Virus record (IMG/VR): IMGVR_UViG_3300045974_000100
Location: 1-64,000 of that record
Length of the DNA stretch: 64,000 nt
Reading direction: 5' to 3' (one strand)
DNA from: a virus
The translations under genes were made by a program, and so were the position numbers. Below, piece after piece: positions 1 to 64,000 of this stretch. Under the pieces are notes generated by a model. That model had not been told where the DNA came from. It saw only the letters and a list, made by a program, of their open reading frames with translations, and made no database searches. Positions within the stretch are counted from its first letter, which is position 1. Each line of letters starts with the position of its first letter.

Positions 1-224
1 CGACCGTGACCGCTGACTGACAAGCCGCCGTTGAAGATCACGACAGTGCTGATGGAGTGCTCCTCAGTGCCGTCATAGGGGCGCACAGCATCGGGCTCGG
101 ACGGCGCAACATACATCGAGTGACCATTGACCTGCCATTCGGCATTCATAGGCAACGTCCCGTATGAAGCGAAGATTTCGAGGTTGCCGTTGTCGTCGCT
201 CTTAACCTTGAATCCGTACGTCAT
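1..224 (-). CDS. Hypothetical phage protein, partial (runs off the window's left edge)
   Basis: Manual translation from ATG at 224: MTYGFKVKSDDNGNLEIFASYGTLPMNAEW..., open to position 1; begins 3 nt after the stop of 228-509. Confidence 0.6.
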   Translation of the reverse strand, partial: MTYGFKVKSDDNGNLEIFASYGTLPMNAEWQVNGHSMYVAPSEPDAVRPYDGTEEHSISTVVIFNGGLSVSGHG

Positions 225-227
225 GGG

Positions 228-509
228 TTACCAATCCCTTGCTATTTGGGCTAACTCGGACAGGATGGGCGACCACTCCTTGATCAACATCTGAGCAGGA
301 CAGTTCACGTCCATGCCGCAGTGCAAGTTGATGAAGGTGTAGTACGCCGACTTGTGCTTACGGCCGGTACGAGTGCGTGTGACTTCAGGCTCCTTGTGGT
401 TCAGAGCCCACGCGTGGTCGTAGCCGCAGGTGTGTTCGGCCTTGATGATGACGGGTGCGTTCCCGCCGGTGACGATGTCCTTACGCAGGATCACCCAGTT
501 GAGCAGCAT
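228..509 (-). CDS. Small hypothetical protein with Cys/His motifs
   Basis: ORF tiles in the minus-strand operon; HTCGY and HCG..CP motifs. Confidence 0.55.
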   Translation of the reverse strand: MLLNWVILRKDIVTGGNAPVIIKAEHTCGYDHAWALNHKEPEVTRTRTGRKHKSAYYTFINLHCGMDVNCPAQMLIKEWSPILSELAQIARDW

Positions 510-979
510 TAGTCCTCGATCTCCGGCAGCACTGCGCTAGTGACGGTGTGCTCCGGGACCGTGAGGCCCTCGGTCTGGATGTAGGTCATCAACTCGTAGA
601 AGTTGTACCGCAGAGCATCAGCCTTGACTACGGCCTCTTCCGCCTCGGCCAACTTCTTCTCGATCACGTCAGCGGCCTTGCCTAGCACGGCTTCGACCTC
701 GAGCGGCTCAGCCGGGAAGATCTGCACATCGGACTTGGGACCGTAGACGACGAACTTCGGGGTCGTGGCTTCGGTGTAGTTCTCACCCTGGGTGATCTCG
801 AACGCGGCGATGCCTGCCGTGCCCTCGGTGAGCATGACGTCGGTGACGATGCCGATGACGAGCTTGTAGGGGCTGGTCGAGTACTCCTGGTGCAGACGCT
901 TGTAGACGTCGCCCTTCTTCAGGTTGATGACGGTGATGATGTCAGCCGAGGCCTGGACGAGCTGGGTGAAGTTAGTCAT
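509..979 (-). CDS. Hypothetical phage protein
   Basis: 156 aa ORF with coupled start/stop and phage-like codon usage. Confidence 0.7.
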   Translation of the reverse strand: MTNFTQLVQASADIITVINLKKGDVYKRLHQEYSTSPYKLVIGIVTDVMLTEGTAGIAAFEITQGENYTEATTPKFVVYGPKSDVQIFPAEPLEVEAVLGKAADVIEKKLAEAEEAVVKADALRYNFYELMTYIQTEGLTVPEHTVTSAVLPEIED

Positions 980-1218
980 GAACGTGGGTCCTTAGGTGCG
1001 TGGAAGATGATGGATTCATTGCCGTGTTCGTCCATACGGACCAGGTCAGGCAACCCGTGGATCGAGGCGATCAGTTCAGACCATTCAGTGTCGTGAAGGA
1101 TGAACTGGCCTGCGTGCTGGAAGGTGCGGTTCTCGTCAGGTGCCACGAAGACCGTGACGGTGATGGGTGAGTTCAGGCCCTTGTGGACTTCGTGGGCGCG
1201 GAACTTGAAGATGCTCAT
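976..1218 (-). CDS. Hypothetical protein
   Basis: ATGA overlaps at both ends. Confidence 0.65.
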   Translation of the reverse strand: MSIFKFRAHEVHKGLNSPITVTVFVAPDENRTFQHAGQFILHDTEWSELIASIHGLPDLVRMDEHGNESIIFHAPKDPRS

Positions 1219-1406
1219 GAGTAGTTACTCGGATCCTCTTGTAGCTGGTTGCAGCCCACGGACAGATCGAGGATGGTCCACTCGTCGATGATGGTTTTGC
1301 CGCCCTCGTAGTGACAGGCGTCGATGCGGAAACGTGTGCAGTAGATGCCGTCCATGGAAGGCATGTGGAGTTCGTCCCCGACCTCCTTGCGGACATTGAC
1401 GATCAT
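1215..1406 (-). CDS. Hypothetical protein
   Basis: Likely start MIVNVRK at the ATGA overlap with the upstream gene; GGAGG SD. Confidence 0.55.
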   Translation of the reverse strand: MIVNVRKEVGDELHMPSMDGIYCTRFRIDACHYEGGKTIIDEWTILDLSVGCNQLQEDPSNYS

Positions 1407-1729
1407 TCCGGCACCTCCGCTGTGAAGATCCACTCGACGCGGACACCGGTGTAGTTGTCCTCAGTGACGCGGAGGCTGTAGTCGCGGTTGGTATGCGGAA
1501 TGTGTTCACCCTTCTCATCAAGCAACGCGTCACACCCTTTGCAATCGACCTCGCGGTAGCGCAGGGTCTGGGAACGCTGCTCAGTAACGACAGTGCCGGG
1601 GAAGTCCTGCTCGAGTTTCCACAGCGCCATCTTCGGGTCCGAGGCCATCTCAGCGACGATGTCGACGTAGGCGTTCTCAATGAGGACTCGGTCAATGTCT
1701 TGGACCCAGCCGTACTGGCGTTTAGTCAT
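1403..1729 (-). CDS. Hypothetical protein
   Basis: Tiles in operon; CxxC motif. Confidence 0.65.
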   Translation of the reverse strand: MTKRQYGWVQDIDRVLIENAYVDIVAEMASDPKMALWKLEQDFPGTVVTEQRSQTLRYREVDCKGCDALLDEKGEHIPHTNRDYSLRVTEDNYTGVRVEWIFTAEVPE

Positions 1730-2018
1730 CCTTCTTCACCCGGTACTCCCGTGACCCTTCCTCTCTCGGTTCCCAATGGGTGACCGTGCCGTCCTCCTGC
1801 GTGGCTGAGAAACCAGCATCAATAAACGGCATGGGGATGATCTTGCCGTCCAGGAAACCGCCATGCAGTTGCACCAGGAACGGACGCGGAGTGGTCGGAG
1901 GCCAGTTCTTGAAACGGCCGTTGATCATGGTGATGCGTTGCCGTTCGTAGGCCTCAGCCTCCACCTGGAACGGGATCGGCACGCGGGTGTGCAATTCGGC
2001 TTCGAGCTCATCGCTCAT
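1722..2018 (-). CDS. Hypothetical protein
   Basis: GGAGG SD upstream of ATG 2018. Confidence 0.65.
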   Translation of the reverse strand: MSDELEAELHTRVPIPFQVEAEAYERQRITMINGRFKNWPPTTPRPFLVQLHGGFLDGKIIPMPFIDAGFSATQEDGTVTHWEPREEGSREYRVKKDD

Positions 2019-2029
2019 GGGTTTCCTCC

Positions 2030-2116
2030 AAAGAAAATGCCCCCACCCCGAAAGGCAAGAGCGTCTGGCAGGCTGTGCGGGAGGGGGTCCCTCGGTGAGC
2101 GGCCTTGGGACCCCCG
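2030..2116 (-). terminator. Two stem-loops after DUF932; putative intrinsic terminator
   Basis: GGGGGTCCC...GGGACCCCC inverted repeat (~2083-2115), then a GC-rich hairpin followed by TTTTCTTT on the minus strand. Confidence 0.5.
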
Positions 2117-2126
2117 TTCACCCCAC

Positions 2127-3113
2127 CTACAGGGCTGCCAGGATGCGTAGCGCGTCGGTTTTGGACGAGTCTCCGCGGAGCATCTGACGTTTGATGCGGG
2201 TGTCTTCGCTGTTCGCTCGGGTGAAGTGGTCAGCCATCTCGATCGCCGTCTGCATGACACCGTAGGCGTTGCCCCGGATCCCGTCAGTGGTGACAGCGTT
2301 CTCGTAGATGTTCTGGAACTGGGCCCGGCGCTGCATGACGCGGGACAACTGCACCCCACTCATGTCCGTGGAGTGCGGGATCCACTTGTCGATGAACTCG
2401 ACGAGCTGCGTCTTGGAGATCTGCTTGGTGACCAGTTCGGTGGCGATCTCCTTCCACTCCTCCTGGGTGCGGATGGCCTCGAGCATGGCCCGTCGTGCGT
2501 CCTTGACACGTTCCTGCCAGTTCGCGGTGTGCTTGATGGTCCAGCCGAACTTGTGCTTCTTGATGTTGTGGTCGGCGGCCGCCATCGTGTTCGCACAGAC
2601 AATGCGCACGGACGAGGCTCCGGCCCTCAGGCCTGAAGAGCCGTCGTGCGACGTCCAGAAGTTGGCGTAGTTCGCTGTGAGCGAAGGGTCCGTGGGGATC
2701 TGGAAAGGCTCGTCGACCAGGATCGTGGCGGCGATCGACCGACCACCGTCGAGGGAGACGACAGCGTCGAAGTTCAGCCGGCGCCCCAGGTCGCTGCCCA
2801 TGATGGCGTCGATGGTGTCACCGAACGTCTTGTTGTCGATGAGGGCGTAGGTGGACTTAGCCATGCCGAGGACCTCATCGGTGTCGTCACGGCGGATCTG
2901 CTTGAAAGCGTCCGAGTAGAGCAATCTCTGCTCTGTGGCGGTGGGCGCCAGTGGGTGGTCCCAGTAAGGCATGGGGACTTCGTACACGTCCCAGTCCATG
3001 CCGGCGATTGTGGCGGCCTCGGCGAAGGACTCGGGGTACTCGTCAACGACGGTTCCCATGCCGTGCCAGGCGGGTACGCGGACGAACACTCCGCGGTCGA
3101 AACGTGGTGCCAT
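2127..3113 (-). CDS. DUF932 family phage/plasmid protein
   Basis: Motifs PAWHGMG, AGMDWDV, SLDGGR, TSHDGSSG, RIVCANT, IKHT typical of DUF932. Confidence 0.85.
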   Translation of the reverse strand: MAPRFDRGVFVRVPAWHGMGTVVDEYPESFAEAATIAGMDWDVYEVPMPYWDHPLAPTATEQRLLYSDAFKQIRRDDTDEVLGMAKSTYALIDNKTFGDTIDAIMGSDLGRRLNFDAVVSLDGGRSIAATILVDEPFQIPTDPSLTANYANFWTSHDGSSGLRAGASSVRIVCANTMAAADHNIKKHKFGWTIKHTANWQERVKDARRAMLEAIRTQEEWKEIATELVTKQISKTQLVEFIDKWIPHSTDMSGVQLSRVMQRRAQFQNIYENAVTTDGIRGNAYGVMQTAIEMADHFTRANSEDTRIKRQMLRGDSSKTDALRILAAL

Positions 3114-3130
3114 GTGGTGCTCCTTGTGTG

Positions 3131-3469
3131 TCAGTCGCTCGAGTAGTGCTCCATCGTGACGTGTGCGATTGACCGGCGGAAGCCTTCGATGAGGTATTCC
3201 TTGGGAGCGCCGCAGTGTTCTGTGTGTCGGATCAGTTCAGCTGCAAGCGCTTTGGCCATTTCCGTGGTGATCGCGTGGAGTTCGAGGTAGTCGTCACGAA
3301 GCTGTTGGACGGCTGCACTGTCCTTCGCAGTGCCGATGAGGTCTTCATAGACGTAGGTGGCGGCCGCGCTGACAGGGAGAGCAGCCTTGGCCAGGCCACC
3401 CTCCCCGTCAGTGTCTTCCAGGAACGCCAAGGTGATGGCGAGCATGGACAGACGCGCGTCGGATGTCAT
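3131..3469 (-). CDS. Hypothetical protein
   Basis: Tiles in operon. Confidence 0.65.
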   Translation of the reverse strand: MTSDARLSMLAITLAFLEDTDGEGGLAKAALPVSAAATYVYEDLIGTAKDSAAVQQLRDDYLELHAITTEMAKALAAELIRHTEHCGAPKEYLIEGFRRSIAHVTMEHYSSD

Positions 3470-3843
3470 TACAGGTACTGGAACGACACGTCGATGCGGC
3501 CCTTTTGGACGTTCAGTTCCAGGGCCTGGGTGACGTTGCCTTCCGGGTCGTGCTTGAGCAGGGTGAGGGAACCACCGACGGTGAAGTTCTGTCCCTCGAC
3601 CGGGAGGATCGCGTAGTCGTCTTCGGTGGGCTGGTATTCGTCATAGCCAGCGTCGACGAGGTCTGCAGGGTCGTAGTCGGCGTACTCGGTGACGTCGACG
3701 GGCGGTTCGAATCCGCGCATGGGTGTGAGCCCGATGAGGTTGTCGTCGGGGATGCCGGGCGGGATGGGCATGTTGGGTAGGGCTGCGTCGGGCTGGGGGA
3801 CGCGGCGGCGGCGGGTGGGGCGGTCAGCGGGTGACTCAGACAC
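3469..3843 (-). CDS. Hypothetical acidic/Pro-rich protein
   Basis: Tiles in operon; D/E/P-rich. Confidence 0.65.
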   Translation of the reverse strand: MSESPADRPTRRRRVPQPDAALPNMPIPPGIPDDNLIGLTPMRGFEPPVDVTEYADYDPADLVDAGYDEYQPTEDDYAILPVEGQNFTVGGSLTLLKHDPEGNVTQALELNVQKGRIDVSFQYL

Positions 3844-4051
3844 TGGTTTTCCCTTCGATGTATCGGCGAAGTTCAGCGGCCTGAACGCGGGCGCGTGGCT
3901 GCTTGGAGTCCTTCACTCGAATGTCCACGGTGGCGAGTTCGCCTGTTTTGATGAGCCGGTAGACATGCATCCGGGAACATCGTAGAGCGTCTGCCACATC
4001 GGGAATGGTGAGTAGCTGGGGTGTTCCCGTGAGCGGTTCGGGTGTCTCCAT
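3836..4051 (-). CDS. Excisionase-like HTH (HTH_17) DNA-binding protein
   Basis: LLTIPDVADALRCSRMHVYRLIKTGELAT...RV..AELRRYI pattern. Confidence 0.85.
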   Translation of the reverse strand: METPEPLTGTPQLLTIPDVADALRCSRMHVYRLIKTGELATVDIRVKDSKQPRARVQAAELRRYIEGKTSV

Positions 4052-4090
4052 GCGTCACATACTGCATCACACCGTCACCGGTGTCTAGTC

Positions 4091-4675
4091 CTAGAGGACA
4101 GGCATCCCAGAAATCGGTCCAGCGACCGTCAAATAGATGCTCGTCACCGAACCGTTGATCTGATAGCAGGCCACATAGGACCCGATAACGTCCCCAGCCA
4201 CGCACGGAATCAGTGCCATGGCATTGGCGAACGCCGTGTTGCCGTTGATGTCCGTGACCAACGTCTTGCCGTTGACCATGGCAACCGTATTGACCGAGAA
4301 GTCGTGCTCGAAGTGGGACGTACCAGTACCAGGAGCGAAACCTGCCTGCGCAGTGGCGATGTAGAGCCCGTCTCGAGCCACCACCACACCGCCAGAACTG
4401 AACGTCATATCGGTGTCATTGGCCGACGAATACAGACCCTCCCACGACACCTGCACTGGAGCGGCACCAAACGTGAGAGCGATCGGGGTAGTGGTCTTGT
4501 ACACAACGATCGACCCGGCCGGCGGTGATGGGGTAATGCCTTGCCATTCGCCGTTCTTGTACATCAGCGCATGCGTCGGGCCGCCAGGGAGAACATCAGT
4601 GAGGTCAGTCAACTGATGGGTGTGACCCAACCTGGCCTGCTGAGTGCCCACCTTCATACCGGGATTGCCAGCCAT
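4091..4675 (-). CDS. Minor tail / receptor-binding-like protein with C-terminal beta-sandwich
   Basis: GHTHQLTDLTDV trimerisation-like motif; C-terminal 'RDGLYIATAQA...CVAGDVI' jelly-roll-like pattern. Confidence 0.6.
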   Translation of the reverse strand: MAGNPGMKVGTQQARLGHTHQLTDLTDVLPGGPTHALMYKNGEWQGITPSPPAGSIVVYKTTTPIALTFGAAPVQVSWEGLYSSANDTDMTFSSGGVVVARDGLYIATAQAGFAPGTGTSHFEHDFSVNTVAMVNGKTLVTDINGNTAFANAMALIPCVAGDVIGSYVACYQINGSVTSIYLTVAGPISGMPVL

Positions 4676-5982
4676 TACGGCACCGTCACTCTCAACGTGA
4701 ATAGCGGAAGGGTGTCAGTCAAACCGATATGAGCGTCCAGGTGGTTCGTGCCGATGCCGGCCGACAGGACGTTGTTCCACATCAGGCCTTTAGCGTCCCC
4801 ATGCAGTAACGGATTCAAGAAGTCCGCAGCACCGGCGACCTGCAAGATGTACATGCGGTATTGCCCGCTTGGCTGCCCGGATCCGCTCCATGCGTCGATG
4901 TTCAGTCCGAGGACCCAGCCACCCGTACCGGTCAAACCAGTGATTGTGCCTTCAACCCACCTGGTGGTGTCAGTGATGTGCACACACCGCACCCGGTTGC
5001 CGATCGCATACGAACCCATGTTGTTGCCGCCAGTGGTGGCCACGCTGATGATGTTCGCGCCCATAGCTGGAGCGAAAGCGCCCACGATCGTGTTGTTGTA
5101 GCCGGCGGACACGAAAGGCAACGAGATCCATGCTTCAGTGCCAGGAAACATCCCCACGCCGGCGAACGCTGTACCGGTGAGGTACTGGTGGCCGGTGGTG
5201 GAGTCAAACGTCACCGACATGTCAGCGTAGGTGTGCAACTTCCACGGGATCGTCTGTCGCGCCGTCACACCCAACTGAGGAAGCGAGGACACATAGACCT
5301 CAACCTTGGACACTGTCGACCCGATAAGTGGTTGAAGGTCAGCAAGGTCATACCAACTCAAACCCTGCCAATAGTCGAAACCAGTACCAGAAGTTCCTGT
5401 CCGGCCGGTGATGGCGTGCAGTGTTGCAGGGTCAACCCAATCCCATCCGTCGGTGCTGCTGCCGCCACCAGAGCCCACAAGATACGGCTTGATGTAGTAG
5501 ACGCCAGAGGTGTTGAGCGCATCAATGAAGTTGATCGTGCCATCAGTGATGTTGAGCGTGATTGCTGTGTTGATGCCCGTTCCGGTGCCGGTGACGTTCG
5601 CCGACTCAGGGGAGGTGATGAGGTCAGATAAGGCCGCCACCACACGATGCTGATAGCGGCCCGTTCCCAACCCGTTCAACGTGATCGATGCTGTTGTGCC
5701 CGTGTCGGGTTGCGGTGTGGATGCCACGATCTTGTTGTTGGACACGTCGACCAGGAGGTAGAAGTTCGCCCCACTGACCTGGTTCCACGTGTAGGTGATG
5801 ATGCCGTAGTTGCCGCTCACGCTGAATGTCGCCACAAACCCGGTCGGGGCCGAGAGAGCGTCGGTGATCGACTTCGGCGTCCATGTGTCACTCGGTCCGA
5901 CGGTCCAGTCCGAGCCGACCATGTTGCCGCTAAACGGAAGGAAGATCCTCGGTGTAGGAGTACTCGTCAGACGGCTCATCAA
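4675..5982 (-). CDS. Minor tail / fibre-like protein with FN3-like segment
   Basis: SAPTGF...YTWNQVSGANFY...GLGTGRYQHRVVA FN3 pattern; G/T/S-rich. Confidence 0.6.
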   Translation of the reverse strand: MMSRLTSTPTPRIFLPFSGNMVGSDWTVGPSDTWTPKSITDALSAPTGFVATFSVSGNYGIITYTWNQVSGANFYLLVDVSNNKIVASTPQPDTGTTASITLNGLGTGRYQHRVVAALSDLITSPESANVTGTGTGINTAITLNITDGTINFIDALNTSGVYYIKPYLVGSGGGSSTDGWDWVDPATLHAITGRTGTSGTGFDYWQGLSWYDLADLQPLIGSTVSKVEVYVSSLPQLGVTARQTIPWKLHTYADMSVTFDSTTGHQYLTGTAFAGVGMFPGTEAWISLPFVSAGYNNTIVGAFAPAMGANIISVATTGGNNMGSYAIGNRVRCVHITDTTRWVEGTITGLTGTGGWVLGLNIDAWSGSGQPSGQYRMYILQVAGAADFLNPLLHGDAKGLMWNNVLSAGIGTNHLDAHIGLTDTLPLFTLRVTVP

Positions 5983-6487
5983 TTCGCTCCACGCTTGTGG
6001 TGTACATGGCGTTGGCTGCGGCTTGTTCCAAAGCCAAACGGTACCCCTCGGGGTCGTTTCGGGTGACGAGCGTGTGTAGCAACGTCGCCGAATCCAATGT
6101 CTCCAGGCCCATCAACTTGGCCCGTTTGTCGATGTAGGACAGCACCGTCCGAGCGGCGTTCACGTCGCCAGCGAGGGCGGCCGGATAGATCGCAGCCTGC
6201 ATCTCGTCGAGCCGTTCAATCTCCAACTGCAGCTGCTCGGTCTTCTTGGCCTGGGACACCATGTCGGCGGCCTCTTTGAGGTGCGTCACGGTGATCTGGC
6301 TGACCTCGTGGTGGGTGATGCCCAGTTCCTCGGCGATCTGCCAATAGGACTTGCCCTGGCGCCGGAGCCGGAGAGCCTCAGCGTTGCGCTTGTCGCGTTC
6401 CTCTTGTTCAGCGATCTCCGCCTCGGCTAACTGCCGGGCTTCGATCTCCTTGGCGAGCAAACCGCCGGCTGTGGGCTTACGAGGCAT
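5930..6487 (-). CDS. HTH DNA-binding protein, terminase small subunit-like
   Basis: ALRLRRQGKSYWQIAEELGI HTH followed by LEIERLD...AGDVNAA...IDKRAKLMGL; start MPRKP at 6487 chosen by eye. Confidence 0.6.
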   Translation of the reverse strand: MPRKPTAGGLLAKEIEARQLAEAEIAEQEERDKRNAEALRLRRQGKSYWQIAEELGITHHEVSQITVTHLKEAADMVSQAKKTEQLQLEIERLDEMQAAIYPAALAGDVNAARTVLSYIDKRAKLMGLETLDSATLLHTLVTRNDPEGYRLALEQAAANAMYTTSVERIDEPSDEYSYTEDLPSV

Positions 6488-6767
6488 GAGCGACACCTTC
6501 CTGGCTGTGGGTTATAGATTCCCACAAAGCGAACGCCACGGCCCTGTTGCCGGAAGCCATACGGAGCAGTTTGCGCCGTTCAGCGGCGGACTGGCCTCCC
6601 CACACTCCCCATTGGTCCTCAGTCTTGAGAGCCAACTTCAAGCAACGGGCCGTGGCATGACACCAACCACAGATCGCTTTTGCCTTGAGGATCTCGCAAT
6701 GCGTCATCACTTCGTCAAGCCCGAACATCACCACTGGGCTCAAGCCCTTGCATAGGGCCTTCTCCAT
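6477..6767 (-). CDS. whiB: WhiB family Fe-S transcription factor
   Basis: ALC...AKAICGWC...C...WGVWGG.SAAERR signature; start MEKALC at 6767. Confidence 0.92.
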   Translation of the reverse strand: MEKALCKGLSPVVMFGLDEVMTHCEILKAKAICGWCHATARCLKLALKTEDQWGVWGGQSAAERRKLLRMASGNRAVAFALWESITHSQEGVAHAS

Positions 6768-7278
6768 CGTCGAATCCGAAATACGAGTGTCCGAATAGGG
6801 CGATACACGCAGCGTCGATGCTGTCCTGGGACGAGCAGAAGTCAAAGATGTCCGGGTGCTCAACTGCGAGCCACCTCGCAATGTCGCTCTTGCTGGCATT
6901 CCCCGCCCCTATGACTTTCTTCTTCCACACCATGGGATGAACAAACGTCAATCGCGACAATGGGACCCCAGCGCCATAAGCGGCAGAGGCCAAAGCCCCT
7001 TGAACGCGAGACATCCTCAACCCGGTTCGCATGTCCTTGTGGCCTTGAATCGAGTCCTCGATGACGACATAAGGTTCCCACTCCGGTGGCGCCGCGGAGA
7101 TGAACCCTCCCAACCACTGGGCCAAATTGGTGATGTAGAGCGTGTCGTCCTGCTTCTCAGCCAACTCCATTTCCTTCGTGGCCCACCAATCACCGGGATA
7201 CCAATGGCTTGAAGGGAAGAACGATGCGATGGCAATGCGCCTGGTCGCATAGTCGACACCGATGATGTACGGAGTCAC
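6715..7278 (-). CDS. RuvC-like Holliday junction resolvase
   Basis: IIGVD, VVIED, HPMVWKKKVIGAGNASK, D..DAACIA; GTG start 7278. Confidence 0.85.
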   Translation of the reverse strand: MTPYIIGVDYATRRIAIASFFPSSHWYPGDWWATKEMELAEKQDDTLYITNLAQWLGGFISAAPPEWEPYVVIEDSIQGHKDMRTGLRMSRVQGALASAAYGAGVPLSRLTFVHPMVWKKKVIGAGNASKSDIARWLAVEHPDIFDFCSSQDSIDAACIALFGHSYFGFDDGEGPMQGLEPSGDVRA

Positions 7279-7847
7279 AGTCCTGCTTTCTTCGAGCAGA
7301 CAGGCCAAGCACCCCATCCCTGACGGGCCTGGATGTATTTGGCTAAGCGGAGCTGCTGTGCGGCGCTGGTGAAGCGGGCCTTGTCAGCCTTGACCCCGAT
7401 GTTGGGGAACCAGCGCTTGTCGATCTGGAACAGGCCCACGTAGGTGTGGGACCAGTCGACTTCGTGGACGTGCATGCGGCTTTCACAGAAAGCGATGGTC
7501 ATCCAAGGTTCCGGCAACACCATTGAACGCGAGGAGAGCAACGTACTCTTCCGGCGTGAGGATGACGGCTGCAAGGTCGGGGTCGATGACTCCACTACGG
7601 CCGACGACTTTGTAGTTCCTGAGGATCTGTTCCCATGACTCAACTTCGGCATTGGGGAAAAGAACGTCAGTGGCCTGCTTGAGGCCAGGTGGGGCTTCGC
7701 TGGAGACACGCCAGCCGTCAAGGTCTCGGGTGTAGATCGGGATGAGGGCGCCGATGCTACGTCTTGCGGTGCAGAGGAGGGACCCCAAAGGAGGCTCAAC
7801 GTCAGGCAACTCATCAAGGTTAAGGAACTCAACTTCCATATCTTCAT
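7275..7847 (-). CDS. Resuscitation-promoting factor (Rpf)-like lytic transglycosylase
   Basis: W..IAFCES, GLFQI, QQ...A..IQARQGWGAWPVCS; N-terminal signal-like segment; start uncertain (7847 or 7523). Confidence 0.85.
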   Translation of the reverse strand: MKIWKLSSLTLMSCLTLSLLWGPSSAPQDVASAPSSRSTPETLTAGVSPAKPHLASSRPLTFFSPMPKLSHGNRSSGTTKSSAVVESSTPTLQPSSSRRKSTLLSSRSMVLPEPWMTIAFCESRMHVHEVDWSHTYVGLFQIDKRWFPNIGVKADKARFTSAAQQLRLAKYIQARQGWGAWPVCSKKAGL

Positions 7848-7857
7848 CAGTCTCCAA
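7483..7857 (-). CDS. Hypothetical protein overlapping the Rpf N-terminus
   Basis: 124 aa ORF with globular composition, starts just after the stop at 7860. Confidence 0.5.
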   Translation of the reverse strand: METDEDMEVEFLNLDELPDVEPPLGSLLCTARRSIGALIPIYTRDLDGWRVSSEAPPGLKQATDVLFPNAEVESWEQILRNYKVVGRSGVIDPDLAAVILTPEEYVALLAFNGVAGTLDDHRFL

Positions 7858-7859
7858 TG

Positions 7860-8234
7860 TCAGAGGGACATCGACGCGCGAACCGAAGCGCCCATGGACT
7901 GGAACAGGGACACCTTCGTCCGCACCATCTCGGCACGTGCACGGCAGGCCTTCACCGACATTTCGGCTCCGGCCAGTTCTTCGCGTTCGCGTTCAGTGTT
8001 CACGTCGATGGTGGCGTCGGCTAGGGCCACAGTCATCTTTTCTCCGGACCGGTAGATCGCTACGCGGGCCTTGGCCTGAGCCAACTCGTAACTCTTCTTC
8101 GCCTCAACGTAGGCCTGCTCAGCGTCGATGAGGTCTTCGGTGACGCCTTCAAGGTCGAGTTCCACCTGCAGGAGGCGTTGCTCGATCTCCATCGGTGTCA
8201 TCGGTTGACGGTTCTTGGTACGTGGTGGGGTCAT
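7860..8234 (-). CDS. Coiled-coil hypothetical protein
   Basis: Heptad-rich EIEQRLLQVELDLEGVTEDL...; start approximate. Confidence 0.65.
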   Translation of the reverse strand: MTPPRTKNRQPMTPMEIEQRLLQVELDLEGVTEDLIDAEQAYVEAKKSYELAQAKARVAIYRSGEKMTVALADATIDVNTEREREELAGAEMSVKACRARAEMVRTKVSLFQSMGASVRASMSL

Positions 8235-8610
8235 TGTCGTTGATCCTTGTGTAGGTGCCGTCATCGTTGAGCATTGCCAGGAAAGCGCGATGCAAACGGA
8301 CCGGCACGAGGTAGGACAGTTGGTTGCCACGGATCATCCAGCCGTTCTGGTAAGCGACAGCAGGACTCAAGTGGATCGAATCGACGCTGCCGTTGTGGCA
8401 GTTGTGGTGGCAGATCAGCAGATTGCTGGGACGGTTGTCGGCGCGTTTACCGGTCTTGCGGTGGTGGACGGCGAACTGGTTCGTCATCGGGAAACCGCAC
8501 ACATCGCAGTAGCCGCGGGAACGCACCCACAGCACCATCCGGATGTTAGTCATCAAGCGCCGGTACTTGAGCCTGGTAGCAGTGCGGGGCGAAACCGCAG
8601 TTGTTTTCAA
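8149..8610 (-). CDS. HNH endonuclease
   Basis: CDVCG...HHRK...NLLICHHNCH...IH motif. Confidence 0.85.
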   Translation of the reverse strand: MKTTAVSPRTATRLKYRRLMTNIRMVLWVRSRGYCDVCGFPMTNQFAVHHRKTGKRADNRPSNLLICHHNCHNGSVDSIHLSPAVAYQNGWMIRGNQLSYLVPVRLHRAFLAMLNDDGTYTRINDNDPTTYQEPSTDDTDGDRATPPAGGTRP

Positions 8611-9292
8611 AGAGGAGTTCGTCCTGACGTGTGCGAGGGGTTTTCTTCAATACGGTGTTCTTGCAGCCTTCCAACATGGGTGGCAGTTCACGATTGTGGA
8701 TGGCTTCGTCAGCTGCGGTGAGGATCGCTGACACCGGCTTCCAGATGTTCGTGTCCCATTCCCACAACTGTTCAGACACCTTGCGGTAGTCGTAGGAGTT
8801 CACGAACACGAAGTACACCTGCAGCGTCTTCAAACCCTTCATGTACACGTGGGTGGCTGCCTTGTACCCCCACGACGGTCCGTGTTCAGCGAACCCTTGC
8901 CAGTTGCGGTCGTTCGCGGACTTGATTTCCAGCAACGCGTTGTCCTCAGCGAACAGCCCATCAGCGTTGCCACGGACCGCACCCAATGTCATGGGCACTT
9001 CAATGTCGGACAGAATGCCGGCGGCCAGGCCGTAGAACTGCCACTGGTAGTGCGTCCATGTGCCGTTCTCTGTGGCTTCCAGTGAGAACAGGTCCCAGGG
9101 CTTCTGCGGGATCTTGTAGTAGTTCAGGACGTGGGCGCGTACACAGTGCCCGTTCTTCGACCCGAACATGGACGGCCGCAGCTTGCGGGGACCGTTGATA
9201 CCGGACCGGTCATAGATCTGGTCCTTGATCATCACTTCAGCCACGCGTTCGGCTGCTTCACGTGCGTAGGGCGCGTTCCCTAGTTCAAACAT
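8546..9292 (-). CDS. Cas4-like PD-(D/E)XK exonuclease
   Basis: RPS...C.R, GTWTH, GNADG...LLEIKS, C-terminal C...C...C; start MFELGN overlapping the DnaE stop. Confidence 0.8.
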   Translation of the reverse strand: MFELGNAPYAREAAERVAEVMIKDQIYDRSGINGPRKLRPSMFGSKNGHCVRAHVLNYYKIPQKPWDLFSLEATENGTWTHYQWQFYGLAAGILSDIEVPMTLGAVRGNADGLFAEDNALLEIKSANDRNWQGFAEHGPSWGYKAATHVYMKGLKTLQVYFVFVNSYDYRKVSEQLWEWDTNIWKPVSAILTAADEAIHNRELPPMLEGCKNTVLKKTPRTRQDELLFENNCGFAPHCYQAQVPALDD

Positions 9293-12053
9293 CGCCTTCG
9301 CGTCTTGCATCCTCGTCAAGGAGGGCAATCTGATCGGGGCTGCCAGCGGCCTTTCGTCGTTTGGTGACACGTTTTTCCACTTCTCCTAAGGGGAGATCAT
9401 CCAAAGCGCCGTCATCTGCGAGCGCTCCGATGGTGCCTCCTGCTGCTGTGGTGGTGTGGCCTTGAAGTATTGCGTTGCGCCCTGACACTGCACGGTGGTT
9501 CGCACGGGTGGCGAGGTCCACGACGCTCACGTAAGGGGAGTTGTCGATGATGGCTTGTGCTGCTTTTTCACCTACACCGGTGATGGACACCAGACCCCGA
9601 CGGATCGCGGTGGCTTCGTAGTCGACGACATACCCGAGTGAGGGCACGTTGACGTGTGGGGGAAGGATCTTCACCTTCGCTGCGCGGGCAGCCTTGGTGA
9701 ACTTGGTTTGGTCCTCGGTGGCGTCGAACGCGTTGAGCATCGCGCACCAGAACTCGAGCGGGTGGTAGATCTTGAACCAGGCCGTGATGTAGGCGTTGGC
9801 TGCATAGCCAGTGGCGTGAGCACGGTTGAACGAGTAGCCGGCGAACGCTTCAAGTGCGCGTTGAAGCCAGGCGTAGTCTTCGTCGTTCATGCCTGCTTCA
9901 CGAGCTAAGGCCTCCACGCGGATCAGCAGCTCGGCCAGGGTCTTCTTGGCGTTGCCGATGTTCTCGTTGGAGGCCTTGATGGCTTTGCGGGCCTTCTCGA
10001 TCTCTTCGATGGTCATGCCCAGGTTGCGGAAGATATCGAGCGCTTGCTCCTGGTACAAGAGCACACCGTACGTGTCCTTCGTGCCGTCCATGAGGATCGG
10101 ATGCCTCTGGGGGACGTCTTGCTTCTTGTGTTTACGGGCGATGTAGTCCTCAGTCGCACCGGAGTCCATCGTCGCCGGCCGGAACAATGCCATGGCTGCG
10201 ATGAGGTCGCCGAACTTCGTGGGCCGCAGACGTTTCGTCCCATACATGGACGCTTTGCCTTCCAGTTGGAAGACACCAGTGGTTTCACCCTTGGACAGCA
10301 TTCGGTACACGGCGCTGTTGCTGAAGTTGATGGTGCCCAGGTCGACACCAGTGGACTCGATCATCTCCGCGAGCGCCGTGTAGGTCTTGAGTCCGAGGAA
10401 GTCCAACTTCAACAGGCCCAGACGTTCCACATCGTCCTTGTCCAATGCGGTGACCAACGTGCCCGATGAGGCAATCCACACAAGTGGCACCACCGCATCG
10501 TCTTCAGGACTCGCGGTGACCAGCAGCCCTGCCGCACCCTTACCGGTGGAAATGTAGGGAGCACGCTTCTTGGCCTTGGACCCCAATGACTCAATGGCAG
10601 CCAACGCTTTGAAGTCTTCCGGTGGGATGGACTCCACCTTCGGCAACCCGGTGCGGGCACGCCACGTGTAGTACATCTTGATCAGCGAACCCTTGTCGGT
10701 GTCGTCGAAGTCTTTCTCCATCGACACCTGCGCCCACGTCCCGATATGGGTGACGCGGAAGTTGTTCGCCAACCAGTCCACAACCTCTTGGCGCCGTGAC
10801 CCATCCACATCAATGTCAATGTCGGGTGGCTTCATGCGGTCACGGGACAGGAACCGGTCGAACCGTAGGTCCCATTTGATCGGGTCGAACTGGGTGATGT
10901 CAGTCAACCAACACACCAACGATCCCGACGCTGATCCGCGGATAGCGAAGAAGATGCCACGGGAACGGATGTAGTTCGTGACCGCGCGGACGAACAGGAT
11001 GTAGCCAGAGAAGCCAGCCTCCTGCAGGACGTCCAACTCTTCTTGCATGCGTGAGTAGTAGTCGGCTTCCTTGGACTTGGGGATGCCGCCCGAGGCGATC
11101 ACACGCCCGAGGGCCGTCTTACACAACATCTCCAACTCGGTGTCAGGTTGACCCAGGCCAGAGATGTCAGGCACAGACAGTTTGAAGTTCTCCAACTGGG
11201 GGATACGCACACCGACCAGGTCTTGTAGATAGAGCAGACCTTCACGTCCGGCTTCCAGCACCTCTTCGGTGTGATTGTCGACGAGCCAGTTCCAGTCAGC
11301 GATGTGGTACGGCCCGCCATCGAACTTGGCGTCATCACTGTCGTTCGACCACGACACAAGCTGCTTATACGTGTCATGAATGGGCTGATGTTCCGGCAGC
11401 AGGTAATGGCTGTCTTGGGCCAGGATCATCGGCAGCCCCAGTTCGTTGGCCACCTTGAACAGGCGCTGGTTGTAGGCGGCGTCGTCATGCCATTCAGTGA
11501 CGATGTCGTGGTTCTGCGCCTCGATGAAGAACCGGTCGTTGAACCAGCGCGCCAACGTGATCAGGACGTTGTACAGGCCTGTGTCGTCATCAGCGGCGAT
11601 GAGTGTGCCGGCGACCCCACTAATGCAGGACGTCGTGCAGGCAATGCCCTCGAGGCGGCCGTGAGCGAACGCTGCAGCAAGGTCAGCCATGTCGATCAGT
11701 GGCTTGTAGCGGAAGTTCCGCATCGAGTCGTTGACCAGGCGCACGAGGTTCAAATAGCCCTGGTAGTTCAGGGCCAACAGGATCATGTGGAACGACTTCG
11801 GCCTTAGCGCACCGATCCGGTCGTAGGTGACATACGCTTCCACACCCGGCACCGGTTCGATGTCACGTTTGCGGCATTCGGTGTACAGCCGGACGACTCC
11901 ACCCATGTTGCCGTGGTCGGTGAGAGCCAAATGTGTGTAGTTCAGTTCAGCCGCCCGGTCCGCTATCGAATCGACAGTGGGGAGGGCATCTTTGAGGCTG
12001 AAACGAGAGTGAATGTGGGTCCACGGTTGCACAACTGTGTCACTGGGTGTCAT
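9285..12053 (-). CDS. dnaE: DNA polymerase III alpha subunit (DnaE-like)
   Basis: PHP motifs HIHSRFS and TDHGN; RGSASGSLV; FDRFL; PDIDID; LKLDFLGL; GVFQLE; YSFNRAHA; HhH GVGEKAA. Confidence 0.95.
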   Translation of the reverse strand: MTPSDTVVQPWTHIHSRFSLKDALPTVDSIADRAAELNYTHLALTDHGNMGGVVRLYTECRKRDIEPVPGVEAYVTYDRIGALRPKSFHMILLALNYQGYLNLVRLVNDSMRNFRYKPLIDMADLAAAFAHGRLEGIACTTSCISGVAGTLIAADDDTGLYNVLITLARWFNDRFFIEAQNHDIVTEWHDDAAYNQRLFKVANELGLPMILAQDSHYLLPEHQPIHDTYKQLVSWSNDSDDAKFDGGPYHIADWNWLVDNHTEEVLEAGREGLLYLQDLVGVRIPQLENFKLSVPDISGLGQPDTELEMLCKTALGRVIASGGIPKSKEADYYSRMQEELDVLQEAGFSGYILFVRAVTNYIRSRGIFFAIRGSASGSLVCWLTDITQFDPIKWDLRFDRFLSRDRMKPPDIDIDVDGSRRQEVVDWLANNFRVTHIGTWAQVSMEKDFDDTDKGSLIKMYYTWRARTGLPKVESIPPEDFKALAAIESLGSKAKKRAPYISTGKGAAGLLVTASPEDDAVVPLVWIASSGTLVTALDKDDVERLGLLKLDFLGLKTYTALAEMIESTGVDLGTINFSNSAVYRMLSKGETTGVFQLEGKASMYGTKRLRPTKFGDLIAAMALFRPATMDSGATEDYIARKHKKQDVPQRHPILMDGTKDTYGVLLYQEQALDIFRNLGMTIEEIEKARKAIKASNENIGNAKKTLAELLIRVEALAREAGMNDEDYAWLQRALEAFAGYSFNRAHATGYAANAYITAWFKIYHPLEFWCAMLNAFDATEDQTKFTKAARAAKVKILPPHVNVPSLGYVVDYEATAIRRGLVSITGVGEKAAQAIIDNSPYVSVVDLATRANHRAVSGRNAILQGHTTTAAGGTIGALADDGALDDLPLGEVEKRVTKRRKAAGSPDQIALLDEDARREGDV

Positions 12054-12103
12054 TCTGGTGGTCCTTGTGTGTATGCGTGTGGTGCGCAGCGTGTGTGGTT
12101 TGC

Positions 12104-12144
12104 AGAAAGGGCCCCCGTCCCGTGTCGAGGCGAGGGCCCTTTCT
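12104..12144 (-). terminator. Stem-loop after SSB-like gene
   Basis: GAAAGGGCCC...GGGCCCTTTC inverted repeat. Confidence 0.55.
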
Positions 12145-12151
12145 CATGCCC

Positions 12152-13153
12152 CTAGAACGGGACGACGCGCAGTTCCTCAATGAGCTTCTTGAGTTCAGCC
12201 GTCTTCATCTCAGGGGTGACGGGCACACCACGAGCAGCCAAGAACTTGCGCAGCCGTGACGGCGACCATGACTTCACTTCAGCCTCAGTGGGCAGTGGTG
12301 CCAGTTCCTTCTCATCCACCGGAGCGGGAGTGGGAGTGGCGATCGCGTCGAGCGTGTCACCGTAGCCGGCCGTCGGTGAAGCCAGCGGGTTATCGGCTGG
12401 GTTGCCCTCTTCCCACGGGTCAGACTGCTGTGGGTCCTCCACACCGGAGTCGATGAACGCCACAGCACGAGCGCGAGCGTTGTCCTTCCACTCCTCGACG
12501 TTGAGCAGCAGGTCATCAGACACCGCGATCGCTGGCTTGTCGGGGAACGGCTCGACGTTGATCTCACCCTTTTGCCCGTGGGCTTCGATCTTCCACAGGT
12601 ACGAGGTGGGGTCCGAGGTCTTGGAGGCGTTGCGGAACGCAGCGAACAAGTCTTCGGTCTTGGTCTTACCCACCACGCGCAGGATGATCGGACGCTTACC
12701 TTCGACAGCCTTGACCAGGCGGCCGTCCTTACCGGCAGCGGCGTGAACCAGGACGCACATCGCAAGAGCGTCGGACACAGATGCCATGTCGCGGCCGTCC
12801 TTGCGTGGGTACTTTGTGGAACCGGCGACAGCGTCGTAGTACGGGTCGTACTTGGCTCGACGTTCCGGCTCACCGGTGGTCGGGTTGATGAAGATGCCAG
12901 GCTCGACGTCTTCCACGGGGAAGGTACGCAATGACGACGGCATGTCGCGCTTGCCGTGCGACTCCTTCAAACCGTCGAAGGCCATGACCTCGCGGTAGAA
13001 CACCCAGTCGGTGTGGGGTTCGAGGAACTGCAACCACACGACACCGTCCTTGGGGGTGAGGGCTGCAGAGAACACACCGTTGGATTCGGTGCCTGATCCT
13101 TCTTCTTTGCCAGCCCAGCCGGCACCGATGAAGTCTTCGGGGTTGTAACTCAC
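12152..13153 (-). CDS. Putative ssDNA-binding / replication protein with C-terminal HeH-like domain
   Basis: Located between primase and DnaE; acidic linker; C-terminal LRKFLAARGV....MKTAELKKLI; GTG 13153 with AAGGAG SD. Confidence 0.5.
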   Translation of the reverse strand: MSYNPEDFIGAGWAGKEEGSGTESNGVFSAALTPKDGVVWLQFLEPHTDWVFYREVMAFDGLKESHGKRDMPSSLRTFPVEDVEPGIFINPTTGEPERRAKYDPYYDAVAGSTKYPRKDGRDMASVSDALAMCVLVHAAAGKDGRLVKAVEGKRPIILRVVGKTKTEDLFAAFRNASKTSDPTSYLWKIEAHGQKGEINVEPFPDKPAIAVSDDLLLNVEEWKDNARARAVAFIDSGVEDPQQSDPWEEGNPADNPLASPTAGYGDTLDAIATPTPAPVDEKELAPLPTEAEVKSWSPSRLRKFLAARGVPVTPEMKTAELKKLIEELRVVPF

Positions 13154-13157
13154 GAGG

Positions 13158-13391
13158 TCATGCTCCTTGACGTAGGTGGTTGAGGAAGGCTTCGGTGTTC
13201 GCATCGAGTGAGGCCATCGTGTAGCCCTGGATGCGTTCGGACGCGTCGTATGGGTCTTCGCCCGGTTGGACGTAGCCTTCCCACTCGACGGACACGTAGT
13301 TGCGTTCGCCGCGGAACATCACGGCTTCGGTGACTTTCATCGTCACCTTGTCCTGACCAACAGTGCTGATCAGTTCTCCAAACTCAGTCAT
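13158..13391 (-). CDS. Hypothetical protein
   Basis: Start MTEFGEL at 13391; tiles in operon. Confidence 0.6.
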   Translation of the reverse strand: MTEFGELISTVGQDKVTMKVTEAVMFRGERNYVSVEWEGYVQPGEDPYDASERIQGYTMASLDANTEAFLNHLRQGA

Positions 13392-13851
13392 CGTGGGCCT
13401 CTGGTGGTGTGGTGGAGTCGTCCTTGATTGCGACGTGTGGTTTGCGAGTCTTGGGAACACGAATCGCGTCGTACTGCTCTTGTGTGACTTCGCCGCTGCG
13501 CACAAGCATCTTGAGCCGTTCAGGCTGAACCTTGTACTTGGGCTGCCAGGCGGCAAACTTCTTGATGGTCTCCGTGGGCAAAAGCCGGTAGATCGCCACT
13601 GGGTCGTATTCATCCCAGTCGTCTGTGTACACCGGGTTCACGGTCACGTACTTCTGCAACATCGGATCCCACGCGCGATAGCGGTCTTCACCCACCATCG
13701 GCATCAACATTTCGTTGATTTCTTCGTTCTCAGCCTTCAGCTTCTCCATGATGCGTTTGTTCGTGAGGAAGCGTTCAACGAGTGGTTCGAGTTCGTCTGG
13801 CCCGTCATCCAAGGACAGGATGGGCCTGGGTTCTTCGGGTGGTGTGGTCAT
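13384..13851 (-). CDS. Hypothetical protein with N-terminal coiled coil
   Basis: ATGA overlap with the primase stop. Confidence 0.7.
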   Translation of the reverse strand: MTTPPEEPRPILSLDDGPDELEPLVERFLTNKRIMEKLKAENEEINEMLMPMVGEDRYRAWDPMLQKYVTVNPVYTDDWDEYDPVAIYRLLPTETIKKFAAWQPKYKVQPERLKMLVRSGEVTQEQYDAIRVPKTRKPHVAIKDDSTTPPEAHDD

Positions 13852-14672
13852 AGGTGGCTTTCGTGATAGGTGATGTCGAGGATGTCGATGCGCTGTCGTG
13901 CCGTGAGGTCGCCCGGATCCGCAACTGCAGGATCGAATCTAGACCAGTCCACTGACACCACAGGCGCGATCGTATTGAGATGATGCATGGCGGCGTCCAT
14001 GCCGTTGCGCCCGGCCTTGTCGGCGTCGAAGCCGAGCAAGATCCGTCGCGGCGCCATCGTTCTGATGTGCTGGATCTGTGGGAAGTGCAAGTTCGATCCG
14101 AACACACCGGCCAGGGTGATGTTGTCGATCGAGTTCCTGATCTCATCGAGTGCCATGACCCCGGATGCTCCTTCGACCAGGAGTAGGTCGCTGCCCCGTA
14201 CGGTGCCGAAGAACAAGGTTTGTGACGCGCGTACGTTCCACGGGTACCGGTATTTGGGTTGGCCGTCGGTGCGTGTGATGACACCCCACAGATCACCAGT
14301 CAGTGACCGCATCGGATAGGTGGGGTAGCCCGTCAACGGCATCGTGCCGCAACGGAAGTTGGCTGCCACCTGTTTGCCGTAACGTTGCGACCAGTACGGG
14401 GATGGCCAGTTCCCGGCACCGTCGAACATGTTGAGCCATTCCTCTGGGTAGATGTGAGGTGGCTGCTCAATGTCCAATCCGCGCAGCAGCGTTTCAGTGG
14501 ACGGAACATAGTCCTCAACCTTGCCGGTGGCACCGCACGCATAGCAGTACCAGACACCTTTGAGCACGTTCACTGACGCTGAAGCATCGTGGTCGTCGTG
14601 GGCTTCGCACAGGAATGGGCGTTCCTCCCCTCGTCCTGTGTGGAGTGCTTCTTGCAACGACATGGGCCGCAT
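13848..14672 (-). CDS. DNA primase (CHC2 zinc finger + TOPRIM)
   Basis: CEAHDD...SVN...WYCYACG; PKY; LLVEG; GFDADKAG; start approximate. Confidence 0.9.
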   Translation of the reverse strand: MRPMSLQEALHTGRGEERPFLCEAHDDHDASASVNVLKGVWYCYACGATGKVEDYVPSTETLLRGLDIEQPPHIYPEEWLNMFDGAGNWPSPYWSQRYGKQVAANFRCGTMPLTGYPTYPMRSLTGDLWGVITRTDGQPKYRYPWNVRASQTLFFGTVRGSDLLLVEGASGVMALDEIRNSIDNITLAGVFGSNLHFPQIQHIRTMAPRRILLGFDADKAGRNGMDAAMHHLNTIAPVVSVDWSRFDPAVADPGDLTARQRIDILDITYHESHL

Positions 14673-14733
14673 GGGGCTCCTTTCGGGTATGACAAAACAG
14701 ACCCACCCAACGTGGGGTAGGCCTGCCTGTGTG

Positions 14734-16008
14734 TCAGTGACGTGCTTTGAACGCCTCGGCTTGCTTCTCGGTGACTTCGCCGAACACCAACTTGTTGGGA
14801 TCTGACCAGGTGTAGAACGGTTTGCAGATCTCACCGTTGCGGTTCTTCATCATCGAATGCTTGATCATGAGGCGTTGGTTCACCAGGGCTTGTTCGGCCA
14901 AGATGAGGTCGGCATCCATACCAAGGGAGTCTGACCCGAAGAGGTCTTCGATCCGTGGCTCTTTGGCATTGCCTTCACGGTTGACTCCAGCCGCGGTCCT
15001 ATTGAACTGGACTGCTGAGAGCAAAGGGATGTCATTGCGTTGAGCGACATTGTGCAGCTCCTGACTGACAGCCATGATGCGGTCCGACGGTGAGGCTGAC
15101 TTGTGCAGATGGTTGGCACGCAGTAACTGGATGTGGTCGATGACCATGAGCGTGTCGGGCTCGGCCCAGTCCTCAAGGTCATTGACGTTGACCGAGGGCA
15201 ATTCCTTGGTGGTGATGACGTTGATGTGGCCTGACTCTTCCTGCCATTGGTCGAGCAGGTCGTACTTGGTGCGCATATCGATGTCGGCCCAGTTGCCCTT
15301 GTACGAGTTGCGCAACATGTACCGGTAGAGCCTGTCAGCCATGCGGGACGTCTTCATCTCCAGTGAGAAGAAGTTGACGTTCCACCCGTACTCGGCTGCC
15401 GTGACTGCATGTTCAACCAGACGCCACGTTTTGCCCACACCCATGCGTGCCGCGATGAGCCACACTTCACCCGGTTGATGGCCGTTGGTGACGCGTTGCA
15501 GTTCATCACCGGGTACTGGGCATCCTTCGGCTTCGTTCTCGTCAGCCCTGTACTCGACGACGTTGATGCCTGGTTTGGTCAACGACCGGATGGTACCCAA
15601 CGAGTTCTGCAAACTTTTGACGATGTCGATGGGTTCGTCCACGTCGATCGAGCGCACCGCATCACCGAGACTGGATCGCAGTTCACGGTTCTGTGTGTCC
15701 CGGTTGACTTCGCCTGCAGCCCAGGTGATGGAGATGTCTGGTGCATAGGTGAACGTGGGGAACTTCGACTGCACCAAGGTGACTGCGGGTGCTTGGCCGG
15801 CGCGATGCTGATAGTCGGTGCAGAACCGATGGACCAGCGTGTGTGCGACGAAGTCCTTGTCCTTGATGCCGTACTTGCCTGGGGCGTACTCGCCTGTCTC
15901 AAGCAGGGCCGAGATGAAGTAGGCCTCGTTGTTGATGATGGGTGCGTTGGTGCCGGCTGGCCGCAGTTGGGTGACTGAGGCTTTAGCCGAACCGGTGTCG
16001 GTTGGCAT
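14734..16008 (-). CDS. dnaB: DnaB-like replicative helicase
   Basis: AARMGVGKT, FFSLEM, IDHIQLL, QFNR, DADLI, KNRNG. Confidence 0.92.
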   Translation of the reverse strand: MPTDTGSAKASVTQLRPAGTNAPIINNEAYFISALLETGEYAPGKYGIKDKDFVAHTLVHRFCTDYQHRAGQAPAVTLVQSKFPTFTYAPDISITWAAGEVNRDTQNRELRSSLGDAVRSIDVDEPIDIVKSLQNSLGTIRSLTKPGINVVEYRADENEAEGCPVPGDELQRVTNGHQPGEVWLIAARMGVGKTWRLVEHAVTAAEYGWNVNFFSLEMKTSRMADRLYRYMLRNSYKGNWADIDMRTKYDLLDQWQEESGHINVITTKELPSVNVNDLEDWAEPDTLMVIDHIQLLRANHLHKSASPSDRIMAVSQELHNVAQRNDIPLLSAVQFNRTAAGVNREGNAKEPRIEDLFGSDSLGMDADLILAEQALVNQRLMIKHSMMKNRNGEICKPFYTWSDPNKLVFGEVTEKQAEAFKARH

Positions 16009-16068
16009 AGGGGTCCTTGTGGTCCGTGGTGTGTGGATTGCACGCTACTCCCGGCTAAGGACTCCGAG

Positions 16069-16779
16069 TCAAGCCCGTGACGCATCCATGTGTCGTAGTT
16101 CCTCCCGATAATCGGTGAAGGCCTGGTAGGCGAAGGAGGGTGCGAGTGCTCGAGCAACCGACTCACCGTAGACAGGTCCGTGTTGCGCAATGAGTTCCGC
16201 TGTGTCGTCCTGAGACTCATAGAGAACACTCAACGCCCACACATCACCCTTGAGGTAGGCGTCGACAGCTTCCACATCGGTGAGCATGCAGCCATGCAGG
16301 AACTCTGCGAACAGGCCGTCAGATTCCAAGCCAGCATTTCGTTCCATGGTGCGTTGACGGGTCGTCTGGTTGTCGAACATGAACCCGATGAACGACGAGT
16401 CCCACCGGTCACTGAATGGATTGTGGTCCAGGTGGTAGAACGTCCGGTCGCCCTCTTCGATGGGTTTGCCCGCGCGGATTGATTGCCCTGAATGCTCGTA
16501 CATCCAGATGGGCAGGATCAGCAGCGGCGAGTAGAGATCAGTGATGAGGTCGTACATCTCCAGCTCGTTGGCGTGCTTGGCGTAGGCGATCATCAACGGT
16601 TCGAGGCCGTCGACGTCACCCATGTACTCACCTCGAATCCAGATGGCAAGGTTGCCGTCCAGGTCACCGGTGTCATCGCGTGGCCACAGGCTTTGGTCCT
16701 CGGTGTCGAGTTCGTAGCCACGCACGACCAGGTGCTTGGTGTCATCGCGGAACATTTCATCGCTGTCGGCTGGTGCCAT
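16069..16779 (-). CDS. Phage hypothetical protein
   Basis: Conserved-looking motifs LPIWMYEHSG, FSDRWDSSFIGF, YLKGDVW. Confidence 0.7.
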   Translation of the reverse strand: MAPADSDEMFRDDTKHLVVRGYELDTEDQSLWPRDDTGDLDGNLAIWIRGEYMGDVDGLEPLMIAYAKHANELEMYDLITDLYSPLLILPIWMYEHSGQSIRAGKPIEEGDRTFYHLDHNPFSDRWDSSFIGFMFDNQTTRQRTMERNAGLESDGLFAEFLHGCMLTDVEAVDAYLKGDVWALSVLYESQDDTAELIAQHGPVYGESVARALAPSFAYQAFTDYREELRHMDASRA

Positions 16780-17078
16780 CAGTGGCCTGCTTTCTGCTGC
16801 TCATGGTCTTCAAGCCAAGATGAGCGGGCAATCCGTAACTGTCGCTGCTCTTCGACGAGCGCGTCCGCCTGGGCAGATTCACCGGGGAGGAAGCCACCGA
16901 GAGAGTGAAATCGGGCCTGGAACTCTCCCCACAGGACAGGGAAGGCCTTCTTGAGCAGTTCGAGGTTGTCAGGGTCGGCTTTGTAGCAGGCCGCCATTAT
17001 CAGCGTGGCGAACGTGGGTATGTCCTCAAGGATGCCGGCGTTGAGGTCCAGGGCCTTGATGTAGTCGTGGTGGCTCAT
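16779..17078 (-). CDS. Hypothetical protein
   Basis: Tiles in operon; KADPDNLELLKKAFP motif. Confidence 0.7.
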   Translation of the reverse strand: MSHHDYIKALDLNAGILEDIPTFATLIMAACYKADPDNLELLKKAFPVLWGEFQARFHSLGGFLPGESAQADALVEEQRQLRIARSSWLEDHEQQKAGH

Positions 17079-17288
17079 TGCGTCCTCGCTTGTGGTGAAC
17101 GGGGCAAGTCAACGGTGTACACAGCCTCGACGAGGTAGCACACCTTGCCTTCGTAGTCATTGGTGCGTGAGACCTTGAGGGTGGTGTCCCTGCACTTGCC
17201 CGTAGCAATGGCATCAGCCATCTCGCGCAGGTATGTAGCCAGACTCACCGGGTACACCAGCAAGCCTTCGTCCGCGACGTGAGCCATC
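17075..17288 (-). CDS. Hypothetical protein
   Basis: C-terminal part of ORF 17075-17380; start MAHVADE approximate. Confidence 0.5.
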
Positions 17289-17682
17289 AGCCACCATCCC
17301 TCAGGTCTGGCTCGAACTGGCCGATCGCGAAACACCAGAGCCATGAGGACCCATCGACGTAAAGCCGCGGGTAGTCCCATGGGTCCTGGTTGGGCTCAGC
17401 GAGGTAGCGCACCTCATCCAAGGGAGCACCAGGCATGAGGACCTCGATCTGTGCTCCACCGGTGATCTCGACGATGAAGGTCCAGCGTCCCTCGTCCGGC
17501 TCAATGGGATTGATCCACCAGGCGATGCGGTCGTTGTAGTCCGGATAGGCGTCAAGGACGTCGGTGATGAAGGCTGCCATGTTCTTCATGGCGTGGCTCT
17601 CGGTGATCTCCTCAGCGATAACGGGGCCGGTGCCGGGGTTGATGTGGATCCGAGCCAGGGGGTTGAAGTAACGGCCGGTCAT
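17287..17682 (-). CDS. Hypothetical protein
   Basis: ATGA coupling; PRLYVDGSSWLW motif. Confidence 0.7.
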   Translation of the reverse strand: MTGRYFNPLARIHINPGTGPVIAEEITESHAMKNMAAFITDVLDAYPDYNDRIAWWINPIEPDEGRWTFIVEITGGAQIEVLMPGAPLDEVRYLAEPNQDPWDYPRLYVDGSSWLWCFAIGQFEPDLRDGG

Positions 17683-17945
17683 GATGCTCCCTCGATGTCT
17701 TTGATGCGGTCAGCGATCTCCTCGAGCGAGGTGACGATGTCGTGGAGTGCAGCGATCTTGGCCATCTCGATTTCAGCCATGAATGTGTCGTGGGCTACTT
17801 GCTGGTGGAGCCGGTTGGCTTCGATGGTCGCTCGGACGTCACCACCTCGTGGTGGGAGGTTGAGGACCTCGGCGCCGATGCTGATGAAGTCAATTTGGTG
17901 TGAGGCCATGTCCTTGCGGGCGCGTAGACGTTCAACTGCGTTCAT
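17679..17945 (-). CDS. First gene of the leftward early operon, hypothetical
   Basis: AAGGA SD; directly after the control region. Confidence 0.7.
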   Translation of the reverse strand: MNAVERLRARKDMASHQIDFISIGAEVLNLPPRGGDVRATIEANRLHQQVAHDTFMAEIEMAKIAALHDIVTSLEEIADRIKDIEGAS

Positions 17946-18033
17946 GTGTGGTCCTTCCTATGTGCGGGCATGCAAAAGGTAGGGAGATCTGCGGGTGCGC
18001 GTGCTACCTACAGTTCTCCCTACCCTGGATCTG

Positions 18034-18042
18034 AGTATACCA
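18034..18042 (-). promoter_or_regulatory. Leftward extended -10 promoter element
   Basis: TGGTATACT (TGn-TATACT) on the minus strand, ~90 nt upstream of ATG 17945. Confidence 0.5.
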
Positions 18043-18049
18043 GAGGGGT

Positions 18050-18097
18050 GTGACACATGTATAGCCATGAGTGACACATGTATCCCCATCAGTGACA
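18050..18097. repeat. Phased direct repeats (21-bp period)
   Basis: GTGACACATGTAT at 18050 and 18071; GTGACA at 18092. Confidence 0.8.
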
Positions 18098-18123
18098 GCC
18101 TGAGACACAGCCCAACACGTCGG

Positions 18124-18179
18124 TTGTTTTCTTTTTCGATTTCTGCGCTATACTGCTTTTGACCTTGACGTACGTCAAG
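18124..18179 (+). promoter_or_regulatory. Rightward promoter and perfect 16-bp palindrome
   Basis: TATACT at 18149-18154 after a T-rich tract; CTTGACGTACGTCAAG at 18164-18179. Confidence 0.5.
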
Positions 18180-18440
18180 TTAGCCCTTCGGGCTCAACCC
18201 GGCTGGCGCCGACCCGAAAGAAGGCGCAAAGCCGGAGGTTAGAACTACAACAACAAGCTTTACGTAAAGATAAATAGTTGGAGACAACTCGACTGAATAA
18301 ATGACGGCCGCTACGCACTGAGCAGGTGCTAGGCGGCCATTGTCATGTCTAGATGTAAGAACTTCCCTGGCGGGAGTAACCTTCCCTGGTAGAAGCACTT
18401 CACCTGGTCTAACCCCAAGAAGCCGCTCACCAGGAGAGAC

Positions 18441-18887
18441 ATGACAGACGACCAAGAACCAGACGGCACACCGAACCCCGACCACGAGCATTGGGCAGGC
18501 GACACCGCCCCCTGGAACCTCGGAGACCAGCCCAATGGCAACCCCGACCCAGGCACCGGCCACATTCACACACCTGACCACGGACTGGACTGGGACAGCG
18601 TCGAAGTGGACCCCACCGCCCCCAAGGCCGAATGGGTGGAGATCGACGGAGATGAAGAACTCCTCGACCCAGTCGAAGCCGAGTACGACGATGAAGGTGA
18701 ACTCATCACCCCGGAAGGCGAAGCCCTACCCGAGTTGGTTGAACCCATCGATGAAGGCGTCGAGACTGACACCGACCAGCTCGTCGAGTACGGCGAAGGC
18801 ACCAAGGAGTTCCTGGAGCAGGCTGCGAAGGCTGAACAGGACGAAGAAGCCGTCTTGACCGAACTGGCCAAGGAGGACAAGTCATGA
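18441..18887 (+). CDS. Highly acidic hypothetical protein
   Basis: AGGAG SD; D/E-rich; ATGA-coupled to the endolysin. Confidence 0.75.
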   Translation: MTDDQEPDGTPNPDHEHWAGDTAPWNLGDQPNGNPDPGTGHIHTPDHGLDWDSVEVDPTAPKAEWVEIDGDEELLDPVEAEYDDEGELITPEGEALPELVEPIDEGVETDTDQLVEYGEGTKEFLEQAAKAEQDEEAVLTELAKEDKS

Positions 18888-19366
18888 CGCTCTACGTCAA
18901 CACCGCCCTGTTCACCCGCCAACCGCTGTGGAACCCGGCCCAGGCCGTCAACTACGCCAAGGGCCAGGTCACCAAGCCGTCCCGCAACTGGACCAACGAC
19001 TGCGACATGTTCGCCGGCGCCATGGTGTGGGGCTTCGGCGGCTCGGGTAACACCGGCGCGAAGCAGGACTACGACCTCACCCCGAACAACCGCAAGCACC
19101 ACATGGACGTGAAGAACGCCCCACTAGGGGCGCAGGTGTACTGGGCAACTGGTCGCTGGTGGCACACGGCCCTCGTCGTTGGTGCGGGCGGCCTTGTCGC
19201 GTCCACAGACGTCCTGCGACCGGGACGAGTGGACTTGGTGAACTTCGACCTCATCAGCCACAAGTGGAACGCCAAGTGCATGGGGTGGACCATCCCGGAC
19301 CTGCGTATGGCCTGGGGCCGCAACCCGTCCTCACCGCCGAGCAAGACCCACATCCCAGGCGCGTAA
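18884..19366 (+). CDS. Endolysin, CHAP/NlpC-like cysteine peptidase
   Basis: NDCDMFAG...GAQVYW...WHTALVVG Cys-His dyad; GGAGG SD. Confidence 0.65.
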   Translation: MTLYVNTALFTRQPLWNPAQAVNYAKGQVTKPSRNWTNDCDMFAGAMVWGFGGSGNTGAKQDYDLTPNNRKHHMDVKNAPLGAQVYWATGRWWHTALVVGAGGLVASTDVLRPGRVDLVNFDLISHKWNAKCMGWTIPDLRMAWGRNPSSPPSKTHIPGA

Positions 19367-19434
19367 CTGCCAGCGAATGACCGGTGCACTGGCTACTGTG
19401 GCGAGTGAACCATTCGACGAGGAAGGAACCCGAC

Positions 19435-19692
19435 ATGGGTCTTCAAGTGATCCGTCTTGGTACGAATGAAGACGGCACCCCGCAGTACCACTACGAAGCA
19501 CCTGGTGAGCATGTCGTCATCACGGGTCCTGCCACGGGCAACGTCACACTGCCTGACGGCACGGTCGTCGACGTCACTGCGCCGGTCATCCTGGCTGACA
19601 GCCAAGAACACGCGATCCAGATCGCCAACGCCATCGCAGGTGAGCAGCCTGTCGTGGACGCCCCTGTTCCCACCGAACCTCCCGTCCAGTAA
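19435..19692 (+). CDS. Hypothetical virion protein
   Basis: Start MGLQVIR with AGGAAGGA SD. Confidence 0.6.
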   Translation: MGLQVIRLGTNEDGTPQYHYEAPGEHVVITGPATGNVTLPDGTVVDVTAPVILADSQEHAIQIANAIAGEQPVVDAPVPTEPPVQ

Positions 19693-19702
19693 GGGGTAGA
19701 TC

Positions 19703-20074
19703 ATGGCTCTGGCCTCTGCTGCGGCTGAGAACGCTGCACTCAACGGACTTGCAGGCGTCGGCTCTACCAACACGATGCCGTTCGTTGCCTTGCACACCGC
19801 TTCCCCGTCGACCACGGGCGCCAACGAGAACGCGAACGCTGGTTCGTACGCTCGCCAGGCCTGCTCATGGAACGCGGCCTCCGGTGGCACGATGACGAAC
19901 TCCACGGCCCTGACGTTCTCCACGTTGGGCACGATTGCCGTCACTCACATCGGCACCTGGTCGATCGTCACCTATGCAGGTGGCACGTACTCGATCGGTG
20001 CGGCTCTGGGTTCGTCGGTCACGGCCGCGTCCATCACGATCGCCTCTGGCGCCATCACCCTGTCTGCCACGTAA
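19703..20074 (+). CDS. Small minor tail protein (paralog 1)
   Basis: VALHTASP...GANE...YARQ..W...N...TF pattern. Confidence 0.7.
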   Translation: MALASAAAENAALNGLAGVGSTNTMPFVALHTASPSTTGANENANAGSYARQACSWNAASGGTMTNSTALTFSTLGTIAVTHIGTWSIVTYAGGTYSIGAALGSSVTAASITIASGAITLSAT

Positions 20075-20083
20075 GGGCTGGTC

Positions 20084-20890
20084 ATGGCCATCACCAATGG
20101 TGACCTGTACATCGCTGCTGCGAAGCAGATGCTGCCGTTCATGAAGAGCGGCTCCATCACGACTGTCGCAAACACGCTGTTCAGCATCTTCAGCCAGGCT
20201 GGTAACCCCGGTGCTGGCACATTGGCGATGGCCGCCAACCCTGGCACGGTCCCTGATGACACAGTGGCCGGCTATCCGTCGCTGAACGCGTTCGGTGGTG
20301 GCAACACCGGCTACCTCACGCGCGTGGCCTATGCCAGTTCAGTGCCGTGCCGCATGTACTTGTTCGACCGCTTGTGGGGTATGACGTTCGTCCTCACCAC
20401 GTTGACGACGATCACGGTGACGTCTCCTCCGTCGTACTCGGCCCGCGTGCCTGGCGGTACAGACTTCAGTGGGTTGAAGATCTTCCTCGAGGTCACGACT
20501 GCTGTGTCGGCTACGGCCACGACGGTTACTGTCACGTACACGAACCAGGCGGGCGTCACTGGTCACACGACGGGTGCCACAGCGTCACTGTCTGGCTTCA
20601 TCGCAGGCCGCATGCTCGAACTGCCTCTTGCTGCTGGTGACACGGGTGTGCAGAAGATCGAGTCGATTGTTGTGGGTGGCACAGTGGCCACGACGGGTGT
20701 CATGAACGTCTTCATCGCCAGGCCGCTGTGGACAGGCCGCGTCATGATCGCCAACGCTGGTGACGTGCACGGCATCGACCGCATGGGTATGCCGCAGGTG
20801 TTCGCTACCTCAGCGCTCTTCCTTGCAGTGGCCACGGACGGTACCGCGTCTGGTCTTCCTGAGCTGTTGTACGAAGTCGCTAACGGCTAA
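20084..20890 (+). CDS. Virion structural / minor tail protein
   Basis: LFDRLW, TYTNQAGVTG, LPLAAGDTGVQKIES motifs; T/G/A-rich. Confidence 0.65.
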   Translation: MAITNGDLYIAAAKQMLPFMKSGSITTVANTLFSIFSQAGNPGAGTLAMAANPGTVPDDTVAGYPSLNAFGGGNTGYLTRVAYASSVPCRMYLFDRLWGMTFVLTTLTTITVTSPPSYSARVPGGTDFSGLKIFLEVTTAVSATATTVTVTYTNQAGVTGHTTGATASLSGFIAGRMLELPLAAGDTGVQKIESIVVGGTVATTGVMNVFIARPLWTGRVMIANAGDVHGIDRMGMPQVFATSALFLAVATDGTASGLPELLYEVANG

Positions 20891-20904
20891 CGGGGAGGTC
20901 TGTC

Positions 20905-23900
20905 GTGGTACAGCCTCTTGGTGGTCGTAATCTTCGTCCGGACGGCCTGTTCTTCCCGTTCGGTGAGCCTGACCCCAGCATCAACTCTGAGGGCCTGCTC
21001 AACTCCTACGTCTTTCCTGGCAACAGGCCGTCCCCAGCACTTGAAGCGCGCGGCGAGTTCTACCAGATCGGCACAGGCACGTCGATCACGCTGAACCACG
21101 GAACTGGGTGGACCAACAAGCCCCAGTCGGGCGACATCATGGTCGTCACTGTCGTGTGGGATGGCGACTCCAATGGTGCGGGTGCTACTCCGTCTGGGTG
21201 GACGGTGTTGGCCTCGGGCTTCATCCGTAATGGCGGGTCGAACAACGACGGTGCTACGCCTGGGTTCGGGGTGTACTACAAGTTCGCTACTGGTTCAGAA
21301 ACCACAGAGACGTGGAGTGCAGCCTCGTCGACGAACAACTCCATTGCCGTGGTGGGTGTGGCCTACATCGGTGCAAGCACACCTGTTGTGGTGGGCGGGG
21401 ACTACGGAGCATCAGGCCACATAGGCGCGACGTCGATGACGTTGACGAACGCCGTCACTGTAGGCACAGCCGGATCGACGTTGGCGTTGTTCTGGTTGGC
21501 TGACCACTCCACCACCGTCTCGACGATGCGTGGTTCACCTGGCATGTCCTCGAGGTATGCCCAGGGCGCGAACGTGCTGTTGGGTGAGCGCGCAACTCTA
21601 CAGATGCAGTTGCAGCAAAATGCCCAGAGCGGTGCTCAGTCGGGCATCTCCAACCTCGACAGTTTCGCCAGCCTCAACTGGGGCATGGTGGCAGTCGAGA
21701 TCCCTGCCAAGGTCTTTGCTGTTCCCTCTGGCTCATTGAGTCTGGGTGGATCTGCGGGTAGCGCGGCCGCGGCTCCTGCCATCACTGGCGTCTTGATCAT
21801 CGCGTCGTTCTCAGGCATCAACACCACGGCCAATGCCGGTGCATCTGGTTCAGTGACGTTGTCGGGGACGGGCACTGGCAGTTCGGGTGGCGTGTCGGCC
21901 ACAGCCACTGGTTCGCTCACATTGGGTGGGTCTGCCACGTCTGTGGGTGCGGCGACAGCTGCAGGGTCGCTCACTCTTGCAGGTGCTGCGGCGAACATCG
22001 TTCAAGGCCTGACTGGTTCCCTCACTCTTGCGGGTACGGCAACAGCCGGAGCGCCCGTCAGCGCGAACGGCGCATTGACCCTTGCAGGGACGACTACTGC
22101 TCGAGCGGCTGCTACTGCGACAGCGTCGATCGTTCTCGCTGGTACGTCTGCGTGGGTGGTGTCTGCAGTCTCGGGTGCGTTGACACTGGGTGGAAGTGCG
22201 TCTGCGGCTGCTAATGCTCCTCCCGCGGTTGGGGCTCTCACCTTGTCGGGTACTGCGACGTGGCTTGCTCCTGCGATCACGGGTTCGATTACGCTTGCCG
22301 CGTCGGCGACCTGGATAGCGCCGGTGATTGCCGGGTCAGTGAGTCTGGCTGGAACCGCCGCGCTGAGGGGTGCCGCGAGTGCCGTCGGCTCACTGACCTT
22401 GGCGAGCACAGCGACCACTCAAGTCGTGGGCATCGCAGGATCTGTGGTGCTGGTTGGGTCTGCCACAGCTCAGTCACCTGGCGTAGCGACTGGTTCGCTT
22501 ACTTTGTCGGGCGCCGTAAGTGCCAAGGCTGTGGGTGTTGCATCAGGTTCGCTCACTCTTGCCGGTGCAGCAGTAGGACCAGGTACTGCAGCGACTGGTT
22601 CGATCGCGTTGTCGGGAACCGTGCTGTCGACCTTGCCCGGTGGTTTGGCCACGATTTCGGTGCCCTATACCGGCGTCGTCAGCCTGCCAAGTTCTAGTTT
22701 GTTGGTGTCTGACTTCCCTGGCCTTGCTGCCGCATTGCAGCCAAACGACATACTTCTCGTCGCGTTGTGCGCGAGCGGTGACAACGTTCAAGCCACTGCT
22801 CCTGCAAGCATCGACTGGACAACAGGCTCTAACGGGTTTGCCACGCTTGGCACGTGTCGTCAAGTCAACGGTGGTTCGCCGTTGTTCCAGGGCTACAACA
22901 TCATGATGTGGAAGCGCAGTCCGAACTCTTCGGATTCCGTTTGCAGCAGTATGGGCGGCATTTCGTGGACTGACACTGCCTACACTGCTGGCGTCGCCAT
23001 GATTATCCGTGGCGCTGATACAAGTTCTACTCCGTTCGAGGCGTTAGGTGACGGGGCGCTCGTCAATACTGAACCTTCTTGGTCAGCTCAGACGGTGACG
23101 GCGACATCAGGGTCGTTGAGTACAGGCGACGTTCTCGTCAACGCGATTTATGGCTATGAAGCCACTGGCACTCCTGCATCTCCACCTGGCGGTGTGACGC
23201 TGGCTGGTGTCACCAATGTGCAGAACGGCGTATTTGCCGCTCTTGGTTACCAGTTGAGTCCAGGAACAGGTGTTCAGTCACGTAACTGGACATTGACGGG
23301 TGCAGCCACTCCCATTGCTCGTTGGAATCCTGTCGCTGTTGGTTTCAAGGCCGGTGTGGGAACGAGCGGTCCTGGCATCATCGCCAATGCTGGTGCGTCG
23401 GGAAGTTTGTCGTTGGGTGGTGGGGCAACACCTGCAGCTCGAGCAACTGCCACTGGGTCGCTGTCTTTGGGTGGCGGCGCAACGCCGTCCTCTACTGCTG
23501 CGGGCTCGTTGACTCTTGGAGGTACAGCAGCAGCGAATGCTCCTGTTACGTCGACCGGCGCGTTGACGCTTGCCGGTTCTGCTGCTTGGCTGGCACCAGC
23601 GGTGACTGGGGCACTGTCATTGAGCGCGGCAGCGGTGTGGTCCGCACCTGCTCTGACAGGCTCGATCTCGCTATCGGGCGCGGCCAGTCCCGTTGCCCCG
23701 GTCGCTGCGTCTGGTTCGTTGTCTCTGGCAGGCCTGGTCAACTTCGGCATATTCGCCATTGGCTCCCTCACGTTGTCAGGGTCTTTAGCCGCTAGAGGTG
23801 CTGCTACTTCCAATGGTTCGATCACGTTGGTTGGAAGTTCGACTGCTACCTCCAACACCACCGCGTCGGGATCGCTCACCCTGAGTGGAAGTGCCACATG

Positions 23901-24834
23901 GACCGTTGTATCCATTGGAAGCCTGCTCCTGGCGGGAACAGTAACGGCGAACGCTGCGACGACTGCCACTGGTTCGATCGTGCTTACTGGGACTGCCGCG
24001 TGGGTTGCTCCATCCGTCTCGGGATCCCTTGTGTTGGCGGTGACGGCCAATGCAGTTGCCCCGTCCTTAGCGTCGGGGAGCCTATCCCTAGCAATGTCAG
24101 CAGGCTCGATCGCACCGGTTAGTGCTTCGGGCTCGCTCAACCTGGCCGTTGCGCTTAACGCGATCGCGCGGGCTACCGCTTCTGGCTCCCTCACGCTGGC
24201 TGGCATCACGAACCTGGCCACGGTGGTCACTGGGTCTCTGACTCTGTCTGCGGTTGCCTCATGGGTTGCGCCTGCGGTCAGTGGAGCGATCACGTTGTCT
24301 GGGAGCACAAATGCCCTCGTCAGTGGAGGGGCGAGTGGGTCTCTGACGCTTGGCGGTAGCGCCGGGTGGGTGGTCCGTGGCATTACGGGTGCGGTGACGT
24401 TGTCGGGCGTGGCGGCGCCAAGTGCGTTGACAAGTGTCAACGGGTCGCTGACTCTCGGCGCTGCTGCCTTCTGGACCGTGGTGCCTACAGGCTCCCTCGC
24501 TCTTGCCGGGGCCGTTACTGCGAAAGCGACGACGACGGCATCGGGGTCCGTGTCCTTGTCAGGGACTGCGCTCGTGTCCGGCCTGGCGTTCGCCACGGGA
24601 AGCCTCACTCTGGCTGGTCAGGCCTTCTGGGTCACACCTGGCATCACAGGCAGCATCACTCTTGCTATGTCGGCCTATGCGATAGCCGGCGCCCCAATCG
24701 GCACGTCATGGGAAGGCGTCTTGACCGGCATCATCAGCCGGTGGGCGGTGTATCCCGGACGACGGTGGGAGGCTTATGAGCGTCCGGACAATGGTTGGGC
24801 GACGTCGGGTCTGATCCGAGGAGGAACGGTATGA
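20905..24834 (+). CDS. Large repetitive fibre / adhesin-like protein
   Basis: Dozens of ~16-18 aa GSLTL[AS]G repeats in two blocks, alternating with two related globular domains. Confidence 0.75.
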   Translation: MVQPLGGRNLRPDGLFFPFGEPDPSINSEGLLNSYVFPGNRPSPALEARGEFYQIGTGTSITLNHGTGWTNKPQSGDIMVVTVVWDGDSNGAGATPSGWTVLASGFIRNGGSNNDGATPGFGVYYKFATGSETTETWSAASSTNNSIAVVGVAYIGASTPVVVGGDYGASGHIGATSMTLTNAVTVGTAGSTLALFWLADHSTTVSTMRGSPGMSSRYAQGANVLLGERATLQMQLQQNAQSGAQSGISNLDSFASLNWGMVAVEIPAKVFAVPSGSLSLGGSAGSAAAAPAITGVLIIASFSGINTTANAGASGSVTLSGTGTGSSGGVSATATGSLTLGGSATSVGAATAAGSLTLAGAAANIVQGLTGSLTLAGTATAGAPVSANGALTLAGTTTARAAATATASIVLAGTSAWVVSAVSGALTLGGSASAAANAPPAVGALTLSGTATWLAPAITGSITLAASATWIAPVIAGSVSLAGTAALRGAASAVGSLTLASTATTQVVGIAGSVVLVGSATAQSPGVATGSLTLSGAVSAKAVGVASGSLTLAGAAVGPGTAATGSIALSGTVLSTLPGGLATISVPYTGVVSLPSSSLLVSDFPGLAAALQPNDILLVALCASGDNVQATAPASIDWTTGSNGFATLGTCRQVNGGSPLFQGYNIMMWKRSPNSSDSVCSSMGGISWTDTAYTAGVAMIIRGADTSSTPFEALGDGALVNTEPSWSAQTVTATSGSLSTGDVLVNAIYGYEATGTPASPPGGVTLAGVTNVQNGVFAALGYQLSPGTGVQSRNWTLTGAATPIARWNPVAVGFKAGVGTSGPGIIANAGASGSLSLGGGATPAARATATGSLSLGGGATPSSTAAGSLTLGGTAAANAPVTSTGALTLAGSAAWLAPAVTGALSLSAAAVWSAPALTGSISLSGAASPVAPVAASGSLSLAGLVNFGIFAIGSLTLSGSLAARGAATSNGSITLVGSSTATSNTTASGSLTLSGSATWTVVSIGSLLLAGTVTANAATTATGSIVLTGTAAWVAPSVSGSLVLAVTANAVAPSLASGSLSLAMSAGSIAPVSASGSLNLAVALNAIARATASGSLTLAGITNLATVVTGSLTLSAVASWVAPAVSGAITLSGSTNALVSGGASGSLTLGGSAGWVVRGITGAVTLSGVAAPSALTSVNGSLTLGAAAFWTVVPTGSLALAGAVTAKATTTASGSVSLSGTALVSGLAFATGSLTLAGQAFWVTPGITGSITLAMSAYAIAGAPIGTSWEGVLTGIISRWAVYPGRRWEAYERPDNGWATSGLIRGGTV

Positions 24835-25121
24835 ACCGGTTGGATCTGCCCAAGGGCACCCTCGAGTACGTGACGATGGTGGTGACCCGCACAGCCAACG
24901 ATGTGGACCCCAGTACGTTGACGGCGAAGATCGCCATTGTCACGTGGGGCACGACCCCTGTCTCGGGTGACTTCAACACTGCGACCTGGTTGACCGACGT
25001 TCATGGCTGGGGTGTGCTCACGAACACAACCGCGATGTCGGGGAAGTATGCGGTGTGGCTCAAGGTCACTGCAACACCCGAAGTGCCGTTGCTTGGCCCT
25101 GCGTTGCTCACCGTGGGCTAA
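24831..25121 (+). CDS. Small Ig-like virion protein
   Basis: ATG 24831 with GAGGA SD; GKYAVWLKVTATPEVP. Confidence 0.6.
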   Translation: MNRLDLPKGTLEYVTMVVTRTANDVDPSTLTAKIAIVTWGTTPVSGDFNTATWLTDVHGWGVLTNTTAMSGKYAVWLKVTATPEVPLLGPALLTVG

Positions 25122-25148
25122 CGTAAAGACGTTCATCAGGAGGAAGTC

Positions 25149-25496
25149 ATGGCGTTCCGATCTGGCCAGTTCAAGGCCCTCAGCACAGGTGCCACTGTTC
25201 CGCTGCTCAGTTGTTCGGCTACGGGCGGCCAGTTGATGGGTCTGCTGTGGTCGAACCCGACCGCCACGGACTGCTACATCAAGCTGTATGACCTGGCAGC
25301 AGCCCCAGCACCGGCTTCGGACGTCCCGTTCATGACCATTAAGGCCACAGCGGGCACTACTGGCGCGTTGAGTGTCAGCAAAGACAACGCCATCCGCTTT
25401 ACCAACGGCATTCAGGTCCGTGCGACCCTCACAGCACCCAACACCGTCACCGACAACCCTGTCGCTGGCATCGCCATCGTCGCTTCCGTCCAGTAG
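25149..25496 (+). CDS. Virion structural protein
   Basis: AGGAGG SD; YIKLYDLAAAP...FTNGI beta-rich pattern. Confidence 0.65.
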   Translation: MAFRSGQFKALSTGATVPLLSCSATGGQLMGLLWSNPTATDCYIKLYDLAAAPAPASDVPFMTIKATAGTTGALSVSKDNAIRFTNGIQVRATLTAPNTVTDNPVAGIAIVASVQ

Positions 25497-25505
25497 GAGG
25501 TAGCC

Positions 25506-25898
25506 GTGCCCGCTCCATGGCTCGAACTCATCAAAGAAAAGGGCCTCAAGGCCGCAAAACCGGCATTTACGCCCCTTGATGACACCCATTCGTTCCGGTA
25601 CGCCTACTTGTACCTCGAGGATTGGCAGGGTCCGATCGGTGGCCTGCAGGTTCTTCACAAGCATGTGGACGGAACGTACTGCGGCGGCGATTTGACCTTC
25701 GATCACCACGGCAAACCCGGCCAGGTGGTGTGGACTCCGGTGCAGATGACACCGATTTGGCTCAAGGAGCCTGTCCGTTTCCCGTGTGGGGACCGTGGAC
25801 GCATCGTGTCGGGCACGTGGGTCGGTGAAATGATCCCGGAGCCTGAGGATGACGGTGTCCAGGTGAGCATTGATGACTACTTCGATTCAGGAGTCTGA
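25506..25898 (+). CDS. Hypothetical protein (DUF6527-like?)
   Basis: AGGAGG SD; H...C...W...P...CG.RG.I..G.W. Confidence 0.55.
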   Translation: MPAPWLELIKEKGLKAAKPAFTPLDDTHSFRYAYLYLEDWQGPIGGLQVLHKHVDGTYCGGDLTFDHHGKPGQVVWTPVQMTPIWLKEPVRFPCGDRGRIVSGTWVGEMIPEPEDDGVQVSIDDYFDSGV

Positions 25899-27429
25899 AC
25901 CGGAAGCACGCCGCTTGGTGTTGTCGCGGCCGCCCACCACGAAGGATGAACTGTGGTGGATTGTCAAAGCCTTGTGGGGTGTGAAGATCCCGCGGAAGCA
26001 GATCTGCCCCGACCATGTGGCGCCGTTTGACGCTTTCGCGGAAGGGTACTTCGGCAATGATGCGAACTGGGTCCTCTGGTACGGCTCCCGAGGTACTGGG
26101 AAGTCACTCATGTTGGCTTTGCTTGCCCTCACCAAGGCAGCAATCCTCGACATCAATGTCACCCTTCTCGGTGGATCTATGGCGCAGTCTCAGAACGTCC
26201 ATGAGCACGTCAGTAACCTGCTCGTCTACCCCTGGGCACCCAAGTGGACGATGGATGGCGACCCCACACAGACCCAACTGAAGTTCCTGGCGGGTAACTG
26301 GATTCGCCCGCTTCCTGCGTCGCAGAAGACCGTCCGTGGCCCTCACCCTCATATGACGATGCTTGATGAGATCGACGAGATGGAGAAGGCCATCTATGAC
26401 GCCGCTCAGGGCCAGGCGATGGAGAAGGAGAACATGCGTGGGGTGACGATCCCCGAAATGACGGTGGCGTCCTCAACGTGGCAGAACCCGATGGGCACCT
26501 TCCAGGAGGTCCGTGACGAGGCCCTGGAGAAGGGCATGCCGATCCGGACGTGGTGCTTCAAAGAGGTGCTCAAGACTGAGCAGAACCCGTATGGGTGGAT
26601 GAAGCCGGAGTTCCTTGAACGTAAGCGTCGCTCGGTGCCACGCGAGATGTTCCGCGTCGAGTATGAGTTGGGTGAGCCGGCCGGTGGCTCGCGTGCCTTC
26701 GACATGACGTTGGTGGAGAAGTACTTCGTCGAGTTGCCGATCGTGTGGGAGAAGCACAACCTCAACGACGACATCTTCGTGTTTGAACAGCCGGTGGCTG
26801 GTGCGCAGTACGCAGCTGGTGCTGACTGGGGCAAAGAGCGCGACAAGACGGTGTTTGTGGTGCAGCGCATCGATGAACGTCCGTACAAGACGGTGTACTT
26901 CCGTCGGGTGAACCGTCAGCCGTGGCCTCGCATGATCACAGCGTTCAATGACCTGTGCAGCAAGTACCACGCTTCTGGCGCCCATGACTCGACCGGCCTG
27001 GGCAACGTCATCAATGACTACGCCGATGAGCGCACGTTGAAGGTGCTGTTCGTGGGTCGTGCTCGTACTGAACTGCTCACTGAATACATCGTGGCGATGG
27101 AGTCGGGGGAGTATCGGTTGCCTCGGAACACGTCAGCGTTTGTGGCTCACAAGGCGACCACGGTGGAGGAGATCTACGCTCCCGCTCGGTGGAATGCGCA
27201 CCTGGCCGATGAAGTGGCGGCGTTCGCGGTCGCGCATCAAGCGGCGGTCCGCATGCCGCCTCCCATCACTGGCGAGTTCATCAAGTCTGATCCGCGCCCG
27301 GCCGCGGCGTTTGCCGGGTTGAACACGACCCCGTCCCAGGCGATGTCTGGTGGGTCTCGGGTGGAGGAGATCGTTGCCCATGTGGGTCGCGATGACGGCC
27401 CTGAGAATGGTGCTTTGGCTCGGTGGTGA
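25870..27429 (+). CDS. terL: Terminase large subunit
   Basis: Walker A GSRGTGKS, Walker B MLDEIDE, nuclease GADWGKERD, HDSTGLG. Confidence 0.92.
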   Translation: MMTTSIQESEPEARRLVLSRPPTTKDELWWIVKALWGVKIPRKQICPDHVAPFDAFAEGYFGNDANWVLWYGSRGTGKSLMLALLALTKAAILDINVTLLGGSMAQSQNVHEHVSNLLVYPWAPKWTMDGDPTQTQLKFLAGNWIRPLPASQKTVRGPHPHMTMLDEIDEMEKAIYDAAQGQAMEKENMRGVTIPEMTVASSTWQNPMGTFQEVRDEALEKGMPIRTWCFKEVLKTEQNPYGWMKPEFLERKRRSVPREMFRVEYELGEPAGGSRAFDMTLVEKYFVELPIVWEKHNLNDDIFVFEQPVAGAQYAAGADWGKERDKTVFVVQRIDERPYKTVYFRRVNRQPWPRMITAFNDLCSKYHASGAHDSTGLGNVINDYADERTLKVLFVGRARTELLTEYIVAMESGEYRLPRNTSAFVAHKATTVEEIYAPARWNAHLADEVAAFAVAHQAAVRMPPPITGEFIKSDPRPAAAFAGLNTTPSQAMSGGSRVEEIVAHVGRDDGPENGALARW

Positions 27430-27489
27430 CTCCCGGTGAAAGGTTCTTGTGAGCCCTACTCTGGGGGTAGCCACTCCTAGGAGGCTTCC

Positions 27490-27849
27490 ATGATCCACAA
27501 CGTCGACATCCTCACCTGGGCGCGTGTCCTGGGTCTGCTTGTCCCCTTTGTCGTCGCGTTCATTACGAAGGCGCAATCTTCATCGAAGGTCAAAGGGTGG
27601 GTCCATGCGGCCGGTGTTGTGATCGCCGGCGCGATCCCGATCTTCATTTCGACAGGTCACCAGCAGACGGTGGGCCTGTGGTTGAACTCAATACTGAACG
27701 CTTTCGTCGTGTCCGGTGTCGCGTACTTCGCGCTGTACAAGCCCACTGGGCTCAGCGAGGCGGTGTCCAACGTCGTTCCTATGTTCGGCTTTGGTAAACC
27801 CGATCCCACCAAGGTCGCCAACGTAGACGTGCCCCCAAAGGCTGCCTAG
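27490..27849 (+). CDS. Holin
   Basis: 3 TM segments; GLLVPFVVAFITK...SSKVK...YFALYKPTG pattern typical of actinophage holins. Confidence 0.75.
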   Translation: MIHNVDILTWARVLGLLVPFVVAFITKAQSSSKVKGWVHAAGVVIAGAIPIFISTGHQQTVGLWLNSILNAFVVSGVAYFALYKPTGLSEAVSNVVPMFGFGKPDPTKVANVDVPPKAA

Positions 27850-27851
27850 TT

Positions 27852-28331
27852 ATGAAGCTCATCCTGCGTGTGGCGTGGCTCGGGATCACAGAGAAGCCAT
27901 TCGCTCTCACGGCAGGCCTCACGCTGTTTGCCGCGGGGGTCATCGGCATTGTGCGCCGGTGGCCTCCGTGGCTGTGGGAAGACATTCATTCGCCGTGGGA
28001 GAAGGTCGCCGCGTTTTACCTCTTCTTCGGCTCGTTGTTGTTCTTACTCGGGTTAGTCATGCACCAGATCGGCAAGTGGGCTGGCCGCTGTTATCTGTGG
28101 GGCTTGTGGCTCCTGTGGAGCGCCAGTCTGCTCATGCTTATCGCCGTCTTCCTCCATCACTCAGCTGTGAATTGGGAGGAACATGACATCCCTTCGATCG
28201 CCATTTGGGGTGGATTCTTGCTGAGTTTCACATTGGCCCTGTTCGGTTTCGCTCACGAAGAGAGACAGAAGCGAGTGGTCAAGAAACTCATGCTGGACTG
28301 GGCGGAAGATACCGACAATGACGGGACTTGA
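27852..28331 (+). CDS. 4-TM membrane protein (lysis accessory)
   Basis: Four hydrophobic helices; follows the holin. Confidence 0.7.
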   Translation: MKLILRVAWLGITEKPFALTAGLTLFAAGVIGIVRRWPPWLWEDIHSPWEKVAAFYLFFGSLLFLLGLVMHQIGKWAGRCYLWGLWLLWSASLLMLIAVFLHHSAVNWEEHDIPSIAIWGGFLLSFTLALFGFAHEERQKRVVKKLMLDWAEDTDNDGT

Positions 28332-28623
28332 GATCATGCTTGCGACAGCAGCAGCGCTAGCAGCGCCCGTGGGTGGTGTGACGACAACCATCATCTTGAA
28401 ACGCAAGGCACCGGCTGAGAAGGACATTCAGTCACTTGAGGGTACGAAGTTGTCCTTCGACATCATGGTGGACACCCTCAAGCAGGCGAAGTCGCGCATT
28501 ACGGCCCTTGAAGAGCAGTGCGCGAGACAGCAGATTGAACTGGACAACACGCGGTCGCAGTTGCGTGCGGCCCGGAATGACCTGGAAGACCTGCAACGCA
28601 AGATCGAGGGAAGCCTCGGTTGA
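28318..28623 (+). CDS. TM + coiled-coil protein (lysis accessory)
   Basis: N-terminal hydrophobic segment, then heptads. Confidence 0.7.
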   Translation: MTGLEIMLATAAALAAPVGGVTTTIILKRKAPAEKDIQSLEGTKLSFDIMVDTLKQAKSRITALEEQCARQQIELDNTRSQLRAARNDLEDLQRKIEGSLG

Positions 28624-28659
28624 GCCGAGTACCGTGGAACCAACGTAGGGAGGCCCACT

Positions 28660-29784
28660 GTGGGTGACTTCGGTAGCGACGCTCTTGTGGGTAAGTCGAT
28701 GAAGACTGCCTACAAGACGGGCAGGGCATCCCGCGAACTGGTGGACACCCTTGAACGGTGGTCGCCGTCTAGGACTGGTTTCGGGTTGGACAAGCCAGGT
28801 CCGATGCCGCGTCGTGAGAAGGTCGCGTACCGGGTGGGCTACAAGCAGCCTGAGATGGAGAACGCGAAGCATAAGGCTGAACCGCTTGCTCTTCCTGCGG
28901 CCGCTGTAGGTGCTGGTGGTCTTCTCGTCGCCGCAGAGTATGACCGGGCGAAGAAGCGTCAACGTCGTGTGTCTAAGGGCGACTTGGGCGAGATGCGTGA
29001 GTGGTTGCCGAAGATCTACAGCCACGGCAAGACCATCCGTCGTGTGGATGCGGCGATGGACACGTCCAGGGGTGCTGAGAAGTTCATGGACGCTAAGAAG
29101 CAGCCCACGCTTCGCCGCAAGGCCAAGACTCACGCCGCCAACGCCGCTTACCGTCTTGGCTATCGTGAACCTGAGGTCAAGATCGGGGCTGCCGCAACTG
29201 CCTCTGGTGGCGCTATGGTCGGCGGTCTGACCGCTGTTAACCATGTGTGGCCCAAGGATGCCCACAAAGAGTCACTGGTGGGTAAAGCGTGGAATCAAAC
29301 GGACTACGGGATGCCTCCGTCGGCTCACCCGATCGGCGACCGGATCACTCCGAGCAATGCTGTCTTGGGTGGTGCTGCTGGGGCGGCGGCTGTGTCGGCG
29401 CGGTCTTTCAGCAATGCCCGCAACATGGACAACACGCTGATGGACCGGCACGAACTGAACCAACGGGGCCTGGACTCGGCGAAGTTGAAGCGTCAGGCTG
29501 CACAGAAGGACGTCGACTATGTGCATCGCGGCCGGTCAGTGACCAAGCCGTTGAAGCCGACGAAGTATCGGACGTTGCGAGCCGACCAGGGCATGTCTCG
29601 AGCGATGATCGACGAGGGTCGGGCAGCGGGTCGGGTGCGTCAGTCGTACACGGCACTGGGCCGGGCGGACAAGTTGGCCTCGCATGCGCGTGGTGCGGGC
29701 GCGTTAGGTGCAGTGGGCGCTGTCGGCCTCGGCTACCTGGGTATGAAGATGAAGTCTCGCCAAAATAGTCAGGTGCAGTACTGA
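28660..29784 (+). CDS. Basic Gly-zipper modular protein (putative head cargo polyprotein A)
   Basis: GGGAGG SD; modules delimited by LVGKS/VSKG/LVGKA; repeated AYR[VL]GY[KR]xPE followed by G/A hydrophobic helix. Confidence 0.75.
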   Translation: MGDFGSDALVGKSMKTAYKTGRASRELVDTLERWSPSRTGFGLDKPGPMPRREKVAYRVGYKQPEMENAKHKAEPLALPAAAVGAGGLLVAAEYDRAKKRQRRVSKGDLGEMREWLPKIYSHGKTIRRVDAAMDTSRGAEKFMDAKKQPTLRRKAKTHAANAAYRLGYREPEVKIGAAATASGGAMVGGLTAVNHVWPKDAHKESLVGKAWNQTDYGMPPSAHPIGDRITPSNAVLGGAAGAAAVSARSFSNARNMDNTLMDRHELNQRGLDSAKLKRQAAQKDVDYVHRGRSVTKPLKPTKYRTLRADQGMSRAMIDEGRAAGRVRQSYTALGRADKLASHARGAGALGAVGAVGLGYLGMKMKSRQNSQVQY

Positions 29785-31487
29785 TGACTGAAATGACCGG
29801 TGGTCGGGCTCTGGTCCTCAACAACCCTCCGCAAGGTTTGGGTGCTGGTGAGGAGCAGGCCCTCGATGAGGCGTTGAAAACGTCGCCTGACATCGAACTG
29901 GGTCTGTCCGGTCTGAAGCGGTACGGCGGCATCGTCGACGAAGAGTTCCTGCCGCAGTTGCGCGGGTCGCTCAAGGCGATTCAGATCTACCGGGAGATGT
30001 CGGACAACGACCCCATCATCGGGTCGGCTCTGTTCGCCATCAACAATCTGATCCGCAACGTGGACTGGCGTGTTGAGCCGTCCGGTAAGGACAAGGAGTC
30101 CGCGGACGCGGCGAAGTTCGTCGAAGAGTGCATGGAGGACATGGCCTCTCCGTGGGGTGACTTCATCATGGAGGTGCTGTCGTGCCTGCCGTATGGATTC
30201 GCGTGGCACGAGATCGTCTACAAGAAGCGTGACGGCCTGTACGCCAAGGATGGCGCGCACCGGAGCAAGTTCACTGACGGCAAGATCGGCTGGCGCAAGA
30301 TGCCGTTGCGCTCCCAGGACACCTGGCTGCGGTGGATCTTCGAGGACAACGGTGACGTGAAGGCGTTCGTCCAGTTGGCCCCTCCGACGTTCAAGACGAC
30401 GTACATCCCGATCGAGAAGTCGTTGCTGTTCCGCTACAAGACGTTCAAGGGCAACCCTGAAGGTGTCTCGATGCTGCGCCAGGCCTACCGGCCGTGGTTT
30501 ATGAAGAAGCGCATCGAAGAGTTCGAAGCCATCGGTGTGGAACGTGACTTGGCTGGTTTGCCTGTCATCAAGGTGCCGGCGAAGTACTTGAAGGCGAAGT
30601 CGGGCACGGACGAGTACAAGGCTGTGCAGGGTTTCACGAAGATGGCGAAGTCGTTGCGCCGTGGCGAGTCCGAGGGTGTTGTGTTCCCGTTGGAGTTCGA
30701 CCAGGACTCGAAGCAGCCCATGTTCTCGATCGAACTGTTGGGGTCTCCTGGTGGCCGCCAGTTCAACACGAACGAGATCATCCAACGCTATGAGGAGCGC
30801 ATCCTTCAGACGATGCTCGCTGACTGGCTTCTGGTGGGCCATGACGGCGGCACCGGCTCGTATTCGATGCACGTGGACAAGACCGGCATCTTCCGGACGG
30901 CGTTGAACTCGATCACGCAGATGATCGCTGATGTGCTCAACCGTCACGCCATTCCGCGGCTGTTCGAGTTGAACGGATGGCGCCCGGAGTCGTTGCCGAA
31001 GATCGTCCCGTCTGACGTTGACGCCCCTGACATCACCCAGTTGTCGCAGTTCATGTCCCAGATGGCCGGTATCGGCTTGAACTGGTTCCCGGACGCCGAT
31101 CTGGAGAACATGCTGCGCAAGGCGGCCCGTCTGCCGGTCCTGGACGAGGACGAGATGGAACGCCGGCGCATGTTGCAGCAGAAAGCGGAGTCGACGCAGT
31201 TCGCTCAGGCCAACCTCGAGTATGTGGACTCTCGTTTGCAGCTCGCGCAGGCCCTTGGTGCAGGTATGCCCTCGGATCAGGCCGCCCAAGCGGTGCAGTC
31301 GGGCCGTCAGCAGGACATGCAGCAGGAGCAGGGCCAGATCTCGGCTCAGCAGCAGGAGCAGTCGGCTCAGGCCGGTCATCAACGTCAACTGGAGTCCGCC
31401 GAGCATTCCTCGAAGTTGGCGATCTCGTCGGGGAAGGACAAGAAGCCGGCGGGTGGTGGGAAGAGTGGCGGGTCTTCCAAGACGTGA
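29784..31487 (+). CDS. Portal protein (DUF935 / Mu gp29-like)
   Basis: IYREMSDNDP, LPYGFAWHEIVYK, NPEGVSMLRQAYRPW, ERDLAGLPV, LNRHAIPRLFELN; Q-rich tail. Confidence 0.9.
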   Translation: MTEMTGGRALVLNNPPQGLGAGEEQALDEALKTSPDIELGLSGLKRYGGIVDEEFLPQLRGSLKAIQIYREMSDNDPIIGSALFAINNLIRNVDWRVEPSGKDKESADAAKFVEECMEDMASPWGDFIMEVLSCLPYGFAWHEIVYKKRDGLYAKDGAHRSKFTDGKIGWRKMPLRSQDTWLRWIFEDNGDVKAFVQLAPPTFKTTYIPIEKSLLFRYKTFKGNPEGVSMLRQAYRPWFMKKRIEEFEAIGVERDLAGLPVIKVPAKYLKAKSGTDEYKAVQGFTKMAKSLRRGESEGVVFPLEFDQDSKQPMFSIELLGSPGGRQFNTNEIIQRYEERILQTMLADWLLVGHDGGTGSYSMHVDKTGIFRTALNSITQMIADVLNRHAIPRLFELNGWRPESLPKIVPSDVDAPDITQLSQFMSQMAGIGLNWFPDADLENMLRKAARLPVLDEDEMERRRMLQQKAESTQFAQANLEYVDSRLQLAQALGAGMPSDQAAQAVQSGRQQDMQQEQGQISAQQQEQSAQAGHQRQLESAEHSSKLAISSGKDKKPAGGGKSGGSSKT

Positions 31488-31725
31488 CGTTCTTCGTTTC
31501 GCGCACGGCATGGTGTTGCAGCAGATCCAGCGCGAACAGGGCAATGTTGACGAACTGTTCCACCTGTACCTACAGGAAAGCGCGAAGTCGGGGTGGCCCG
31601 TGCAGGTGGCGGTCTTCAACATCGTCCGGGCGTTGAGTGCGGTGGGCGCGAAACTCGCCGAATCCGTGGACGATGAGGTTGTGAGCAGTCTGACTGTGAG
31701 CCTGATTGGGGATGACCGTGACTGA
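31465..31725 (+). CDS. Small hypothetical protein
   Basis: Fills the gap after the portal; start 31465 or 31510. Confidence 0.45.
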   Translation: MAGLPRRDVLRFAHGMVLQQIQREQGNVDELFHLYLQESAKSGWPVQVAVFNIVRALSAVGAKLAESVDDEVVSSLTVSLIGDDRD

Positions 31726-32980
31726 GCAGATGCCGGAACGGGCTTCACGCCGTAACGCTGCCACTCGTGCAGCTGCGGGTGGGGCCTTGTTTGGTTTGGG
31801 GTCAGCCACGCACTCTCTGGTTCGTTCTGATGTGGACCGTGTGTCGGGTTCGAAGGGTTGGGCGGGCGCCGGCAAGGATTCTGGCCATGTTCTGTCAGTC
31901 GGTCGGCGTAAGTTGGTCGATCACGGCCTTGCAGCCAAGCGAGCCAAGGAAGTGTTCCTGAACCCGGCTCACATCGGTGGGGGCATGTTGGGTCGGGCGG
32001 CCCAGATCACGGGCGCTGGCCTTGCTCTGATGGGCGCGAAGGGCATTGTGGCGCCGTCTGAGAAGAACGCCAGCAAGTTGTCGATGCATAACGAGATCGT
32101 CCGGCCGATGATCAACCACGCCACTCCCATTGACCCGGAGAAGATGGAAGCCCGGCTGCGTCGCCGTCAACCGGTGGCTAAGCGTCTTCCGGAGTCTGAG
32201 TGGAACGATCTGCAGCGCCGTCGTCGGCGGCAGCGGAAGATCGCGTTGACTTCTGGCACGTTGGGTGTGAGTGCTCTGGCGTTGCGTGGTCCGGACGCGG
32301 TGAAGTTCGCCGTCCGCCACAACCCAGAGAAGCTGAAGATGATCACTCCCGCGGTGAAGCACTCTCAGCACGCCTCAAACCTTCTGGGTACTGGTTCGAT
32401 CGGTATCGGCTCGATGGGTGCGTTCAACTCGGCGAAGATGGCCCACCTCGAGCACGAGCACGACAACGAGTTGCAGCGTCTGTCCAACATGGCTTCGTCG
32501 GCTGTCCGTAAGGACGCCTGGTTGGACAAGTACCGTGACCGGATCTCTCCGTCGGCTGAGCACGGATACAAGCATCTGAAGGGTGGTCGCAATGAAGCCC
32601 GAGGTACTGCCGTGGGAAGTGGCCTCTTGTCGGCAGGGTCGGGTGCGGCCGCGATCGGAGCGCTTCGTCGTGGAAACAAGGTCGACGGCGCCATGCTCTC
32701 CGCTGCGGCTCTGTCTTCCGGCATTGCCACGTATCAGCAGGGCAAGAAGGCTCATACCTGGAACAAGAAGTTGGGCAAGATCAAGGCCAAGGGTGAAGAA
32801 CGTGCCGCTCAAGGTATCTACGGCAAGGACCGTGAGGTAGCGAAGGCGTTCGGACTGATTCGACCCCCGAAGCCACCGAAGTTGGGGCCGTCGTCGATCC
32901 GTCGTGCCACCCTTAGACGGGGTGCTTCGGGGGCTATGGTCAACGTGAAGGCTGCGCCTGTGTCTGGAGGACTCCGGTGA
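31718..32980 (+). CDS. Basic Gly-zipper modular protein (putative cargo polyprotein B)
   Basis: PVAKR, AVRKD, EVAKA boundaries; six G/A/S-rich hydrophobic segments; R/K-rich; start approximate. Confidence 0.75.
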   Translation: MTEQMPERASRRNAATRAAAGGALFGLGSATHSLVRSDVDRVSGSKGWAGAGKDSGHVLSVGRRKLVDHGLAAKRAKEVFLNPAHIGGGMLGRAAQITGAGLALMGAKGIVAPSEKNASKLSMHNEIVRPMINHATPIDPEKMEARLRRRQPVAKRLPESEWNDLQRRRRRQRKIALTSGTLGVSALALRGPDAVKFAVRHNPEKLKMITPAVKHSQHASNLLGTGSIGIGSMGAFNSAKMAHLEHEHDNELQRLSNMASSAVRKDAWLDKYRDRISPSAEHGYKHLKGGRNEARGTAVGSGLLSAGSGAAAIGALRRGNKVDGAMLSAAALSSGIATYQQGKKAHTWNKKLGKIKAKGEERAAQGIYGKDREVAKAFGLIRPPKPPKLGPSSIRRATLRRGASGAMVNVKAAPVSGGLR

Positions 32981-35900
32981 CGACAAACGCACGACTCCTT
33001 GAGGTCATCCGTAAGCACGGACGCCAGGACCCGGATGCGGGCTGCCAACTCATCGACCAGGCGCTCATCTCGTACATGGATGACCTGGAGAAGTCGATGG
33101 GTCAGGATTTGGCTGACCTGCGCCTGGCTGCGGCCGGTGAGGCCATTTCCATCGGTAAGCGTGCGCTGGGCCGCGAATATGTGGAGTCGATCGCGAAGGG
33201 TGTGTACCCGGACGACGTTGACATGCTGCAACGCGCCCAGTGGATCGCTGACATTGAGCAGGCGCTGCTTGTGGCGAAGGCCGGTAACCCGTTCGGGCCT
33301 GGTTCTGGCACATCTACGGGTTCTGATGATGTGGAGAACTGGCAGGACGGCTCTCACCGTCGCGTCGTTCGTAACCGGTTCGGCCGGTTCGCCCGGTCCA
33401 TCAGCGACAAGGGCGCCAACCCGTGGTTCGGCCCGCATGCTCGCCGTTCCCCTCGGATCTTGACTGACGCCACCATCGGTGAGGGCAAAGAGGCCAAGTA
33501 CAAGGATTCGCTGTCACCTGAGGACAAGGCGCAAGCCTCGGTTCACCAGGGCCAGTGGAACCACGTCAACGATCTGATGCAGGAGTTCCTCGACTCGTTC
33601 GGGACGAACAAGGGTGTCAACGCGATCGTCACTTTGCGCGGCGAGGACGGCCGGGACAAGTATTGGGAACTCCCGATGGAGGGTGTGGAGCGCGGCAAGC
33701 AACTGCCGAAGCACTACGACTGGCCGTTGGGCGACAAGGCTGTCCAGATCGAGTTCGTTCCATCTGCGGACGCCAACGAGAACGAGATGAAGCGCCTGAA
33801 CGCGTTCGAGAACATGAACCTCATGGGTATGCCTGGCTATGCCCGTATGGCCTCGGTGGACCCGAAGCAGTGGTCGAAGTTGGCGGACACGTTCACGGAC
33901 AAGAACAAGGCCAACCAGTGGGACGAGAACGGCCGTTTGGGCCAGTTCATGGGCCGTACTGCGGCGATCACAGACGTGTTGCAGGCGTCGGGGTTCAACA
34001 ACAAGTACACGGGCCTCGCAGGACTTGTAGGGTCGCTCGGCCCAGATGCCGCGAAGGTGCTGGACCCGTACGTGCGCCAGGCCGCCTACCGTTACCGCGG
34101 CACTGAGACCACGCCGTCTTCGCAGTTGCGTAGCGAATTGGCCACTCCTGCGGCTCACACCATGGACGAGAACGAGGTGTTGGCTGAGCAGGCCCGCGCC
34201 ACTGAGTCTGTAAGGACTGCGCGTCCGGGCGGTTTGCACCCTGTTGATGGTGCGATCGCGTTGGCGTCGAAGAACCGTGAGGAGATGACTCCGGACCAGT
34301 TCAACATGCGTGTCCGAGCCAACCTTGCGGGTGGTTTCCTGGCTGGGAAGTTGCCGAAGGACCTGGCGACCGCTGAACTGTCACGCCGTTCGGGCCACAT
34401 CCTGCCCAGTCAGGGCGTGTTGCTCGACGACAAGGGCAAGATCGTCTCCCAGTCGGTCGGATACGCCGATGACCACTACTTGCCGTTCGACCTCAAGAAC
34501 CTCTCCCGTCTGCGCGGGGGCCAATACGTCCGGACGCGTGTTCAGGGAGGGCTGACGGGAGAGGACATCTACACGGCGGTGCAGACAGGAGCCCGTAAGG
34601 CTTCAGTGGTCTCGTCGTCGGGCTATTTCTCGCTCGAGTTCGCCCCTGATTTCCGTGGCGGCCGCGCGAACAGCGACAAAGCACGCCAAATGTATGACCG
34701 GTACTTGAAGATCCTTCAGGCCGTCGACGAGTCGGGCATGTACGTCCGCGACATCGACCCGTTGAAGAGGGAGCAACTGCGGTCCCGCGCGATCGACATC
34801 GCGAACGGCGACAAGGACATGTTCAAGCGCGAGTTTGAGCGTCTCGTCGACGAGGAGCGCATGAGTTCGGGCCGGGTGGAGGAAGGCGACCTCGACACGT
34901 TGCACGAAGAGGTTGTGCGGGATCTGTCTGCGGGTGGGAAGCAGGCACGTCCGGCTGACATCGCTGACGAGTTTGAGCGTCGGGTGGAGGAGAAGCGCAA
35001 CCTGCAGGCGTCGGAGTTGAAGTTGAACGCTGAAGGGTATGCGTTGGCGTTGCACACGTTGCAGCAGCAGTACCCGTACTTCATTCGGGCGATCGAGTTC
35101 CACGACCTCAAGGGCGCCGGCGGTTTCCTCAACGCTTTGGGTGTGCCTGGGAACGTGCCGGCGAACCGTCACGCCAAGGACATGGGTCGGGTGCGTCGCG
35201 GGGATCTGCGTCCGGACCAGGTCGGGTTCAAGCCGAAGGAAAGCAGCGAGCAGGTCCGTGAATACAGCGCCCCAGCCGGTGCTGCGCCGAAGCCTGCCGC
35301 TATGGAGGGTGAAGACACCGCGGAGGAGGCCTCTAAGCCGACCGACGTGGTGAAGCCGAACGCTCCGAAGATGCCTACGGGCCGGTTCAGCCAGATCATC
35401 GACCAGTCTCGTCCTTCCCTGGACAACCAGAAGGGCCAGACGTTGGGTGCGTTCTTTGACGCCTGCGCGTTGGCCGGCACGAGCAAGTACGAGGAGCGTT
35501 TGGGGCTGGGATCGTCCAGTTTCGACTCTCAGACCACGAACTTGGCTCGCGTCACCTGGTTGATGGCTCATAACAAGGATGACTCGATGGCGGTCCTGAA
35601 TGGGCCGAACGGTGGGGAAGCGGTCGCTGCGTTGGGTGACGCGGAAGCGGTGAAGTCCGCATGGCAGGCCGCATTGGGCTTGTCAGCGAACCCGTCACTT
35701 CAGGGCTCGGATGAAGACCTCGAGACGACAATTCTGGGGTCCAACAAGCGCAGCGTCGTGTCCGACCGGATCGCTGAAATCGCTGCCCGTGCGTCCGATC
35801 TACTGTTCGTCACCTCTGGTCCTGGTCCGTTCACGCCTCCGCGTGGTGACGTGTTCGCTGCTGATGCGCGTGCCCAGTTGCCGTCGCAGGTTCAGTCGTT

Positions 35901-36480
35901 GACGAGTTACGAGCAACTGTTGGCATGGGCTGATAGTGACAAGAAGGGCGCGAACGAGGTTCAGTCACGCGCGAAGCAGTTGATGTCTACTGCGCACGGT
36001 CCGTCGTTGACGGGTGCTTCTCGTGCGGCTCAGGAGCAGTTGAACTTGCTCAAGGCAATCAAGACTGCTCGTCGTGAATGGTCGCGTCGTTCCGATAAAG
36101 AGCGCACAACGAACGCATTCCAGCAGGCCGTGGCCAATGCTTACGGCGCTGGGTTCAAGACGAACATGCTCAGCGGCTTTTTGACCGCGTACAAGCCGAA
36201 CGAACTCACTGATGATGTCCTGCGGACGGAAGCTGAAGACATTCAGTCCGGTTGGACGTTCCTCACCGCGCAGCGCACCTTGAACCTCATGGACGCCAGG
36301 TCGGCTGACTGGGTGGATCGCGTGCTGTCTGGAGGTGGTGGTGCGGGCCCAAAAGCGTGGCCGGCCCCGGATCACAGCCTGGCGGCGTATCAGGTGGGCA
36401 AGTCGTCCTCGCCCCGACGGGTCGTCATCTTGCCGAAGGATCATCCGGTCAGCAAAGCGGTCCAGGCCAGACACATGTAG
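32977..36480 (+). CDS. Large head-associated protein (1167 aa)
   Basis: GGAGG SD; N-terminal SIGKR/SIAKG/LVAKA motifs then RNRFGRFA; lies between portal and protease. Confidence 0.8.
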   Translation: MTTNARLLEVIRKHGRQDPDAGCQLIDQALISYMDDLEKSMGQDLADLRLAAAGEAISIGKRALGREYVESIAKGVYPDDVDMLQRAQWIADIEQALLVAKAGNPFGPGSGTSTGSDDVENWQDGSHRRVVRNRFGRFARSISDKGANPWFGPHARRSPRILTDATIGEGKEAKYKDSLSPEDKAQASVHQGQWNHVNDLMQEFLDSFGTNKGVNAIVTLRGEDGRDKYWELPMEGVERGKQLPKHYDWPLGDKAVQIEFVPSADANENEMKRLNAFENMNLMGMPGYARMASVDPKQWSKLADTFTDKNKANQWDENGRLGQFMGRTAAITDVLQASGFNNKYTGLAGLVGSLGPDAAKVLDPYVRQAAYRYRGTETTPSSQLRSELATPAAHTMDENEVLAEQARATESVRTARPGGLHPVDGAIALASKNREEMTPDQFNMRVRANLAGGFLAGKLPKDLATAELSRRSGHILPSQGVLLDDKGKIVSQSVGYADDHYLPFDLKNLSRLRGGQYVRTRVQGGLTGEDIYTAVQTGARKASVVSSSGYFSLEFAPDFRGGRANSDKARQMYDRYLKILQAVDESGMYVRDIDPLKREQLRSRAIDIANGDKDMFKREFERLVDEERMSSGRVEEGDLDTLHEEVVRDLSAGGKQARPADIADEFERRVEEKRNLQASELKLNAEGYALALHTLQQQYPYFIRAIEFHDLKGAGGFLNALGVPGNVPANRHAKDMGRVRRGDLRPDQVGFKPKESSEQVREYSAPAGAAPKPAAMEGEDTAEEASKPTDVVKPNAPKMPTGRFSQIIDQSRPSLDNQKGQTLGAFFDACALAGTSKYEERLGLGSSSFDSQTTNLARVTWLMAHNKDDSMAVLNGPNGGEAVAALGDAEAVKSAWQAALGLSANPSLQGSDEDLETTILGSNKRSVVSDRIAEIAARASDLLFVTSGPGPFTPPRGDVFAADARAQLPSQVQSLTSYEQLLAWADSDKKGANEVQSRAKQLMSTAHGPSLTGASRAAQEQLNLLKAIKTARREWSRRSDKERTTNAFQQAVANAYGAGFKTNMLSGFLTAYKPNELTDDVLRTEAEDIQSGWTFLTAQRTLNLMDARSADWVDRVLSGGGGAGPKAWPAPDHSLAAYQVGKSSSPRRVVILPKDHPVSKAVQARHM

Positions 36481-37325
36481 ATGCCAACAAGGTCGTCGAA
36501 CTGCGCAACCGGCTCGACAACCTCACTGGCATGGCAGGTGTGAAGAACCAGGTCCAGTCGATCATCGACACGACCGTCGACGACTATCAGCGCATCGAGG
36601 CTGGTAAGCCGCCGAAGGACTCCACACACCACATGGTCATCACTGGCCCGCCTGGTGTGGGTAAGACGATGGTCACGTCCGAGATTCTGGCTCCGCTGTT
36701 CTACAACCTTGGTGTCACTGACCGTCCGTCTGCGGCTGACCCGTTCCGTGCCTCTGACTTGGTGTCCGAGTACGTGGAGGGCACCCGTAAGAAGGTCCGT
36801 GACTGGTGGGAGAAGAACCGTGGGGGAGTGCTTTTCCTCGACGAGGCGTATGTGTTGGCGCCGTCGAAGTCGAAGTACGGCCCTGAGGCGATCGACGAAA
36901 TGATGCAGCTCATGGACAAGGACCGCCGTGATGGGGTCCACACTGTCCTGGTGATGGCTGGTTACCCGCATGAGATGAAGGAGTTCCTGGACACGGTCAA
37001 CCCAGGGTTCAAGTCGCGTATCCCGCACCGCATCAACATGCCTGCGTATTCTGCGGAGGACCAGCACAAGATCTTGCAGGGCATGATGGAGCGCCAGCAG
37101 GACGTGGTGACCCCGGAAACGAGCCGTGTGATCGGTGACGCGGTGGGTCGTCTGTCCACACATCCGAACAACGCGAATGGCCGCACAATGTCGAACTTCC
37201 ACCAGCAGATGTCACGGGCGCGTGCGACTCGTCGGGCTGTGAACCCGGCGTCGAGCGCCATTGACGAGTTCTTGCCGGCCGATGTGAAGCGTGCGGAAGC
37301 GGAAGAAAGCCGGTCTATGTCGTGA
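36348..37325 (+). CDS. CbbX/SpoVK/EccA-like AAA+ ATPase domain (likely -1 frameshift extension of 32977)
   Basis: HMVITGPPGVGKT, SDLVSEYVEGT, GGVLFLDEAY, VMAGY..EM..FL..NPGFKSRI. Confidence 0.88.
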   Translation, partial: PKSVAGPGSQPGGVSGGQVVLAPTGRHLAEGSSGQQSGPGQTHVDANKVVELRNRLDNLTGMAGVKNQVQSIIDTTVDDYQRIEAGKPPKDSTHHMVITGPPGVGKTMVTSEILAPLFYNLGVTDRPSAADPFRASDLVSEYVEGTRKKVRDWWEKNRGGVLFLDEAYVLAPSKSKYGPEAIDEMMQLMDKDRRDGVHTVLVMAGYPHEMKEFLDTVNPGFKSRIPHRINMPAYSAEDQHKILQGMMERQQDVVTPETSRVIGDAVGRLSTHPNNANGRTMSNFHQQMSRARATRRAVNPASSAIDEFLPADVKRAEAEESRSMS

Positions 37326-40027
37326 GGTGGTGGGATGACCCGTCAACAGCGCGCACCGTCCTTGGTGTCGTGGACGATTCTGACGTCGGCCAAGGGGTGG
37401 GTACGGCCGTTCTCGGCTATCACGCTCTCGCTATGGGTGCTCTCAAACCTTTGGCTGCGGCTACTCTCGTCGACTCGGGCCAGGTTCGTAACGCTCTCGC
37501 CCATGTGGATCTAGAGCCGGTCAAAGAGGCCATGGCGATGGCACTGTCGCATGCTGTGGATGATCCGGAGTTGATCGCTGAACGGTTCGTCAACGGCATG
37601 CACGAGTCGTCGTCTGCTCTCACGACGCGCCTGGTCGACGTGTGGACGAACTCGAAGATGGCATGGCCGCAGGCAATCGAACGCGCCGCTGAGGTTCACG
37701 GTGTCCCTCCGGAGTTCCTGGGCACTTACCCGGTGGACGCGAAGTTGCCGATGTTCCCGGAGTCTGTGCGCCGTGACAAGGCTGACCGTGTCCTCATGTC
37801 GTTCGCCGGCAGCTTGTCGAGCATTCCGGACGTGCCGGCTGTCTTGGCGAAGTCCTACCAGTTCGAAGAGGACCATCCGCGGGGTGAAGGTGGGAAGTTC
37901 CGCACTAAGGAGGAGCAGGAGAGGGACGCCCGTAAGGCCAAGCGGATCAAACGCATGAACCGGATGAACGCGGTCACAGCGCAGGCTCAGCAGAAGCGCA
38001 CCACGCAACGGGTGAAGGTGGAACGCGCCGAACAGGAGCAAGCCAACCAGGCCGAGCAGATGCGCCAGTTGATGGCGTTGCAGCCGACCCGTGCAGCGTT
38101 GCAAGAGGAACTGGGCATGGTGCCGCTCAAGCGCCAGTCCGGTCTGCAGGGGCGCCAATCTCAGCCGAAGGTGCAAGGTAAGGGCCAGGACGGCCCGTCA
38201 CCGTACCCGGAGATCAGCGACGCCCTACTCAAGCGGTACCCCGGTGACTATCCCTCTGCGGCGATCGCTTCGGACAAGGTGTTCTTCCTCATTCCGAATG
38301 CTGTGTCGTCGATCATCGACAATGAGTTCAACGGCACACCGCTGTCGTGGTGGAACTTGGCTGAAGCGGCCGGTGCTGCCCCTCATGCGGTGCGGAAGTT
38401 CAACCCGATGTCGGAAAACGAGTTCAACACGTTCGTCCGGAACAAGCTGCTGAACAGCACCGAGTACCAGGCTGCAGTGAACAAACTCATCTCTGTGGGT
38501 AGTTCGGGTGAGACGGGCCGTATTGGGAGCGCGGAGTACCAGGCGGCGTTGGACAACGTCTCGAGGGCCGCCCAGGTCGTCATCGACAACGCTCCGGAGT
38601 TCCGTGAGTACACGGTGGGGTGGACGCCTGGTGACGAGTTCCTCATCCATGACGCGAACATGTCATCACCGGTGCCTGAGAAGTGGCTGCCGGCGGAGGG
38701 CGCCAAGTACACACCTCTTCCCACGGTGACTTCTGGCAGTGGTGTGAAGGCTGAGGTGTTCGTCGATCTCCCTGGGTTGAAGGGAACGCCGCACAAGCAA
38801 CGCCTCCAGGTGCATTTCCCGGCTACTCAGGAGTTCGGCGCTGGCCAAATGTACGGCGGTGGCATCACCAGTGGGCCTCACGTAGCGGTGGAGTTCGGCA
38901 AGTCTGGTGAGTGGGAGGAACAGGAGCATCCTCGTGGGGATCGTGGCCTATTCACGGACAAGCCAGTGAGCCGCAGAGACGTCCGGGCGCGTCGGTTTAT
39001 GGCGATCCAGCAGCAAACCAAGCAACGTCGGTCTCGTGATGTGCGTCAGGAAACTGTTCGCGCGCAGCAAGAGGCCCCAGCCGTCGCAGCGGAGCGCTCG
39101 AAGCTTGTGGATCTGTTCGGTGCACGGGAACAGCCCCTTGAGCGTCGTCAGTCCGGCCTTCAGGGCCGTCAACGTCGTGAGTCGCTGAGTGGGTTGCAGG
39201 CTCCGTTGCCTCGTCCGAAGGCCACTCCGCATGTGTTGGACGGCATGTTGGGCTTCTATACGCCTGATTTCCTCCCCGACATCGCGTTCATTGACCCGAA
39301 AGGCGCCAAACCAGGTGACATCTGGGACAACGAGGCAGGCTTTGATGCCAACGAACCGGATGCGATCAACCCACACATGGAGCCGGTCGCGAACTTCAGC
39401 GACATCGGGGTGGATACCGGCAGTGGGGCATCAAAGTCGATCATCATCAAGGTCGACAAGGGGTCGTGGTTCTCCAACACAGTCCTGTCGAACGCTCACC
39501 GGGACCAGGCGCAGACACCTGAGCAGGCCAACACGTCAGGGAACGCCGCCTACAAGAAGATCTTGGACTACATCCAGAACCGTCACGAGATGTTGTCGGC
39601 TGTGTTCGATGACCAGGAAGTCGCGCAGGGTGAAGCCGACCGGATGAACTTGTTCGACACGAAGGCCGGCCGTGACTCTTACGAATGGGTCGACGAGGAC
39701 GGCACTGACGTCGGGTCTGAGCACTACCAGGTGATCCCGGCGCCGGTCGGTGGCAAGGAACGGTTCCGCATCGTCCCCGCTTACGCCGATGACCGTGAGG
39801 GCTCTGTTGTCCGCAACTCGCTGAACTTGCTCACTGGCACTCCGCAGGCGTGGAAAGAGTTCGCCCGGACGGGTCAGGCCCGCATCGAACGCGTCAACAC
39901 GTCCCACAACACCTATGACTGGGATGCGAACGATCTGATGTACGGCGGGGACAAGATCCTTTCGACTGAAGTGAACACCGATGTGGCGTTGTTCCGCATC
40001 AGCCCTGTTACCGGTGAACGGCGTTGA
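37322..40027 (+). CDS. Large head-associated protein with two HPRG..G.F modules
   Basis: LAKSYQFEEDHPRGEGGKFRTK and FGKSGEWEEQEHPRGDRGLFTDK; duplicated RQSGLQGRQ. Confidence 0.8.
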   Translation: MRWWDDPSTARTVLGVVDDSDVGQGVGTAVLGYHALAMGALKPLAAATLVDSGQVRNALAHVDLEPVKEAMAMALSHAVDDPELIAERFVNGMHESSSALTTRLVDVWTNSKMAWPQAIERAAEVHGVPPEFLGTYPVDAKLPMFPESVRRDKADRVLMSFAGSLSSIPDVPAVLAKSYQFEEDHPRGEGGKFRTKEEQERDARKAKRIKRMNRMNAVTAQAQQKRTTQRVKVERAEQEQANQAEQMRQLMALQPTRAALQEELGMVPLKRQSGLQGRQSQPKVQGKGQDGPSPYPEISDALLKRYPGDYPSAAIASDKVFFLIPNAVSSIIDNEFNGTPLSWWNLAEAAGAAPHAVRKFNPMSENEFNTFVRNKLLNSTEYQAAVNKLISVGSSGETGRIGSAEYQAALDNVSRAAQVVIDNAPEFREYTVGWTPGDEFLIHDANMSSPVPEKWLPAEGAKYTPLPTVTSGSGVKAEVFVDLPGLKGTPHKQRLQVHFPATQEFGAGQMYGGGITSGPHVAVEFGKSGEWEEQEHPRGDRGLFTDKPVSRRDVRARRFMAIQQQTKQRRSRDVRQETVRAQQEAPAVAAERSKLVDLFGAREQPLERRQSGLQGRQRRESLSGLQAPLPRPKATPHVLDGMLGFYTPDFLPDIAFIDPKGAKPGDIWDNEAGFDANEPDAINPHMEPVANFSDIGVDTGSGASKSIIIKVDKGSWFSNTVLSNAHRDQAQTPEQANTSGNAAYKKILDYIQNRHEMLSAVFDDQEVAQGEADRMNLFDTKAGRDSYEWVDEDGTDVGSEHYQVIPAPVGGKERFRIVPAYADDREGSVVRNSLNLLTGTPQAWKEFARTGQARIERVNTSHNTYDWDANDLMYGGDKILSTEVNTDVALFRISPVTGERR

Positions 40028-40060
40028 AATGCGCCATGATGAAGCGATTAGGAGGTTGTC

Positions 40061-40828
40061 GTGGCTGACTCAATGACGGTCGTCAAGTCCCTAAACGAGA
40101 TTGACCCCGGTTTCCAGCGCCTGTGCAAGACGATGTTCGGCGACGGGGTCGACACGGAGCGTCTGTGGACGTACCTCTACGGGGTCGACGGCATCACCAA
40201 GATGGCTCCTCCGGACGCGCATGTGCTTTCTTCCGGCGCGAAGCAGGGCGGTAAGCGCATCTTGGCCGCGGTGAAGTCCCGTCCCGGCATTGCGCTGGAG
40301 TCGTCGTCTGCTGCTGTGCTCGCTGACCGGTCCATTGCTCGGCGTAAGCGCAAGCCACAGCCCAAGATGTACTCGCCGTTCGACTACGACACGCCGACGT
40401 TCGTCGCTAAGGGTGTCATCACTGGCACTGACCCGGTCCGCCAGCAGGTTTTTGGCTGGGCGTCGATCTCTGAGCACAACGGTGTCCTGATTGAGGACCG
40501 CCAGGGCGACATCATCATGGAGCCGGAACTGGAGAAGGCGGCCTACAAGTACGTGGTCGACTCGCGTGTGGGTGGCGACGAGCATCGCCGTGTCCCGGTG
40601 CAGAAGTTCGATGACGGCATGATTCCCCTTCACGCCTCTGACTTGATCGAGTCGATGGTGTTCACGAAGGAGAAGATCGCCAAGCTGCATCTTCCGGAGT
40701 CCACTCCGATCGGCTGGTGGGTGGGGTTCCAGGTCAACGACAACCAGGTGTGGGACGACGTCGTCACCGGTAAGCGCACCGGTTTCAGCATCCATGGCAA
40801 GGGTCGCCGTATCCCGGTCGAGGCCTGA
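40061..40828 (+). CDS. Prohead maturation serine protease, XkdF-like
   Basis: QVFGWAS, DRQGD...ELEKAAYKY, GDEH, LIES, PIGWWVGF...VW..V..G..TGFSIHG. Confidence 0.85.
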   Translation: MADSMTVVKSLNEIDPGFQRLCKTMFGDGVDTERLWTYLYGVDGITKMAPPDAHVLSSGAKQGGKRILAAVKSRPGIALESSSAAVLADRSIARRKRKPQPKMYSPFDYDTPTFVAKGVITGTDPVRQQVFGWASISEHNGVLIEDRQGDIIMEPELEKAAYKYVVDSRVGGDEHRRVPVQKFDDGMIPLHASDLIESMVFTKEKIAKLHLPESTPIGWWVGFQVNDNQVWDDVVTGKRTGFSIHGKGRRIPVEA

Positions 40829-40829
40829 C

Positions 40830-41054
40830 GTGGAGTTCGGGTGGGCCTTGGAGGTCCTCAAAGAGGGTGGTCGTGTTGCCCGTGTGGGGTGGAACGGCCC
40901 GAATCAGTGGATCGCCATGCAGCACCCGGACGAGCATTCGAAGATGACGTTGCGCTACATCTACATCCACACGGTTCAGGGTGACCTTGTTCCGTGGCTG
41001 GCTAGTCAGACTGATTTGATCGCTGAGGACTGGGTGGAGGTGCCTGATGAGTGA
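40830..41054 (+). CDS. DUF2829 / Tad2-like anti-defence protein
   Basis: FGWALEVLKEGGRVARVGWNG...VPWLASQTDLIAEDW. Confidence 0.85.
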   Translation: MEFGWALEVLKEGGRVARVGWNGPNQWIAMQHPDEHSKMTLRYIYIHTVQGDLVPWLASQTDLIAEDWVEVPDE

Positions 41055-41352
41055 ACGCCCCCAGGTGTCTGCACTGATCGGTAAGGCCTCCCGTTTCGTT
41101 CCGGCTGACGCCCAACCGTTGGGTCCGCTCGACTTCGGGCATCCCATCCCTCAGATCGGCCACCGTCCCATTGATCCTGTGTTGATGTCGTCTGCGGCTC
41201 GGATGATGGTCGACGCGGAGGCTGCAGCGTTTGGAAGACGCGTAAGCCGTAAGCGCCGTCGTGAACTGCAGGGCGCCTACACCGACTTCGCTGGTGGACG
41301 CCAGTGGCTATACGCCCCGTTGAACTCCGCGATCTCAGGGAACAACCGATGA
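41047..41352 (+). CDS. Small basic head-region protein
   Basis: GGAGG SD; LIGKA motif near the N-terminus. Confidence 0.65.
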   Translation: MSERPQVSALIGKASRFVPADAQPLGPLDFGHPIPQIGHRPIDPVLMSSAARMMVDAEAAAFGRRVSRKRRRELQGAYTDFAGGRQWLYAPLNSAISGNNR

Positions 41353-43655
41353 GCAGCCCAGTCCGGCAGTACAAGCAGCCCTCGAAGGCTGAGACCGCTG
41401 TCGGCATTGGTCTGAACACTGTCGCGTTGGCTGGTGGTGTGTCGGGGTTGTCCCAGGCCACGGACCATTTCCGTCGTCGCGTGTTCAACATCCCGATCGA
41501 TGCCCGCTCCACTGAGGAGAAGGCCGCTGCACGCCTGGCGAAGGTGCCGTCGAAGCCGTTGAAGGCCGCTGTAAGACCGATTTTGGAGCATCCTCGTGGT
41601 GCTGCGATTGGTCTTGCTGGTGGTGCGATGGGGTTGCATGCCACTGAATTGGTGGGAGATGTGTTGGCGCGGCGGTCGTTCCGTCGTCAGCAGCAGGCCA
41701 ACAAGGACAGTGTGGGTAAGGCGTTGACGCCGTTTGCCTCGGTGGCGCCGAAGGACAAGCACATCTTCCCGACGAAGCCGAAGAAGGTGGGTGTGCAGGG
41801 CGCTGGTCTTGCCTCCAAGCCCACGTCGGTGGCGTCGAATCCTCAGAGTCAGAACGGTCAAGTGTTGAAGGGGTTTGTGATGAGCGACTTGGGTAACGAG
41901 ACCCCGTTCGGCTCCCGTTCGTTGGCTGCCGAGGACGTCTCCAAGGGCATGTTGGGTGTCGCACTTGCGGGTGCGAAGTCGTTGCGTGGCGGTGCGAACA
42001 TCATCGGCCGGCAGCTGCGGTCTGAGGGTGGCGCCAAGACGGTGGGCAACCAGTTGGCCCAGGGTTTCCGCGGCCGTACGGCAGGAATGTCGCGTAACGC
42101 GGAGATGGGCGAGAAGTTGGGTCAGCGGGTGCAGGGTGTGAATCCTCGTTCGCCGTTCCCGACGCATGCTGGTCCGACGTCTCCGATGCGTTCTCCGATC
42201 ATGCCGGCGTTCCGGATCGGCTACCGCGCTCCTGAGATCGCTGGGGCTGCAGGTCTTGGTTTGGGTGCTGGTGCGTTGGGTGAGGCACACGGCCGTCATG
42301 TGTCTAAAGCTGCCATGGGACCTCGTACCGCTGCTCGAGCGCAGGAACTGGCTGGCAAACTCGCTGGCCGTCGCGCTTTCACGCCGAAGGAAAAGACTGT
42401 TCTCGCGGGCAAACAGCATCGCGCTCAGGGACTGGTTGAGCGTTCCCATGAAACGGCTGAGCAGTCCGCTGACTGGCGCAAGTTCGGCGGGGAACAGGAC
42501 CGTGAGGACCGCGGGTTCAACAAGGCTCGCAACTTCGTTGAGCGGTTCGACTGGGATCAGAAGACTGGGGCGCGTCGCAAGGCCATTCCGGGCTACAAGA
42601 CTTCGCCTCCTCGTCAGCGCGCACTGACTGGCGACAACAAGACTTACCTGGGCATGCCGAATAACCCTGGTACGGGTACCCGCCAGGGTTTGGGCGCTGG
42701 TCGTGGTGGCGAAACGGTCGACTACGAGTACACGGGCAATCGTCGCGTGCGGAAGTCCACTGACCGTGACCGTCGCGCTGGCAAGGGCTTCCAACAGTTG
42801 GGTGCCGCTGAATTGGCCGCTGCCCCGGTTGCTGGTGGCGCTGGTGCTGTCGGTTTGCACTCCATGAAGCGCAACATCGGTCAGCAGAAGCACTGGGAAG
42901 AGGCTTCCACTCACATGAACGGTGAGGCGAAGATCAACGCCCTGGTGAACTCGTCCAAGCATGAACTCAAGGCCTACAAGATGGCCCAGTTGGGTGGTCG
43001 TGGGACAGCGATCGGTGCTGGTTTGGCTGCGTTCGGCGCCACTGACCTGGCGATCGGCCACCACTTGAAGAACCGCGGCCGCAAGCCTGTCGCCAAGGGT
43101 ATGAAGCCCATCCGCAACGTGGGAGCGCCATTCCTTCGCCGTTATGCCGGACGCAACAACCCGGTGAAGGTCACGGAGATCATGGCGCGTTCCAAGGGCA
43201 ACCTGGCTCTTCGCGCGCATGACGCCACTCACGGCCTCAATCCGTCTGGTGACGCGCTTCAGCGGTCCAACCCGTTCCTTCCTGGCGCTACGCATCAGCG
43301 AGGGAAGTTGGTCATGGACATGAACGGAGCCGCCGGTCGTAACGCTGACCGTGCTGTGTCCAAGGCTGAACGCCGTTTCGACGCCGAGTCTGACCGTCAA
43401 CGCCGCGTCGGTATCTCCGCTGGCGCTGGTGTCGCAGGTGGCGCAGGTCTGGGTTACGCAGCCCACCACCACTTGAAGGGTTCCGGCGCCATCAACTACG
43501 ACAAGGGCCGGCTGTTGCTCAACGGTCGTAAAGCTGCCGGTACGCATCGTGGCCGCATCGGTTTGGGCCTCGCAGCCGGTTCAGCGATCGCCAGTTCTGC
43601 CGGTATCGGTGCCTACTCGTATGGCACGTCTGAGCGGAACCGCCGATGGAACTGA
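41349..43655 (+). CDS. Basic Gly-zipper modular protein (putative cargo polyprotein C)
   Basis: ATGA start; SVGKA, DVSKG, HVSKA, PVAKG, AVSKA boundaries; ~7 Gly-rich hydrophobic helices. Confidence 0.78.
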   Translation: MSSPVRQYKQPSKAETAVGIGLNTVALAGGVSGLSQATDHFRRRVFNIPIDARSTEEKAAARLAKVPSKPLKAAVRPILEHPRGAAIGLAGGAMGLHATELVGDVLARRSFRRQQQANKDSVGKALTPFASVAPKDKHIFPTKPKKVGVQGAGLASKPTSVASNPQSQNGQVLKGFVMSDLGNETPFGSRSLAAEDVSKGMLGVALAGAKSLRGGANIIGRQLRSEGGAKTVGNQLAQGFRGRTAGMSRNAEMGEKLGQRVQGVNPRSPFPTHAGPTSPMRSPIMPAFRIGYRAPEIAGAAGLGLGAGALGEAHGRHVSKAAMGPRTAARAQELAGKLAGRRAFTPKEKTVLAGKQHRAQGLVERSHETAEQSADWRKFGGEQDREDRGFNKARNFVERFDWDQKTGARRKAIPGYKTSPPRQRALTGDNKTYLGMPNNPGTGTRQGLGAGRGGETVDYEYTGNRRVRKSTDRDRRAGKGFQQLGAAELAAAPVAGGAGAVGLHSMKRNIGQQKHWEEASTHMNGEAKINALVNSSKHELKAYKMAQLGGRGTAIGAGLAAFGATDLAIGHHLKNRGRKPVAKGMKPIRNVGAPFLRRYAGRNNPVKVTEIMARSKGNLALRAHDATHGLNPSGDALQRSNPFLPGATHQRGKLVMDMNGAAGRNADRAVSKAERRFDAESDRQRRVGISAGAGVAGGAGLGYAAHHHLKGSGAINYDKGRLLLNGRKAAGTHRGRIGLGLAAGSAIASSAGIGAYSYGTSERNRRWN

Positions 43656-44155
43656 GGCTTGCTTCTACGGGCGTGGCCAAGGGTCTTCCTGTGGCGCTGC
43701 GTAGCGTCAGCGAGAGCACTCTGTACGGTGAACAACGTCGCCTGGCGCATCGCAGTGGTCGGGTGGCTGCTCGCGGTGTGGCGTTGGCGCGTGAGAACTA
43801 CCGCAAGTCCCCTGACATGGCGGCGCTGCTGCATCAGGCAAGTAAGAAGGCGGGACAAGCTGGTGTCCAGGCGCGGCGAGATGCGCGGTCTCTGGTCGGC
43901 AAGGCTGATGTCCCTGACGAGCCGGAACGTCGGCCGTTCTCAATACCTAACCCGAAGAAGAAGCCGAACGGTTCTGTGGCATCGATTGAGCAGGCTGTGA
44001 AGCGCTCGGGTAAAGGACGCCGTGTGGCGTTAATCGCGATTCCCGTTGGGGTTGGTGCTGCCGGTGCTGGCGCCTTTGGTTTACATGCTGCGACACGCAG
44101 TCGAACCAAAGTTGCTAGTGGGGCGCGTAACTCCTCAAGTTCGGTCAGGATGTGA
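43646..44155 (+). CDS. Basic Gly-zipper protein (putative cargo D)
   Basis: GVAKG, LVGKA; C-terminal VALIAIPVGVGAAGAGAFGL. Confidence 0.7.
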   Translation: MELRLASTGVAKGLPVALRSVSESTLYGEQRRLAHRSGRVAARGVALARENYRKSPDMAALLHQASKKAGQAGVQARRDARSLVGKADVPDEPERRPFSIPNPKKKPNGSVASIEQAVKRSGKGRRVALIAIPVGVGAAGAGAFGLHAATRSRTKVASGARNSSSSVRM

Positions 44156-45276
44156 CTGTTATGAGTACACGGCAGCGTTACGCACTGGTCGACATGGATC
44201 TCGATGAGGTGTCCACGGTCGGCATCCCAGCTAACCAGTTGGGGATGATTGTCTTGGCCAAAAGTGCCGGCAGCGGCCAAGACCTGATTTCCGAGGAGGG
44301 TTCCATGCCGGGTCAAGAGTTGTATGACGCTGAAGGCAGGGTCGTTGACCCGGAGGCGCTGGAAGTTGGCGACTACGTGTATGACGGTCCAGATGATGAA
44401 GCCGAAGAGTTCCAGGTTGTTCCTGTGGACGAAGACGGTTACATCCTCGAAGACGAACTCGAGCTTGTCGGCAAGGCTGGCGAACTTGAGATGGGTGGAC
44501 GCGCTGCACGGTATGGCGCGAAGGCCTCGAAGGCTCGCCGTGCGTTGCAGGCTCAGGGTGATCGTGCCCGTGCCGGCGCTGGCCGCGCCAAGAACTACAT
44601 GGTCGAGCACCGCCCCACTGCAAGTCCTGGTGAGGCTGGCGAGAAGTGGCACACAGGTGGCCGTGAAGGTTACCGCCTGACTTCCGAGGGCAAGCGAGTC
44701 GCTGGCTATGCCGGTGCGGGCGCTGGTGCTCTCGGTGCTGCTGGTGGTGGCGGTTACGCTGCTGGCCGTCGTGGCCATGTGGGCAAGTCGTTCGCCCAGT
44801 CGATCCTCGACGATGTGTCCAAGGCCGTCACCACTGACGACCAGATCAGCATCGTTGCCAAGGCGCTGCAGCAGTCCGAGAACGAGCGCGAGTTGCTCAT
44901 TCGGAAGTCTGCGCAGCTCGAGGCTCGCCTGAACGAAGCCGAAGACGCTGCGACGTTGAACTGGGCGATCTCCAAGGCTGCCGAGTACAACTTGCCGATC
45001 GACGCCGACGAGTTCGGTCCGATCCTCAAGCGCCTGGTCGAGAACATGCCTGAGCGCGACATGTACGTGCTCGACGAACTGTTCAAGTCCATCGGTGCCA
45101 CATTCTTCGAGGAACTGGGTTACAACGGCGGTTCACCGGAGTCGTCTTACGACTACGTGGCCGCCGCCGCTCAGGAACTCGTCGCCAAGACAGGTGCTTC
45201 GGACGCGCAGGCCATCACGGCCATGTACAACGCGAACCCGGACGCCTACGACGCCTACCTCGCGGAAGGACGGTAA
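44152..45276 (+). CDS. Scaffolding protein with N-terminal protease-like segment
   Basis: Directly upstream of decoration protein and MCP; N-terminal DEVSTVGIPANQ; acidic region, coiled coil, C-terminal NPDAYDAY. Confidence 0.8.
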   Translation: MTVMSTRQRYALVDMDLDEVSTVGIPANQLGMIVLAKSAGSGQDLISEEGSMPGQELYDAEGRVVDPEALEVGDYVYDGPDDEAEEFQVVPVDEDGYILEDELELVGKAGELEMGGRAARYGAKASKARRALQAQGDRARAGAGRAKNYMVEHRPTASPGEAGEKWHTGGREGYRLTSEGKRVAGYAGAGAGALGAAGGGGYAAGRRGHVGKSFAQSILDDVSKAVTTDDQISIVAKALQQSENERELLIRKSAQLEARLNEAEDAATLNWAISKAAEYNLPIDADEFGPILKRLVENMPERDMYVLDELFKSIGATFFEELGYNGGSPESSYDYVAAAAQELVAKTGASDAQAITAMYNANPDAYDAYLAEGR

Positions 45277-45282
45277 CGGCTC

Positions 45283-45702
45283 ATGGCTTCCGACGAGCGC
45301 GTTGTCGCGTACACCCTCCAGGCTGACTCCAGCATCGGCATTTACACGGGTCCTCCCGGTATGCCGGGTTCGGCCAGCCCCAACAACGGCAAGGCGTACT
45401 GCTTTGTGAAGATCACTGGCACCCGCCAGGTGGGTTTGCAGAGCGTCGCTGGTGCTGCATCGATCGGCGTGCTGTACAGCAAGCCCCAGGCAACCGGTGA
45501 TCCTGCTGCGGTAGCGGTCTCCGGCATCGTCAAGGTCCTGACAGACGCGACAGCAACGATCGTGGCCGGTTCGCCGATCACCTCGAATGCTGCCGGTCTT
45601 GCCAAGGTCGGTGTTCCGGGAACGGACGCCATCCAGGGCTATGCCTTGCAGGGGTCGACGACGACGAGCCAACTCATCTCCGTCCTCCTCCGTCAGCCGT
45701 AA
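45283..45702 (+). CDS. Capsid decoration / cement protein
   Basis: Small G/A-rich protein before the MCP; SIGVLYSKP...V.VSG..KV...I.AG..ITSNAAG.A. Confidence 0.75.
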   Translation: MASDERVVAYTLQADSSIGIYTGPPGMPGSASPNNGKAYCFVKITGTRQVGLQSVAGAASIGVLYSKPQATGDPAAVAVSGIVKVLTDATATIVAGSPITSNAAGLAKVGVPGTDAIQGYALQGSTTTSQLISVLLRQP

Positions 45703-45715
45703 GGGGTAGCTGAAC

Positions 45716-46699
45716 ATGCCTACGTCACCGTTCCAGAGCGACCTGCACGTCAACGCCCCGTTGACCAACGTGTCGATCGCCTACATCCAGTCTTCGGACG
45801 TCTACATCGCGGACAAGATCTTCCCCAAGGTCCCTGTCCAGAAGCAGACCGACGTCTACTGGAAGTACAGCAAGTCCGATTGGCGTCGTTCGGACGCTCA
45901 GCTTCGTGCTCCTGGCACTGAGTCCGCAGGGACCGAGTGGAAGAACACGACTGACGTCTACAGTGCCAAGGTTTACGCCTTGCACCACGACATCGACGAC
46001 CAGACGCGCGCCAACGCGGACAGCAACTTCCACCTCGACTCCGACGCGACTGAGTTCATCACGAACCAGATGCTTCTCAAGCGCGACATCGACTGGACGA
46101 CCAAGTACTTCCAGCCTGGTGTGTGGGCGAACAACAAGGTGGGAACGACGGACTTCACCCAGTGGGACGCGGCCGGGTCTGACCCGATCGACAACGTCAC
46201 CGACTGGATCCTGCAGTTCCGTCTGCTCACCGGCTACACGCCGAACAAGATGATCATGGGCGCGCAGGTGCTGAAGAAGTTGAAGCAGCACCCGGACATC
46301 CTCGACCGCATCAAGTACACCCAGAAGGGCATCGTCACAGTTGACCTGTTGGCGACACTCTTCGAGGTGCCCGAGATCTACGTTCCGTACGCCACCAAGG
46401 CGAACACGATCGAGTTCCCGGATGCTGTCACCCAGGACGCCGCGGCGACCTACTCGTTCGTGTCGGACTCCAAGAGCGTGCTGCTCTGCTACGCGCCGAA
46501 GTCTCCTTCGCTGCTCACCCCGTCGGCTGGCTACACGTTCACGTGGAACGGCTACCTCGGTGGCAACAAGGAAGGCATCCGCGTGAAGCGCTTCCGTCAC
46601 GAACTGATCGAAGCCGACCGCGTCGAAGCTGCCATGACCTACGACATGAAGGTCGTTGCGGCAGACATGGGTTGGTTCGCCAGCGCAGTTGTCGCGTAA
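45716..46699 (+). CDS. Major capsid protein (HK97 fold)
   Basis: DLHVNAPLTNVSIAY, IADKIFPKVPV, RAPGTES, SDPI, PNKMIMG, LKQHPDI, PSAGYTF. Confidence 0.9.
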   Translation: MPTSPFQSDLHVNAPLTNVSIAYIQSSDVYIADKIFPKVPVQKQTDVYWKYSKSDWRRSDAQLRAPGTESAGTEWKNTTDVYSAKVYALHHDIDDQTRANADSNFHLDSDATEFITNQMLLKRDIDWTTKYFQPGVWANNKVGTTDFTQWDAAGSDPIDNVTDWILQFRLLTGYTPNKMIMGAQVLKKLKQHPDILDRIKYTQKGIVTVDLLATLFEVPEIYVPYATKANTIEFPDAVTQDAAATYSFVSDSKSVLLCYAPKSPSLLTPSAGYTFTWNGYLGGNKEGIRVKRFRHELIEADRVEAAMTYDMKVVAADMGWFASAVVA

Positions 46700-46708
46700 G
46701 GACTGACC

Positions 46709-46981
46709 ATGAGCTACAAGACCACGACGGCAGTCATCAAGGCCATCAAGCCGCTTCGGTTGTCCAACGGCGCCAACATCGCCATCGGTGCAACCTTGAC
46801 GACGGCTCAGGTGCAACTGCTGGGTCGCAAACTTGGCGCTCTGATCAACGGCGGTTACGTGTCGGTCACCCCTGACCCGTACGGCCGTGACATGTACACG
46901 ACAGCGGTTCACAAGTGCAACCCTGGCCCGACGCATCTTTCGCCTGCTTTGGTGAAGATCGCTCGGGGTGGGGTCGCGTGA
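46709..46981 (+). CDS. Hypothetical head protein
   Basis: AAGGA SD; follows the MCP. Confidence 0.65.
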   Translation: MSYKTTTAVIKAIKPLRLSNGANIAIGATLTTAQVQLLGRKLGALINGGYVSVTPDPYGRDMYTTAVHKCNPGPTHLSPALVKIARGGVA

Positions 46982-47250
46982 CGACGAAGGCCGCGGGTCC
47001 CAGTACAACTGGGGCCCCGGCCCGTCACTCGTTGTCTCCCCGCGAGGAGCGGGTGGAGTTGTTGGCTAAGGCGCAGGCCCGGTCGTCTCGATTGCCTAAG
47101 GGCGTCCACTACGTGGCGTTGGCGAACTTGCAGATGCCTGATGGTTCGGTGCGTCGGAAGGGTTCGCTGGTTCCTGAGGCGAACTCGTGGGGTCGTGTTG
47201 AGGGCTATGTGCGGGCCGGTCAACTGGCGGTTGTGCACGGCACGAAGTAA
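46978..47250 (+). CDS. Hypothetical protein
   Basis: GTGA coupling; basic. Confidence 0.55.
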   Translation: MTTKAAGPSTTGAPARHSLSPREERVELLAKAQARSSRLPKGVHYVALANLQMPDGSVRRKGSLVPEANSWGRVEGYVRAGQLAVVHGTK

Positions 47251-47262
47251 CGGAGGCTCACT

Positions 47263-47772
47263 GTGACGTCGACGTTCTCGTACTCCGGTGATCCGTCCTT
47301 CAGCGACAACGACCAGGTCCGGTATTGGCTGCAAGATGTCTACGCGGACCGGCCGCTGTTCTCCGATGAGGAGATCGCCTTCGAGTTCAGCCTCTACAAG
47401 GACAAGTACGCCCTCCCGCAGCTGTACACCGCTGGCCAGTTGGCTCGGACGATCTGTGCCCGGTGGGCGCGCGAGGTCGCTGTGTCTGCTGATGGCGTGT
47501 CAGTGGCGTTGTCTGCTCTGCTGACCCAATACCAAACCCTTGCCACGGTGTTGTGTGACCGGTGGGCGCAGATGGACTCCGAGGGTGTGGTCGATTGGAC
47601 TCGCCTCACTGACCTCAACATCCCGGACTACACGATCGACCCGCTTCAGGTGGGCATTGGGTGGACGGACAGTCGTCTGGCTGGGCAGCAGCATTGGGGT
47701 TACATCGGCGAGGGTGGCCCGTTCCATGGCTTCGAACCGGAGTTCCTTACTCCTGGTGGGGAATGGGGGTAA
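47263..47772 (+). CDS. Head-tail adaptor
   Basis: FSYSGDP...DQVRYWLQD...LFSDEEI. Confidence 0.8.
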   Translation: MTSTFSYSGDPSFSDNDQVRYWLQDVYADRPLFSDEEIAFEFSLYKDKYALPQLYTAGQLARTICARWAREVAVSADGVSVALSALLTQYQTLATVLCDRWAQMDSEGVVDWTRLTDLNIPDYTIDPLQVGIGWTDSRLAGQQHWGYIGEGGPFHGFEPEFLTPGGEWG

Positions 47773-47775
47773 CCC

Positions 47776-48273
47776 GTGTCGGTTCCTATGCCTGAACGGG
47801 TGACTGGGGTCGCGTTGGCCACTCAGGTGGCACGCTCCTACGCCACGAACAACATGGTGTCTGCGATCCGTGTGGAGCGTATGGCGCAACAGCCCCTTGA
47901 TCCGGTGGATAAGTCGCAGCCGATCGTGGCTATTGCGACCTTGTATGAGGGTCCTGCGCGGATCGCGGCAATCAACGGCCCGGACGTCATCATGCTCGGT
48001 GGTGGCCCTCAGGTGTTTTCCGCCGGCTACATGTCGATCCCGTTGGGTGAGGACGGTATCCGGGTGGGTGACATTGCTACAGTCACGTCGCACCAGGATC
48101 CGATGCTTGTGGGCCGGTGCTTCCGCGTCACTGATGTGCAAACGGGTACGTGGATCGCTGCGGTGCGCCGCATGCAGGTGCTGGGCATTGACCGGTCCGA
48201 GTTTACGACCTCTGTGCCTGACCCGATGCCGTCTGATCCGGCTCCCATCCCTGCGTCTTGGCTTGACCTATGA
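47776..48273 (+). CDS. Head closure / stopper (DUF6093-like)
   Basis: LYEGPARI...SIP...IRVGD..TV...DPMLVGRCFRVTDV. Confidence 0.75.
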   Translation: MSVPMPERVTGVALATQVARSYATNNMVSAIRVERMAQQPLDPVDKSQPIVAIATLYEGPARIAAINGPDVIMLGGGPQVFSAGYMSIPLGEDGIRVGDIATVTSHQDPMLVGRCFRVTDVQTGTWIAAVRRMQVLGIDRSEFTTSVPDPMPSDPAPIPASWLDL

Positions 48274-48554
48274 CCGGGCCACGTGAGCATGCTCGTCAGA
48301 TGCAACAGTTCGCTGACGCGTTGCCGCAGGTGCAGGCCGCTGCTGTGGCTGCAGGCCAACTGCAAGCCGAGCAGCGAGGTATGGGCGTGTCGGTGTCCGG
48401 TGACAGGCTCACCATCACCTCGGCGATGCCGAAACTCACCTTCACCGGTAAGGGCACCCCGAAGGTCGCGGCCGCGCATAACGTCCCGGAGCGGGCGATC
48501 GCTGAAGCCATGGGCAAGGCCGGGTCTAAGAAGATCTCGGAGATGACCCAATGA
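48270..48554 (+). CDS. Neck-region protein
   Basis: Position; ATGA coupling. Confidence 0.6.
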   Translation: MTGPREHARQMQQFADALPQVQAAAVAAGQLQAEQRGMGVSVSGDRLTITSAMPKLTFTGKGTPKVAAAHNVPERAIAEAMGKAGSKKISEMTQ

Positions 48555-49021
48555 TCGACGCCGGTGCGTTCACCTCGTACCTGATCACGTTCCTGGGAGC
48601 GAACACCACGGACGTCCTCATCGGCGACGGAGTGACTCCCAAAGGCGGAGGTCCGCTCAAGGGTCAGCCGGGGGTGGAGGGTTTCGCGCCGTACATCGTC
48701 CTCATGCCCACTCGCATCGTGCAGGACGGCCAGGACATTCTTGGGGCTTCGCTGGCGTGGCGGCTCACGTACTCCTATGAGGTATTCGGTGGGTCCCGTA
48801 AACAGTGCGACGCCATCCTCACCGACTGCCGGGAGGCGTTGGATGAACTGTTGGTGTTGAAGTTCCAGGTTCCTGGCACGGGCACGCAGCACTGGGGTGG
48901 CAATTCGTTGAACTGGCGTGAGTGGGGTTCCCCAGCCCGAGATGACTCAACCCAGCCTTATTCCTTCCGGGCGGTGGACAGTTTCACCCTGTTCGCAGCG
49001 ATTACCGGCGAATCGGTCTAG
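48551..49021 (+). CDS. Tail terminator
   Basis: IGDGVTP...PYIVL pattern; position before the major tail protein. Confidence 0.7.
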   Translation: MIDAGAFTSYLITFLGANTTDVLIGDGVTPKGGGPLKGQPGVEGFAPYIVLMPTRIVQDGQDILGASLAWRLTYSYEVFGGSRKQCDAILTDCREALDELLVLKFQVPGTGTQHWGGNSLNWREWGSPARDDSTQPYSFRAVDSFTLFAAITGESV

Positions 49022-49065
49022 AGCGCACTACCCTTCCAAATAGGTTCCCAACTTAGGAGTCACCG

Positions 49066-49920
49066 ATGGCACGCATCATCCCGAACGCGAACACGTGGAT
49101 CGGCCTTCTTTCGGCGGATCCGTCTTCAGCCACGTACGCGGCAGACCTTGCAGTGGTCACTGTCGCCCTGGCGAACAAGGCGAACCCGACGGTTGCGGAC
49201 CTCACTGCGTCGCACAACATCACCCACTCGATTCAGGGCATTGACCCGAACGTGACGGGCAACATTCTCCCCACACCGGCTCTGGACAAGTTGTTCGAAG
49301 AGTCGATGATGGGCACGTCGAGCGGTTCGATCACGGGCGAGATGTACCGTGACGACGTCGACGACTACGCCTGGACTCACTTGAAGAAGGGCACAGTCGG
49401 CCTGATCTACATCAGCCGCTTCGGCACCGCTGGTCTTCAGCCCGTCGCTGGTCAAACCGTGGAGGCCTGGCCGTTCCAGGTGTCGGCGCGTACCGCCCAG
49501 GGCCTGGCCAACAACACGGTGCAGACGTTCCAGTTGAACGCCGCTGTCCCGTCCGAGCCGATGATCGACGTCACTGTTGTGGCGACTGCGCTCACCGTTC
49601 CGTCCGCGCCTCTCAACCTGGTTGCGGCGAAGGAAGCCACTGGCGTTCTGGTCCTGGACTGGGATGCTCCTGGCTACAACGGTGGTTCGGCCATCACCGG
49701 CTACGAGATCTGGGGCATCAACGCCACTGGTTCTGGTGCTCTCACCTCGGCTGGTCCGTTCACCACGAAGCTCACGTCGGGCTTCACCCAGCCGACCGGT
49801 TCAACCACGGCCCGCATCACAGCCCCCGCTGCCGGTGTCTTCAACTGGTACGAGGTCAAGGCCGTCAACGCCCAGGGTTCCTCGGCGTTCTCCACCCCGG
49901 CTGGCGCCAACTCCGCCTGA
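49066..49920 (+). CDS. Major tail tube protein with C-terminal FN3 domain
   Basis: Tube-like N-terminus (PTVADL...RD...G..G.I.ISRFG...VEAWP); VPSAP.NL...WDAP.YNGGSAITGY...YEVKAVNAQG. Confidence 0.88.
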   Translation: MARIIPNANTWIGLLSADPSSATYAADLAVVTVALANKANPTVADLTASHNITHSIQGIDPNVTGNILPTPALDKLFEESMMGTSSGSITGEMYRDDVDDYAWTHLKKGTVGLIYISRFGTAGLQPVAGQTVEAWPFQVSARTAQGLANNTVQTFQLNAAVPSEPMIDVTVVATALTVPSAPLNLVAAKEATGVLVLDWDAPGYNGGSAITGYEIWGINATGSGALTSAGPFTTKLTSGFTQPTGSTTARITAPAAGVFNWYEVKAVNAQGSSAFSTPAGANSA

Positions 49921-49931
49921 TCCCCGCAGAC

Positions 49932-49973
49932 CACAGCGCCCTCACTGCTCCCGAGATCGGTGGGGGCGTTGTG
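49932..49973 (+). terminator. Stem-loop after the major tail gene
   Basis: CACAGCGCCCTCACTG...CGGTGGGGGCGTTGTG imperfect inverted repeat. Confidence 0.55.
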
Positions 49974-50003
49974 CTGTCTGGATAACGGTGGGAGGCTCAG
50001 GGT

Positions 50004-50420
50004 GTGACAACACGACAGATCGATCCTGAACTCGTCACACGATGGGTTCGACACGCTGAGCGGTACTCCGAGAAGGACTTGCTCATTGCTTTGTACGTCC
50101 ACACACGATCGTTGGAGATCCGCATGACTGACCTCGAAACTGCTGTAGCCGACCTTCAGACCGCCGTTGCTGGCGTTGCTGACCGTGTCGGCCCCACCGT
50201 CGATGCCCTCAAGCAGGCCGTCGCTGATGCCCAGACCGCTCTCGACAACGCGAACTCGGCTGATGCCGTAGAGGACGCTGCTGCCGCCCAACAGATCGCT
50301 GACCTGCAGGCGGCTCTCGATGCTCTCACCGCAGCTGGCACGACCGCGGCCACGGCCATCGAGGCCAACGTCGCGTCCCTCAACACGATCGCAGCGCCGG
50401 CGGCACCGCCTGTCGCATGA
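50004..50420 (+). CDS. Ala-rich coiled-coil protein
   Basis: Heptad repeats; starts at 50004 (GGGAGG SD) or at MTDLE (~50124, GGAG SD). Confidence 0.7.
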   Translation: MTTRQIDPELVTRWVRHAERYSEKDLLIALYVHTRSLEIRMTDLETAVADLQTAVAGVADRVGPTVDALKQAVADAQTALDNANSADAVEDAAAAQQIADLQAALDALTAAGTTAATAIEANVASLNTIAAPAAPPVA

Positions 50421-50491
50421 ACTCGACCCTGATCACGGTTCTTGTCGTGGTCGCAGTAATCGCGTTAGTGATCTGGATCGTCAGACGCTGA
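50417..50491 (+). CDS. 24-aa single-TM microprotein
   Basis: MNSTLITVLVVVAVIALVIWIVRR; ATGA overlap with the upstream gene; not in the ORF track. Confidence 0.6.
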   Translation: MNSTLITVLVVVAVIALVIWIVRR

Positions 50492-50590
50492 TGTAGCGCC
50501 TTCGCCCCTGGTTCCTTCATTGGTTCCGGGGGCGTCGTGCTGTCTGGAGTAGTGTCTGGCCTGTAGAACCGCTCACTACAGGAGGAAGCA

Positions 50591-50986
50591 ATGCCCCCAC
50601 GCGCCAAGTCGTTCTCATTCGAGGACTTCATCTCCAAGCCGATGCGCAACCGCACGTACACGATGGACTCCGGTGACAACAAGATCACGGTGAAGGTTCA
50701 GGCCATCGGGTCGAAGGCGTGGGAAGCGCTCATCGCCGAGCACCCGGCCCCCAAGGGTCAGAAGCAGGAACCCAACGAGGGCCCGACCCCATGGGACAAG
50801 GACACGTTCCCGGCCGCTCTCATCTCGGCGTGCGTTGTGGAACCGGCCATGACCGTGGAGCAGGCCCAGCAGGTATGGGATTCGGACAATTTCTCCCTCG
50901 GTGAGAAGCGGGACCTGTTCCAGGCGTGCATCGGCATCTGCCAGGACGGCCTCGATATCCCTCTTCAGAAGCCGGCTGCGGGCTGA
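50591..50986 (+). CDS. Tail assembly chaperone
   Basis: AGGAGG SD; AIG...WEALIAEHP...FPAALISACVVEP; position. Confidence 0.85.
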   Translation: MPPRAKSFSFEDFISKPMRNRTYTMDSGDNKITVKVQAIGSKAWEALIAEHPAPKGQKQEPNEGPTPWDKDTFPAALISACVVEPAMTVEQAQQVWDSDNFSLGEKRDLFQACIGICQDGLDIPLQKPAAG

Positions 50987-51338
50987 CCCCACCTTCTATC
51001 TGGAAATGTCGTGGTGCACTGACCATGGCCTTCCGCATTCGGCGTTGTTTGAGTGGGAACAGGCAGACCGCGGCAAGTTGATCGCGTACCTCATGGAGTC
51101 GTCCTCCCGGTGCCAGACCTGTGGCACATCACCGTGGGAGTGGGACGAGATGACGAACAACCTCAACGCCCCGTATCTGCCTGTTCACACGACGTGTATG
51201 GGCTGCCAGATGCTCGAGCAGGCTCGGACGTCGAATGAGGAGTTGCCAGCGGGCACCCGCGTAGTGTTGGAACCGGCGGAAAAGGCTGCGGTGATCTTGG
51301 CTGAGAAGGATCGACGGATGGCCCAAGCCCGACGGTAG
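50943..51338 (+). CDS. Tail assembly chaperone, downstream ORF
   Basis: RLRADPTFYLEMSWC..HGLPHS...W...DR...C.TCG...W; precedes the tape measure; start unresolved. Confidence 0.75.
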   Translation, partial: RTASISLFRSRLRADPTFYLEMSWCTDHGLPHSALFEWEQADRGKLIAYLMESSSRCQTCGTSPWEWDEMTNNLNAPYLPVHTTCMGCQMLEQARTSNEELPAGTRVVLEPAEKAAVILAEKDRRMAQARR

Positions 51339-51347
51339 GAGGTTGGC

Positions 51348-54300
51348 GTGTTCGATCAGGACGTCACGACTACGTTCAATGCGGACATGTCGGGCTACTC
51401 GGCCTCTCTGCACCAAGCCATTGCCCTGTCCAACCAGTACGCCGACTCCGCGGACACGATGCTGGGGTCCCTCGGCAAGTTGAACATCGCGTCGTCTCTG
51501 CTGATCAAGTCGTTCGCGGGCCTGACGCAGTCGAACAAGATGGCCACATCCCAGGCCGCTGCCTACCAGCAGATGCTCGAGGGCGTCAGTGCGACGGCTT
51601 TGGCGGCCGGTCAGTCCATCACTGGGGTACAGAACGCCACGTTGAAGTTGGCCCGCTCGTACCCGATCGGTATGGGTCAGGCCGTCGCTCAGACCAAGCA
51701 GTTGCAGCAGTCCGGTGTGGTGACGGCTAAGGCGATCCAGCAGCTCGGTGTCGAGTTCACGAAGTTGGGTGCTGCCACTGGCACGTACGGCCCGGCGTTG
51801 GGTGACTCGTTCCTGCAGTTGACCCGGACGATGGGTAACTCGATCAACCAGGTCGGCAAACTGGGCGACTCGTTGACCTCGGTGACGGCCAAGTACGGCG
51901 CCAGCGCTGCCTCGGTGGTCCAGTTCTCCAAGGCCATCGCTCCGGTCGCGTCGATCGCCGGCATGACTCAAACCCAGGTCATGGGTATCTCCACCGCCTT
52001 CTCCCGGCTCGGTGATGACGGGTACCGCGCGGCAAACGCGTTCAACAAGATCGTCCTGGATATGACGCGGTCGATCACGTACGGCACCCCTGAGGTGAAG
52101 TCCTACGCTTCCGCGCTGAACATGACCACGGACCAGATGACCCGGTTGTTCAAGACCGATCCGTCGGCGTTCATCGTCAAGTTCACCAACACCATCAACA
52201 CCCAGGGTGTGAAGTCGATCAAGACCTTGGACCAGTTGGGCTTCGACGGCCTGAACACGTTCAAGGCGATCCAGACGTTGGCGAAGTCCGGGGACCTGCA
52301 GGCTGTCATCAACACGTCGGTGTCGTCGTTCGGTAACGGGTCGACGAACAAGGCCGCCGGCGAAGCCATGGGCGGGGTCAACGACAAACTGTCCAAGTTG
52401 CAAGAGAACATGAGCCAGACGGTCGCCGCTACCGGTAAGCCGTTCCTTGGCTACATGGGCAGCGTCTTGGATGTGGCGAACAGCCTGTCTGAGGCCGTCA
52501 ACAAGATCGCTACTTCTCCGCTGGCTCAGACGTTGCAGACGTGGGGTGCGGGTTTCAAGTTCGTCGCTACTGCCGCCATGCACCTGGTCACAGCGATGAC
52601 GTTGATCGGTATGGGCCGCGGCATCGGTATGAAGATCGGCGCCTCGGGTATGGCTGCGAACTTCATGAGCGGGTTCCGCAACCCTGAACTGGCCCGGTCC
52701 GGTGGCATGGTCTCCGGGATGGGCGGCATAGCTGCGATGCCTCTCATGGCATATCGCAATGCCGGCGGTGGTCCTGGTGTGTTCCGCATGGGTGGCCGGA
52801 TGGCGATGAACACCTCGTCGATGTTGATGATGGCCAACGCGAACATGATCAACGGCGGCTGGGGTAAGGGCTCTGTGGTGGGTGCGCAGCGGATGCGTGC
52901 TGCTGAAGATGTGGCGCACTACCAGCAGACCGGCATGTGGCCTGTGCGGCAGACCGCCGCCAACCCGGTCCTCACTCCGTACGCACCTGGCATGGCTCCG
53001 GCTGAGGGCGAAATCATCGGCGGTCAGAAGGTCACCAAGTGGCAGGCCGCTGAACTGCGGTTACGGCAGCAGGGTGTGGTGGCCAAAGAAGGCTTCATGG
53101 GTGAGCATTCGGTGCGGAACTTCGGCCGGGCGTTCGCCTACCAGGGTGCTGCTACCGGCATGGCTGGCGCTCGCATCGCTGGTTCGGGTCTCAAGGGCAT
53201 TGGTATGGCCGCTGGGATGCTCACTGGGTTGCCGCTTCCTGCGGTAGGTGCGGTGGCCGGTATCGGTGCTGCGGCCTATGTCGGGGACAAGTTGTACCGC
53301 GACGCCCAGCAGAAGGCCGCTGATATCCGTTCGATCGCCACTGCGCAGACGGTGAACACGGCGTTCAACAACTTCGCTGAGAAAGCCGGTACCGCCACCC
53401 GCAGCCTCACAAGCTTCTCCACGATCGTCACCGAATCGACGATGAAGTTGGCGAACCAGTCGACGACATGGTCACAGGCTGGAAAGCTGTCAGCTGCTCA
53501 GTTGTCCTCGGCTAAGCAACCGTCCTACAAGGCGTCCTACACGACTCCGAAGGGTGTGTACGGTTCGACCGACGTCGCCACCTGGATGGGGTTGATGTTG
53601 GGTCCGAACCCGACAGCTCCGGAAGTGTCCAAGGTCGGTCAGGACATTGCTGCGCGTACTGGTCAGGGCCCTGATGTGGCGCAGGCGGCGTTGGCGAAAC
53701 TGACGGGTCAAGGCACCGGCTACAGGGGTGTGGACCTTGGCTCTATGAGTGGGACGATCGGCCGGCTGGAAGGTAACCAGGGCCTGTCGACGAAGTTCTA
53801 CAAGCAGGTCGGTGAGTACGGGCGCAACGCTCAAGCCCAGGCGCAGCAGACCTACGGCGACAAGGCGTCCTCTGGGGTGGGCTTCTCTCAGGGCGCCCAG
53901 TTGTTGAAGTCGATCGTGGCTGCTGAGCGTGCCGGCAAGTTGGGTATCAACTCACGTAAGCAAGGTTTGGCGCAGGTCGCGGCGTTCATGGGGTTGGACA
54001 AGACCGGCCAGCAGCAGTTGCAGGACGCGTACCAGGAGTCTCGAGCGAACTTGGTCGTCGGCCAGGAAAGCAAGTACAACTTCTCCCTCGGCAACGTCCG
54101 GTCGGGTCTGTCGGGCACGTCCCGGTCGACGTTCGACGCGAACAAGGGCTACACCAGTCAGGGTGGCTATGCGGCTAACCCGGCGTCGTTCGCTGAACTG
54201 ACCTCGGATGCGAAGACGGCCATGTCGACGGTGGTGAACTTCGCCAACGTGTTCGGCAAGCAGGGCGCGAAGGTGTCCAACGCTATGGGCGCGATCGCCT

Positions 54301-56243
54301 CAGAGATGTACGGCCAGGATCGGATGGCTGTCCTGAATGGCTCTGGGTATGTTCCTGGCGCCCGGTCGTTCTCCCAGACGGGGTCGGCTTCGCAGCAGCG
54401 TGGCGCGGGTATCTACTCACAGAACCAGAAGTACGGGTTCGACGCGAAGATCAGCAAGTACGTTGAGGAACTCATGCTTCACCCGGACAACGCGGGTGCG
54501 GCCTATGGTGCGTCAACGTCCCAGGCCAAGCAGTTGTACAAGGCCGCTCCCACCGGCGGCACCAACGGCGCGATCGCCATGCTGTTGAACCAGACCCCGC
54601 AGTCCTCACCGTTGTATGGGGTTCTTCAGCAGGCCGCGTCGACGACGCAAGCGGTGCAGTCCACGAACCTCACAGCGTTGCCGACCCAGCAGTGGAAGTC
54701 AGCGATCAGCGCTTGGCATGGGGACACGCAGCAGCTAGCGAAGAACCCGGCCATGTCGGACCAGGGCGCGTTGGCATTGTTCGGTGCCGACAAGCAGGCC
54801 CAACAGCAGGCATTGCAGTCCTATTTGGGGTTCGCACAGCAGTGGTTGGCGGCTGAGGACCAAACCCATGTGGCGCTCGAGCGAGCCAATGAGGGTTACC
54901 ACATCAACGTGAAACGGTCGACGGATGCGTTCAACCGCAACCAGTTGGTCAACCAGCAGGCGTTCAACCGGTCGCTGCAACGGCAGGCGAAGGCGGCAGC
55001 GTTGGCGTTGGCTGAACCGTACACACGCATGCAGGCCGGGTTCGTCTCTGATGCGTCCGGTGCGATCCAGAACGTGAACGACAAGTCGAAGACGTACATG
55101 AACCAACTGGACCAGGTGAAGCAGCTCAAGAAGATGGGGCTGACGCAGAACGCAGTAGACCAGTTCTCGTTGGGCACTCAGGGCAACTGGCAGCAAACGT
55201 CGCAGGTGTTCAACGATCTGTCGCAGAACAAGAACTTCATTGCGCAGATGAACAAGGCCGCTCAGGCCGCTTTGGCTGCTGGTCACGCTGCGGTGGCGGA
55301 CAAGTCGAATGTTGCGGTGCAGCAGGCCACCCAGGACTACAAGATTTCGGTGGCGAACCAGCGCAAGGAGTTCAACATCGGTCTGGGGAACATGCGTCAG
55401 GATCTGGGGTTGCAGCAGCGGTACGCGTTGCAGGATCTGGCTCGTGCCGGCACCGAGTACGGGAACTCAGCCGCGGACATCAACAAGAAGTTCATCGCGA
55501 AGATCAGTGACCTGCCTGGGTATGCGAAGGCGAAGATGGGGCCGAACATCATTGGCCTGGTCAAGGACATGAAGGCGTCGTTTAAGTCGGCGTGGGCTGA
55601 CCAGTTCCGCGGCTTGCCGAACCCGTTGGATGGTGGCTCGTCGACGACTGGTGCGGTGGATGCGAACGGTGTGGCCACGGCGTGGAAGTCGATCGCTGGT
55701 GCCCGTGTGGACAGTGTGGGGACGCACAGCATCACGATCCACAAGAACGGCACGATCATGACGATCACTGGCCTGTCGACGATCCCGGCGGGTATCACCA
55801 AGGACAGCGTCATCAACGTGGGTGAAGTGTTGGGTACGTCCACGAAGTCGGCGTTGAAGGTGTCGGTGAAGCACACGGCCACCTCACAGCCCGCTTCCAC
55901 GTATGCGCCGCCTACGGCTCTTGGTGGTGTGACGATGATGCCGCAGATCCGTACGGTCGGTGAGGCTGATCCGGAGGCGATCATCCCGTTGAACCGTCGA
56001 GGCACGTCAGTCATTGCGGCGGCCATGAAGGACTACATGACGTTCAACGATTTGAAGTCGAACCAGACGGCAGGACATTCGATCGTTGTCCACAACACGT
56101 ACAACTACGACCACTCGACGGCGATCAATGGTCCGATCAGTGTCGTGTCGCAGGACCCGATGGACATGATGAAGAAGATGCAGGCCAAGAAGCAGTTGAC
56201 GGCGCTCACAAGCAAGCGAGGTGCGATGAGCAGTGGTGGATAA
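51348..56243 (+). CDS. Tape measure protein
   Basis: 1631 aa, A/G/Q-rich helical; N-terminal TP901-like core; C-terminal GEADPEAIIPL. Confidence 0.93.
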   Translation: MFDQDVTTTFNADMSGYSASLHQAIALSNQYADSADTMLGSLGKLNIASSLLIKSFAGLTQSNKMATSQAAAYQQMLEGVSATALAAGQSITGVQNATLKLARSYPIGMGQAVAQTKQLQQSGVVTAKAIQQLGVEFTKLGAATGTYGPALGDSFLQLTRTMGNSINQVGKLGDSLTSVTAKYGASAASVVQFSKAIAPVASIAGMTQTQVMGISTAFSRLGDDGYRAANAFNKIVLDMTRSITYGTPEVKSYASALNMTTDQMTRLFKTDPSAFIVKFTNTINTQGVKSIKTLDQLGFDGLNTFKAIQTLAKSGDLQAVINTSVSSFGNGSTNKAAGEAMGGVNDKLSKLQENMSQTVAATGKPFLGYMGSVLDVANSLSEAVNKIATSPLAQTLQTWGAGFKFVATAAMHLVTAMTLIGMGRGIGMKIGASGMAANFMSGFRNPELARSGGMVSGMGGIAAMPLMAYRNAGGGPGVFRMGGRMAMNTSSMLMMANANMINGGWGKGSVVGAQRMRAAEDVAHYQQTGMWPVRQTAANPVLTPYAPGMAPAEGEIIGGQKVTKWQAAELRLRQQGVVAKEGFMGEHSVRNFGRAFAYQGAATGMAGARIAGSGLKGIGMAAGMLTGLPLPAVGAVAGIGAAAYVGDKLYRDAQQKAADIRSIATAQTVNTAFNNFAEKAGTATRSLTSFSTIVTESTMKLANQSTTWSQAGKLSAAQLSSAKQPSYKASYTTPKGVYGSTDVATWMGLMLGPNPTAPEVSKVGQDIAARTGQGPDVAQAALAKLTGQGTGYRGVDLGSMSGTIGRLEGNQGLSTKFYKQVGEYGRNAQAQAQQTYGDKASSGVGFSQGAQLLKSIVAAERAGKLGINSRKQGLAQVAAFMGLDKTGQQQLQDAYQESRANLVVGQESKYNFSLGNVRSGLSGTSRSTFDANKGYTSQGGYAANPASFAELTSDAKTAMSTVVNFANVFGKQGAKVSNAMGAIASEMYGQDRMAVLNGSGYVPGARSFSQTGSASQQRGAGIYSQNQKYGFDAKISKYVEELMLHPDNAGAAYGASTSQAKQLYKAAPTGGTNGAIAMLLNQTPQSSPLYGVLQQAASTTQAVQSTNLTALPTQQWKSAISAWHGDTQQLAKNPAMSDQGALALFGADKQAQQQALQSYLGFAQQWLAAEDQTHVALERANEGYHINVKRSTDAFNRNQLVNQQAFNRSLQRQAKAAALALAEPYTRMQAGFVSDASGAIQNVNDKSKTYMNQLDQVKQLKKMGLTQNAVDQFSLGTQGNWQQTSQVFNDLSQNKNFIAQMNKAAQAALAAGHAAVADKSNVAVQQATQDYKISVANQRKEFNIGLGNMRQDLGLQQRYALQDLARAGTEYGNSAADINKKFIAKISDLPGYAKAKMGPNIIGLVKDMKASFKSAWADQFRGLPNPLDGGSSTTGAVDANGVATAWKSIAGARVDSVGTHSITIHKNGTIMTITGLSTIPAGITKDSVINVGEVLGTSTKSALKVSVKHTATSQPASTYAPPTALGGVTMMPQIRTVGEADPEAIIPLNRRGTSVIAAAMKDYMTFNDLKSNQTAGHSIVVHNTYNYDHSTAINGPISVVSQDPMDMMKKMQAKKQLTALTSKRGAMSSGG

Positions 56244-56709
56244 CCTCACGTTGTCGTGTCGCATTTCCACGGCCCCTGGCACGTATGGGACGCCGATCGC
56301 TGGCATCTGGAACTACTCGTCATGGCTGCAACTCAATGACCGGATCCACTACACGGTGGAGAAGGAGTCGTTCGGGGACACGGCGGTGACGCACCAGAAG
56401 CAGGAGGTGACGTCGCCGTTCTTTGAGGGGTCGTTTACGGCGTTCAGCAAGCGGGCCAACATCCAGGTGCCGTTGAACGTGTATGTCAACGCCGCCACTC
56501 CTGCTGCGCTGAACACGTATCTTGATGCGTTGACGAACGCCTGCGACCAGCCGAACTTCTCGGTGGAGTTCCAGGACAGCGACAGTGACGAGTATTGGGA
56601 CTGCACGGCCAGTGATTACACGGTGTCGGCTCCGGTGGAGTTGCGGCATGCCCGGATGGCGTTGGTGAAGATCTCGCTGGTGCGGTTGCCCGGCGTGCGT
56701 CGCGTTTAG
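56233..56709 (+). CDS. Distal tail (Dit-like) protein
   Basis: Position directly after the TMP. Confidence 0.65.
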   Translation: MVDNLTLSCRISTAPGTYGTPIAGIWNYSSWLQLNDRIHYTVEKESFGDTAVTHQKQEVTSPFFEGSFTAFSKRANIQVPLNVYVNAATPAALNTYLDALTNACDQPNFSVEFQDSDSDEYWDCTASDYTVSAPVELRHARMALVKISLVRLPGVRRV

Positions 56710-56717
56710 GAGACCTG

Positions 56718-57131
56718 ATGTCTGCGTTCACTCCGTCCGGGTCGAAGGACCTGCTCACGGCCTATTTCAAGCCGTCGACTCCGGTGAACATGTGGTTGAC
56801 GTTGTGCACGTATGTGCCCATCCCGCAGGACACCGGTGCGACGTTGTTGGAGCCGAAGTCTGCGAACGGGTTCGCTCGGGTGGCGTTGAACTTGGCGACG
56901 GCGAACTGGACGGTGGACTCCTCTGGCATGTTCGTCTCGAACACGAGCCTGATCTCGTTCGCCACCCCATCAGCCGCGTGGGGCCGTATCACCGGGTGGG
57001 CGCTTGTGGACAACGCCACCATCGGTGCCGGCAACGTGAAGGCCGCCGGTGAACTGATGCCTGCGCAGTGGATCAACGCCACCGACGTCGTGCAGATCAA
57101 GGCTGGCGTCCTTCGGGTCATGGTGTTGTAG
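56718..57131 (+). CDS. Small minor tail protein (paralog 2)
   Basis: WLTLCT..P...G....EP....FARV...W...SN...ISF..PSAAWG.ITGWALVD. Confidence 0.7.
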   Translation: MSAFTPSGSKDLLTAYFKPSTPVNMWLTLCTYVPIPQDTGATLLEPKSANGFARVALNLATANWTVDSSGMFVSNTSLISFATPSAAWGRITGWALVDNATIGAGNVKAAGELMPAQWINATDVVQIKAGVLRVMVL

Positions 57132-58256
57132 ATGAAGGATGCTGTTGATGGTGCTGCGGCGAAGGTTCCCACACCGATCACTGTGAATCTGACTCCTGGC
57201 CAGGTTGTTCTATGGACGGCTGGGAGCATGGCCCTCAAGCCAAGGCGACCGCTTGCGTCCATCCCGTCGATCTTGAACGAAACGGCGCTCACGTTCGGCC
57301 TCCCGGACTACATGCCAGTGAACGGTATGCCCACGCAGCCCCAAGACGGGGCCTTCCTGCGGGTCATCACGACGTTGAGCGCTTCTGCCACGCCCAGTAA
57401 CCCCAGTGGCTACACACCCGCTCCTGGCCTCGTCCCGGACCCTGGCTCGATCCAACTGGTCCACAACTTGCTGTTGCCGTGGGCGCACTGGCAGATGAAG
57501 GCCGCGAACTGGACAGATTCGACCCATACGCTCACCCCGGCAGGGCACAAGACGTCATTTGTCCCGAACCTCGTCGGCAACCGGACTGCGTCAGCGGCCT
57601 CCACCGGCTTCCAGTCCTACCCACGGATGGTGTTCGGGTGGGGTCGTGGCCGTGGCGGCAAGTTCACCAACGACTCGATCCTGTTCATCAACCCATACAC
57701 GTACTTGTCGACGGTGTCCCAGCCGTTCGTATCAGGGTCGATGACTGCGCTGATTTCGGTGTTCGCTGGGGAGAGTTACTCCGGCGACGTGCCCATCATG
57801 ATGATCAAAGACATCTCGGGCCGGTCCTGGACGGTGCGCCTGTCCTCAAGCAAGGTGTCCCTGGTGGACTCAGTGTGGTCCGGGGCCCGCATCGACATCC
57901 CCATCTCGCCGGCAGCTGCACAGGGACGCGACCCCATCATGGTGGGGCTGAGCGTGGGGTCGGAGATCTACTACTACGCCGACGAAACCAACCACCCGGC
58001 TTCTGTGACCAGGCCGATCGCATTGCTGTCGCTGTGGGACGGGAAGAACACCTACATGAACCGGATGCTTCTGGCCGGTGGCATCAGTGGTGTGAAGGAT
58101 CTGATCGTGGGCACCAACAGCGTCATCGACGATGACAACGGCCAGTTCTACGTCAACGATGTGATCGCCTATGACAAGTTCATGACGGGCGCGGAGTTGA
58201 AGATGCGCCTCCAACAGATCGGTGCGCTGAACGGGATGAACGCTAATGGGCAGTGA
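57132..58256 (+). CDS. Minor tail protein
   Basis: Position; LamG-like beta-rich C-terminus. Confidence 0.65.
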   Translation: MKDAVDGAAAKVPTPITVNLTPGQVVLWTAGSMALKPRRPLASIPSILNETALTFGLPDYMPVNGMPTQPQDGAFLRVITTLSASATPSNPSGYTPAPGLVPDPGSIQLVHNLLLPWAHWQMKAANWTDSTHTLTPAGHKTSFVPNLVGNRTASAASTGFQSYPRMVFGWGRGRGGKFTNDSILFINPYTYLSTVSQPFVSGSMTALISVFAGESYSGDVPIMMIKDISGRSWTVRLSSSKVSLVDSVWSGARIDIPISPAAAQGRDPIMVGLSVGSEIYYYADETNHPASVTRPIALLSLWDGKNTYMNRMLLAGGISGVKDLIVGTNSVIDDDNGQFYVNDVIAYDKFMTGAELKMRLQQIGALNGMNANGQ

Positions 58257-60597
58257 AGCCTCCAACACCACTCCCACCATTCACACCGCTGGTGGTCGGT
58301 TCCGCGTCATCATCGACCCACTGGTAGGGCCTGCTGTGGACGCCACGATCGTCCGGGAGTTACCCACACTTGTGGACAGCATGGGGACAGCCGACCCGTT
58401 CGGTCCCACATCGGTGCAGGTGTCGTTCCCCGGCGTCACCTTGTTGGACCAGATCGGTGGTGGGGATCTGTGGTGGATGGTGCCCGAAGCCAACATCGAC
58501 ATCGTGTGGGAGAACGCCGCCGGCACGGAGGTGTGGGTGTGGGAAGGCTTCATGGAGTCCATCAACTGGACGAAGTCCGGGGACTCGTTGGGGACGACGT
58601 GGACCTGCCAGGGTGCGCTGTTTGAAGCGGATCACATTCAGGCCAAGCCGGAGTTCCTGTACCAGCCGTTGCCGTATGAGCATGCGATCGGCCGGTTCTT
58701 CGAAGCGCGCGCTGATGGACGCTGCCAGCCGATGACTGTGGAGTGGCCTGCTGGGTGGGCGACGGTGTTCAACCGGCAACAGTCGCCGTACAACAACCCG
58801 ACCAGGCCGTGGTGGGTTCCCTCGAATGTGCTGCAGGGTGAGAAGTGGACAGGCCTGGTCACCAGGAACGCCGGCACCCACAACGGTGCGCTCACCGACT
58901 ACATCACGTCCCTATTGACGAACATGAAGACACCGCAGGGCCGGTGGACTCTTGCATTGGATCCGGGCCGGCAACCGGTGCTGCGCATGGTGCCGTATGT
59001 GCCGATCGCTGACTCGTCGACGTTGGTCATTGATGCCACCTGGCCCGGCGTCGACTTGGATCTCACTGCCGACCATTCTCAGACGGCTAACGTCATCTAC
59101 GGGTCAGTGACCTCGTTGCAGGGTGACTCGTATTCGGGTCTCGAGGTGTCCGCTGACGGCGCCACAACCCGCTGGGAGCCGTTCGCGTTCGAACCATCTG
59201 TGGAACCAGCGGACCCGAACCACAACATGTACTTCAACCCGGCTCGGATGCGCCGCGAGATCACCATCGACTTCCCGCAAGGGGTGTCCGTCAAGGACGC
59301 GAAGACGATCGCGCAACAGCACTTCAACGTCGTCGGGGACCCTGGTGTGTCCGGGACGATCACATTGCAGGGCGTCGAACCGTATGTCGGTATCCCCACG
59401 GTGACGTTGACCAGTGACCCGGTGGCCCACAACACGAACAAGATCCGCACCGTCACTCCGACGTCGACGACGTACCCGTGGCGTGCCATCCACGCGGGGC
59501 AGAAGATCCAGGTGCGTGGTCTGTTCGGACGCGAAGACGGGTTGACCTTCTACGTCACCGCCACCCAAGGCACCGCAGACAACATCCAACTCACTGTGGA
59601 CACGAAGTCCCGCGACCAGTTCACCCTGGCTGAGATCAAGGCCCGCACCCGTGACGCTTTGGTGCCGACACGTCAGTTGAAGGTCGCCGGTGAGGGTGGC
59701 ACGTTCGACCCGATCATCAAGGATCTGCTGTGGCCATGGTCCTACGCCGATGGTGCAGGGGTGGTGCCGTTGCAGGCCCGCAGTTTGTGGACGGACATCC
59801 CACCGGACATCCTCACTGACCTGGACTTCCCGTGGACGGCGTTGACGACGAAACGCTCCCCGAAGCATTGGCCTGACTCGTACATCAAGATCCCACCGAT
59901 GAGCACCAGCAAGGCCGACTACAACTGGTCGTTCGCCAAGCGCAAGATCGACGCTGATGGTGGCATCACGATCATCACGAACTGGCGTGTGCTCCTGTCG
60001 GCCAACGGCACGATCAGCCTGTCCCAGTTCGCCCTGTATGACGAGAACGGGAACTTGGTGCAACTGCCGTTCCATGTGTCGCTGTACTTGAACAACGCCA
60101 TGGTGCTGCCCAGCATGATGCCGCAGATCCCTTCGGACGGGTCAACGTATGCCTGGCCTGCCGGTCAGCACTACCCGTTCTTCCCTGGTGCGTTCGAAAT
60201 CAAGGACGCCAACGGGCGCGTGTTGCCGTCAGCGAAGCAGACCGTGGTGAACGCCCAAGTCCTCACCGGCTGGGGTAACGGCTATGAGATGGCCGGCTAT
60301 TGGCCTGGGCACCAGTCGGACACGTCCAGCATCGTCACTGGCATGCTCGTCGACGAGTCCACGTGGACGTATGACTTCAGCTTGCAGAACACCGCGCAGA
60401 AGGGTGTGGACGCCCAACGCACACCGACGCAGAACATGGGCATCTATAACTCGAAGACGAAGCGGTGGACGGCAAACACAAACACGGTCCGGGCTGCGGT
60501 GATGATCTACTGCGAGAACACGACCGGCAAGAACATCTACATGTTGGGGCGGCTGTTCCGCGACGCTCTGGGTGTGGCCACGATGCAGGGAGGGTGA
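58246..60597 (+). CDS. Minor tail / baseplate hub protein
   Basis: 783 aa; WVWEGFM; position. Confidence 0.7.
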   Translation: MGSEASNTTPTIHTAGGRFRVIIDPLVGPAVDATIVRELPTLVDSMGTADPFGPTSVQVSFPGVTLLDQIGGGDLWWMVPEANIDIVWENAAGTEVWVWEGFMESINWTKSGDSLGTTWTCQGALFEADHIQAKPEFLYQPLPYEHAIGRFFEARADGRCQPMTVEWPAGWATVFNRQQSPYNNPTRPWWVPSNVLQGEKWTGLVTRNAGTHNGALTDYITSLLTNMKTPQGRWTLALDPGRQPVLRMVPYVPIADSSTLVIDATWPGVDLDLTADHSQTANVIYGSVTSLQGDSYSGLEVSADGATTRWEPFAFEPSVEPADPNHNMYFNPARMRREITIDFPQGVSVKDAKTIAQQHFNVVGDPGVSGTITLQGVEPYVGIPTVTLTSDPVAHNTNKIRTVTPTSTTYPWRAIHAGQKIQVRGLFGREDGLTFYVTATQGTADNIQLTVDTKSRDQFTLAEIKARTRDALVPTRQLKVAGEGGTFDPIIKDLLWPWSYADGAGVVPLQARSLWTDIPPDILTDLDFPWTALTTKRSPKHWPDSYIKIPPMSTSKADYNWSFAKRKIDADGGITIITNWRVLLSANGTISLSQFALYDENGNLVQLPFHVSLYLNNAMVLPSMMPQIPSDGSTYAWPAGQHYPFFPGAFEIKDANGRVLPSAKQTVVNAQVLTGWGNGYEMAGYWPGHQSDTSSIVTGMLVDESTWTYDFSLQNTAQKGVDAQRTPTQNMGIYNSKTKRWTANTNTVRAAVMIYCENTTGKNIYMLGRLFRDALGVATMQGG

Positions 60598-60598
60598 C

Positions 60599-60709
60599 AT
60601 GCCATACGGACTGTTCAACTGGCACGAGTACGGCCGTCGCAACCAGGATGAGCGATTGACCCACGGCCCCGGTAAGCGCAAGCGCAAGCCACGGAAGAAG
60701 AACCGCTGA
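60599..60709 (+). CDS. 36-aa basic microprotein
   Basis: MPYGLFNWHEYGRRNQDERLTHGPGKRKRKPRKKNR; GGAGG SD; TGATG coupling to the next gene. Confidence 0.55.
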   Translation: MPYGLFNWHEYGRRNQDERLTHGPGKRKRKPRKKNR

Positions 60710-61074
60710 TGTCCAGTGCACTGTCGTCGCTGTACGTCGGAGGGCTGCTCACAACGATGTCCACCGACCTGGCCTACGTGTCGTTGTACACCGCCGAACC
60801 GGACGAAACCCTGCCCACAACGAACGAGTCGACGGCCGGACGCATCCCGGTGACGTGGGCACTGACAGGGTCACGGACGATCCAGAACTCCTCTGTGCTG
60901 CAGTGGGCGTCAGTCACACCGGGCACGTACTCCTATGTGGGCCTGTGGGCGGCCGCCAGCGGGTCTACAGCGAGTTTGTTCCGCGGTTGGCTACAACTCC
61001 CAGCCCCCATCACCGTCCCCATCACCACAGGCCTTGTGCTGGCAGCAAGCACGTTGACCATCGGCTTCCCGTAA
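60709..61074 (+). CDS. Small minor tail protein (paralog 3)
   Basis: YVSLYTAEP...NE...R.PVTW...N...W...YVGLWAAASG. Confidence 0.7.
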   Translation: MSSALSSLYVGGLLTTMSTDLAYVSLYTAEPDETLPTTNESTAGRIPVTWALTGSRTIQNSSVLQWASVTPGTYSYVGLWAAASGSTASLFRGWLQLPAPITVPITTGLVLAASTLTIGFP

Positions 61075-61083
61075 AGGCCCCAG

Positions 61084-61145
61084 AAACACAAAAAGACCCA
61101 TGTAGGGGGACCCCAGCCCGTAGGCCAGAGCCCCCCTCAGGGTCA
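61084..61145 (-). terminator. Intrinsic terminator at the convergence point
   Basis: GACCC/GGGGG...CCCCC/GGGTC stem followed by TTTTTGTGTTT on the minus strand. Confidence 0.7.
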
Positions 61146-61625
61146 CACCGGTGTGTCGAGGAACGCTTCGATCCGGTCATAAGACCAGGGATCGTTGTCG
61201 ACGCGCTTACCGCGTTCAGCTTCGAAGCGGCCCCACGACGGCGACCCCGGCACATACGGGTTATCCCCGGCCGGGTTGGGAGCGTTGGTGATGCGTTCAA
61301 TCTCAGCCTCAGTCTCAGCGATGAGGCGCAACTTTTCCGCGCGAGAGGTGTTGATCATCTCGGACGGGTCGTAGTTCACGGAGCCAGCCGGCTTCTTCTT
61401 CGGCGGCACTGTCTTGTAAGTGGTCACTGGTTCGGTCACTACGGGAACACCGTCCTTGAAGAAGACGGCGAGCCTGCGCACCGTGTCGACCGCTGCGAAC
61501 ACTGACTGGACCACTCCGGTGACCTGGTGGAACTGGTTCAGGCCCGGAATGAGTCCGGCAGGGTTCGCTTTCACGAACGAAACGAGGCTAGTGACAACCA
61601 CGAGTGAGACGACGATCCAAACCAT
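61143..61625 (-). CDS. Membrane-anchored hypothetical protein
   Basis: N-terminal hydrophobic segment; AGGA SD. Confidence 0.65.
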   Translation of the reverse strand: MVWIVVSLVVVTSLVSFVKANPAGLIPGLNQFHQVTGVVQSVFAAVDTVRRLAVFFKDGVPVVTEPVTTYKTVPPKKKPAGSVNYDPSEMINTSRAEKLRLIAETEAEIERITNAPNPAGDNPYVPGSPSWGRFEAERGKRVDNDPWSYDRIEAFLDTPV

Positions 61626-62545
61626 GTATGGTCCTGTCGAAACGTGGGCTTGTCATTGTGGTCGAACCATTTGTCGGCGCCCCACAGCCACCCGTCAAAG
61701 GTGAGCCGTGACGCGTCCGGCAGCATCGATTGCACCCCGATGGGGAGAGCCGTCATGTAGTTGACTGCCTTCTCCACGGCGTCTTGCACGTTCTCGTTGA
61801 ACACGGCTTCTAGAACATTGGCTTTGGTCTGGTGGAACACTGTGCTGTCCACGATGACGTCGGGGTTCTCAGTCATCCATTCAGTCATCATCCGACCGGC
61901 TTTGAACCCGTACCGTTCCACGAACGCCAACGGGCCCTCCTTGAGGGTCTCCTCGAACTCGTCCGACGGGTCGCCCACCTCACCGATCCAATGGCACTCC
62001 AGGCAACCCAACAGTTCCGAGATGAAGTACACGGCTGACAGGTGCTTGTTCCAATGGGCGATCAGTTCGGTATGGACAGCGTCGGACACCGGATGCACCG
62101 ACCAGGTCGGCAACAGTCCGCGCTCGCCTTCGCCAGCAGATTCCTCTGTGGCTTCGTCGGCGAACAGTTCCACGGGGAGGTTCCTGTTCCAACCATCGAA
62201 CAGGTCCACGGAGAAGTCGACGATCACGGTGGGGAAGGGAATGTCGAGTTCCAGGAAGCTGATGATCTCGACGATCTCCGGGGAGACCTTGAGGTCACGC
62301 ATCACTGGCGACTCCCACCACACCGGGACGGGAATGAACGACCCTGCGAGAGGTTGCGACCAATGTCGGGCGTCCTTGCAGAGCGTGTCCCAGTTCTGAA
62401 CCAAAGCAATCCCCAGACCCGAAGACCCAGGGGCGTGAAGCCGTGCAAACGATCCGGTGGCATCGATGGGTTCGATGAGCCGATAACCGGCGAGGGGAAG
62501 GCGGAAGGCCGGGAATCCGTACCCGACCTTCCCACCTTCAGCCAC
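61571..62545 (-). CDS. Hypothetical protein
   Basis: 324 aa ORF coupled to the upstream stop. Confidence 0.7.
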   Translation of the reverse strand: MAEGGKVGYGFPAFRLPLAGYRLIEPIDATGSFARLHAPGSSGLGIALVQNWDTLCKDARHWSQPLAGSFIPVPVWWESPVMRDLKVSPEIVEIISFLELDIPFPTVIVDFSVDLFDGWNRNLPVELFADEATEESAGEGERGLLPTWSVHPVSDAVHTELIAHWNKHLSAVYFISELLGCLECHWIGEVGDPSDEFEETLKEGPLAFVERYGFKAGRMMTEWMTENPDVIVDSTVFHQTKANVLEAVFNENVQDAVEKAVNYMTALPIGVQSMLPDASRLTFDGWLWGADKWFDHNDKPTFRQDHTWFGSSSHSWLSLASFRS

Positions 62546-63597
62546 TACTTGCGGGGGCGCTGCTTACCGCCCTGGTTACGGTGCTGGGGCTTTCCAGGCA
62601 ACTGGCGCTCCAACTCCTTGACCGCCGCGTCAGCATGCTCGTTGGCCACGATCTTCAAAGGGTGGTCATCTGGGAGAGCGTCGGGGTTAGCCAACTCTTC
62701 CTCAGTGAACGTGCCTTCGGGGACCTGAACCTCGACCAGGCCGTCTGCACGGACCATGGTGGTTCCCTCGATGTTCTCGGGGAGGTCAGCCGGAGCGGCC
62801 TCGGAGGCCGGCGCAGGCGCAATGACAGGCTCGACAACGCTGGACTCAACGGTCACGACAGACACTGGCTTCTTCGTGATCATGTTGTAGGCCATGATGC
62901 CCACGGTCGTCAGCAGGGAGATACCGACGATCGACACCAACGCGGGGAAGCCGCCGTAGACGATGGCGCCGAGCGCGTTGGACAGAACCGGAATGCCTTG
63001 CAGGAATGACGGGACGCCGAAGCTGAATCCGAAGAACGACGCCATGCGGATGGACAGCGCCAGTGACGCTGTTGCTGAGGACACCGAAGTGACAACCTCT
63101 GAGCGGATCGCCATTTGCAGGTGACCCTTGACGTACTCGAGCGCCGGGAAGGCGTTGGACAGGCCGAGTTGGGCCATGGCCAGGTAGTGGTTCACGGTGT
63201 CCCGGTACTTGATGACAGCCGGCTTGTTGCCGTTGGCGTCGGCCTTGGTGACCCAAGAGATGGGGTGCTCAACCAAGTGAAGCGCGGAGCCGATGACACG
63301 GTCGATGGTCCAGCCGATCGCGTAGACGATGCCGTTGAAGGCCTTGGTGGCCAACGCGACAATGGGTTCGGTCAGTTTCGCGAACCCTCCTCGAATCGAC
63401 AGCCAGCCGATCCCAGCCCATGTGGCTGCAGCTCCTGCCTGCGTCTTGACGACGTCGGGGATCCAGTCCGTGACCTTGCTGGTGGCGCTGAGCACGAATG
63501 ACTTCACGTACTCAAAGGCCATGTGCGCCTTGTCCAGGATGACCTGGAGGAAGCGGAGCCGTGATGTGGCTCGTGGGGCAACAACGGATGTTGTCAC
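62545..63597 (-). CDS. Multi-pass membrane protein
   Basis: GTG 63597 with AAGGAG SD; several hydrophobic helices; charged C-terminal tail. Confidence 0.75.
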   Translation of the reverse strand: MTTSVVAPRATSRLRFLQVILDKAHMAFEYVKSFVLSATSKVTDWIPDVVKTQAGAAATWAGIGWLSIRGGFAKLTEPIVALATKAFNGIVYAIGWTIDRVIGSALHLVEHPISWVTKADANGNKPAVIKYRDTVNHYLAMAQLGLSNAFPALEYVKGHLQMAIRSEVVTSVSSATASLALSIRMASFFGFSFGVPSFLQGIPVLSNALGAIVYGGFPALVSIVGISLLTTVGIMAYNMITKKPVSVVTVESSVVEPVIAPAPASEAAPADLPENIEGTTMVRADGLVEVQVPEGTFTEEELANPDALPDDHPLKIVANEHADAAVKELERQLPGKPQHRNQGGKQRPRK

Positions 63598-63615
63598 TTC
63601 GAACTCCTTGACTAG

Positions 63616-63633
63616 TGGTTTCACGTGAAACCA
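63616..63633. promoter_or_regulatory. parS: parS centromere-like site
   Basis: Perfect palindrome TGGTTTCACGTGAAACCA containing the consensus GTTTCACGTGAAAC. Confidence 0.75.
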
Positions 63634-64000
63634 GGTGGTGTGGTGCAGGGTGCTGCGTTGCGTTATGCACCCACAGGGTTGGCAGGACCGACAGGAGTTG
63701 CAGTTGAACAGGACCACACGTGAAACCCAAGGAGTTCAACCGGTCCTGCCAACCTTGTCGGCGCATAACAAAGGGAACGGCCCGCCCGCAATCTCGGTGC
63801 GAACGGACCGTTCCCGGTGTCTCCGGAGGGAGACGTTAAGCCACTGTCAGCCCGAGGTCTTCGAGCGGAATCAGTGCGTTACAGGCTGGGCAGCAAAGCC
63901 GCTCAGTGGTGGAGCCGTCGATAGCACCGACTCCGAAGCCAGGCAGGCCTGACGTGGTGATGGTGTTCTCGGTGCGGCCGACCAGGGGCACGACACGGTG

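Follow-up and report, generated by a model that had tools for sequence, protein, structure and literature searches.

The internal proteins IPI-III of bacteriophage T4 are basic, are made together with the products of the head genes and carry a short N-terminal leader that ends in a protease recognition motif; they are packed with the acidic scaffolding core and are injected with the DNA. In HK97 the head protease cuts after Lys. The adenovirus proteins pVII, pX/Mu and pVI are basic DNA-condensing and membrane-lytic precursors that are cut inside the capsid by the viral protease at a short consensus, which is also present in other capsid-interior proteins.

In the part of the SPN3US study used here (PMC10052503), T4 propeptides are described as directing proteins into the core of the prohead, and 14 sites are mapped in 9 SPN3US substrates, with propeptides of 20-254 residues. 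According to the same part, many of the 'E' and inner-body proteins of phiKZ and SPN3US are cut at a three-residue motif that is repeated in the propeptides. The polyvalent proteins of Iyer et al. 2017 (PMC5512222) are, in the part of that paper used here, multi-domain proteins encoded beside portal and head genes, for which packaging, and possibly release by proteolysis, is predicted.

The stretch of DNA analysed here (the window) comprises bases 1-64000 of a phage contig that is complete at 73 kb, and its head genes include several that encode basic, Gly-rich proteins. These resemble T4 IPI-III and other gp21 substrates in being basic head-gene products with a motif-ended leader, but the T4 motif ends in Glu, gp21 belongs to another family than the XkdF-type protease found here, the T4 proteins are single units rather than strings of modules with internal spacers, and the sequences are not similar (neither Pfam nor PHROG gave a match). 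With adenovirus, a eukaryotic virus that uses a cysteine protease and whose proteins share no homology with these, the analogy is one of logic only. SPN3US, as described in that part of the study, is a 240-kb myovirus with an A-X-E motif at P3-P1, and at 13 of its 14 sites cleavage removes an N-terminal propeptide; the present genome is 73 kb with a long tape-measure gene and a major-tail-protein match, the motif is hydrophobic-x-Lys, and it also joins modules that are separate genes elsewhere. Polyvalent proteins, as far as the part of the paper used describes them, have recognisable enzymatic or DNA-binding domains and a suggested metallopeptidase of their own for processing, whereas no known domain was found in the present proteins, which consist of basic Gly-rich hairpins and share their junction motif with the scaffold. 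Roseobacter phage CRP-6 and MT835491 have a portal, (a MuF-like gene), an XkdF-type protease, a scaffold, a cement protein and a lambda-E-type capsid protein, and their scaffolds open with an ELSLVDRPAN-type strand, as here, and contain [VI]GK[SA] sites. However, the 6.3-6.4-kb stretches around their proteases lack basic Gly-rich ORFs, the 1167- and 901-aa proteins, the AAA+ ATPase and the basic scaffold insert.

Organisation of the head-gene block

The head block contains four orphan basic ORFs, o374, o424, o783 and o169, all open on the + strand and all with the basic, Gly-rich, module-like character that the original prediction ascribed to them. The first, o374 (28660..29784; 374 aa, pI 10.3), lies directly upstream of a Mu-type portal gene (29784..31487, +; PF06074 1.5e-34, phrog_113 2e-89), whose start shares one base with the o374 stop. 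The portal protein is 59-62% identical in 5 related records and has no [VI][AGS]K site anywhere in its length. On its 3' side is o424 (31706..32980; pI 11.2), which has 424 aa from the first TTG at 31706; the position originally taken as its start, 31718, is an in-frame GTG, and translation may in fact begin at 31712 or 31718. Then follow o1167 (32977..36480, +), a large protein with full-length orthologues (30-33% identical) and without Pfam, PHROG or PDB relatives; a conserved AAA+ ATPase (36531..37325, +; AAA and AAA_lid_6), for which ATG 36531 is a likely start over GTG 36357 and which has orthologues in those related loci that reach its position; and o901 (37322..40027, +), in which a conserved N-terminal domain (about aa 1-160) precedes two copies of [LF][AG]K-S...EExHPRGxxGxF (orthologue consensus ELVSKQxxEFxEExHPRxxxGRF) and which has no PDB relative. 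Beyond the protease, the remaining basic ORFs and the scaffold lie genes for a cement/decoration protein (45283-45702, +; PF09956 5e-5) and a lambda-E-type major capsid protein (45716-46699, +; phrog_673, with tblastn matches in 196 phage records), both without the motif. Start and stop codons overlap at o374/portal, o424/o1167, o101/o783, o783/o169 and o169/scaffold. A Tad2-like anti-defence gene also sits inside the head block, so gene position alone is weak evidence.

The junction motif and the modules

All 12 junction motifs quoted for the four ORFs in the original prediction, and all 6 quoted for the scaffold, are present. The four ORFs contain 12 instances of V[AGS]K where shuffles predict about 2.4, and among the 517 patterns compared, each with the form a-[AGS or other]-b, it ranks first (z = 6.0; family-wise limits over the 517 are 5.5 at 95% and 6.3 at 99%). 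Its density in the four ORFs is 6.9 per 1000 aa compared with 0.58 per 1000 aa for 90 ORFs elsewhere in the genome, a crude comparison set from which the 1167-aa ORF was left out. The scaffold has 5 sites where 0.27 are expected, a number reached by none of 2000 shuffles. Pieces between sites are 44-263 aa long, and the four ORFs contain 15 uncharged Gly/Ala-rich runs of 14-25 residues. The expectation of one or two such helices per module was borne out in part, since 4 of the 14 pieces of at least 44 aa have none.

In o783 (41349..43655; pI 11.2) there are six motif-bounded pieces. Its frame is open from 41304 to 43655 and has 783 aa from the first GTG, at 41304, from which residues are numbered here; the ATG at 41349 forms an ATGA overlap with the upstream stop and agrees with the N-termini of homologues, so a protein of 768 aa is likelier. 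A HMMER search of 1.84 billion proteins gave 63 matches at E <= 1e-3, the query included, and these fall into three separate blocks (about 24-142, 335-519 and 673-783) that correspond to motif-bounded pieces (1-139, 336-598 and 688-783). The modules, here called A (nt 41373-41729, +), B (nt 42309-42755, +) and C (nt 43365-43652, +), occur elsewhere alone or recombined in proteins of 97-824 aa. In an AlphaFold2 model of the C-terminal module C (52 sequences, mean pLDDT 80.9) the first 20 residues, including V-S-K, are unstructured, and the remainder forms a hairpin of two long helices with a small beta hairpin connecting them, and with RNQPW at the very C-terminus.

The 12-aa leader of o374 (MGDFGSDALVGK) ends at the first of its sites, K12; the others are K106 and K209, and there are four Gly/Ala-rich runs. 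This ORF has no Pfam or PHROG family match, a word search returned no homologue except one 100%-identical 309-aa fragment, and a profile made from the basic Gly-rich ORFs that relatives have at this position did not detect it. For o424 (sites K159 and K380, five runs) there are orthologues in related loci, 32-36% identical with E down to 1e-37, and K380 is Lys in 5 of 5 and K159 in 4 of 5 aligned relatives. The 169-aa o169 (43646..44155; pI 11.7), which overlaps both neighbouring genes, combines a 12-aa leader (MELRLASTGVAK) with a site at K86 and one run, and its homologue search found only itself. A fifth member absent from the original list, o101 (41047..41352, +; pI 11.1), consists of a 13-aa leader (MSERPQVSALIGK) and one module, which in relatives follows [VI]SK and either stands alone or ends a longer basic ORF. 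Leaders of 12-13 aa ending in the motif open three ORFs (o374, o169 and o101), and none has a signal-peptide-like hydrophobic core.

The modules were originally expected to be bacteriocin-like, membrane-active peptides. This reading was not supported: the pieces are long, and bacteriocin and glycine-zipper families gave no Pfam, PHROG or structural match even at E <= 10. The Gly-rich stretches are also too weakly hydrophobic for classical membrane helices, with values of +3.4 to +5.8, far from the transmembrane range, on a membrane-insertion scale, and Kyte-Doolittle means of 1.2-1.8.

Protease and scaffold

The prohead protease (40061..40828, +) is of the XkdF type (PF14550 9.8e-14, 51.9 bits against a cut-off of 24). 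Its catalytic domain spans about aa 118-255, and an alignment of 9 sequences shows no change at H175 or at S243, the serine of the GFS motif. Residues 1-47 form a conserved N-terminal domain that has G-I-T-K, or GISK in relatives, at its end. The FVAK-G site noted before the catalytic domain does exist (residues 114-118), but it is not conserved at its alignment column.

The protein encoded at 44152..45276 (+; pI 4.5) is scaffold-like. Its sequence comprises an N-terminal strand motif (aa 7-37) and an acidic stretch. A basic Gly-rich module (aa 109-212, nt 44476-44787) is embedded between LVGK-A and HVGK-S, and every scaffold orthologue has a basic Gly-rich insert in the same place. The C-terminal domain is helical and contains 4 more sites; sites in the C-terminal part are spaced at one per 12-71 residues. 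The scaffold and the basic ORFs have the motif in common, and 6 of 7 scaffold sites are conserved across 9 orthologues. A complex prediction for protease aa 100-255 with scaffold aa 1-60 scored 0.87 against 0.00 for the best control; 58 of 80 solved complexes attain this mark, as do 2 of 110 mismatched pairs. The runs share at least 75% of their contacts, the partner pLDDT is at least 51, and neither chain has a sequence relative in the PDB. In the model scaffold residues 7-25 contact protease residues 242-245, which include the GFS serine, and 170-176, which include H175; this model supports a scaffold N-terminus docked on the active site of the protease.

Comparison with related loci

We found 16 related viral loci, about 10 of them distinct, with GC contents of 43-71%; the phage collection searched contained no cultivated member of the clade. 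Their gene order is basic ORFs, portal, o424-like, o1167, AAA, o901, protease, basic ORFs, scaffold, cement and capsid. Across these syntenic loci the number of modules varies while the boundaries are conserved, which is the pattern that had been proposed as a check, and hydrophobic-x-Lys is retained at the junctions. In 50 of 50 distinct contexts, judged by eye, [VILM]-x-K stands immediately upstream of the C-terminal module; B-modules and D-modules each start after hydrophobic-x-K in 5 of 5 cases, and B-modules end in RVRK followed by S, A or D in 7 of 7. Motif lysines are kept in at least 80% of orthologues at 11 of 19 positions compared with 13 of 151 for other lysines (Fisher p = 1.6e-6, the orthologues being interrelated and the counts hence not independent). 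Conservation does not extend to every protein with motif sites: the three quoted for o1167 are all present, but of its five sites near both ends (K61, K74, K101, K1142 and K1160) K61 alone is kept in all orthologues and the others are not conserved column by column, nor are the two sites of o901.

Leaders no longer than 20 aa that end in the motif were found in 16 of 62 homologues (500 shuffles: mean 5.9, maximum 14), and such leaders recur as internal spacers. SRFGGxxxVG[KR] is N-terminal four times and inside longer ORFs four times; WGVEHGEE[VI]xK is both N-terminal and internal in P0006, where one spacer has the motif on both sides (RVRK-S...EEIGK-I).

The bulk enrichment of the motif, clear in the window, extends among relatives to the scaffold (51 observed, 9.1 expected) but not to the cargo-like ORFs. 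There the three-residue [VIL][AGS]K occurs 33 times against 30 expected, and the four-residue form, at 29 against 13.3, does no better than in unrelated downstream ORFs (19 against 6.6). Capsid (1 against 6.4) and cement (0 against 5.4) proteins are depleted. Relatives of low GC often have E, N, D or K as the middle residue, and the motif definition was widened post hoc to fit them.

Discussion

The basic ORFs of this head block are Gly-rich modular proteins with a conserved Lys-ending linker that is common to the scaffold; their modularity, the conservation of their junctions and the synteny of the block are evident across the related loci. Our preferred reading, to which we give about an even chance, is that the four ORFs, o101 and the middle of the scaffold are modular precursors of head-interior proteins. 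The precursors would be strings of basic modules, many with Gly/Ala-rich helical hairpins. Short flexible peptides, placed as leaders before modules or as spacers between them, would end in hydrophobic-(small)-Lys/Arg with Ala, Gly or Ser as the next residue. Since the genes overlap, the precursors would be produced at the same time as the portal, protease and acidic scaffold, and they would enter the procapsid with the scaffold. The XkdF-type protease, held on the scaffold N-terminus, would cut after Lys, removing leaders and spacers; scaffold fragments would leave, and basic modules of about 44-263 aa would be freed. Cleavage by the head protease and packing into the capsid are inferred and probable, and the fate of the modules is likewise an inference. 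The freed modules would stay with the DNA and probably exit the capsid with it at infection. Their action is the weakest step, and our guess is DNA charge neutralisation together with action on the host membrane.

This reading draws on the motif excess, the homology blocks, the conservation of junction lysines, the leaders, the disordered junction and synteny, and equally on the scaffold insert, the capsid and cement depletion, the docking model, the CRP-6-type scaffolds and the gene overlaps. Counted against it are the non-specific bulk enrichment in relatives, the post hoc widening of the motif, the unconserved FVAK-G, o1167 and o901 sites, the homologue-less o374 and o169, the Tad2-like gene within the block, the interdependence of the orthologue counts and a possible structural or binding role of the tripeptide. 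The original prediction is supported in its modules, boundaries and scaffold-shared motif; bacteriocin-like peptides, classical membrane helices and specific bulk enrichment are not supported.

The basic proteins may instead be a sacrificial core that nucleates or sizes the procapsid with the acidic scaffold and is then degraded at the Lys sites and expelled, none of it being retained. The opposite charges would suit such co-assembly (scaffold pI 4.2-4.6, basic ORFs pI 10-12), the scaffold has the highest motif density and itself bears one basic module, and prohead-protease propeptides are generally expected to exit the head, according to the part of the SPN3US paper used (PMC10052503). We consider this rather unlikely: some modules are conserved as folded units with conserved ends, such as the RNQPW C-terminal hairpin, which fits a retained product better than a filler, and the inter-site pieces are long, unlike those of the scaffold C-terminal part.

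It is likewise unlikely that the multi-module proteins stay uncut and act at full length. The conserved tripeptide at the module edge could be a structural or binding motif, capping a module or docking it to the scaffold, portal or AAA+ ATPase; it always accompanies the downstream module, as expected of an element intrinsic to that module, the bulk enrichment in relatives lacks specificity, and the literature consulted does not document Lys specificity in XkdF-type proteases. However, the motif lies in a segment modelled as unstructured, occurs at six conserved sites in the scaffold, a classic protease substrate, and is depleted in capsid and cement proteins, while it flanks the P0006 spacer on both sides and short leaders are kept on stand-alone modules.

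A role outside the virion, in which the ORFs are morons encoding infected-cell membrane proteins for superinfection exclusion or envelope remodelling, would account for hydrophobic Gly/Ala-rich stretches flanked by Arg and Lys; the Tad2-like gene is a clear moron in the same block, and related Arthrobacter phages have, by annotation, non-structural genes between portal and capsid. The weak hydrophobicity of the stretches on both scales and the leaders devoid of a signal-peptide-like core make it very unlikely, as do the conservation of the three positions across a clade of 43-71% GC, the similar module embedded in every scaffold orthologue and the overlap with portal and scaffold genes. Spurious open frames in GC-rich DNA, with the motif a by-product of composition, would explain the weak codon-position bias (third-position GC 0.58-0.70 in the four ORFs, mostly 0.74-0.86 in neighbours) and the long antisense ORFs that overlap them, but this is exceedingly improbable and in our view refuted for o424, o783 and o101 by protein-level homologues in phages of 43-45% GC, motif counts that composition-keeping shuffles do not reproduce and conserved motif lysines, whereas for o374 and o169 the case against it draws on position and composition only.

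The large conserved protein o1167 is a possible co-cargo.

Modular basic proteins in the head-gene block

The viral record, which is 73,167 bp long, has direct terminal repeats and is rated complete, carries its head genes on the forward strand of the window, which spans its bases 1-64000 and has a GC content of about 61%. The block opens with the large terminase gene (25870-27429), separated by three small ORFs from o374 (28660-29784), the first of the basic, glycine-rich ORFs. A Mu-type portal gene (29784-31487; PF06074, 1.5e-34) is followed by a second basic ORF, o424 (31706-32980), and by genes for an 1167-aa protein, o1167 (32977-36480), an AAA+ ATPase (likely 36531-37325) and a 901-aa protein, o901 (37322-40027). 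The XkdF-type prohead protease gene (40061-40828) and a Tad2-like gene (40794-41054) come before three further basic ORFs, o101 (41047-41352), o783 (41304 or 41349 to 43655) and o169 (43646-44155), which lead into the genes for an acidic scaffold-like protein (44152-45276), a cement protein (45283-45702) and a lambda-E-type capsid protein (45716-46699). A gene matching major-tail-protein and a 1631-aa ORF (51348-56243), presumed from its size and position to encode the tape measure, are located downstream. Cultivated kin are distant: the one record that megablast retrieved with an 18.7-kb query covers 2% of it, and the capsid protein is less than 60% identical to every one of its 196 matching phage records.

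The proteins o374, o424, o783 and o169 have pI values of 10.3-11.7 and contain 15 uncharged Gly/Ala-rich runs of 14-25 residues each. The original prediction described them as strings of modules separated by a [VI]-[AGS]-K motif, and all of the motif instances that it quoted are present in the window's proteins. Their 1750 residues contain 12 copies of V[AGS]K, whereas shuffles that preserve composition predict about 2.4. Because the motif had been picked by eye, we scanned 517 patterns of the type a-[AGS or other]-b; V-[AGS]-K came top with z = 6.0, between the family-wise limits of that scan at 95% (5.5) and 99% (6.3). The scaffold, taken as a second sample, has 5 sites where 0.27 are expected, a number attained in none of 2000 shuffles. 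The motif is commoner in the four ORFs than in 90 other ORFs of the genome, a crude gene set from which the 1167-aa ORF was left out and whose 19,015 residues hold 11 sites. Cutting at [VI][AGS]K would yield 16 pieces, two of them leaders of 12 aa and 14 of them 44-263 aa long. The description of one or two Gly/Ala-rich helices per module holds only in part, as four of the 14 longer pieces have no such run. The third-position GC bias of these ORFs is weaker than that of the adjoining genes; o424, o783 and o101, at least, are real genes, as their protein-level homologues show.

Modules and gene order among relatives

HMMER, run exhaustively with o783 against 1.84 billion representatives, returned 63 matches at E <= 1e-3, the query included. 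These cover the protein unevenly, at residues ~24-142, ~335-519 and ~673-783, and the three homology blocks (modules A, B and C) correspond to the motif-bounded pieces 1-139, 336-598 and 688-783. The matching proteins range from 97 to 824 aa and have the modules alone or in different combinations. An alignment of the C-terminal module led to 16 loci in the viral contig collection, about ten of them distinct, which fall into two GC groups (43-46% and 65-71%); it found none in a collection of 185,579 prokaryotic species genomes, and therefore no prophage copies were seen.

Gene order is constant in those loci that reach far enough: an o424-like ORF, o1167, AAA+, o901, protease, basic ORFs, scaffold, cement and capsid. 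Between protease and scaffold the relatives have one to three basic Gly-rich ORFs, and in the pre-portal position of o374 five related records carry basic Gly-rich ORFs whose lengths run from 174 to 1012 aa. Such ORFs therefore hold three conserved positions, while their length and module number vary widely. The resemblance of o374 to the relatives' small pre-portal ORFs is limited to position, composition and the short motifs YRxGY[KR]xPE and GT[VI]GY[KR]RP, and a profile of those ORFs detected neither o374 nor any other window protein.

Conservation of the junctions

The variation in module number with conserved boundaries that the original prediction called for is borne out by these loci and by the edges of the C-module, the B-module and the D-module (the body of o101). 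The C-module core (RRFDPEADRQRR...) is preceded by [VILM]-x-K in 50 of 50 distinct contexts, scored by eye from a printed list; A or R mostly follows, and the residues farther upstream are not conserved. B-module starts with GWG[GA]D come after hydrophobic-x-K in all five cases, and B-module ends have RVRK followed by S, A or D in all seven. The D-module comes after [VI]SK in five of five relatives, either within a longer basic ORF or behind a 14-aa leader.

At K380 of o424 the five aligned relatives all have lysine, and at K159 four of them do; six of seven scaffold sites are kept in all eight relatives, and the seventh, HVGK-S, is a conserved boundary at which relatives have M or K. When o424, scaffold, protease, o1167 and o901 are pooled, lysine is found in at least 80% of orthologues at 11 of 19 motif lysines versus 13 of 151 other lysines (Fisher p = 1.6e-6, from orthologues that are mutually related, so that the events are not independent). 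The FVAK-G sequence said to lie just before the protease catalytic domain is present there and is not conserved at its alignment column; the relatives have [AMV]-x-K about ten residues upstream of that column. Compared column by column, four of the five o1167 sites lack conservation and so do both sites in o901, although the o901 orthologue consensus does have ELVSK before its first HPR motif. In low-GC relatives the middle residue of the motif is frequently E, N, D or K. As judged from these alignments, the conserved signal is hydrophobic-x-Lys, the [AGS] limit being peculiar to GC-rich members.

The claim of enrichment over background stands for the window's four ORFs and for the scaffold, in the window and in relatives; it fails in the relatives' cargo-like ORFs, where the three-residue motif was observed 33 times against 30 in shuffles. 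The four-residue motif is about twofold enriched there (29 versus 13.3), and likewise in unrelated downstream ORFs (19 versus 6.6). The relatives' scaffolds have 51 sites where 9.1 are expected (49 versus 2.7 for the four-residue form), and it is in the scaffold only that strong enrichment recurs. In relatives the motif is depleted in the capsid protein (1 versus 6.4 expected) and the cement protein (0 versus 5.4). N-terminal motif hits in the relatives' post-capsid ORFs were dropped; one of them, VLRLAK-A, is not conserved in the window's orthologue.

Leaders and spacers

Three of the basic proteins begin with leaders of 12-13 residues that end in the motif (LVGK in o374, GVAK in o169 and LIGK in o101); o424 and o783 have no short leader of this kind. 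Among 62 homologues of o783, 16 have a leader of 20 residues or fewer ending in the motif, whereas 500 shuffles averaged 5.9 and never exceeded 14. The peptide SRFGGxxxVG[KR] opens small pre-portal ORFs in four cases and lies internally in four others, and in one o783 homologue, P0006, WGVEHGEE[VI]xK serves both as N-terminal leader and as internal spacer behind RVRK-S. These leader peptides recur inside longer proteins, and stand-alone modules thus retain the peptide that joins two modules elsewhere. Such a pattern would be the expected product of gene fission and fusion at a processing site. That stand-alone modules keep a linking peptide suggests that it has a role beyond linking, for example as a loading tag.

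Protease and scaffold

The protease ORF matches PF14550 with 51.9 bits (cut-off 24; E = 9.8e-14), residues 127-251 aligning with positions 12-125 of the 126 in the profile, and by its Pfam gathering score it is assigned to the Peptidase_S78_2 or XkdF-type family. The scaffold-like ORF stands directly before the cement and capsid genes, and its product has a pI of 4.5 (4.1-4.6 in relatives). Its sole family match is a weak one, to phrog_13547, of unknown function (3e-4). With a pLDDT of 52.5 overall, its model was used for the helical C-terminal part alone: residues 213-374 are modelled as helical (pLDDT ~65-75) and four of the five C-terminal sites lie at or near helix ends in that model, while confidence is low in the basic insert (residues 106-212). 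In position, acidity, helices and modelled protease contact, its product has the marks of a phage scaffolding protein.

The scaffold opens with a strand motif (DEVSxV...AN; aa 7-37, 44170-44262) in which D18, E19, V20, S21, V23, A27 and N28 are invariant. The same motif opens scaffold genes after XkdF-type proteases in Roseobacter phage CRP-6 and in record MT835491, and both of those scaffolds also carry [VI]GK[SA] sites. Complex prediction with protease residues 100-255 and scaffold residues 1-60 gave a score of 0.87, the best control scoring 0.00; of 80 solved complexes 58 reached this mark, as did two of 110 mismatched pairs, a calibration that is only approximate because self-made alignments were used as input. 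The runs share at least 75% of contacts, and the partner has a pLDDT of at least 51. Scaffold residues 7-25 are placed against protease residues 242-245 (with the GFS serine), 170-176 (with H175), 160-164 and 221-223. S243 and H175, which we take to be the catalytic residues, are invariant in nine orthologues and lie at this contact, which pairs 44170-44262 of the scaffold gene with 40412-40825 of the protease gene. Neither chain has a PDB relative by sequence: when the protease and scaffold alignments, like those of o1167 and o901, were searched as profiles against PDB sequences, no match had an E-value under 0.27. The predicted contact may reflect fold-level memory of the predictor. The model supports a putative binding of the scaffold strand beside Ser243 and His175 and, if the contact is real, the protease would enter the procapsid riding on the scaffold, which also holds a basic Gly-rich module with the motif on either side. 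Insertion of the strand may be a general mode of tethering or completion in XkdF-type proteases, and the modelled position of the scaffold N-terminus suggests a route by which this family could reach procapsids, and perhaps how it is controlled.

A model for packaging and processing of the basic proteins

The modular basic feature is genuine, its conservation extends across the clade, and we have high confidence in both its modularity and the conservation of its junctions. We envisage that modular basic precursors would be co-translated with the portal and scaffold, because the genes overlap, and would enter the procapsid alongside the acidic scaffold. There a scaffold-borne protease would cut them after the junction lysine; the scaffold pieces would leave and the basic modules would stay with the DNA. 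Packaging of the basic proteins in the head is somewhat more likely than not, and the balance tips slightly towards cleavage of the precursors by the protease; for the scheme in its entirety we put the chances at about even. That the freed modules act at a membrane is doubtful. A still wider reading, unlikely as a whole, combines polyprotein-style capsid cargo throughout this clade of tailed phages, mid-sized and uncultivated, hydrophobic-x-Lys leaders and spacers that are both loading tag and cut site, and a protease completed or switched on only once the scaffold N-terminal strand inserts beside the catalytic serine; the freed basic glycine-zipper hairpins, along with o1167, o901 and perhaps the AAA+ ATPase, would then accompany the DNA on ejection, to target the host membrane or early steps of infection.

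The basic ORFs might instead encode disposable core proteins that are degraded and then expelled; we consider this distinctly unlikely. Next in rank, and also distinctly unlikely, is the possibility that the proteins stay uncut and that the tripeptide is a binding motif; neither the cleavage specificity of XkdF-type proteases nor the HK97 Lys site was found in the literature searched.

That these are cell-membrane proteins with no relation to the virion is improbable. The best 19-residue windows of the Gly-rich stretches score +3.4 to +5.8 on the Hessa insertion scale, and Kyte-Doolittle means are 1.2-1.8. By this rough estimate, made in place of a dedicated predictor, the stretches do not qualify as classical transmembrane helices, nor the proteins as classical integral membrane proteins. 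The basic modular proteins could remain soluble in cytoplasm and capsid. The bacteriocin-like, membrane-active peptides of the original prediction were not upheld: the pieces are 44-263 aa long and match no class II bacteriocin, and no glycine-zipper membrane or lipoprotein family, in Pfam at E <= 10. For the four ORFs, no PHROG family matched and no Pfam family passed E <= 0.01, nor did relaxing the Pfam limit to E <= 10 bring up anything meaningful; a weak Pfam match to P22_gp7 on the homologue P0005 (E = 0.011) fell short of the cut-off and was set aside. An AlphaFold2 model of the C-module from 52 sequences (pLDDT 80.9) has an unstructured segment at residues 1-20, which includes V-S-K, then a helix (22-55), a small beta hairpin and a second helix (69-103). 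Foldseek found nothing for it at E <= 0.001 in PDB and BFVD; the top PDB rows were weak (E >= 3.9) and are not counted as evidence, and in BFVD the top match, with E = 0.02 and 32% identity, was to an uncharacterised protein from an uncultured phage. Matches in the ESM Atlas were all viral hypothetical proteins with best scores of 0.80-0.81, under the lead threshold of 0.9. Scanning the viral contig collection with o783 alone or the protease alone gave nothing; in word-based searches, where for two of three queries the scored set was the 8000 candidates with most shared words, o783 and o169 matched only themselves and o374 only a 100%-identical fragment.

The preferred reading, of precursors packaged and cut, is left with one further rival, chance, which is barely credible.

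Comparison with known head-interior proteins

Only for T4 and the giant phiKZ-like phages have protease-matured proteins of the head interior been studied in depth. By analogy, the feature described here would belong with them. The T4 internal proteins and the ejection proteins of phiKZ and SPN3US follow the same logic as the model proposed here, and a short N-terminal leader ending in the scaffold's motif, the mark of T4 IP-type proteins, is found in o374, o169 and o101. In SPN3US, 14 protease sites in 9 substrates have a common three-residue motif ending in Glu (PMC10052503). The A-X-E motif (P3-P1) of the SPN3US and phiKZ proteins is not matched by the junctions here, which end in Lys or Arg. 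Our system differs from T4 and SPN3US in protease family, in its Lys-ending motif, in the nature of the modules and in a polyprotein-like build with spacers and shuffled modules. Polyvalent proteins are also predicted head cargo and are made of recognisable enzyme domains (PMC5512222), whereas the four ORFs lack the two or more recognisable effector or enzymatic domains of that class. We found no account of such a system in the literature searched, and tblastn with o1167, the C-module and the scaffold found no match, and thus no cultivated relative of the clade, among 50,697 phage records.

If the model is correct, a clade of 66-73-kb phages spends about 15 kb of its head block on cargo assembled, as in the polyproteins of eukaryotic viruses, from shuffled modules with a common junction. 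A leader plus hydrophobic-x-Lys would then be a simple sequence rule by which packaged proteins could be recognised in metagenomic phages that have XkdF-type proteases, and might provide a tag with which foreign proteins are brought into capsids. Because ordinary virion proteomics would not distinguish a Lys-cutting protease from trypsin, processing of this kind may have escaped notice in cultured phages.

Other features of the genome

The Tad2-like ORF (86 aa; PF11195, E = 2e-23; also phrog_1048 and phrog_872), related to Thoeris anti-defence, overlaps the 3' end of the protease gene and lies between it and o101. It has no counterpart among the ORFs of the related loci compared, and therefore looks like a moron inserted in the head block. 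Upstream of the terminase, a 1309-aa open frame (20905-24834, forward strand) consists mostly of several dozen GSLTL[AS]G[ST]A-type repeats; the frame matches nothing in Pfam, and GC at its three codon positions is odd (0.57/0.66/0.62). A repetitive fibre or surface protein is one possibility, a wrong reading frame another.

The sequence [LF][AG]K-S...EExHPRGxxGxF occurs twice in o901 (aa 175-195 and 525-545), each time followed by a basic Gln-rich stretch with SGLQGRQ; H185, P186, R187, G191 and F193 are invariant in eight orthologues, and similar HPR...G.F motifs occur in other phage head-associated proteins. The central core of o1167 is highly conserved (e.g. SQGVxxDxxGxxVSQSVGxxDDHYLPFDLKNL...GGQYVRTR). 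A CbbX/SpoVK-like AAA+ ATPase comes after it (the pair spanning 32977-37325, forward strand) and both are kept across the clade; apart from the AAA domain, neither has a PDB or Pfam relative.

The ORF after the capsid gene (46709-46981, forward strand) is 90 aa long in the window and 202-268 aa in relatives (L006:13331-13939 and L009:12740-13546, in two related loci), where its C-terminal extensions resemble FN3-type repeats by eye (e.g. ...YDFRVAA...); the window's version seems to retain just the N-terminal part. In the tail region, two small forward-strand ORFs (56718-57131 and 60709-61074) match PF23140, the fibre protein gp80 of podophage GP4, with E-values of 7.6e-16 and 1.2e-6.

Follow-up and report, generated by a model that had tools for sequence, protein, structure and literature searches.

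We conclude that a slippery heptamer near the 3' end of a large head-module gene in an uncultured phage is very likely a site of programmed -1 ribosomal frameshifting of the dnaX type, by which an AAA+ ATPase would be added to the C-terminus of the large protein. The conclusion is inferred from sequence, with no protein, ribosome-profiling or RNA evidence behind it.

The window, i.e., the whole analysed stretch of 64,000 nt from a viral IMG/VR record, contains a called ORF of 1167 codons at 32977-36480, which we refer to as the 0 frame; this and the features of the site described below are on the + strand. Its codons GGC CCA AAA place C_CCA_AAA at 36348-36354 in the X_XXY_YYZ phase, X being a third codon position. 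An SD-like GGAGGTG (36331-36337), a candidate upstream stimulator that includes the rare Gly codon GGA, is located 10-11 nt before the heptamer (11 nt if counted from the end of GGAGGT, 36331-36336). The -1 frame is closed by a TGA at 36306-36308, 39 nt 5' of the heptamer, and is then open from 36309 to 37325, the shifted reading being ...GAGPK-SVAGPGSQ.... The -1 extension (36354-37325) has 323 codons and a stop and consists of a 41-aa linker followed by an ATPase of the CbbX/SpoVK/EccA clade (36477-37322), recognised by Pfam, NCBIfam and structure-sequence matches. Two products are thus predicted: 1167 aa in the 0 frame and 1126+323 = 1449 aa after the shift. The anatomy of the site is shown by computation, and this part of the initial annotation held, namely the heptamer and its phase, GGAGGT ending 11 nt upstream, and the -1 frame opening at 36309 after the TGA and running into the AAA domain. 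The linker had been described as flexible and rich in G, S and Q, which needs correction: it is overprinted on a conserved 0-frame tail. This dual-coding overlap (36355-36480) encodes the 41-aa tail in the 0 frame and the linker in the -1 frame, the LAPTG motif of the latter (36408-36422) overlapping the 0-frame motif SPRRV.

Fifteen ORFs of the phage, 9000 codons in total, contain 18 in-phase XXXYYYZ heptamers, so that about 0.1 would be expected in the 57-codon overlap. Two are found there, as C_CCA_AAA abuts a second in-phase heptamer, G_GGC_CCA (36345). Past the other 16 heptamers the -1 frame stays open for 54 codons at most, vs 324 and 323 codons past this pair. The codons involved are rare in the phage: CCA makes up 29/448 of Pro codons (6.5%), AAA 32/484 of Lys codons (6.6%) and GGA 39/852 of Gly codons (4.6%), and just one of the 26 Pro-Lys pairs is written CCA-AAA. 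Codon statistics of the overlap (36355-36477) favour the 0 frame (+9.7, GC3 0.83) over the -1 frame (-12.4, GC3 0.50), and the coding signal passes from one to the other right at the 0-frame stop. Poor -1 statistics are expected in the overlap because of overprinting; they do not provide positive support either.

Such a frame break could in principle be a sequencing or assembly indel, or reflect transcriptional slippage at the run of four A's, the true gene being a single ORF. In favour of an indel, CCCAAAA is made of short homopolymers, which are prone to miscalling on some platforms. However, a contig from a second pond-metagenome run, belonging to another study, covers 35800-36672 with no differences and no gaps, so the frame break is not an indel. 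The same break is present in 19 other distinct assemblies, and the 0-frame tail past the site is conserved at the protein level. As to transcriptional slippage, runs known to cause it are longer than four A's; 7-mers have been discussed in connection with it (PMC4066793). The sequence was present in two DNA metagenome runs only, with no RNA run among them. We consider this explanation all but excluded. A related possibility, a missing base after ATG 36481 hiding an ordinary start, is ruled out by the identical independent contig and the conserved arrangement.

The main support for recoding comes from relatives. Among 80 related viral loci fetched from IMG/VR, 23 have an AAA homologue directly downstream of the large gene. 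The AAA module is conserved in all 23 and always lies in the -1 frame; in these loci the open part of this frame extends 109-529 nt ahead of the 0-frame stop. Removal of four exact duplicates left 19 distinct junctions, 20 with the window; their large proteins form 15 clusters at 50% identity, and the GC content of the contigs ranges from 0.43 to 0.71. An in-phase CCCAAAA is found at a conserved Pro-Lys in 20/20 junctions, and CCCAAAAG is the only invariant block in the 127 aligned nucleotides. With x-Pro-Lys fixed and each ORF's codon usage applied, C_CCA_AAA would arise at a single locus with a probability of 0.0003-0.05, which multiplies naively to about 1e-36 across the 15 clusters. Lack of heptamer conservation had been set beforehand as a refuting result, and the opposite was observed. 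Conservation of the site and absence of start codons in relatives are, like its anatomy, computed results, and they strongly support the frameshift reading of the initial annotation, though the two products remain predictions and the fusion being a minority of copies was assumed there, not shown.

Natural in-frame fusions were also sought among homologues and none was found: 0/150 listed family representatives have an AAA domain (maximum length 1247 aa), and 0/120 long AAA proteins resemble the large protein. Blastn in distant mode with 35800-37400 gave no match among GenBank phages, and just 11 records matched the ATPase in tblastn, none reaching 40% identity and none with the large protein next to it. 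A related-locus search with the ATPase alone found nothing, and a search of genome contigs yielded one weak, irrelevant locus (L082) and no prophage or host clue. In the literature searched there was no paper on this frameshift or on a phage CCCAAAA site; the conserved-heptamer cluster tables of PMC4066793, some of them for prophage clusters, and the GeneTack clusters were not covered and could hold a related entry.

One rival is that the ATPase is a separate gene, starting at GTG 36357 in the window (a 124-nt overlap) or elsewhere in other lineages, and that the heptamer has no recoding role. GTG 36357, three nt past the heptamer, is indeed in frame and, with ATG 36531, is one of the only two canonical starts of the -1 frame in the window. 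In two relatives (L014 and L025) a GTG overlaps the TGA stop, which is the usual coupled layout and by itself gives a -1 relation, and a canonical start of some kind precedes the AAA homology in 9/20 junctions altogether. On the other hand, 11/20 junctions have no ATG, GTG or TTG in the -1 frame before the AAA fold, and 12/20 have none between the heptamer and the AAA homology. The GGAGG of the window is 21 nt from GTG 36357. This is beyond the usual distance of an initiation SD, so we agree with the initial annotation that it is too far away to initiate there. Alignments to family profiles and to CbbX begin at residues 3-11 of the stretch starting at 36477; AAA homology therefore begins 5' of ATG 36531, and a start at this ATG would truncate the fold. 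The separate-gene reading also leaves unexplained why CCCAAAAG, made of rare codons, is invariant in 15 lineages, and why the -1 frame opens no more than 12 nt before the heptamer in 14/20 junctions. We regard it as very unlikely. In 11/20 junctions frameshifting is the only visible route to the ATPase, as inferred from the lack of a canonical start upstream of the fold. Given GTG 36357 and the stop-overlapping GTGs of L014 and L025, some lineages could make free ATPase as well.

A second rival is non-canonical initiation, or termination-reinitiation, near TAG 36478-36480, the heptamer serving, e.g., as a translational pause. It is consistent with the change in codon statistics from the 0 to the -1 frame right at the stop and with AAA homology starting a few codons from the 0-frame stop in the window and several relatives. 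However, there is no ATG, GTG or TTG in the AAA frame near the stop in the window, nor in those 11 junctions, and the distance from the stop to the AAA homology differs between loci. Reinitiation would not need the -1 frame to be open ahead of the stop, as it is in 23/23 loci. Moreover, an (L/V)(V/A)PTG motif is present in the -1 linker of 12/20 junctions and occurs twice in two of them (L024 and L029), the first copy lacking an SSRRV-like counterpart in the 0 frame; this suggests that the linker is translated. This second rival can also be considered very unlikely.

Overall, the frameshift reading remains preferred, and candidates for all three parts of a classical signal are seen in the junction family, as judged from sequence, the downstream structure being weak in the window. 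Anti-SD pairing was scored over a 16-nt upstream stretch whose end is 4 nt from the heptamer. The duplex in the window has -10.6 kcal/mol (z -2.9, 300 control windows), and in 19/20 junctions pairing is within the best 10% of controls. SD-like stimulators have been reported at 6-17 nt before the motif (PMC4066793). GGAGGTG is a candidate stimulator only, as the same stretch encodes a conserved Gly-Gly which alone could explain its G-richness, and selection for SD pairing is not distinguishable from conservation of the protein.

The 45 nt after the heptamer (36355-36399 in the window) fold more stably than controls, 200 windows from the same ORF per junction, in 20/20 junctions (z -1.2 to -4.5, mean -2.2), and are within the best 5% of controls in 14/20. 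The hairpins start 5-9 nt past the heptamer; their sequences differ and do not align. Folding of the downstream RNA had been proposed as a check, and it gave a family-wide signal (z below 0 in every junction) with a weak one in the window itself: z is -1.23 for the 45 nt, with 8.5% of controls equally stable, and +1.6 vs shuffles for the 96 nt at 36355-36450, where 191/200 shuffles are as stable. Concerning the heptamer, C_CCA_AAG has been described as highly shift-prone in E. coli (PMC5009743), and as an A-site motif A_AA.A ranks below A_AA.G in this bacterium (PMC4066793).

The 1167-aa protein has no match to Pfam families (E<=0.01), PHROG or NCBIfam, and no MuF domain. It matches 539 representatives at E<=1e-3, and its core has no tblastn match in 50,697 GenBank phage records. 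Residues 320-800 give an AlphaFold model with pLDDT 83, for which no PDB entry reached E<=1e-3 in Foldseek; the only rows returned, JAB/MPN and cytidine-deaminase-like, were weak (E of 0.25-1). The best VIA-align Z for the model is 5.0, BFVD matches are restricted to uncharacterised or "minor capsid" proteins, and the ESM Atlas gave no usable match. The gene lies downstream of the portal gene (29784-31487) and upstream of that for the major capsid protein (45710-46699), and this position is the sole basis of the "head protein" label given in the initial annotation. The 0-frame tail motif GG..PK...(S)R.V.V(L)SK.HPLS..V..R is kept in 18 aligned sequences, and conservation reaches 90% or more at G1121 and P1125 (alignment A1). 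Since the 41-aa tail is conserved too, both products look real.

The ATPase module has Walker A (GPPGVGKT) and Walker B (LFLDEA) motifs. Pfam identifies PF00004 (AAA) at 4.7e-12 and PF17866 (AAA_lid_6) at 1.9e-3, the latter under its gathering score. TIGR02881, TIGR02880 and TIGR03922 match at 1e-40 to 6e-45, and the structure-linked matches are CbbX (3zuh/3syl, 1e-34) and EccA1 (6e-25). Scores for the SpoVK, CbbX and EccA profiles are 153, 140 and 138 bits vs equivalog cut-offs of 423, 459 and 467. The protein is a relative within the CbbX/SpoVK/EccA clade and none of the three named proteins; the EccA/SpoVK/CbbX-type assignment made initially thus holds at the clade level but not at that of equivalogs.

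The proposed mechanism is as follows; the slip itself and its efficiency are inferred. When ribosomes translating the 1167-aa gene reach C_CCA_AAA, CCA would be occupied by P-site tRNA-Pro and AAA by A-site tRNA-Lys; a fraction of these ribosomes would slip back by one base to CCC_AAA. Pairing of the anti-SD with GGAGGTG, 10-11 nt upstream, may aid the slip, as may the hairpin that in most relatives starts 5-9 nt downstream. Unshifted ribosomes would complete the 1167-aa product with its 41-aa tail and terminate at TAG 36478-36480, while shifted ones would read through the 41-aa linker into the complete CbbX/SpoVK/EccA-type AAA+ module, giving the 1449-aa product. Residues 1-1126 would be identical in both. 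This common N-terminal part may carry the ATPase wherever the large protein goes, probably into the procapsid, a destination inferred from the location of the gene between the portal and capsid genes. There the tethered ATPase may act as an unfoldase or remodeller, in a ratio set by the shift efficiency.

A bolder reading, which we offer only as a possibility, is that members of a head-internal protein family have at their C-terminus an ancient "socket", the shift site, which can be reused and accepts one of two mutually exclusive endings, the conserved 41-aa tail or a motor, and that the AAA+ ring formed by frameshifted copies is packaged with unshifted ones. It is equally no more than possible that the tethered ring would grip the 41-aa tails of unshifted copies and unfold or thread them at head assembly or ejection; this is by analogy with CbbX acting on the tail of the Rubisco large subunit, and no binding is claimed. 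In more distant relatives, unrelated -1 ORFs of 62-300 codons follow CCCAAAA (L031, L032, L033, L037) or G_GGA_AAA (L038), and the same heptamer before unrelated ORFs suggests exchangeable cargo at the socket. The -1 ORFs of L031, L032, L033 and L038 match neither Pfam nor each other nor other loci, and in L033 an ATG (9280) overlaps the stop, making an independent start possible there. Swappable cargo therefore remains a hypothesis.

Deep conservation backs few -1 frameshifts of bacteria or phages other than those of tail chaperones, insertion sequences and dnaX. If the preferred frameshift reading is correct, this is a new, deeply conserved dnaX-like shift in a new gene context, and a recoding family so far present only in uncultured phages. 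Gene callers would place the ATPase start wrongly or leave it out, or miss the ATPase altogether; the invariant CCCAAAAG provides a simple search pattern. For phage biology, the idea would be that an AAA+ unfoldase is brought to head assembly, or dosed within it, through a covalent tie to a large head-module protein.

Several known systems share features with the proposed one. CbbX (Rubisco activase), SpoVK and EccA are the best matches of the ATPase (1e-34 to 6e-45) and have Walker A/B and AAA_lid_6 in common with it; here the context is viral and the N-terminal partner would be supplied by frameshifting. MuF-family head proteins are similar in concept, being head-module proteins with a variable C-terminal effector (PMC5576092), but their cargo is fused in frame, whereas here it would be attached by recoding to a carrier without a MuF or other Pfam match. 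Addition of a C-terminal extension to a head component by a -1 shift is known from the capsid gene of T7 (10A/10B). It is also known for the major head protein of Lactobacillus phage A2 (cited in PMC10885494). There the major capsid protein gains a segment that is short or decorative, unlike the present case, in which a non-capsid protein of 1126 aa would gain a 282-aa ATPase module.

The lambda G/GT frameshift is comparable in that a conserved -1 shift occurs close to the 3' end of a gene from a phage structural module, and the two resulting proteins share their N-terminal part and are presumably made in a fixed ratio (PMC5009743). Its extension is the tail-binding T domain, whereas the extension here is an enzyme. 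Tail-chaperone genes are directly upstream of the tape measure gene; this is not the case for the site at 36348, since the tape-measure-sized ORF (51339-56243) is 15 kb downstream; a pair of chaperone-like ORFs is located separately in this phage, at 50567-51338. The closest resemblance in the signal itself is to dnaX (tau/gamma) and IS3/IS911, which combine an X_XXA_AAN heptamer, decoded by A-site tRNA-Lys, with an SD-like element about 10 nt upstream and a hairpin a few nucleotides downstream, the two flanking elements being only candidates in the present case. The dnaX heptamer is A_AAA_AAG vs C_CCA_AAA here, and its shifted product is the shorter one, whereas here it would be the longer; as we propose for this phage, IS3/IS911 elements make a longer fusion protein by shifting. 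The genes of dnaX and IS3/IS911 are unrelated to the pair described here, a head-module protein and an AAA+ ATPase.

The 1167-aa ORF at 32977-36480 (hereafter the large protein, which defines the 0 frame) carries C_CCA_AAA at 36348-36354 in the X_XXY_YYZ phase, with the Shine-Dalgarno (SD)-like GGAGGT at 36331-36336, 11 nt on its 5' side. In the -1 frame, that of the downstream AAA+ ATPase, a TGA at 36306-36308 is followed by an open stretch, 36309-37325, whose canonical starts are limited to GTG 36357 and ATG 36531. Each detail given by the initial annotation, which read the heptamer and SD as fusing the ATPase onto a head protein, was found in the window. The computed product after the shift is 1449 aa long (1126 + 323). 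In-phase XXXYYYZ heptamers number 18 in 15 ORFs (9000 codons), so about 0.1 would be expected in the 57-codon overlap, and a long open -1 frame follows none of them except the abutting pair 36345/36348. Rare codons make up both the heptamer and the SD-like stretch (CCA, 6.5% of Pro; AAA, 6.6% of Lys; GGA, 4.6% of Gly), and CCA-AAA is used in one of 26 Pro-Lys pairs. The other member of the pair, G_GGC_CCA (36345-36351, in phase), adjoins C_CCA_AAA to give three homotriplets in the -1 frame, GGGCCCAAAA; it is not conserved in relatives.

Eighty loci were retrieved from IMG/VR with the family alignment. An ATPase homolog lies directly downstream of the large gene in 23 of them, always in the -1 frame (23/23), which is open 109-529 nt ahead of the 0-frame stop. 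Removal of exact duplicates (L004, L005, L007, L027) left 19 distinct junctions, or 20 with the window. Each of these 20 carries CCCAAAA in phase at a conserved Pro-Lys, and CCCAAAAG is the sole invariant block over 127 aligned nt in contigs with GC content of 0.43-0.71. The 20 large proteins form 15, 16 and 18 clusters at 50, 70 and 90% identity, respectively; below 50% protein identity synonymous sites are saturated. When x-Pro-Lys is encoded according to the codon usage of the respective ORF, C_CCA_AAA arises with a chance of 0.0003-0.05. Multiplying naively across the 15 clusters gives ~1e-36, an upper illustration and not a probability, since the lineages share ancestry. In 14 of the junctions the -1 frame opens no more than 12 nt ahead of the heptamer.

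Within 36355-36477 codon statistics favour the 0 frame (+9.7, GC3 0.83) over the -1 frame (-12.4, GC3 0.50). The latter becomes strongly coding (+44, GC3 0.87) only past the 0-frame stop, TAG 36478-36480, where homology to other ATPases also starts. On this evidence two other explanations had to be considered: an indel or a concealed start close to the stop, or a heptamer present by chance. The chance explanation is supported by this late switch but opposed by retention of the in-phase site at every junction across the 15 clusters, and we consider it very unlikely. The large-protein family has 539 representatives at E<=1e-3 in a full-library search. Alignment of 18 C-termini has shown that the heptamer Pro-Lys and the following 41-aa tail are conserved (GG..PK...(S)R.V.V(L)SK.HPLS..V..R..GLP), and conservation of G1121 and P1125 reaches 90% or more in family alignment A1. 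Tail conservation explains the 0-frame codon signal and implies that the 0-frame product is very likely real, although no protein data support this, and that the -1 linker is overprinted on the tail.

The linker contains a (L/V)(V/A)PTG motif in 12 of 20 junctions (LAPTG at 36408-36422 in the window). In the linkers of two relatives, L024 and L029, it is doubled, and nothing resembling SSRRV stands in the 0 frame opposite the first copy. The motif may serve as a processing or docking site, e.g., for the prohead protease.

The window covers positions 1-64,000 of a phage genome 73,167 bp long (~61% GC) and is present in two pond-metagenome runs. The possible source run shows no difference anywhere, and 35800-36672 is also covered, free of differences and gaps, by a contig from another run, sample and study; this excludes an indel. 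Transcriptional slippage at the heptamer was rejected, since a run of four A's is too short for it.

An independent start yielding free ATPase remains possible in some lineages. GTG 36357 is a candidate in the window, and in two relatives (L014:10672 and L025:10621) a GTG overlaps the large-gene TGA stop (GTGA) a few codons ahead of ATPase homology, so that these phages could also make free ATPase via translational coupling; both retain CCCAAAA despite the overlap. Against this explanation, 11 of 20 junctions lack any ATG, GTG or TTG in the -1 frame ahead of ATPase homology, and 12 lack one between the heptamer and this homology. Alignments to SpoVK, CbbX and EccA profiles and to CbbX structures begin at residues 3-11 of the sequence encoded from 36477 onward, which lies upstream of ATG 36531, so initiation at this ATG would truncate the fold. 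No in-frame fusion of the two proteins was found among 150 listed family representatives or 120 long AAA proteins.

The -1 extension comprises an entire AAA+ module, assigned to the CbbX/SpoVK/EccA clade (PF00004 at 4.7e-12, plus AAA_lid_6), in which the Walker motifs A (GPPGVGKT) and B (LFLDEA) are both intact. Matches to TIGR02881, TIGR02880 and TIGR03922 (6e-45 to 4e-40) are all far under equivalog cut-offs; CbbX matches at 1e-34 and EccA1 at 6e-25. Mycobacterium phage Adler (L001, record 29902-31803) encodes one of the closest relatives of the ATPase in an isolate phage (33% identity), a 633-aa in-frame protein that is annotated as AAA family ATPase and has an N-terminal extension; in PHROG 4339 the ATPase occupies positions 270-503 of 552. 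N-terminal partners may thus be common for this clade in phages.

The plus-strand gene order is large terminase (25867-27429), Mu-type portal (29784-31487; PF06074, 1.5e-34), a 424-aa ORF, the large protein, the ATPase, ORFs of 901, 258, 796 and 381 aa, major capsid protein (45710-46699; phrog_1005, 1.7e-86) and a 1635-aa tape-measure-sized ORF (51339-56243). The 258-aa product has weak prohead-protease PHROG matches. The large, 901-aa and 796-aa proteins match no Pfam, PHROG or NCBIfam family, and the "head module" label of the large protein rests on gene position only. Its residues 320-800 (33934-35376) are modelled confidently (pLDDT 83); searches of PDB and BFVD gave weak deaminase/JAB-like hits and no clear structural neighbour. 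This highly conserved core carries DHYLPFDLKNL and GGQYVRTR..GGLTGED. By tblastn with window proteins, the 19 distinct relatives keep the portal (18), 424-aa (17), 901-aa (18) and 258-aa (17) genes. The syntenic block (28000-47000 in the window; L002-L030) runs from the portal to the 381-aa ORF; portals are ~57-65% and large proteins ~29-44% identical. Directly upstream of the tape-measure-sized ORF, a chaperone-like ORF pair (50567-51338) overlaps at 50853-50986, the second being in the +1 (or -2) frame. The overlap has no XXXYYYZ heptamer; should this pair represent ordinary tail-chaperone recoding, the shift is not of the canonical -1 heptamer kind.

A -1 shift at C_CCA_AAA is the most likely mechanism, inferred from anatomy and conservation without protein or RNA data. 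A fraction of ribosomes would shift, swapping the conserved tail for linker and ATPase, and the shared N-terminal 1126 residues may carry the enzyme into the procapsid; shift efficiency and the fate of the fusion are inference only.

Among the other 57 loci, in-phase CCCAAAA occurs near the 3' end in five: L008 (cut), L031 (9193), L032 (8803), L033 (9076) and L037 (9427); L038 has G_GGA_AAA instead (9064). The five sites from L031 to L038 are in phase, 140-210 nt ahead of the stop. The -1 ORFs there (62-300 codons in complete loci, only 62 in L037) are not ATPases and match neither any family nor one another; independent starts are conceivable for some. The remaining distant members lack the heptamer and have different C-termini.

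The 45 nt 3' of the heptamer fold more stably than control windows (200 from the same ORF per junction) in 20/20 junctions (z -1.2 to -4.5, mean -2.2), ranking in the best 5% in 14. Hairpins begin 5-9 nt past the heptamer and differ in sequence. The window is the weak case (z -1.23); over 96 nt, its predicted fold does not outdo those of dinucleotide shuffles (z +1.6). When a generic anti-SD string was paired with a 16-nt stretch stopping 4 nt short of the heptamer on its 5' side, 19/20 junctions ranked in the best 10% of controls. The SD-like stretch also encodes conserved Gly-Gly, so SD-pairing and protein pressures are inseparable.

The literature searched yielded nothing on this site (supplementary tables were outside coverage), and the large-protein core had no match among 50,697 GenBank phage records. 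What is new here is the pairing of these genes, the enzyme as cargo and how deeply the arrangement is conserved in uncultured phages; the mechanism, classical -1 frameshifting, is known. In E. coli, C_CCA_AAG was described as highly shift-prone (PMC5009743) and A_AA.A was ranked below A_AA.G (PMC4066793). The anatomy of the junctions resembles the tripartite signal of dnaX/IS type: a candidate SD-like stimulator upstream, a heptamer and a predicted hairpin downstream, the last being weak in the window.
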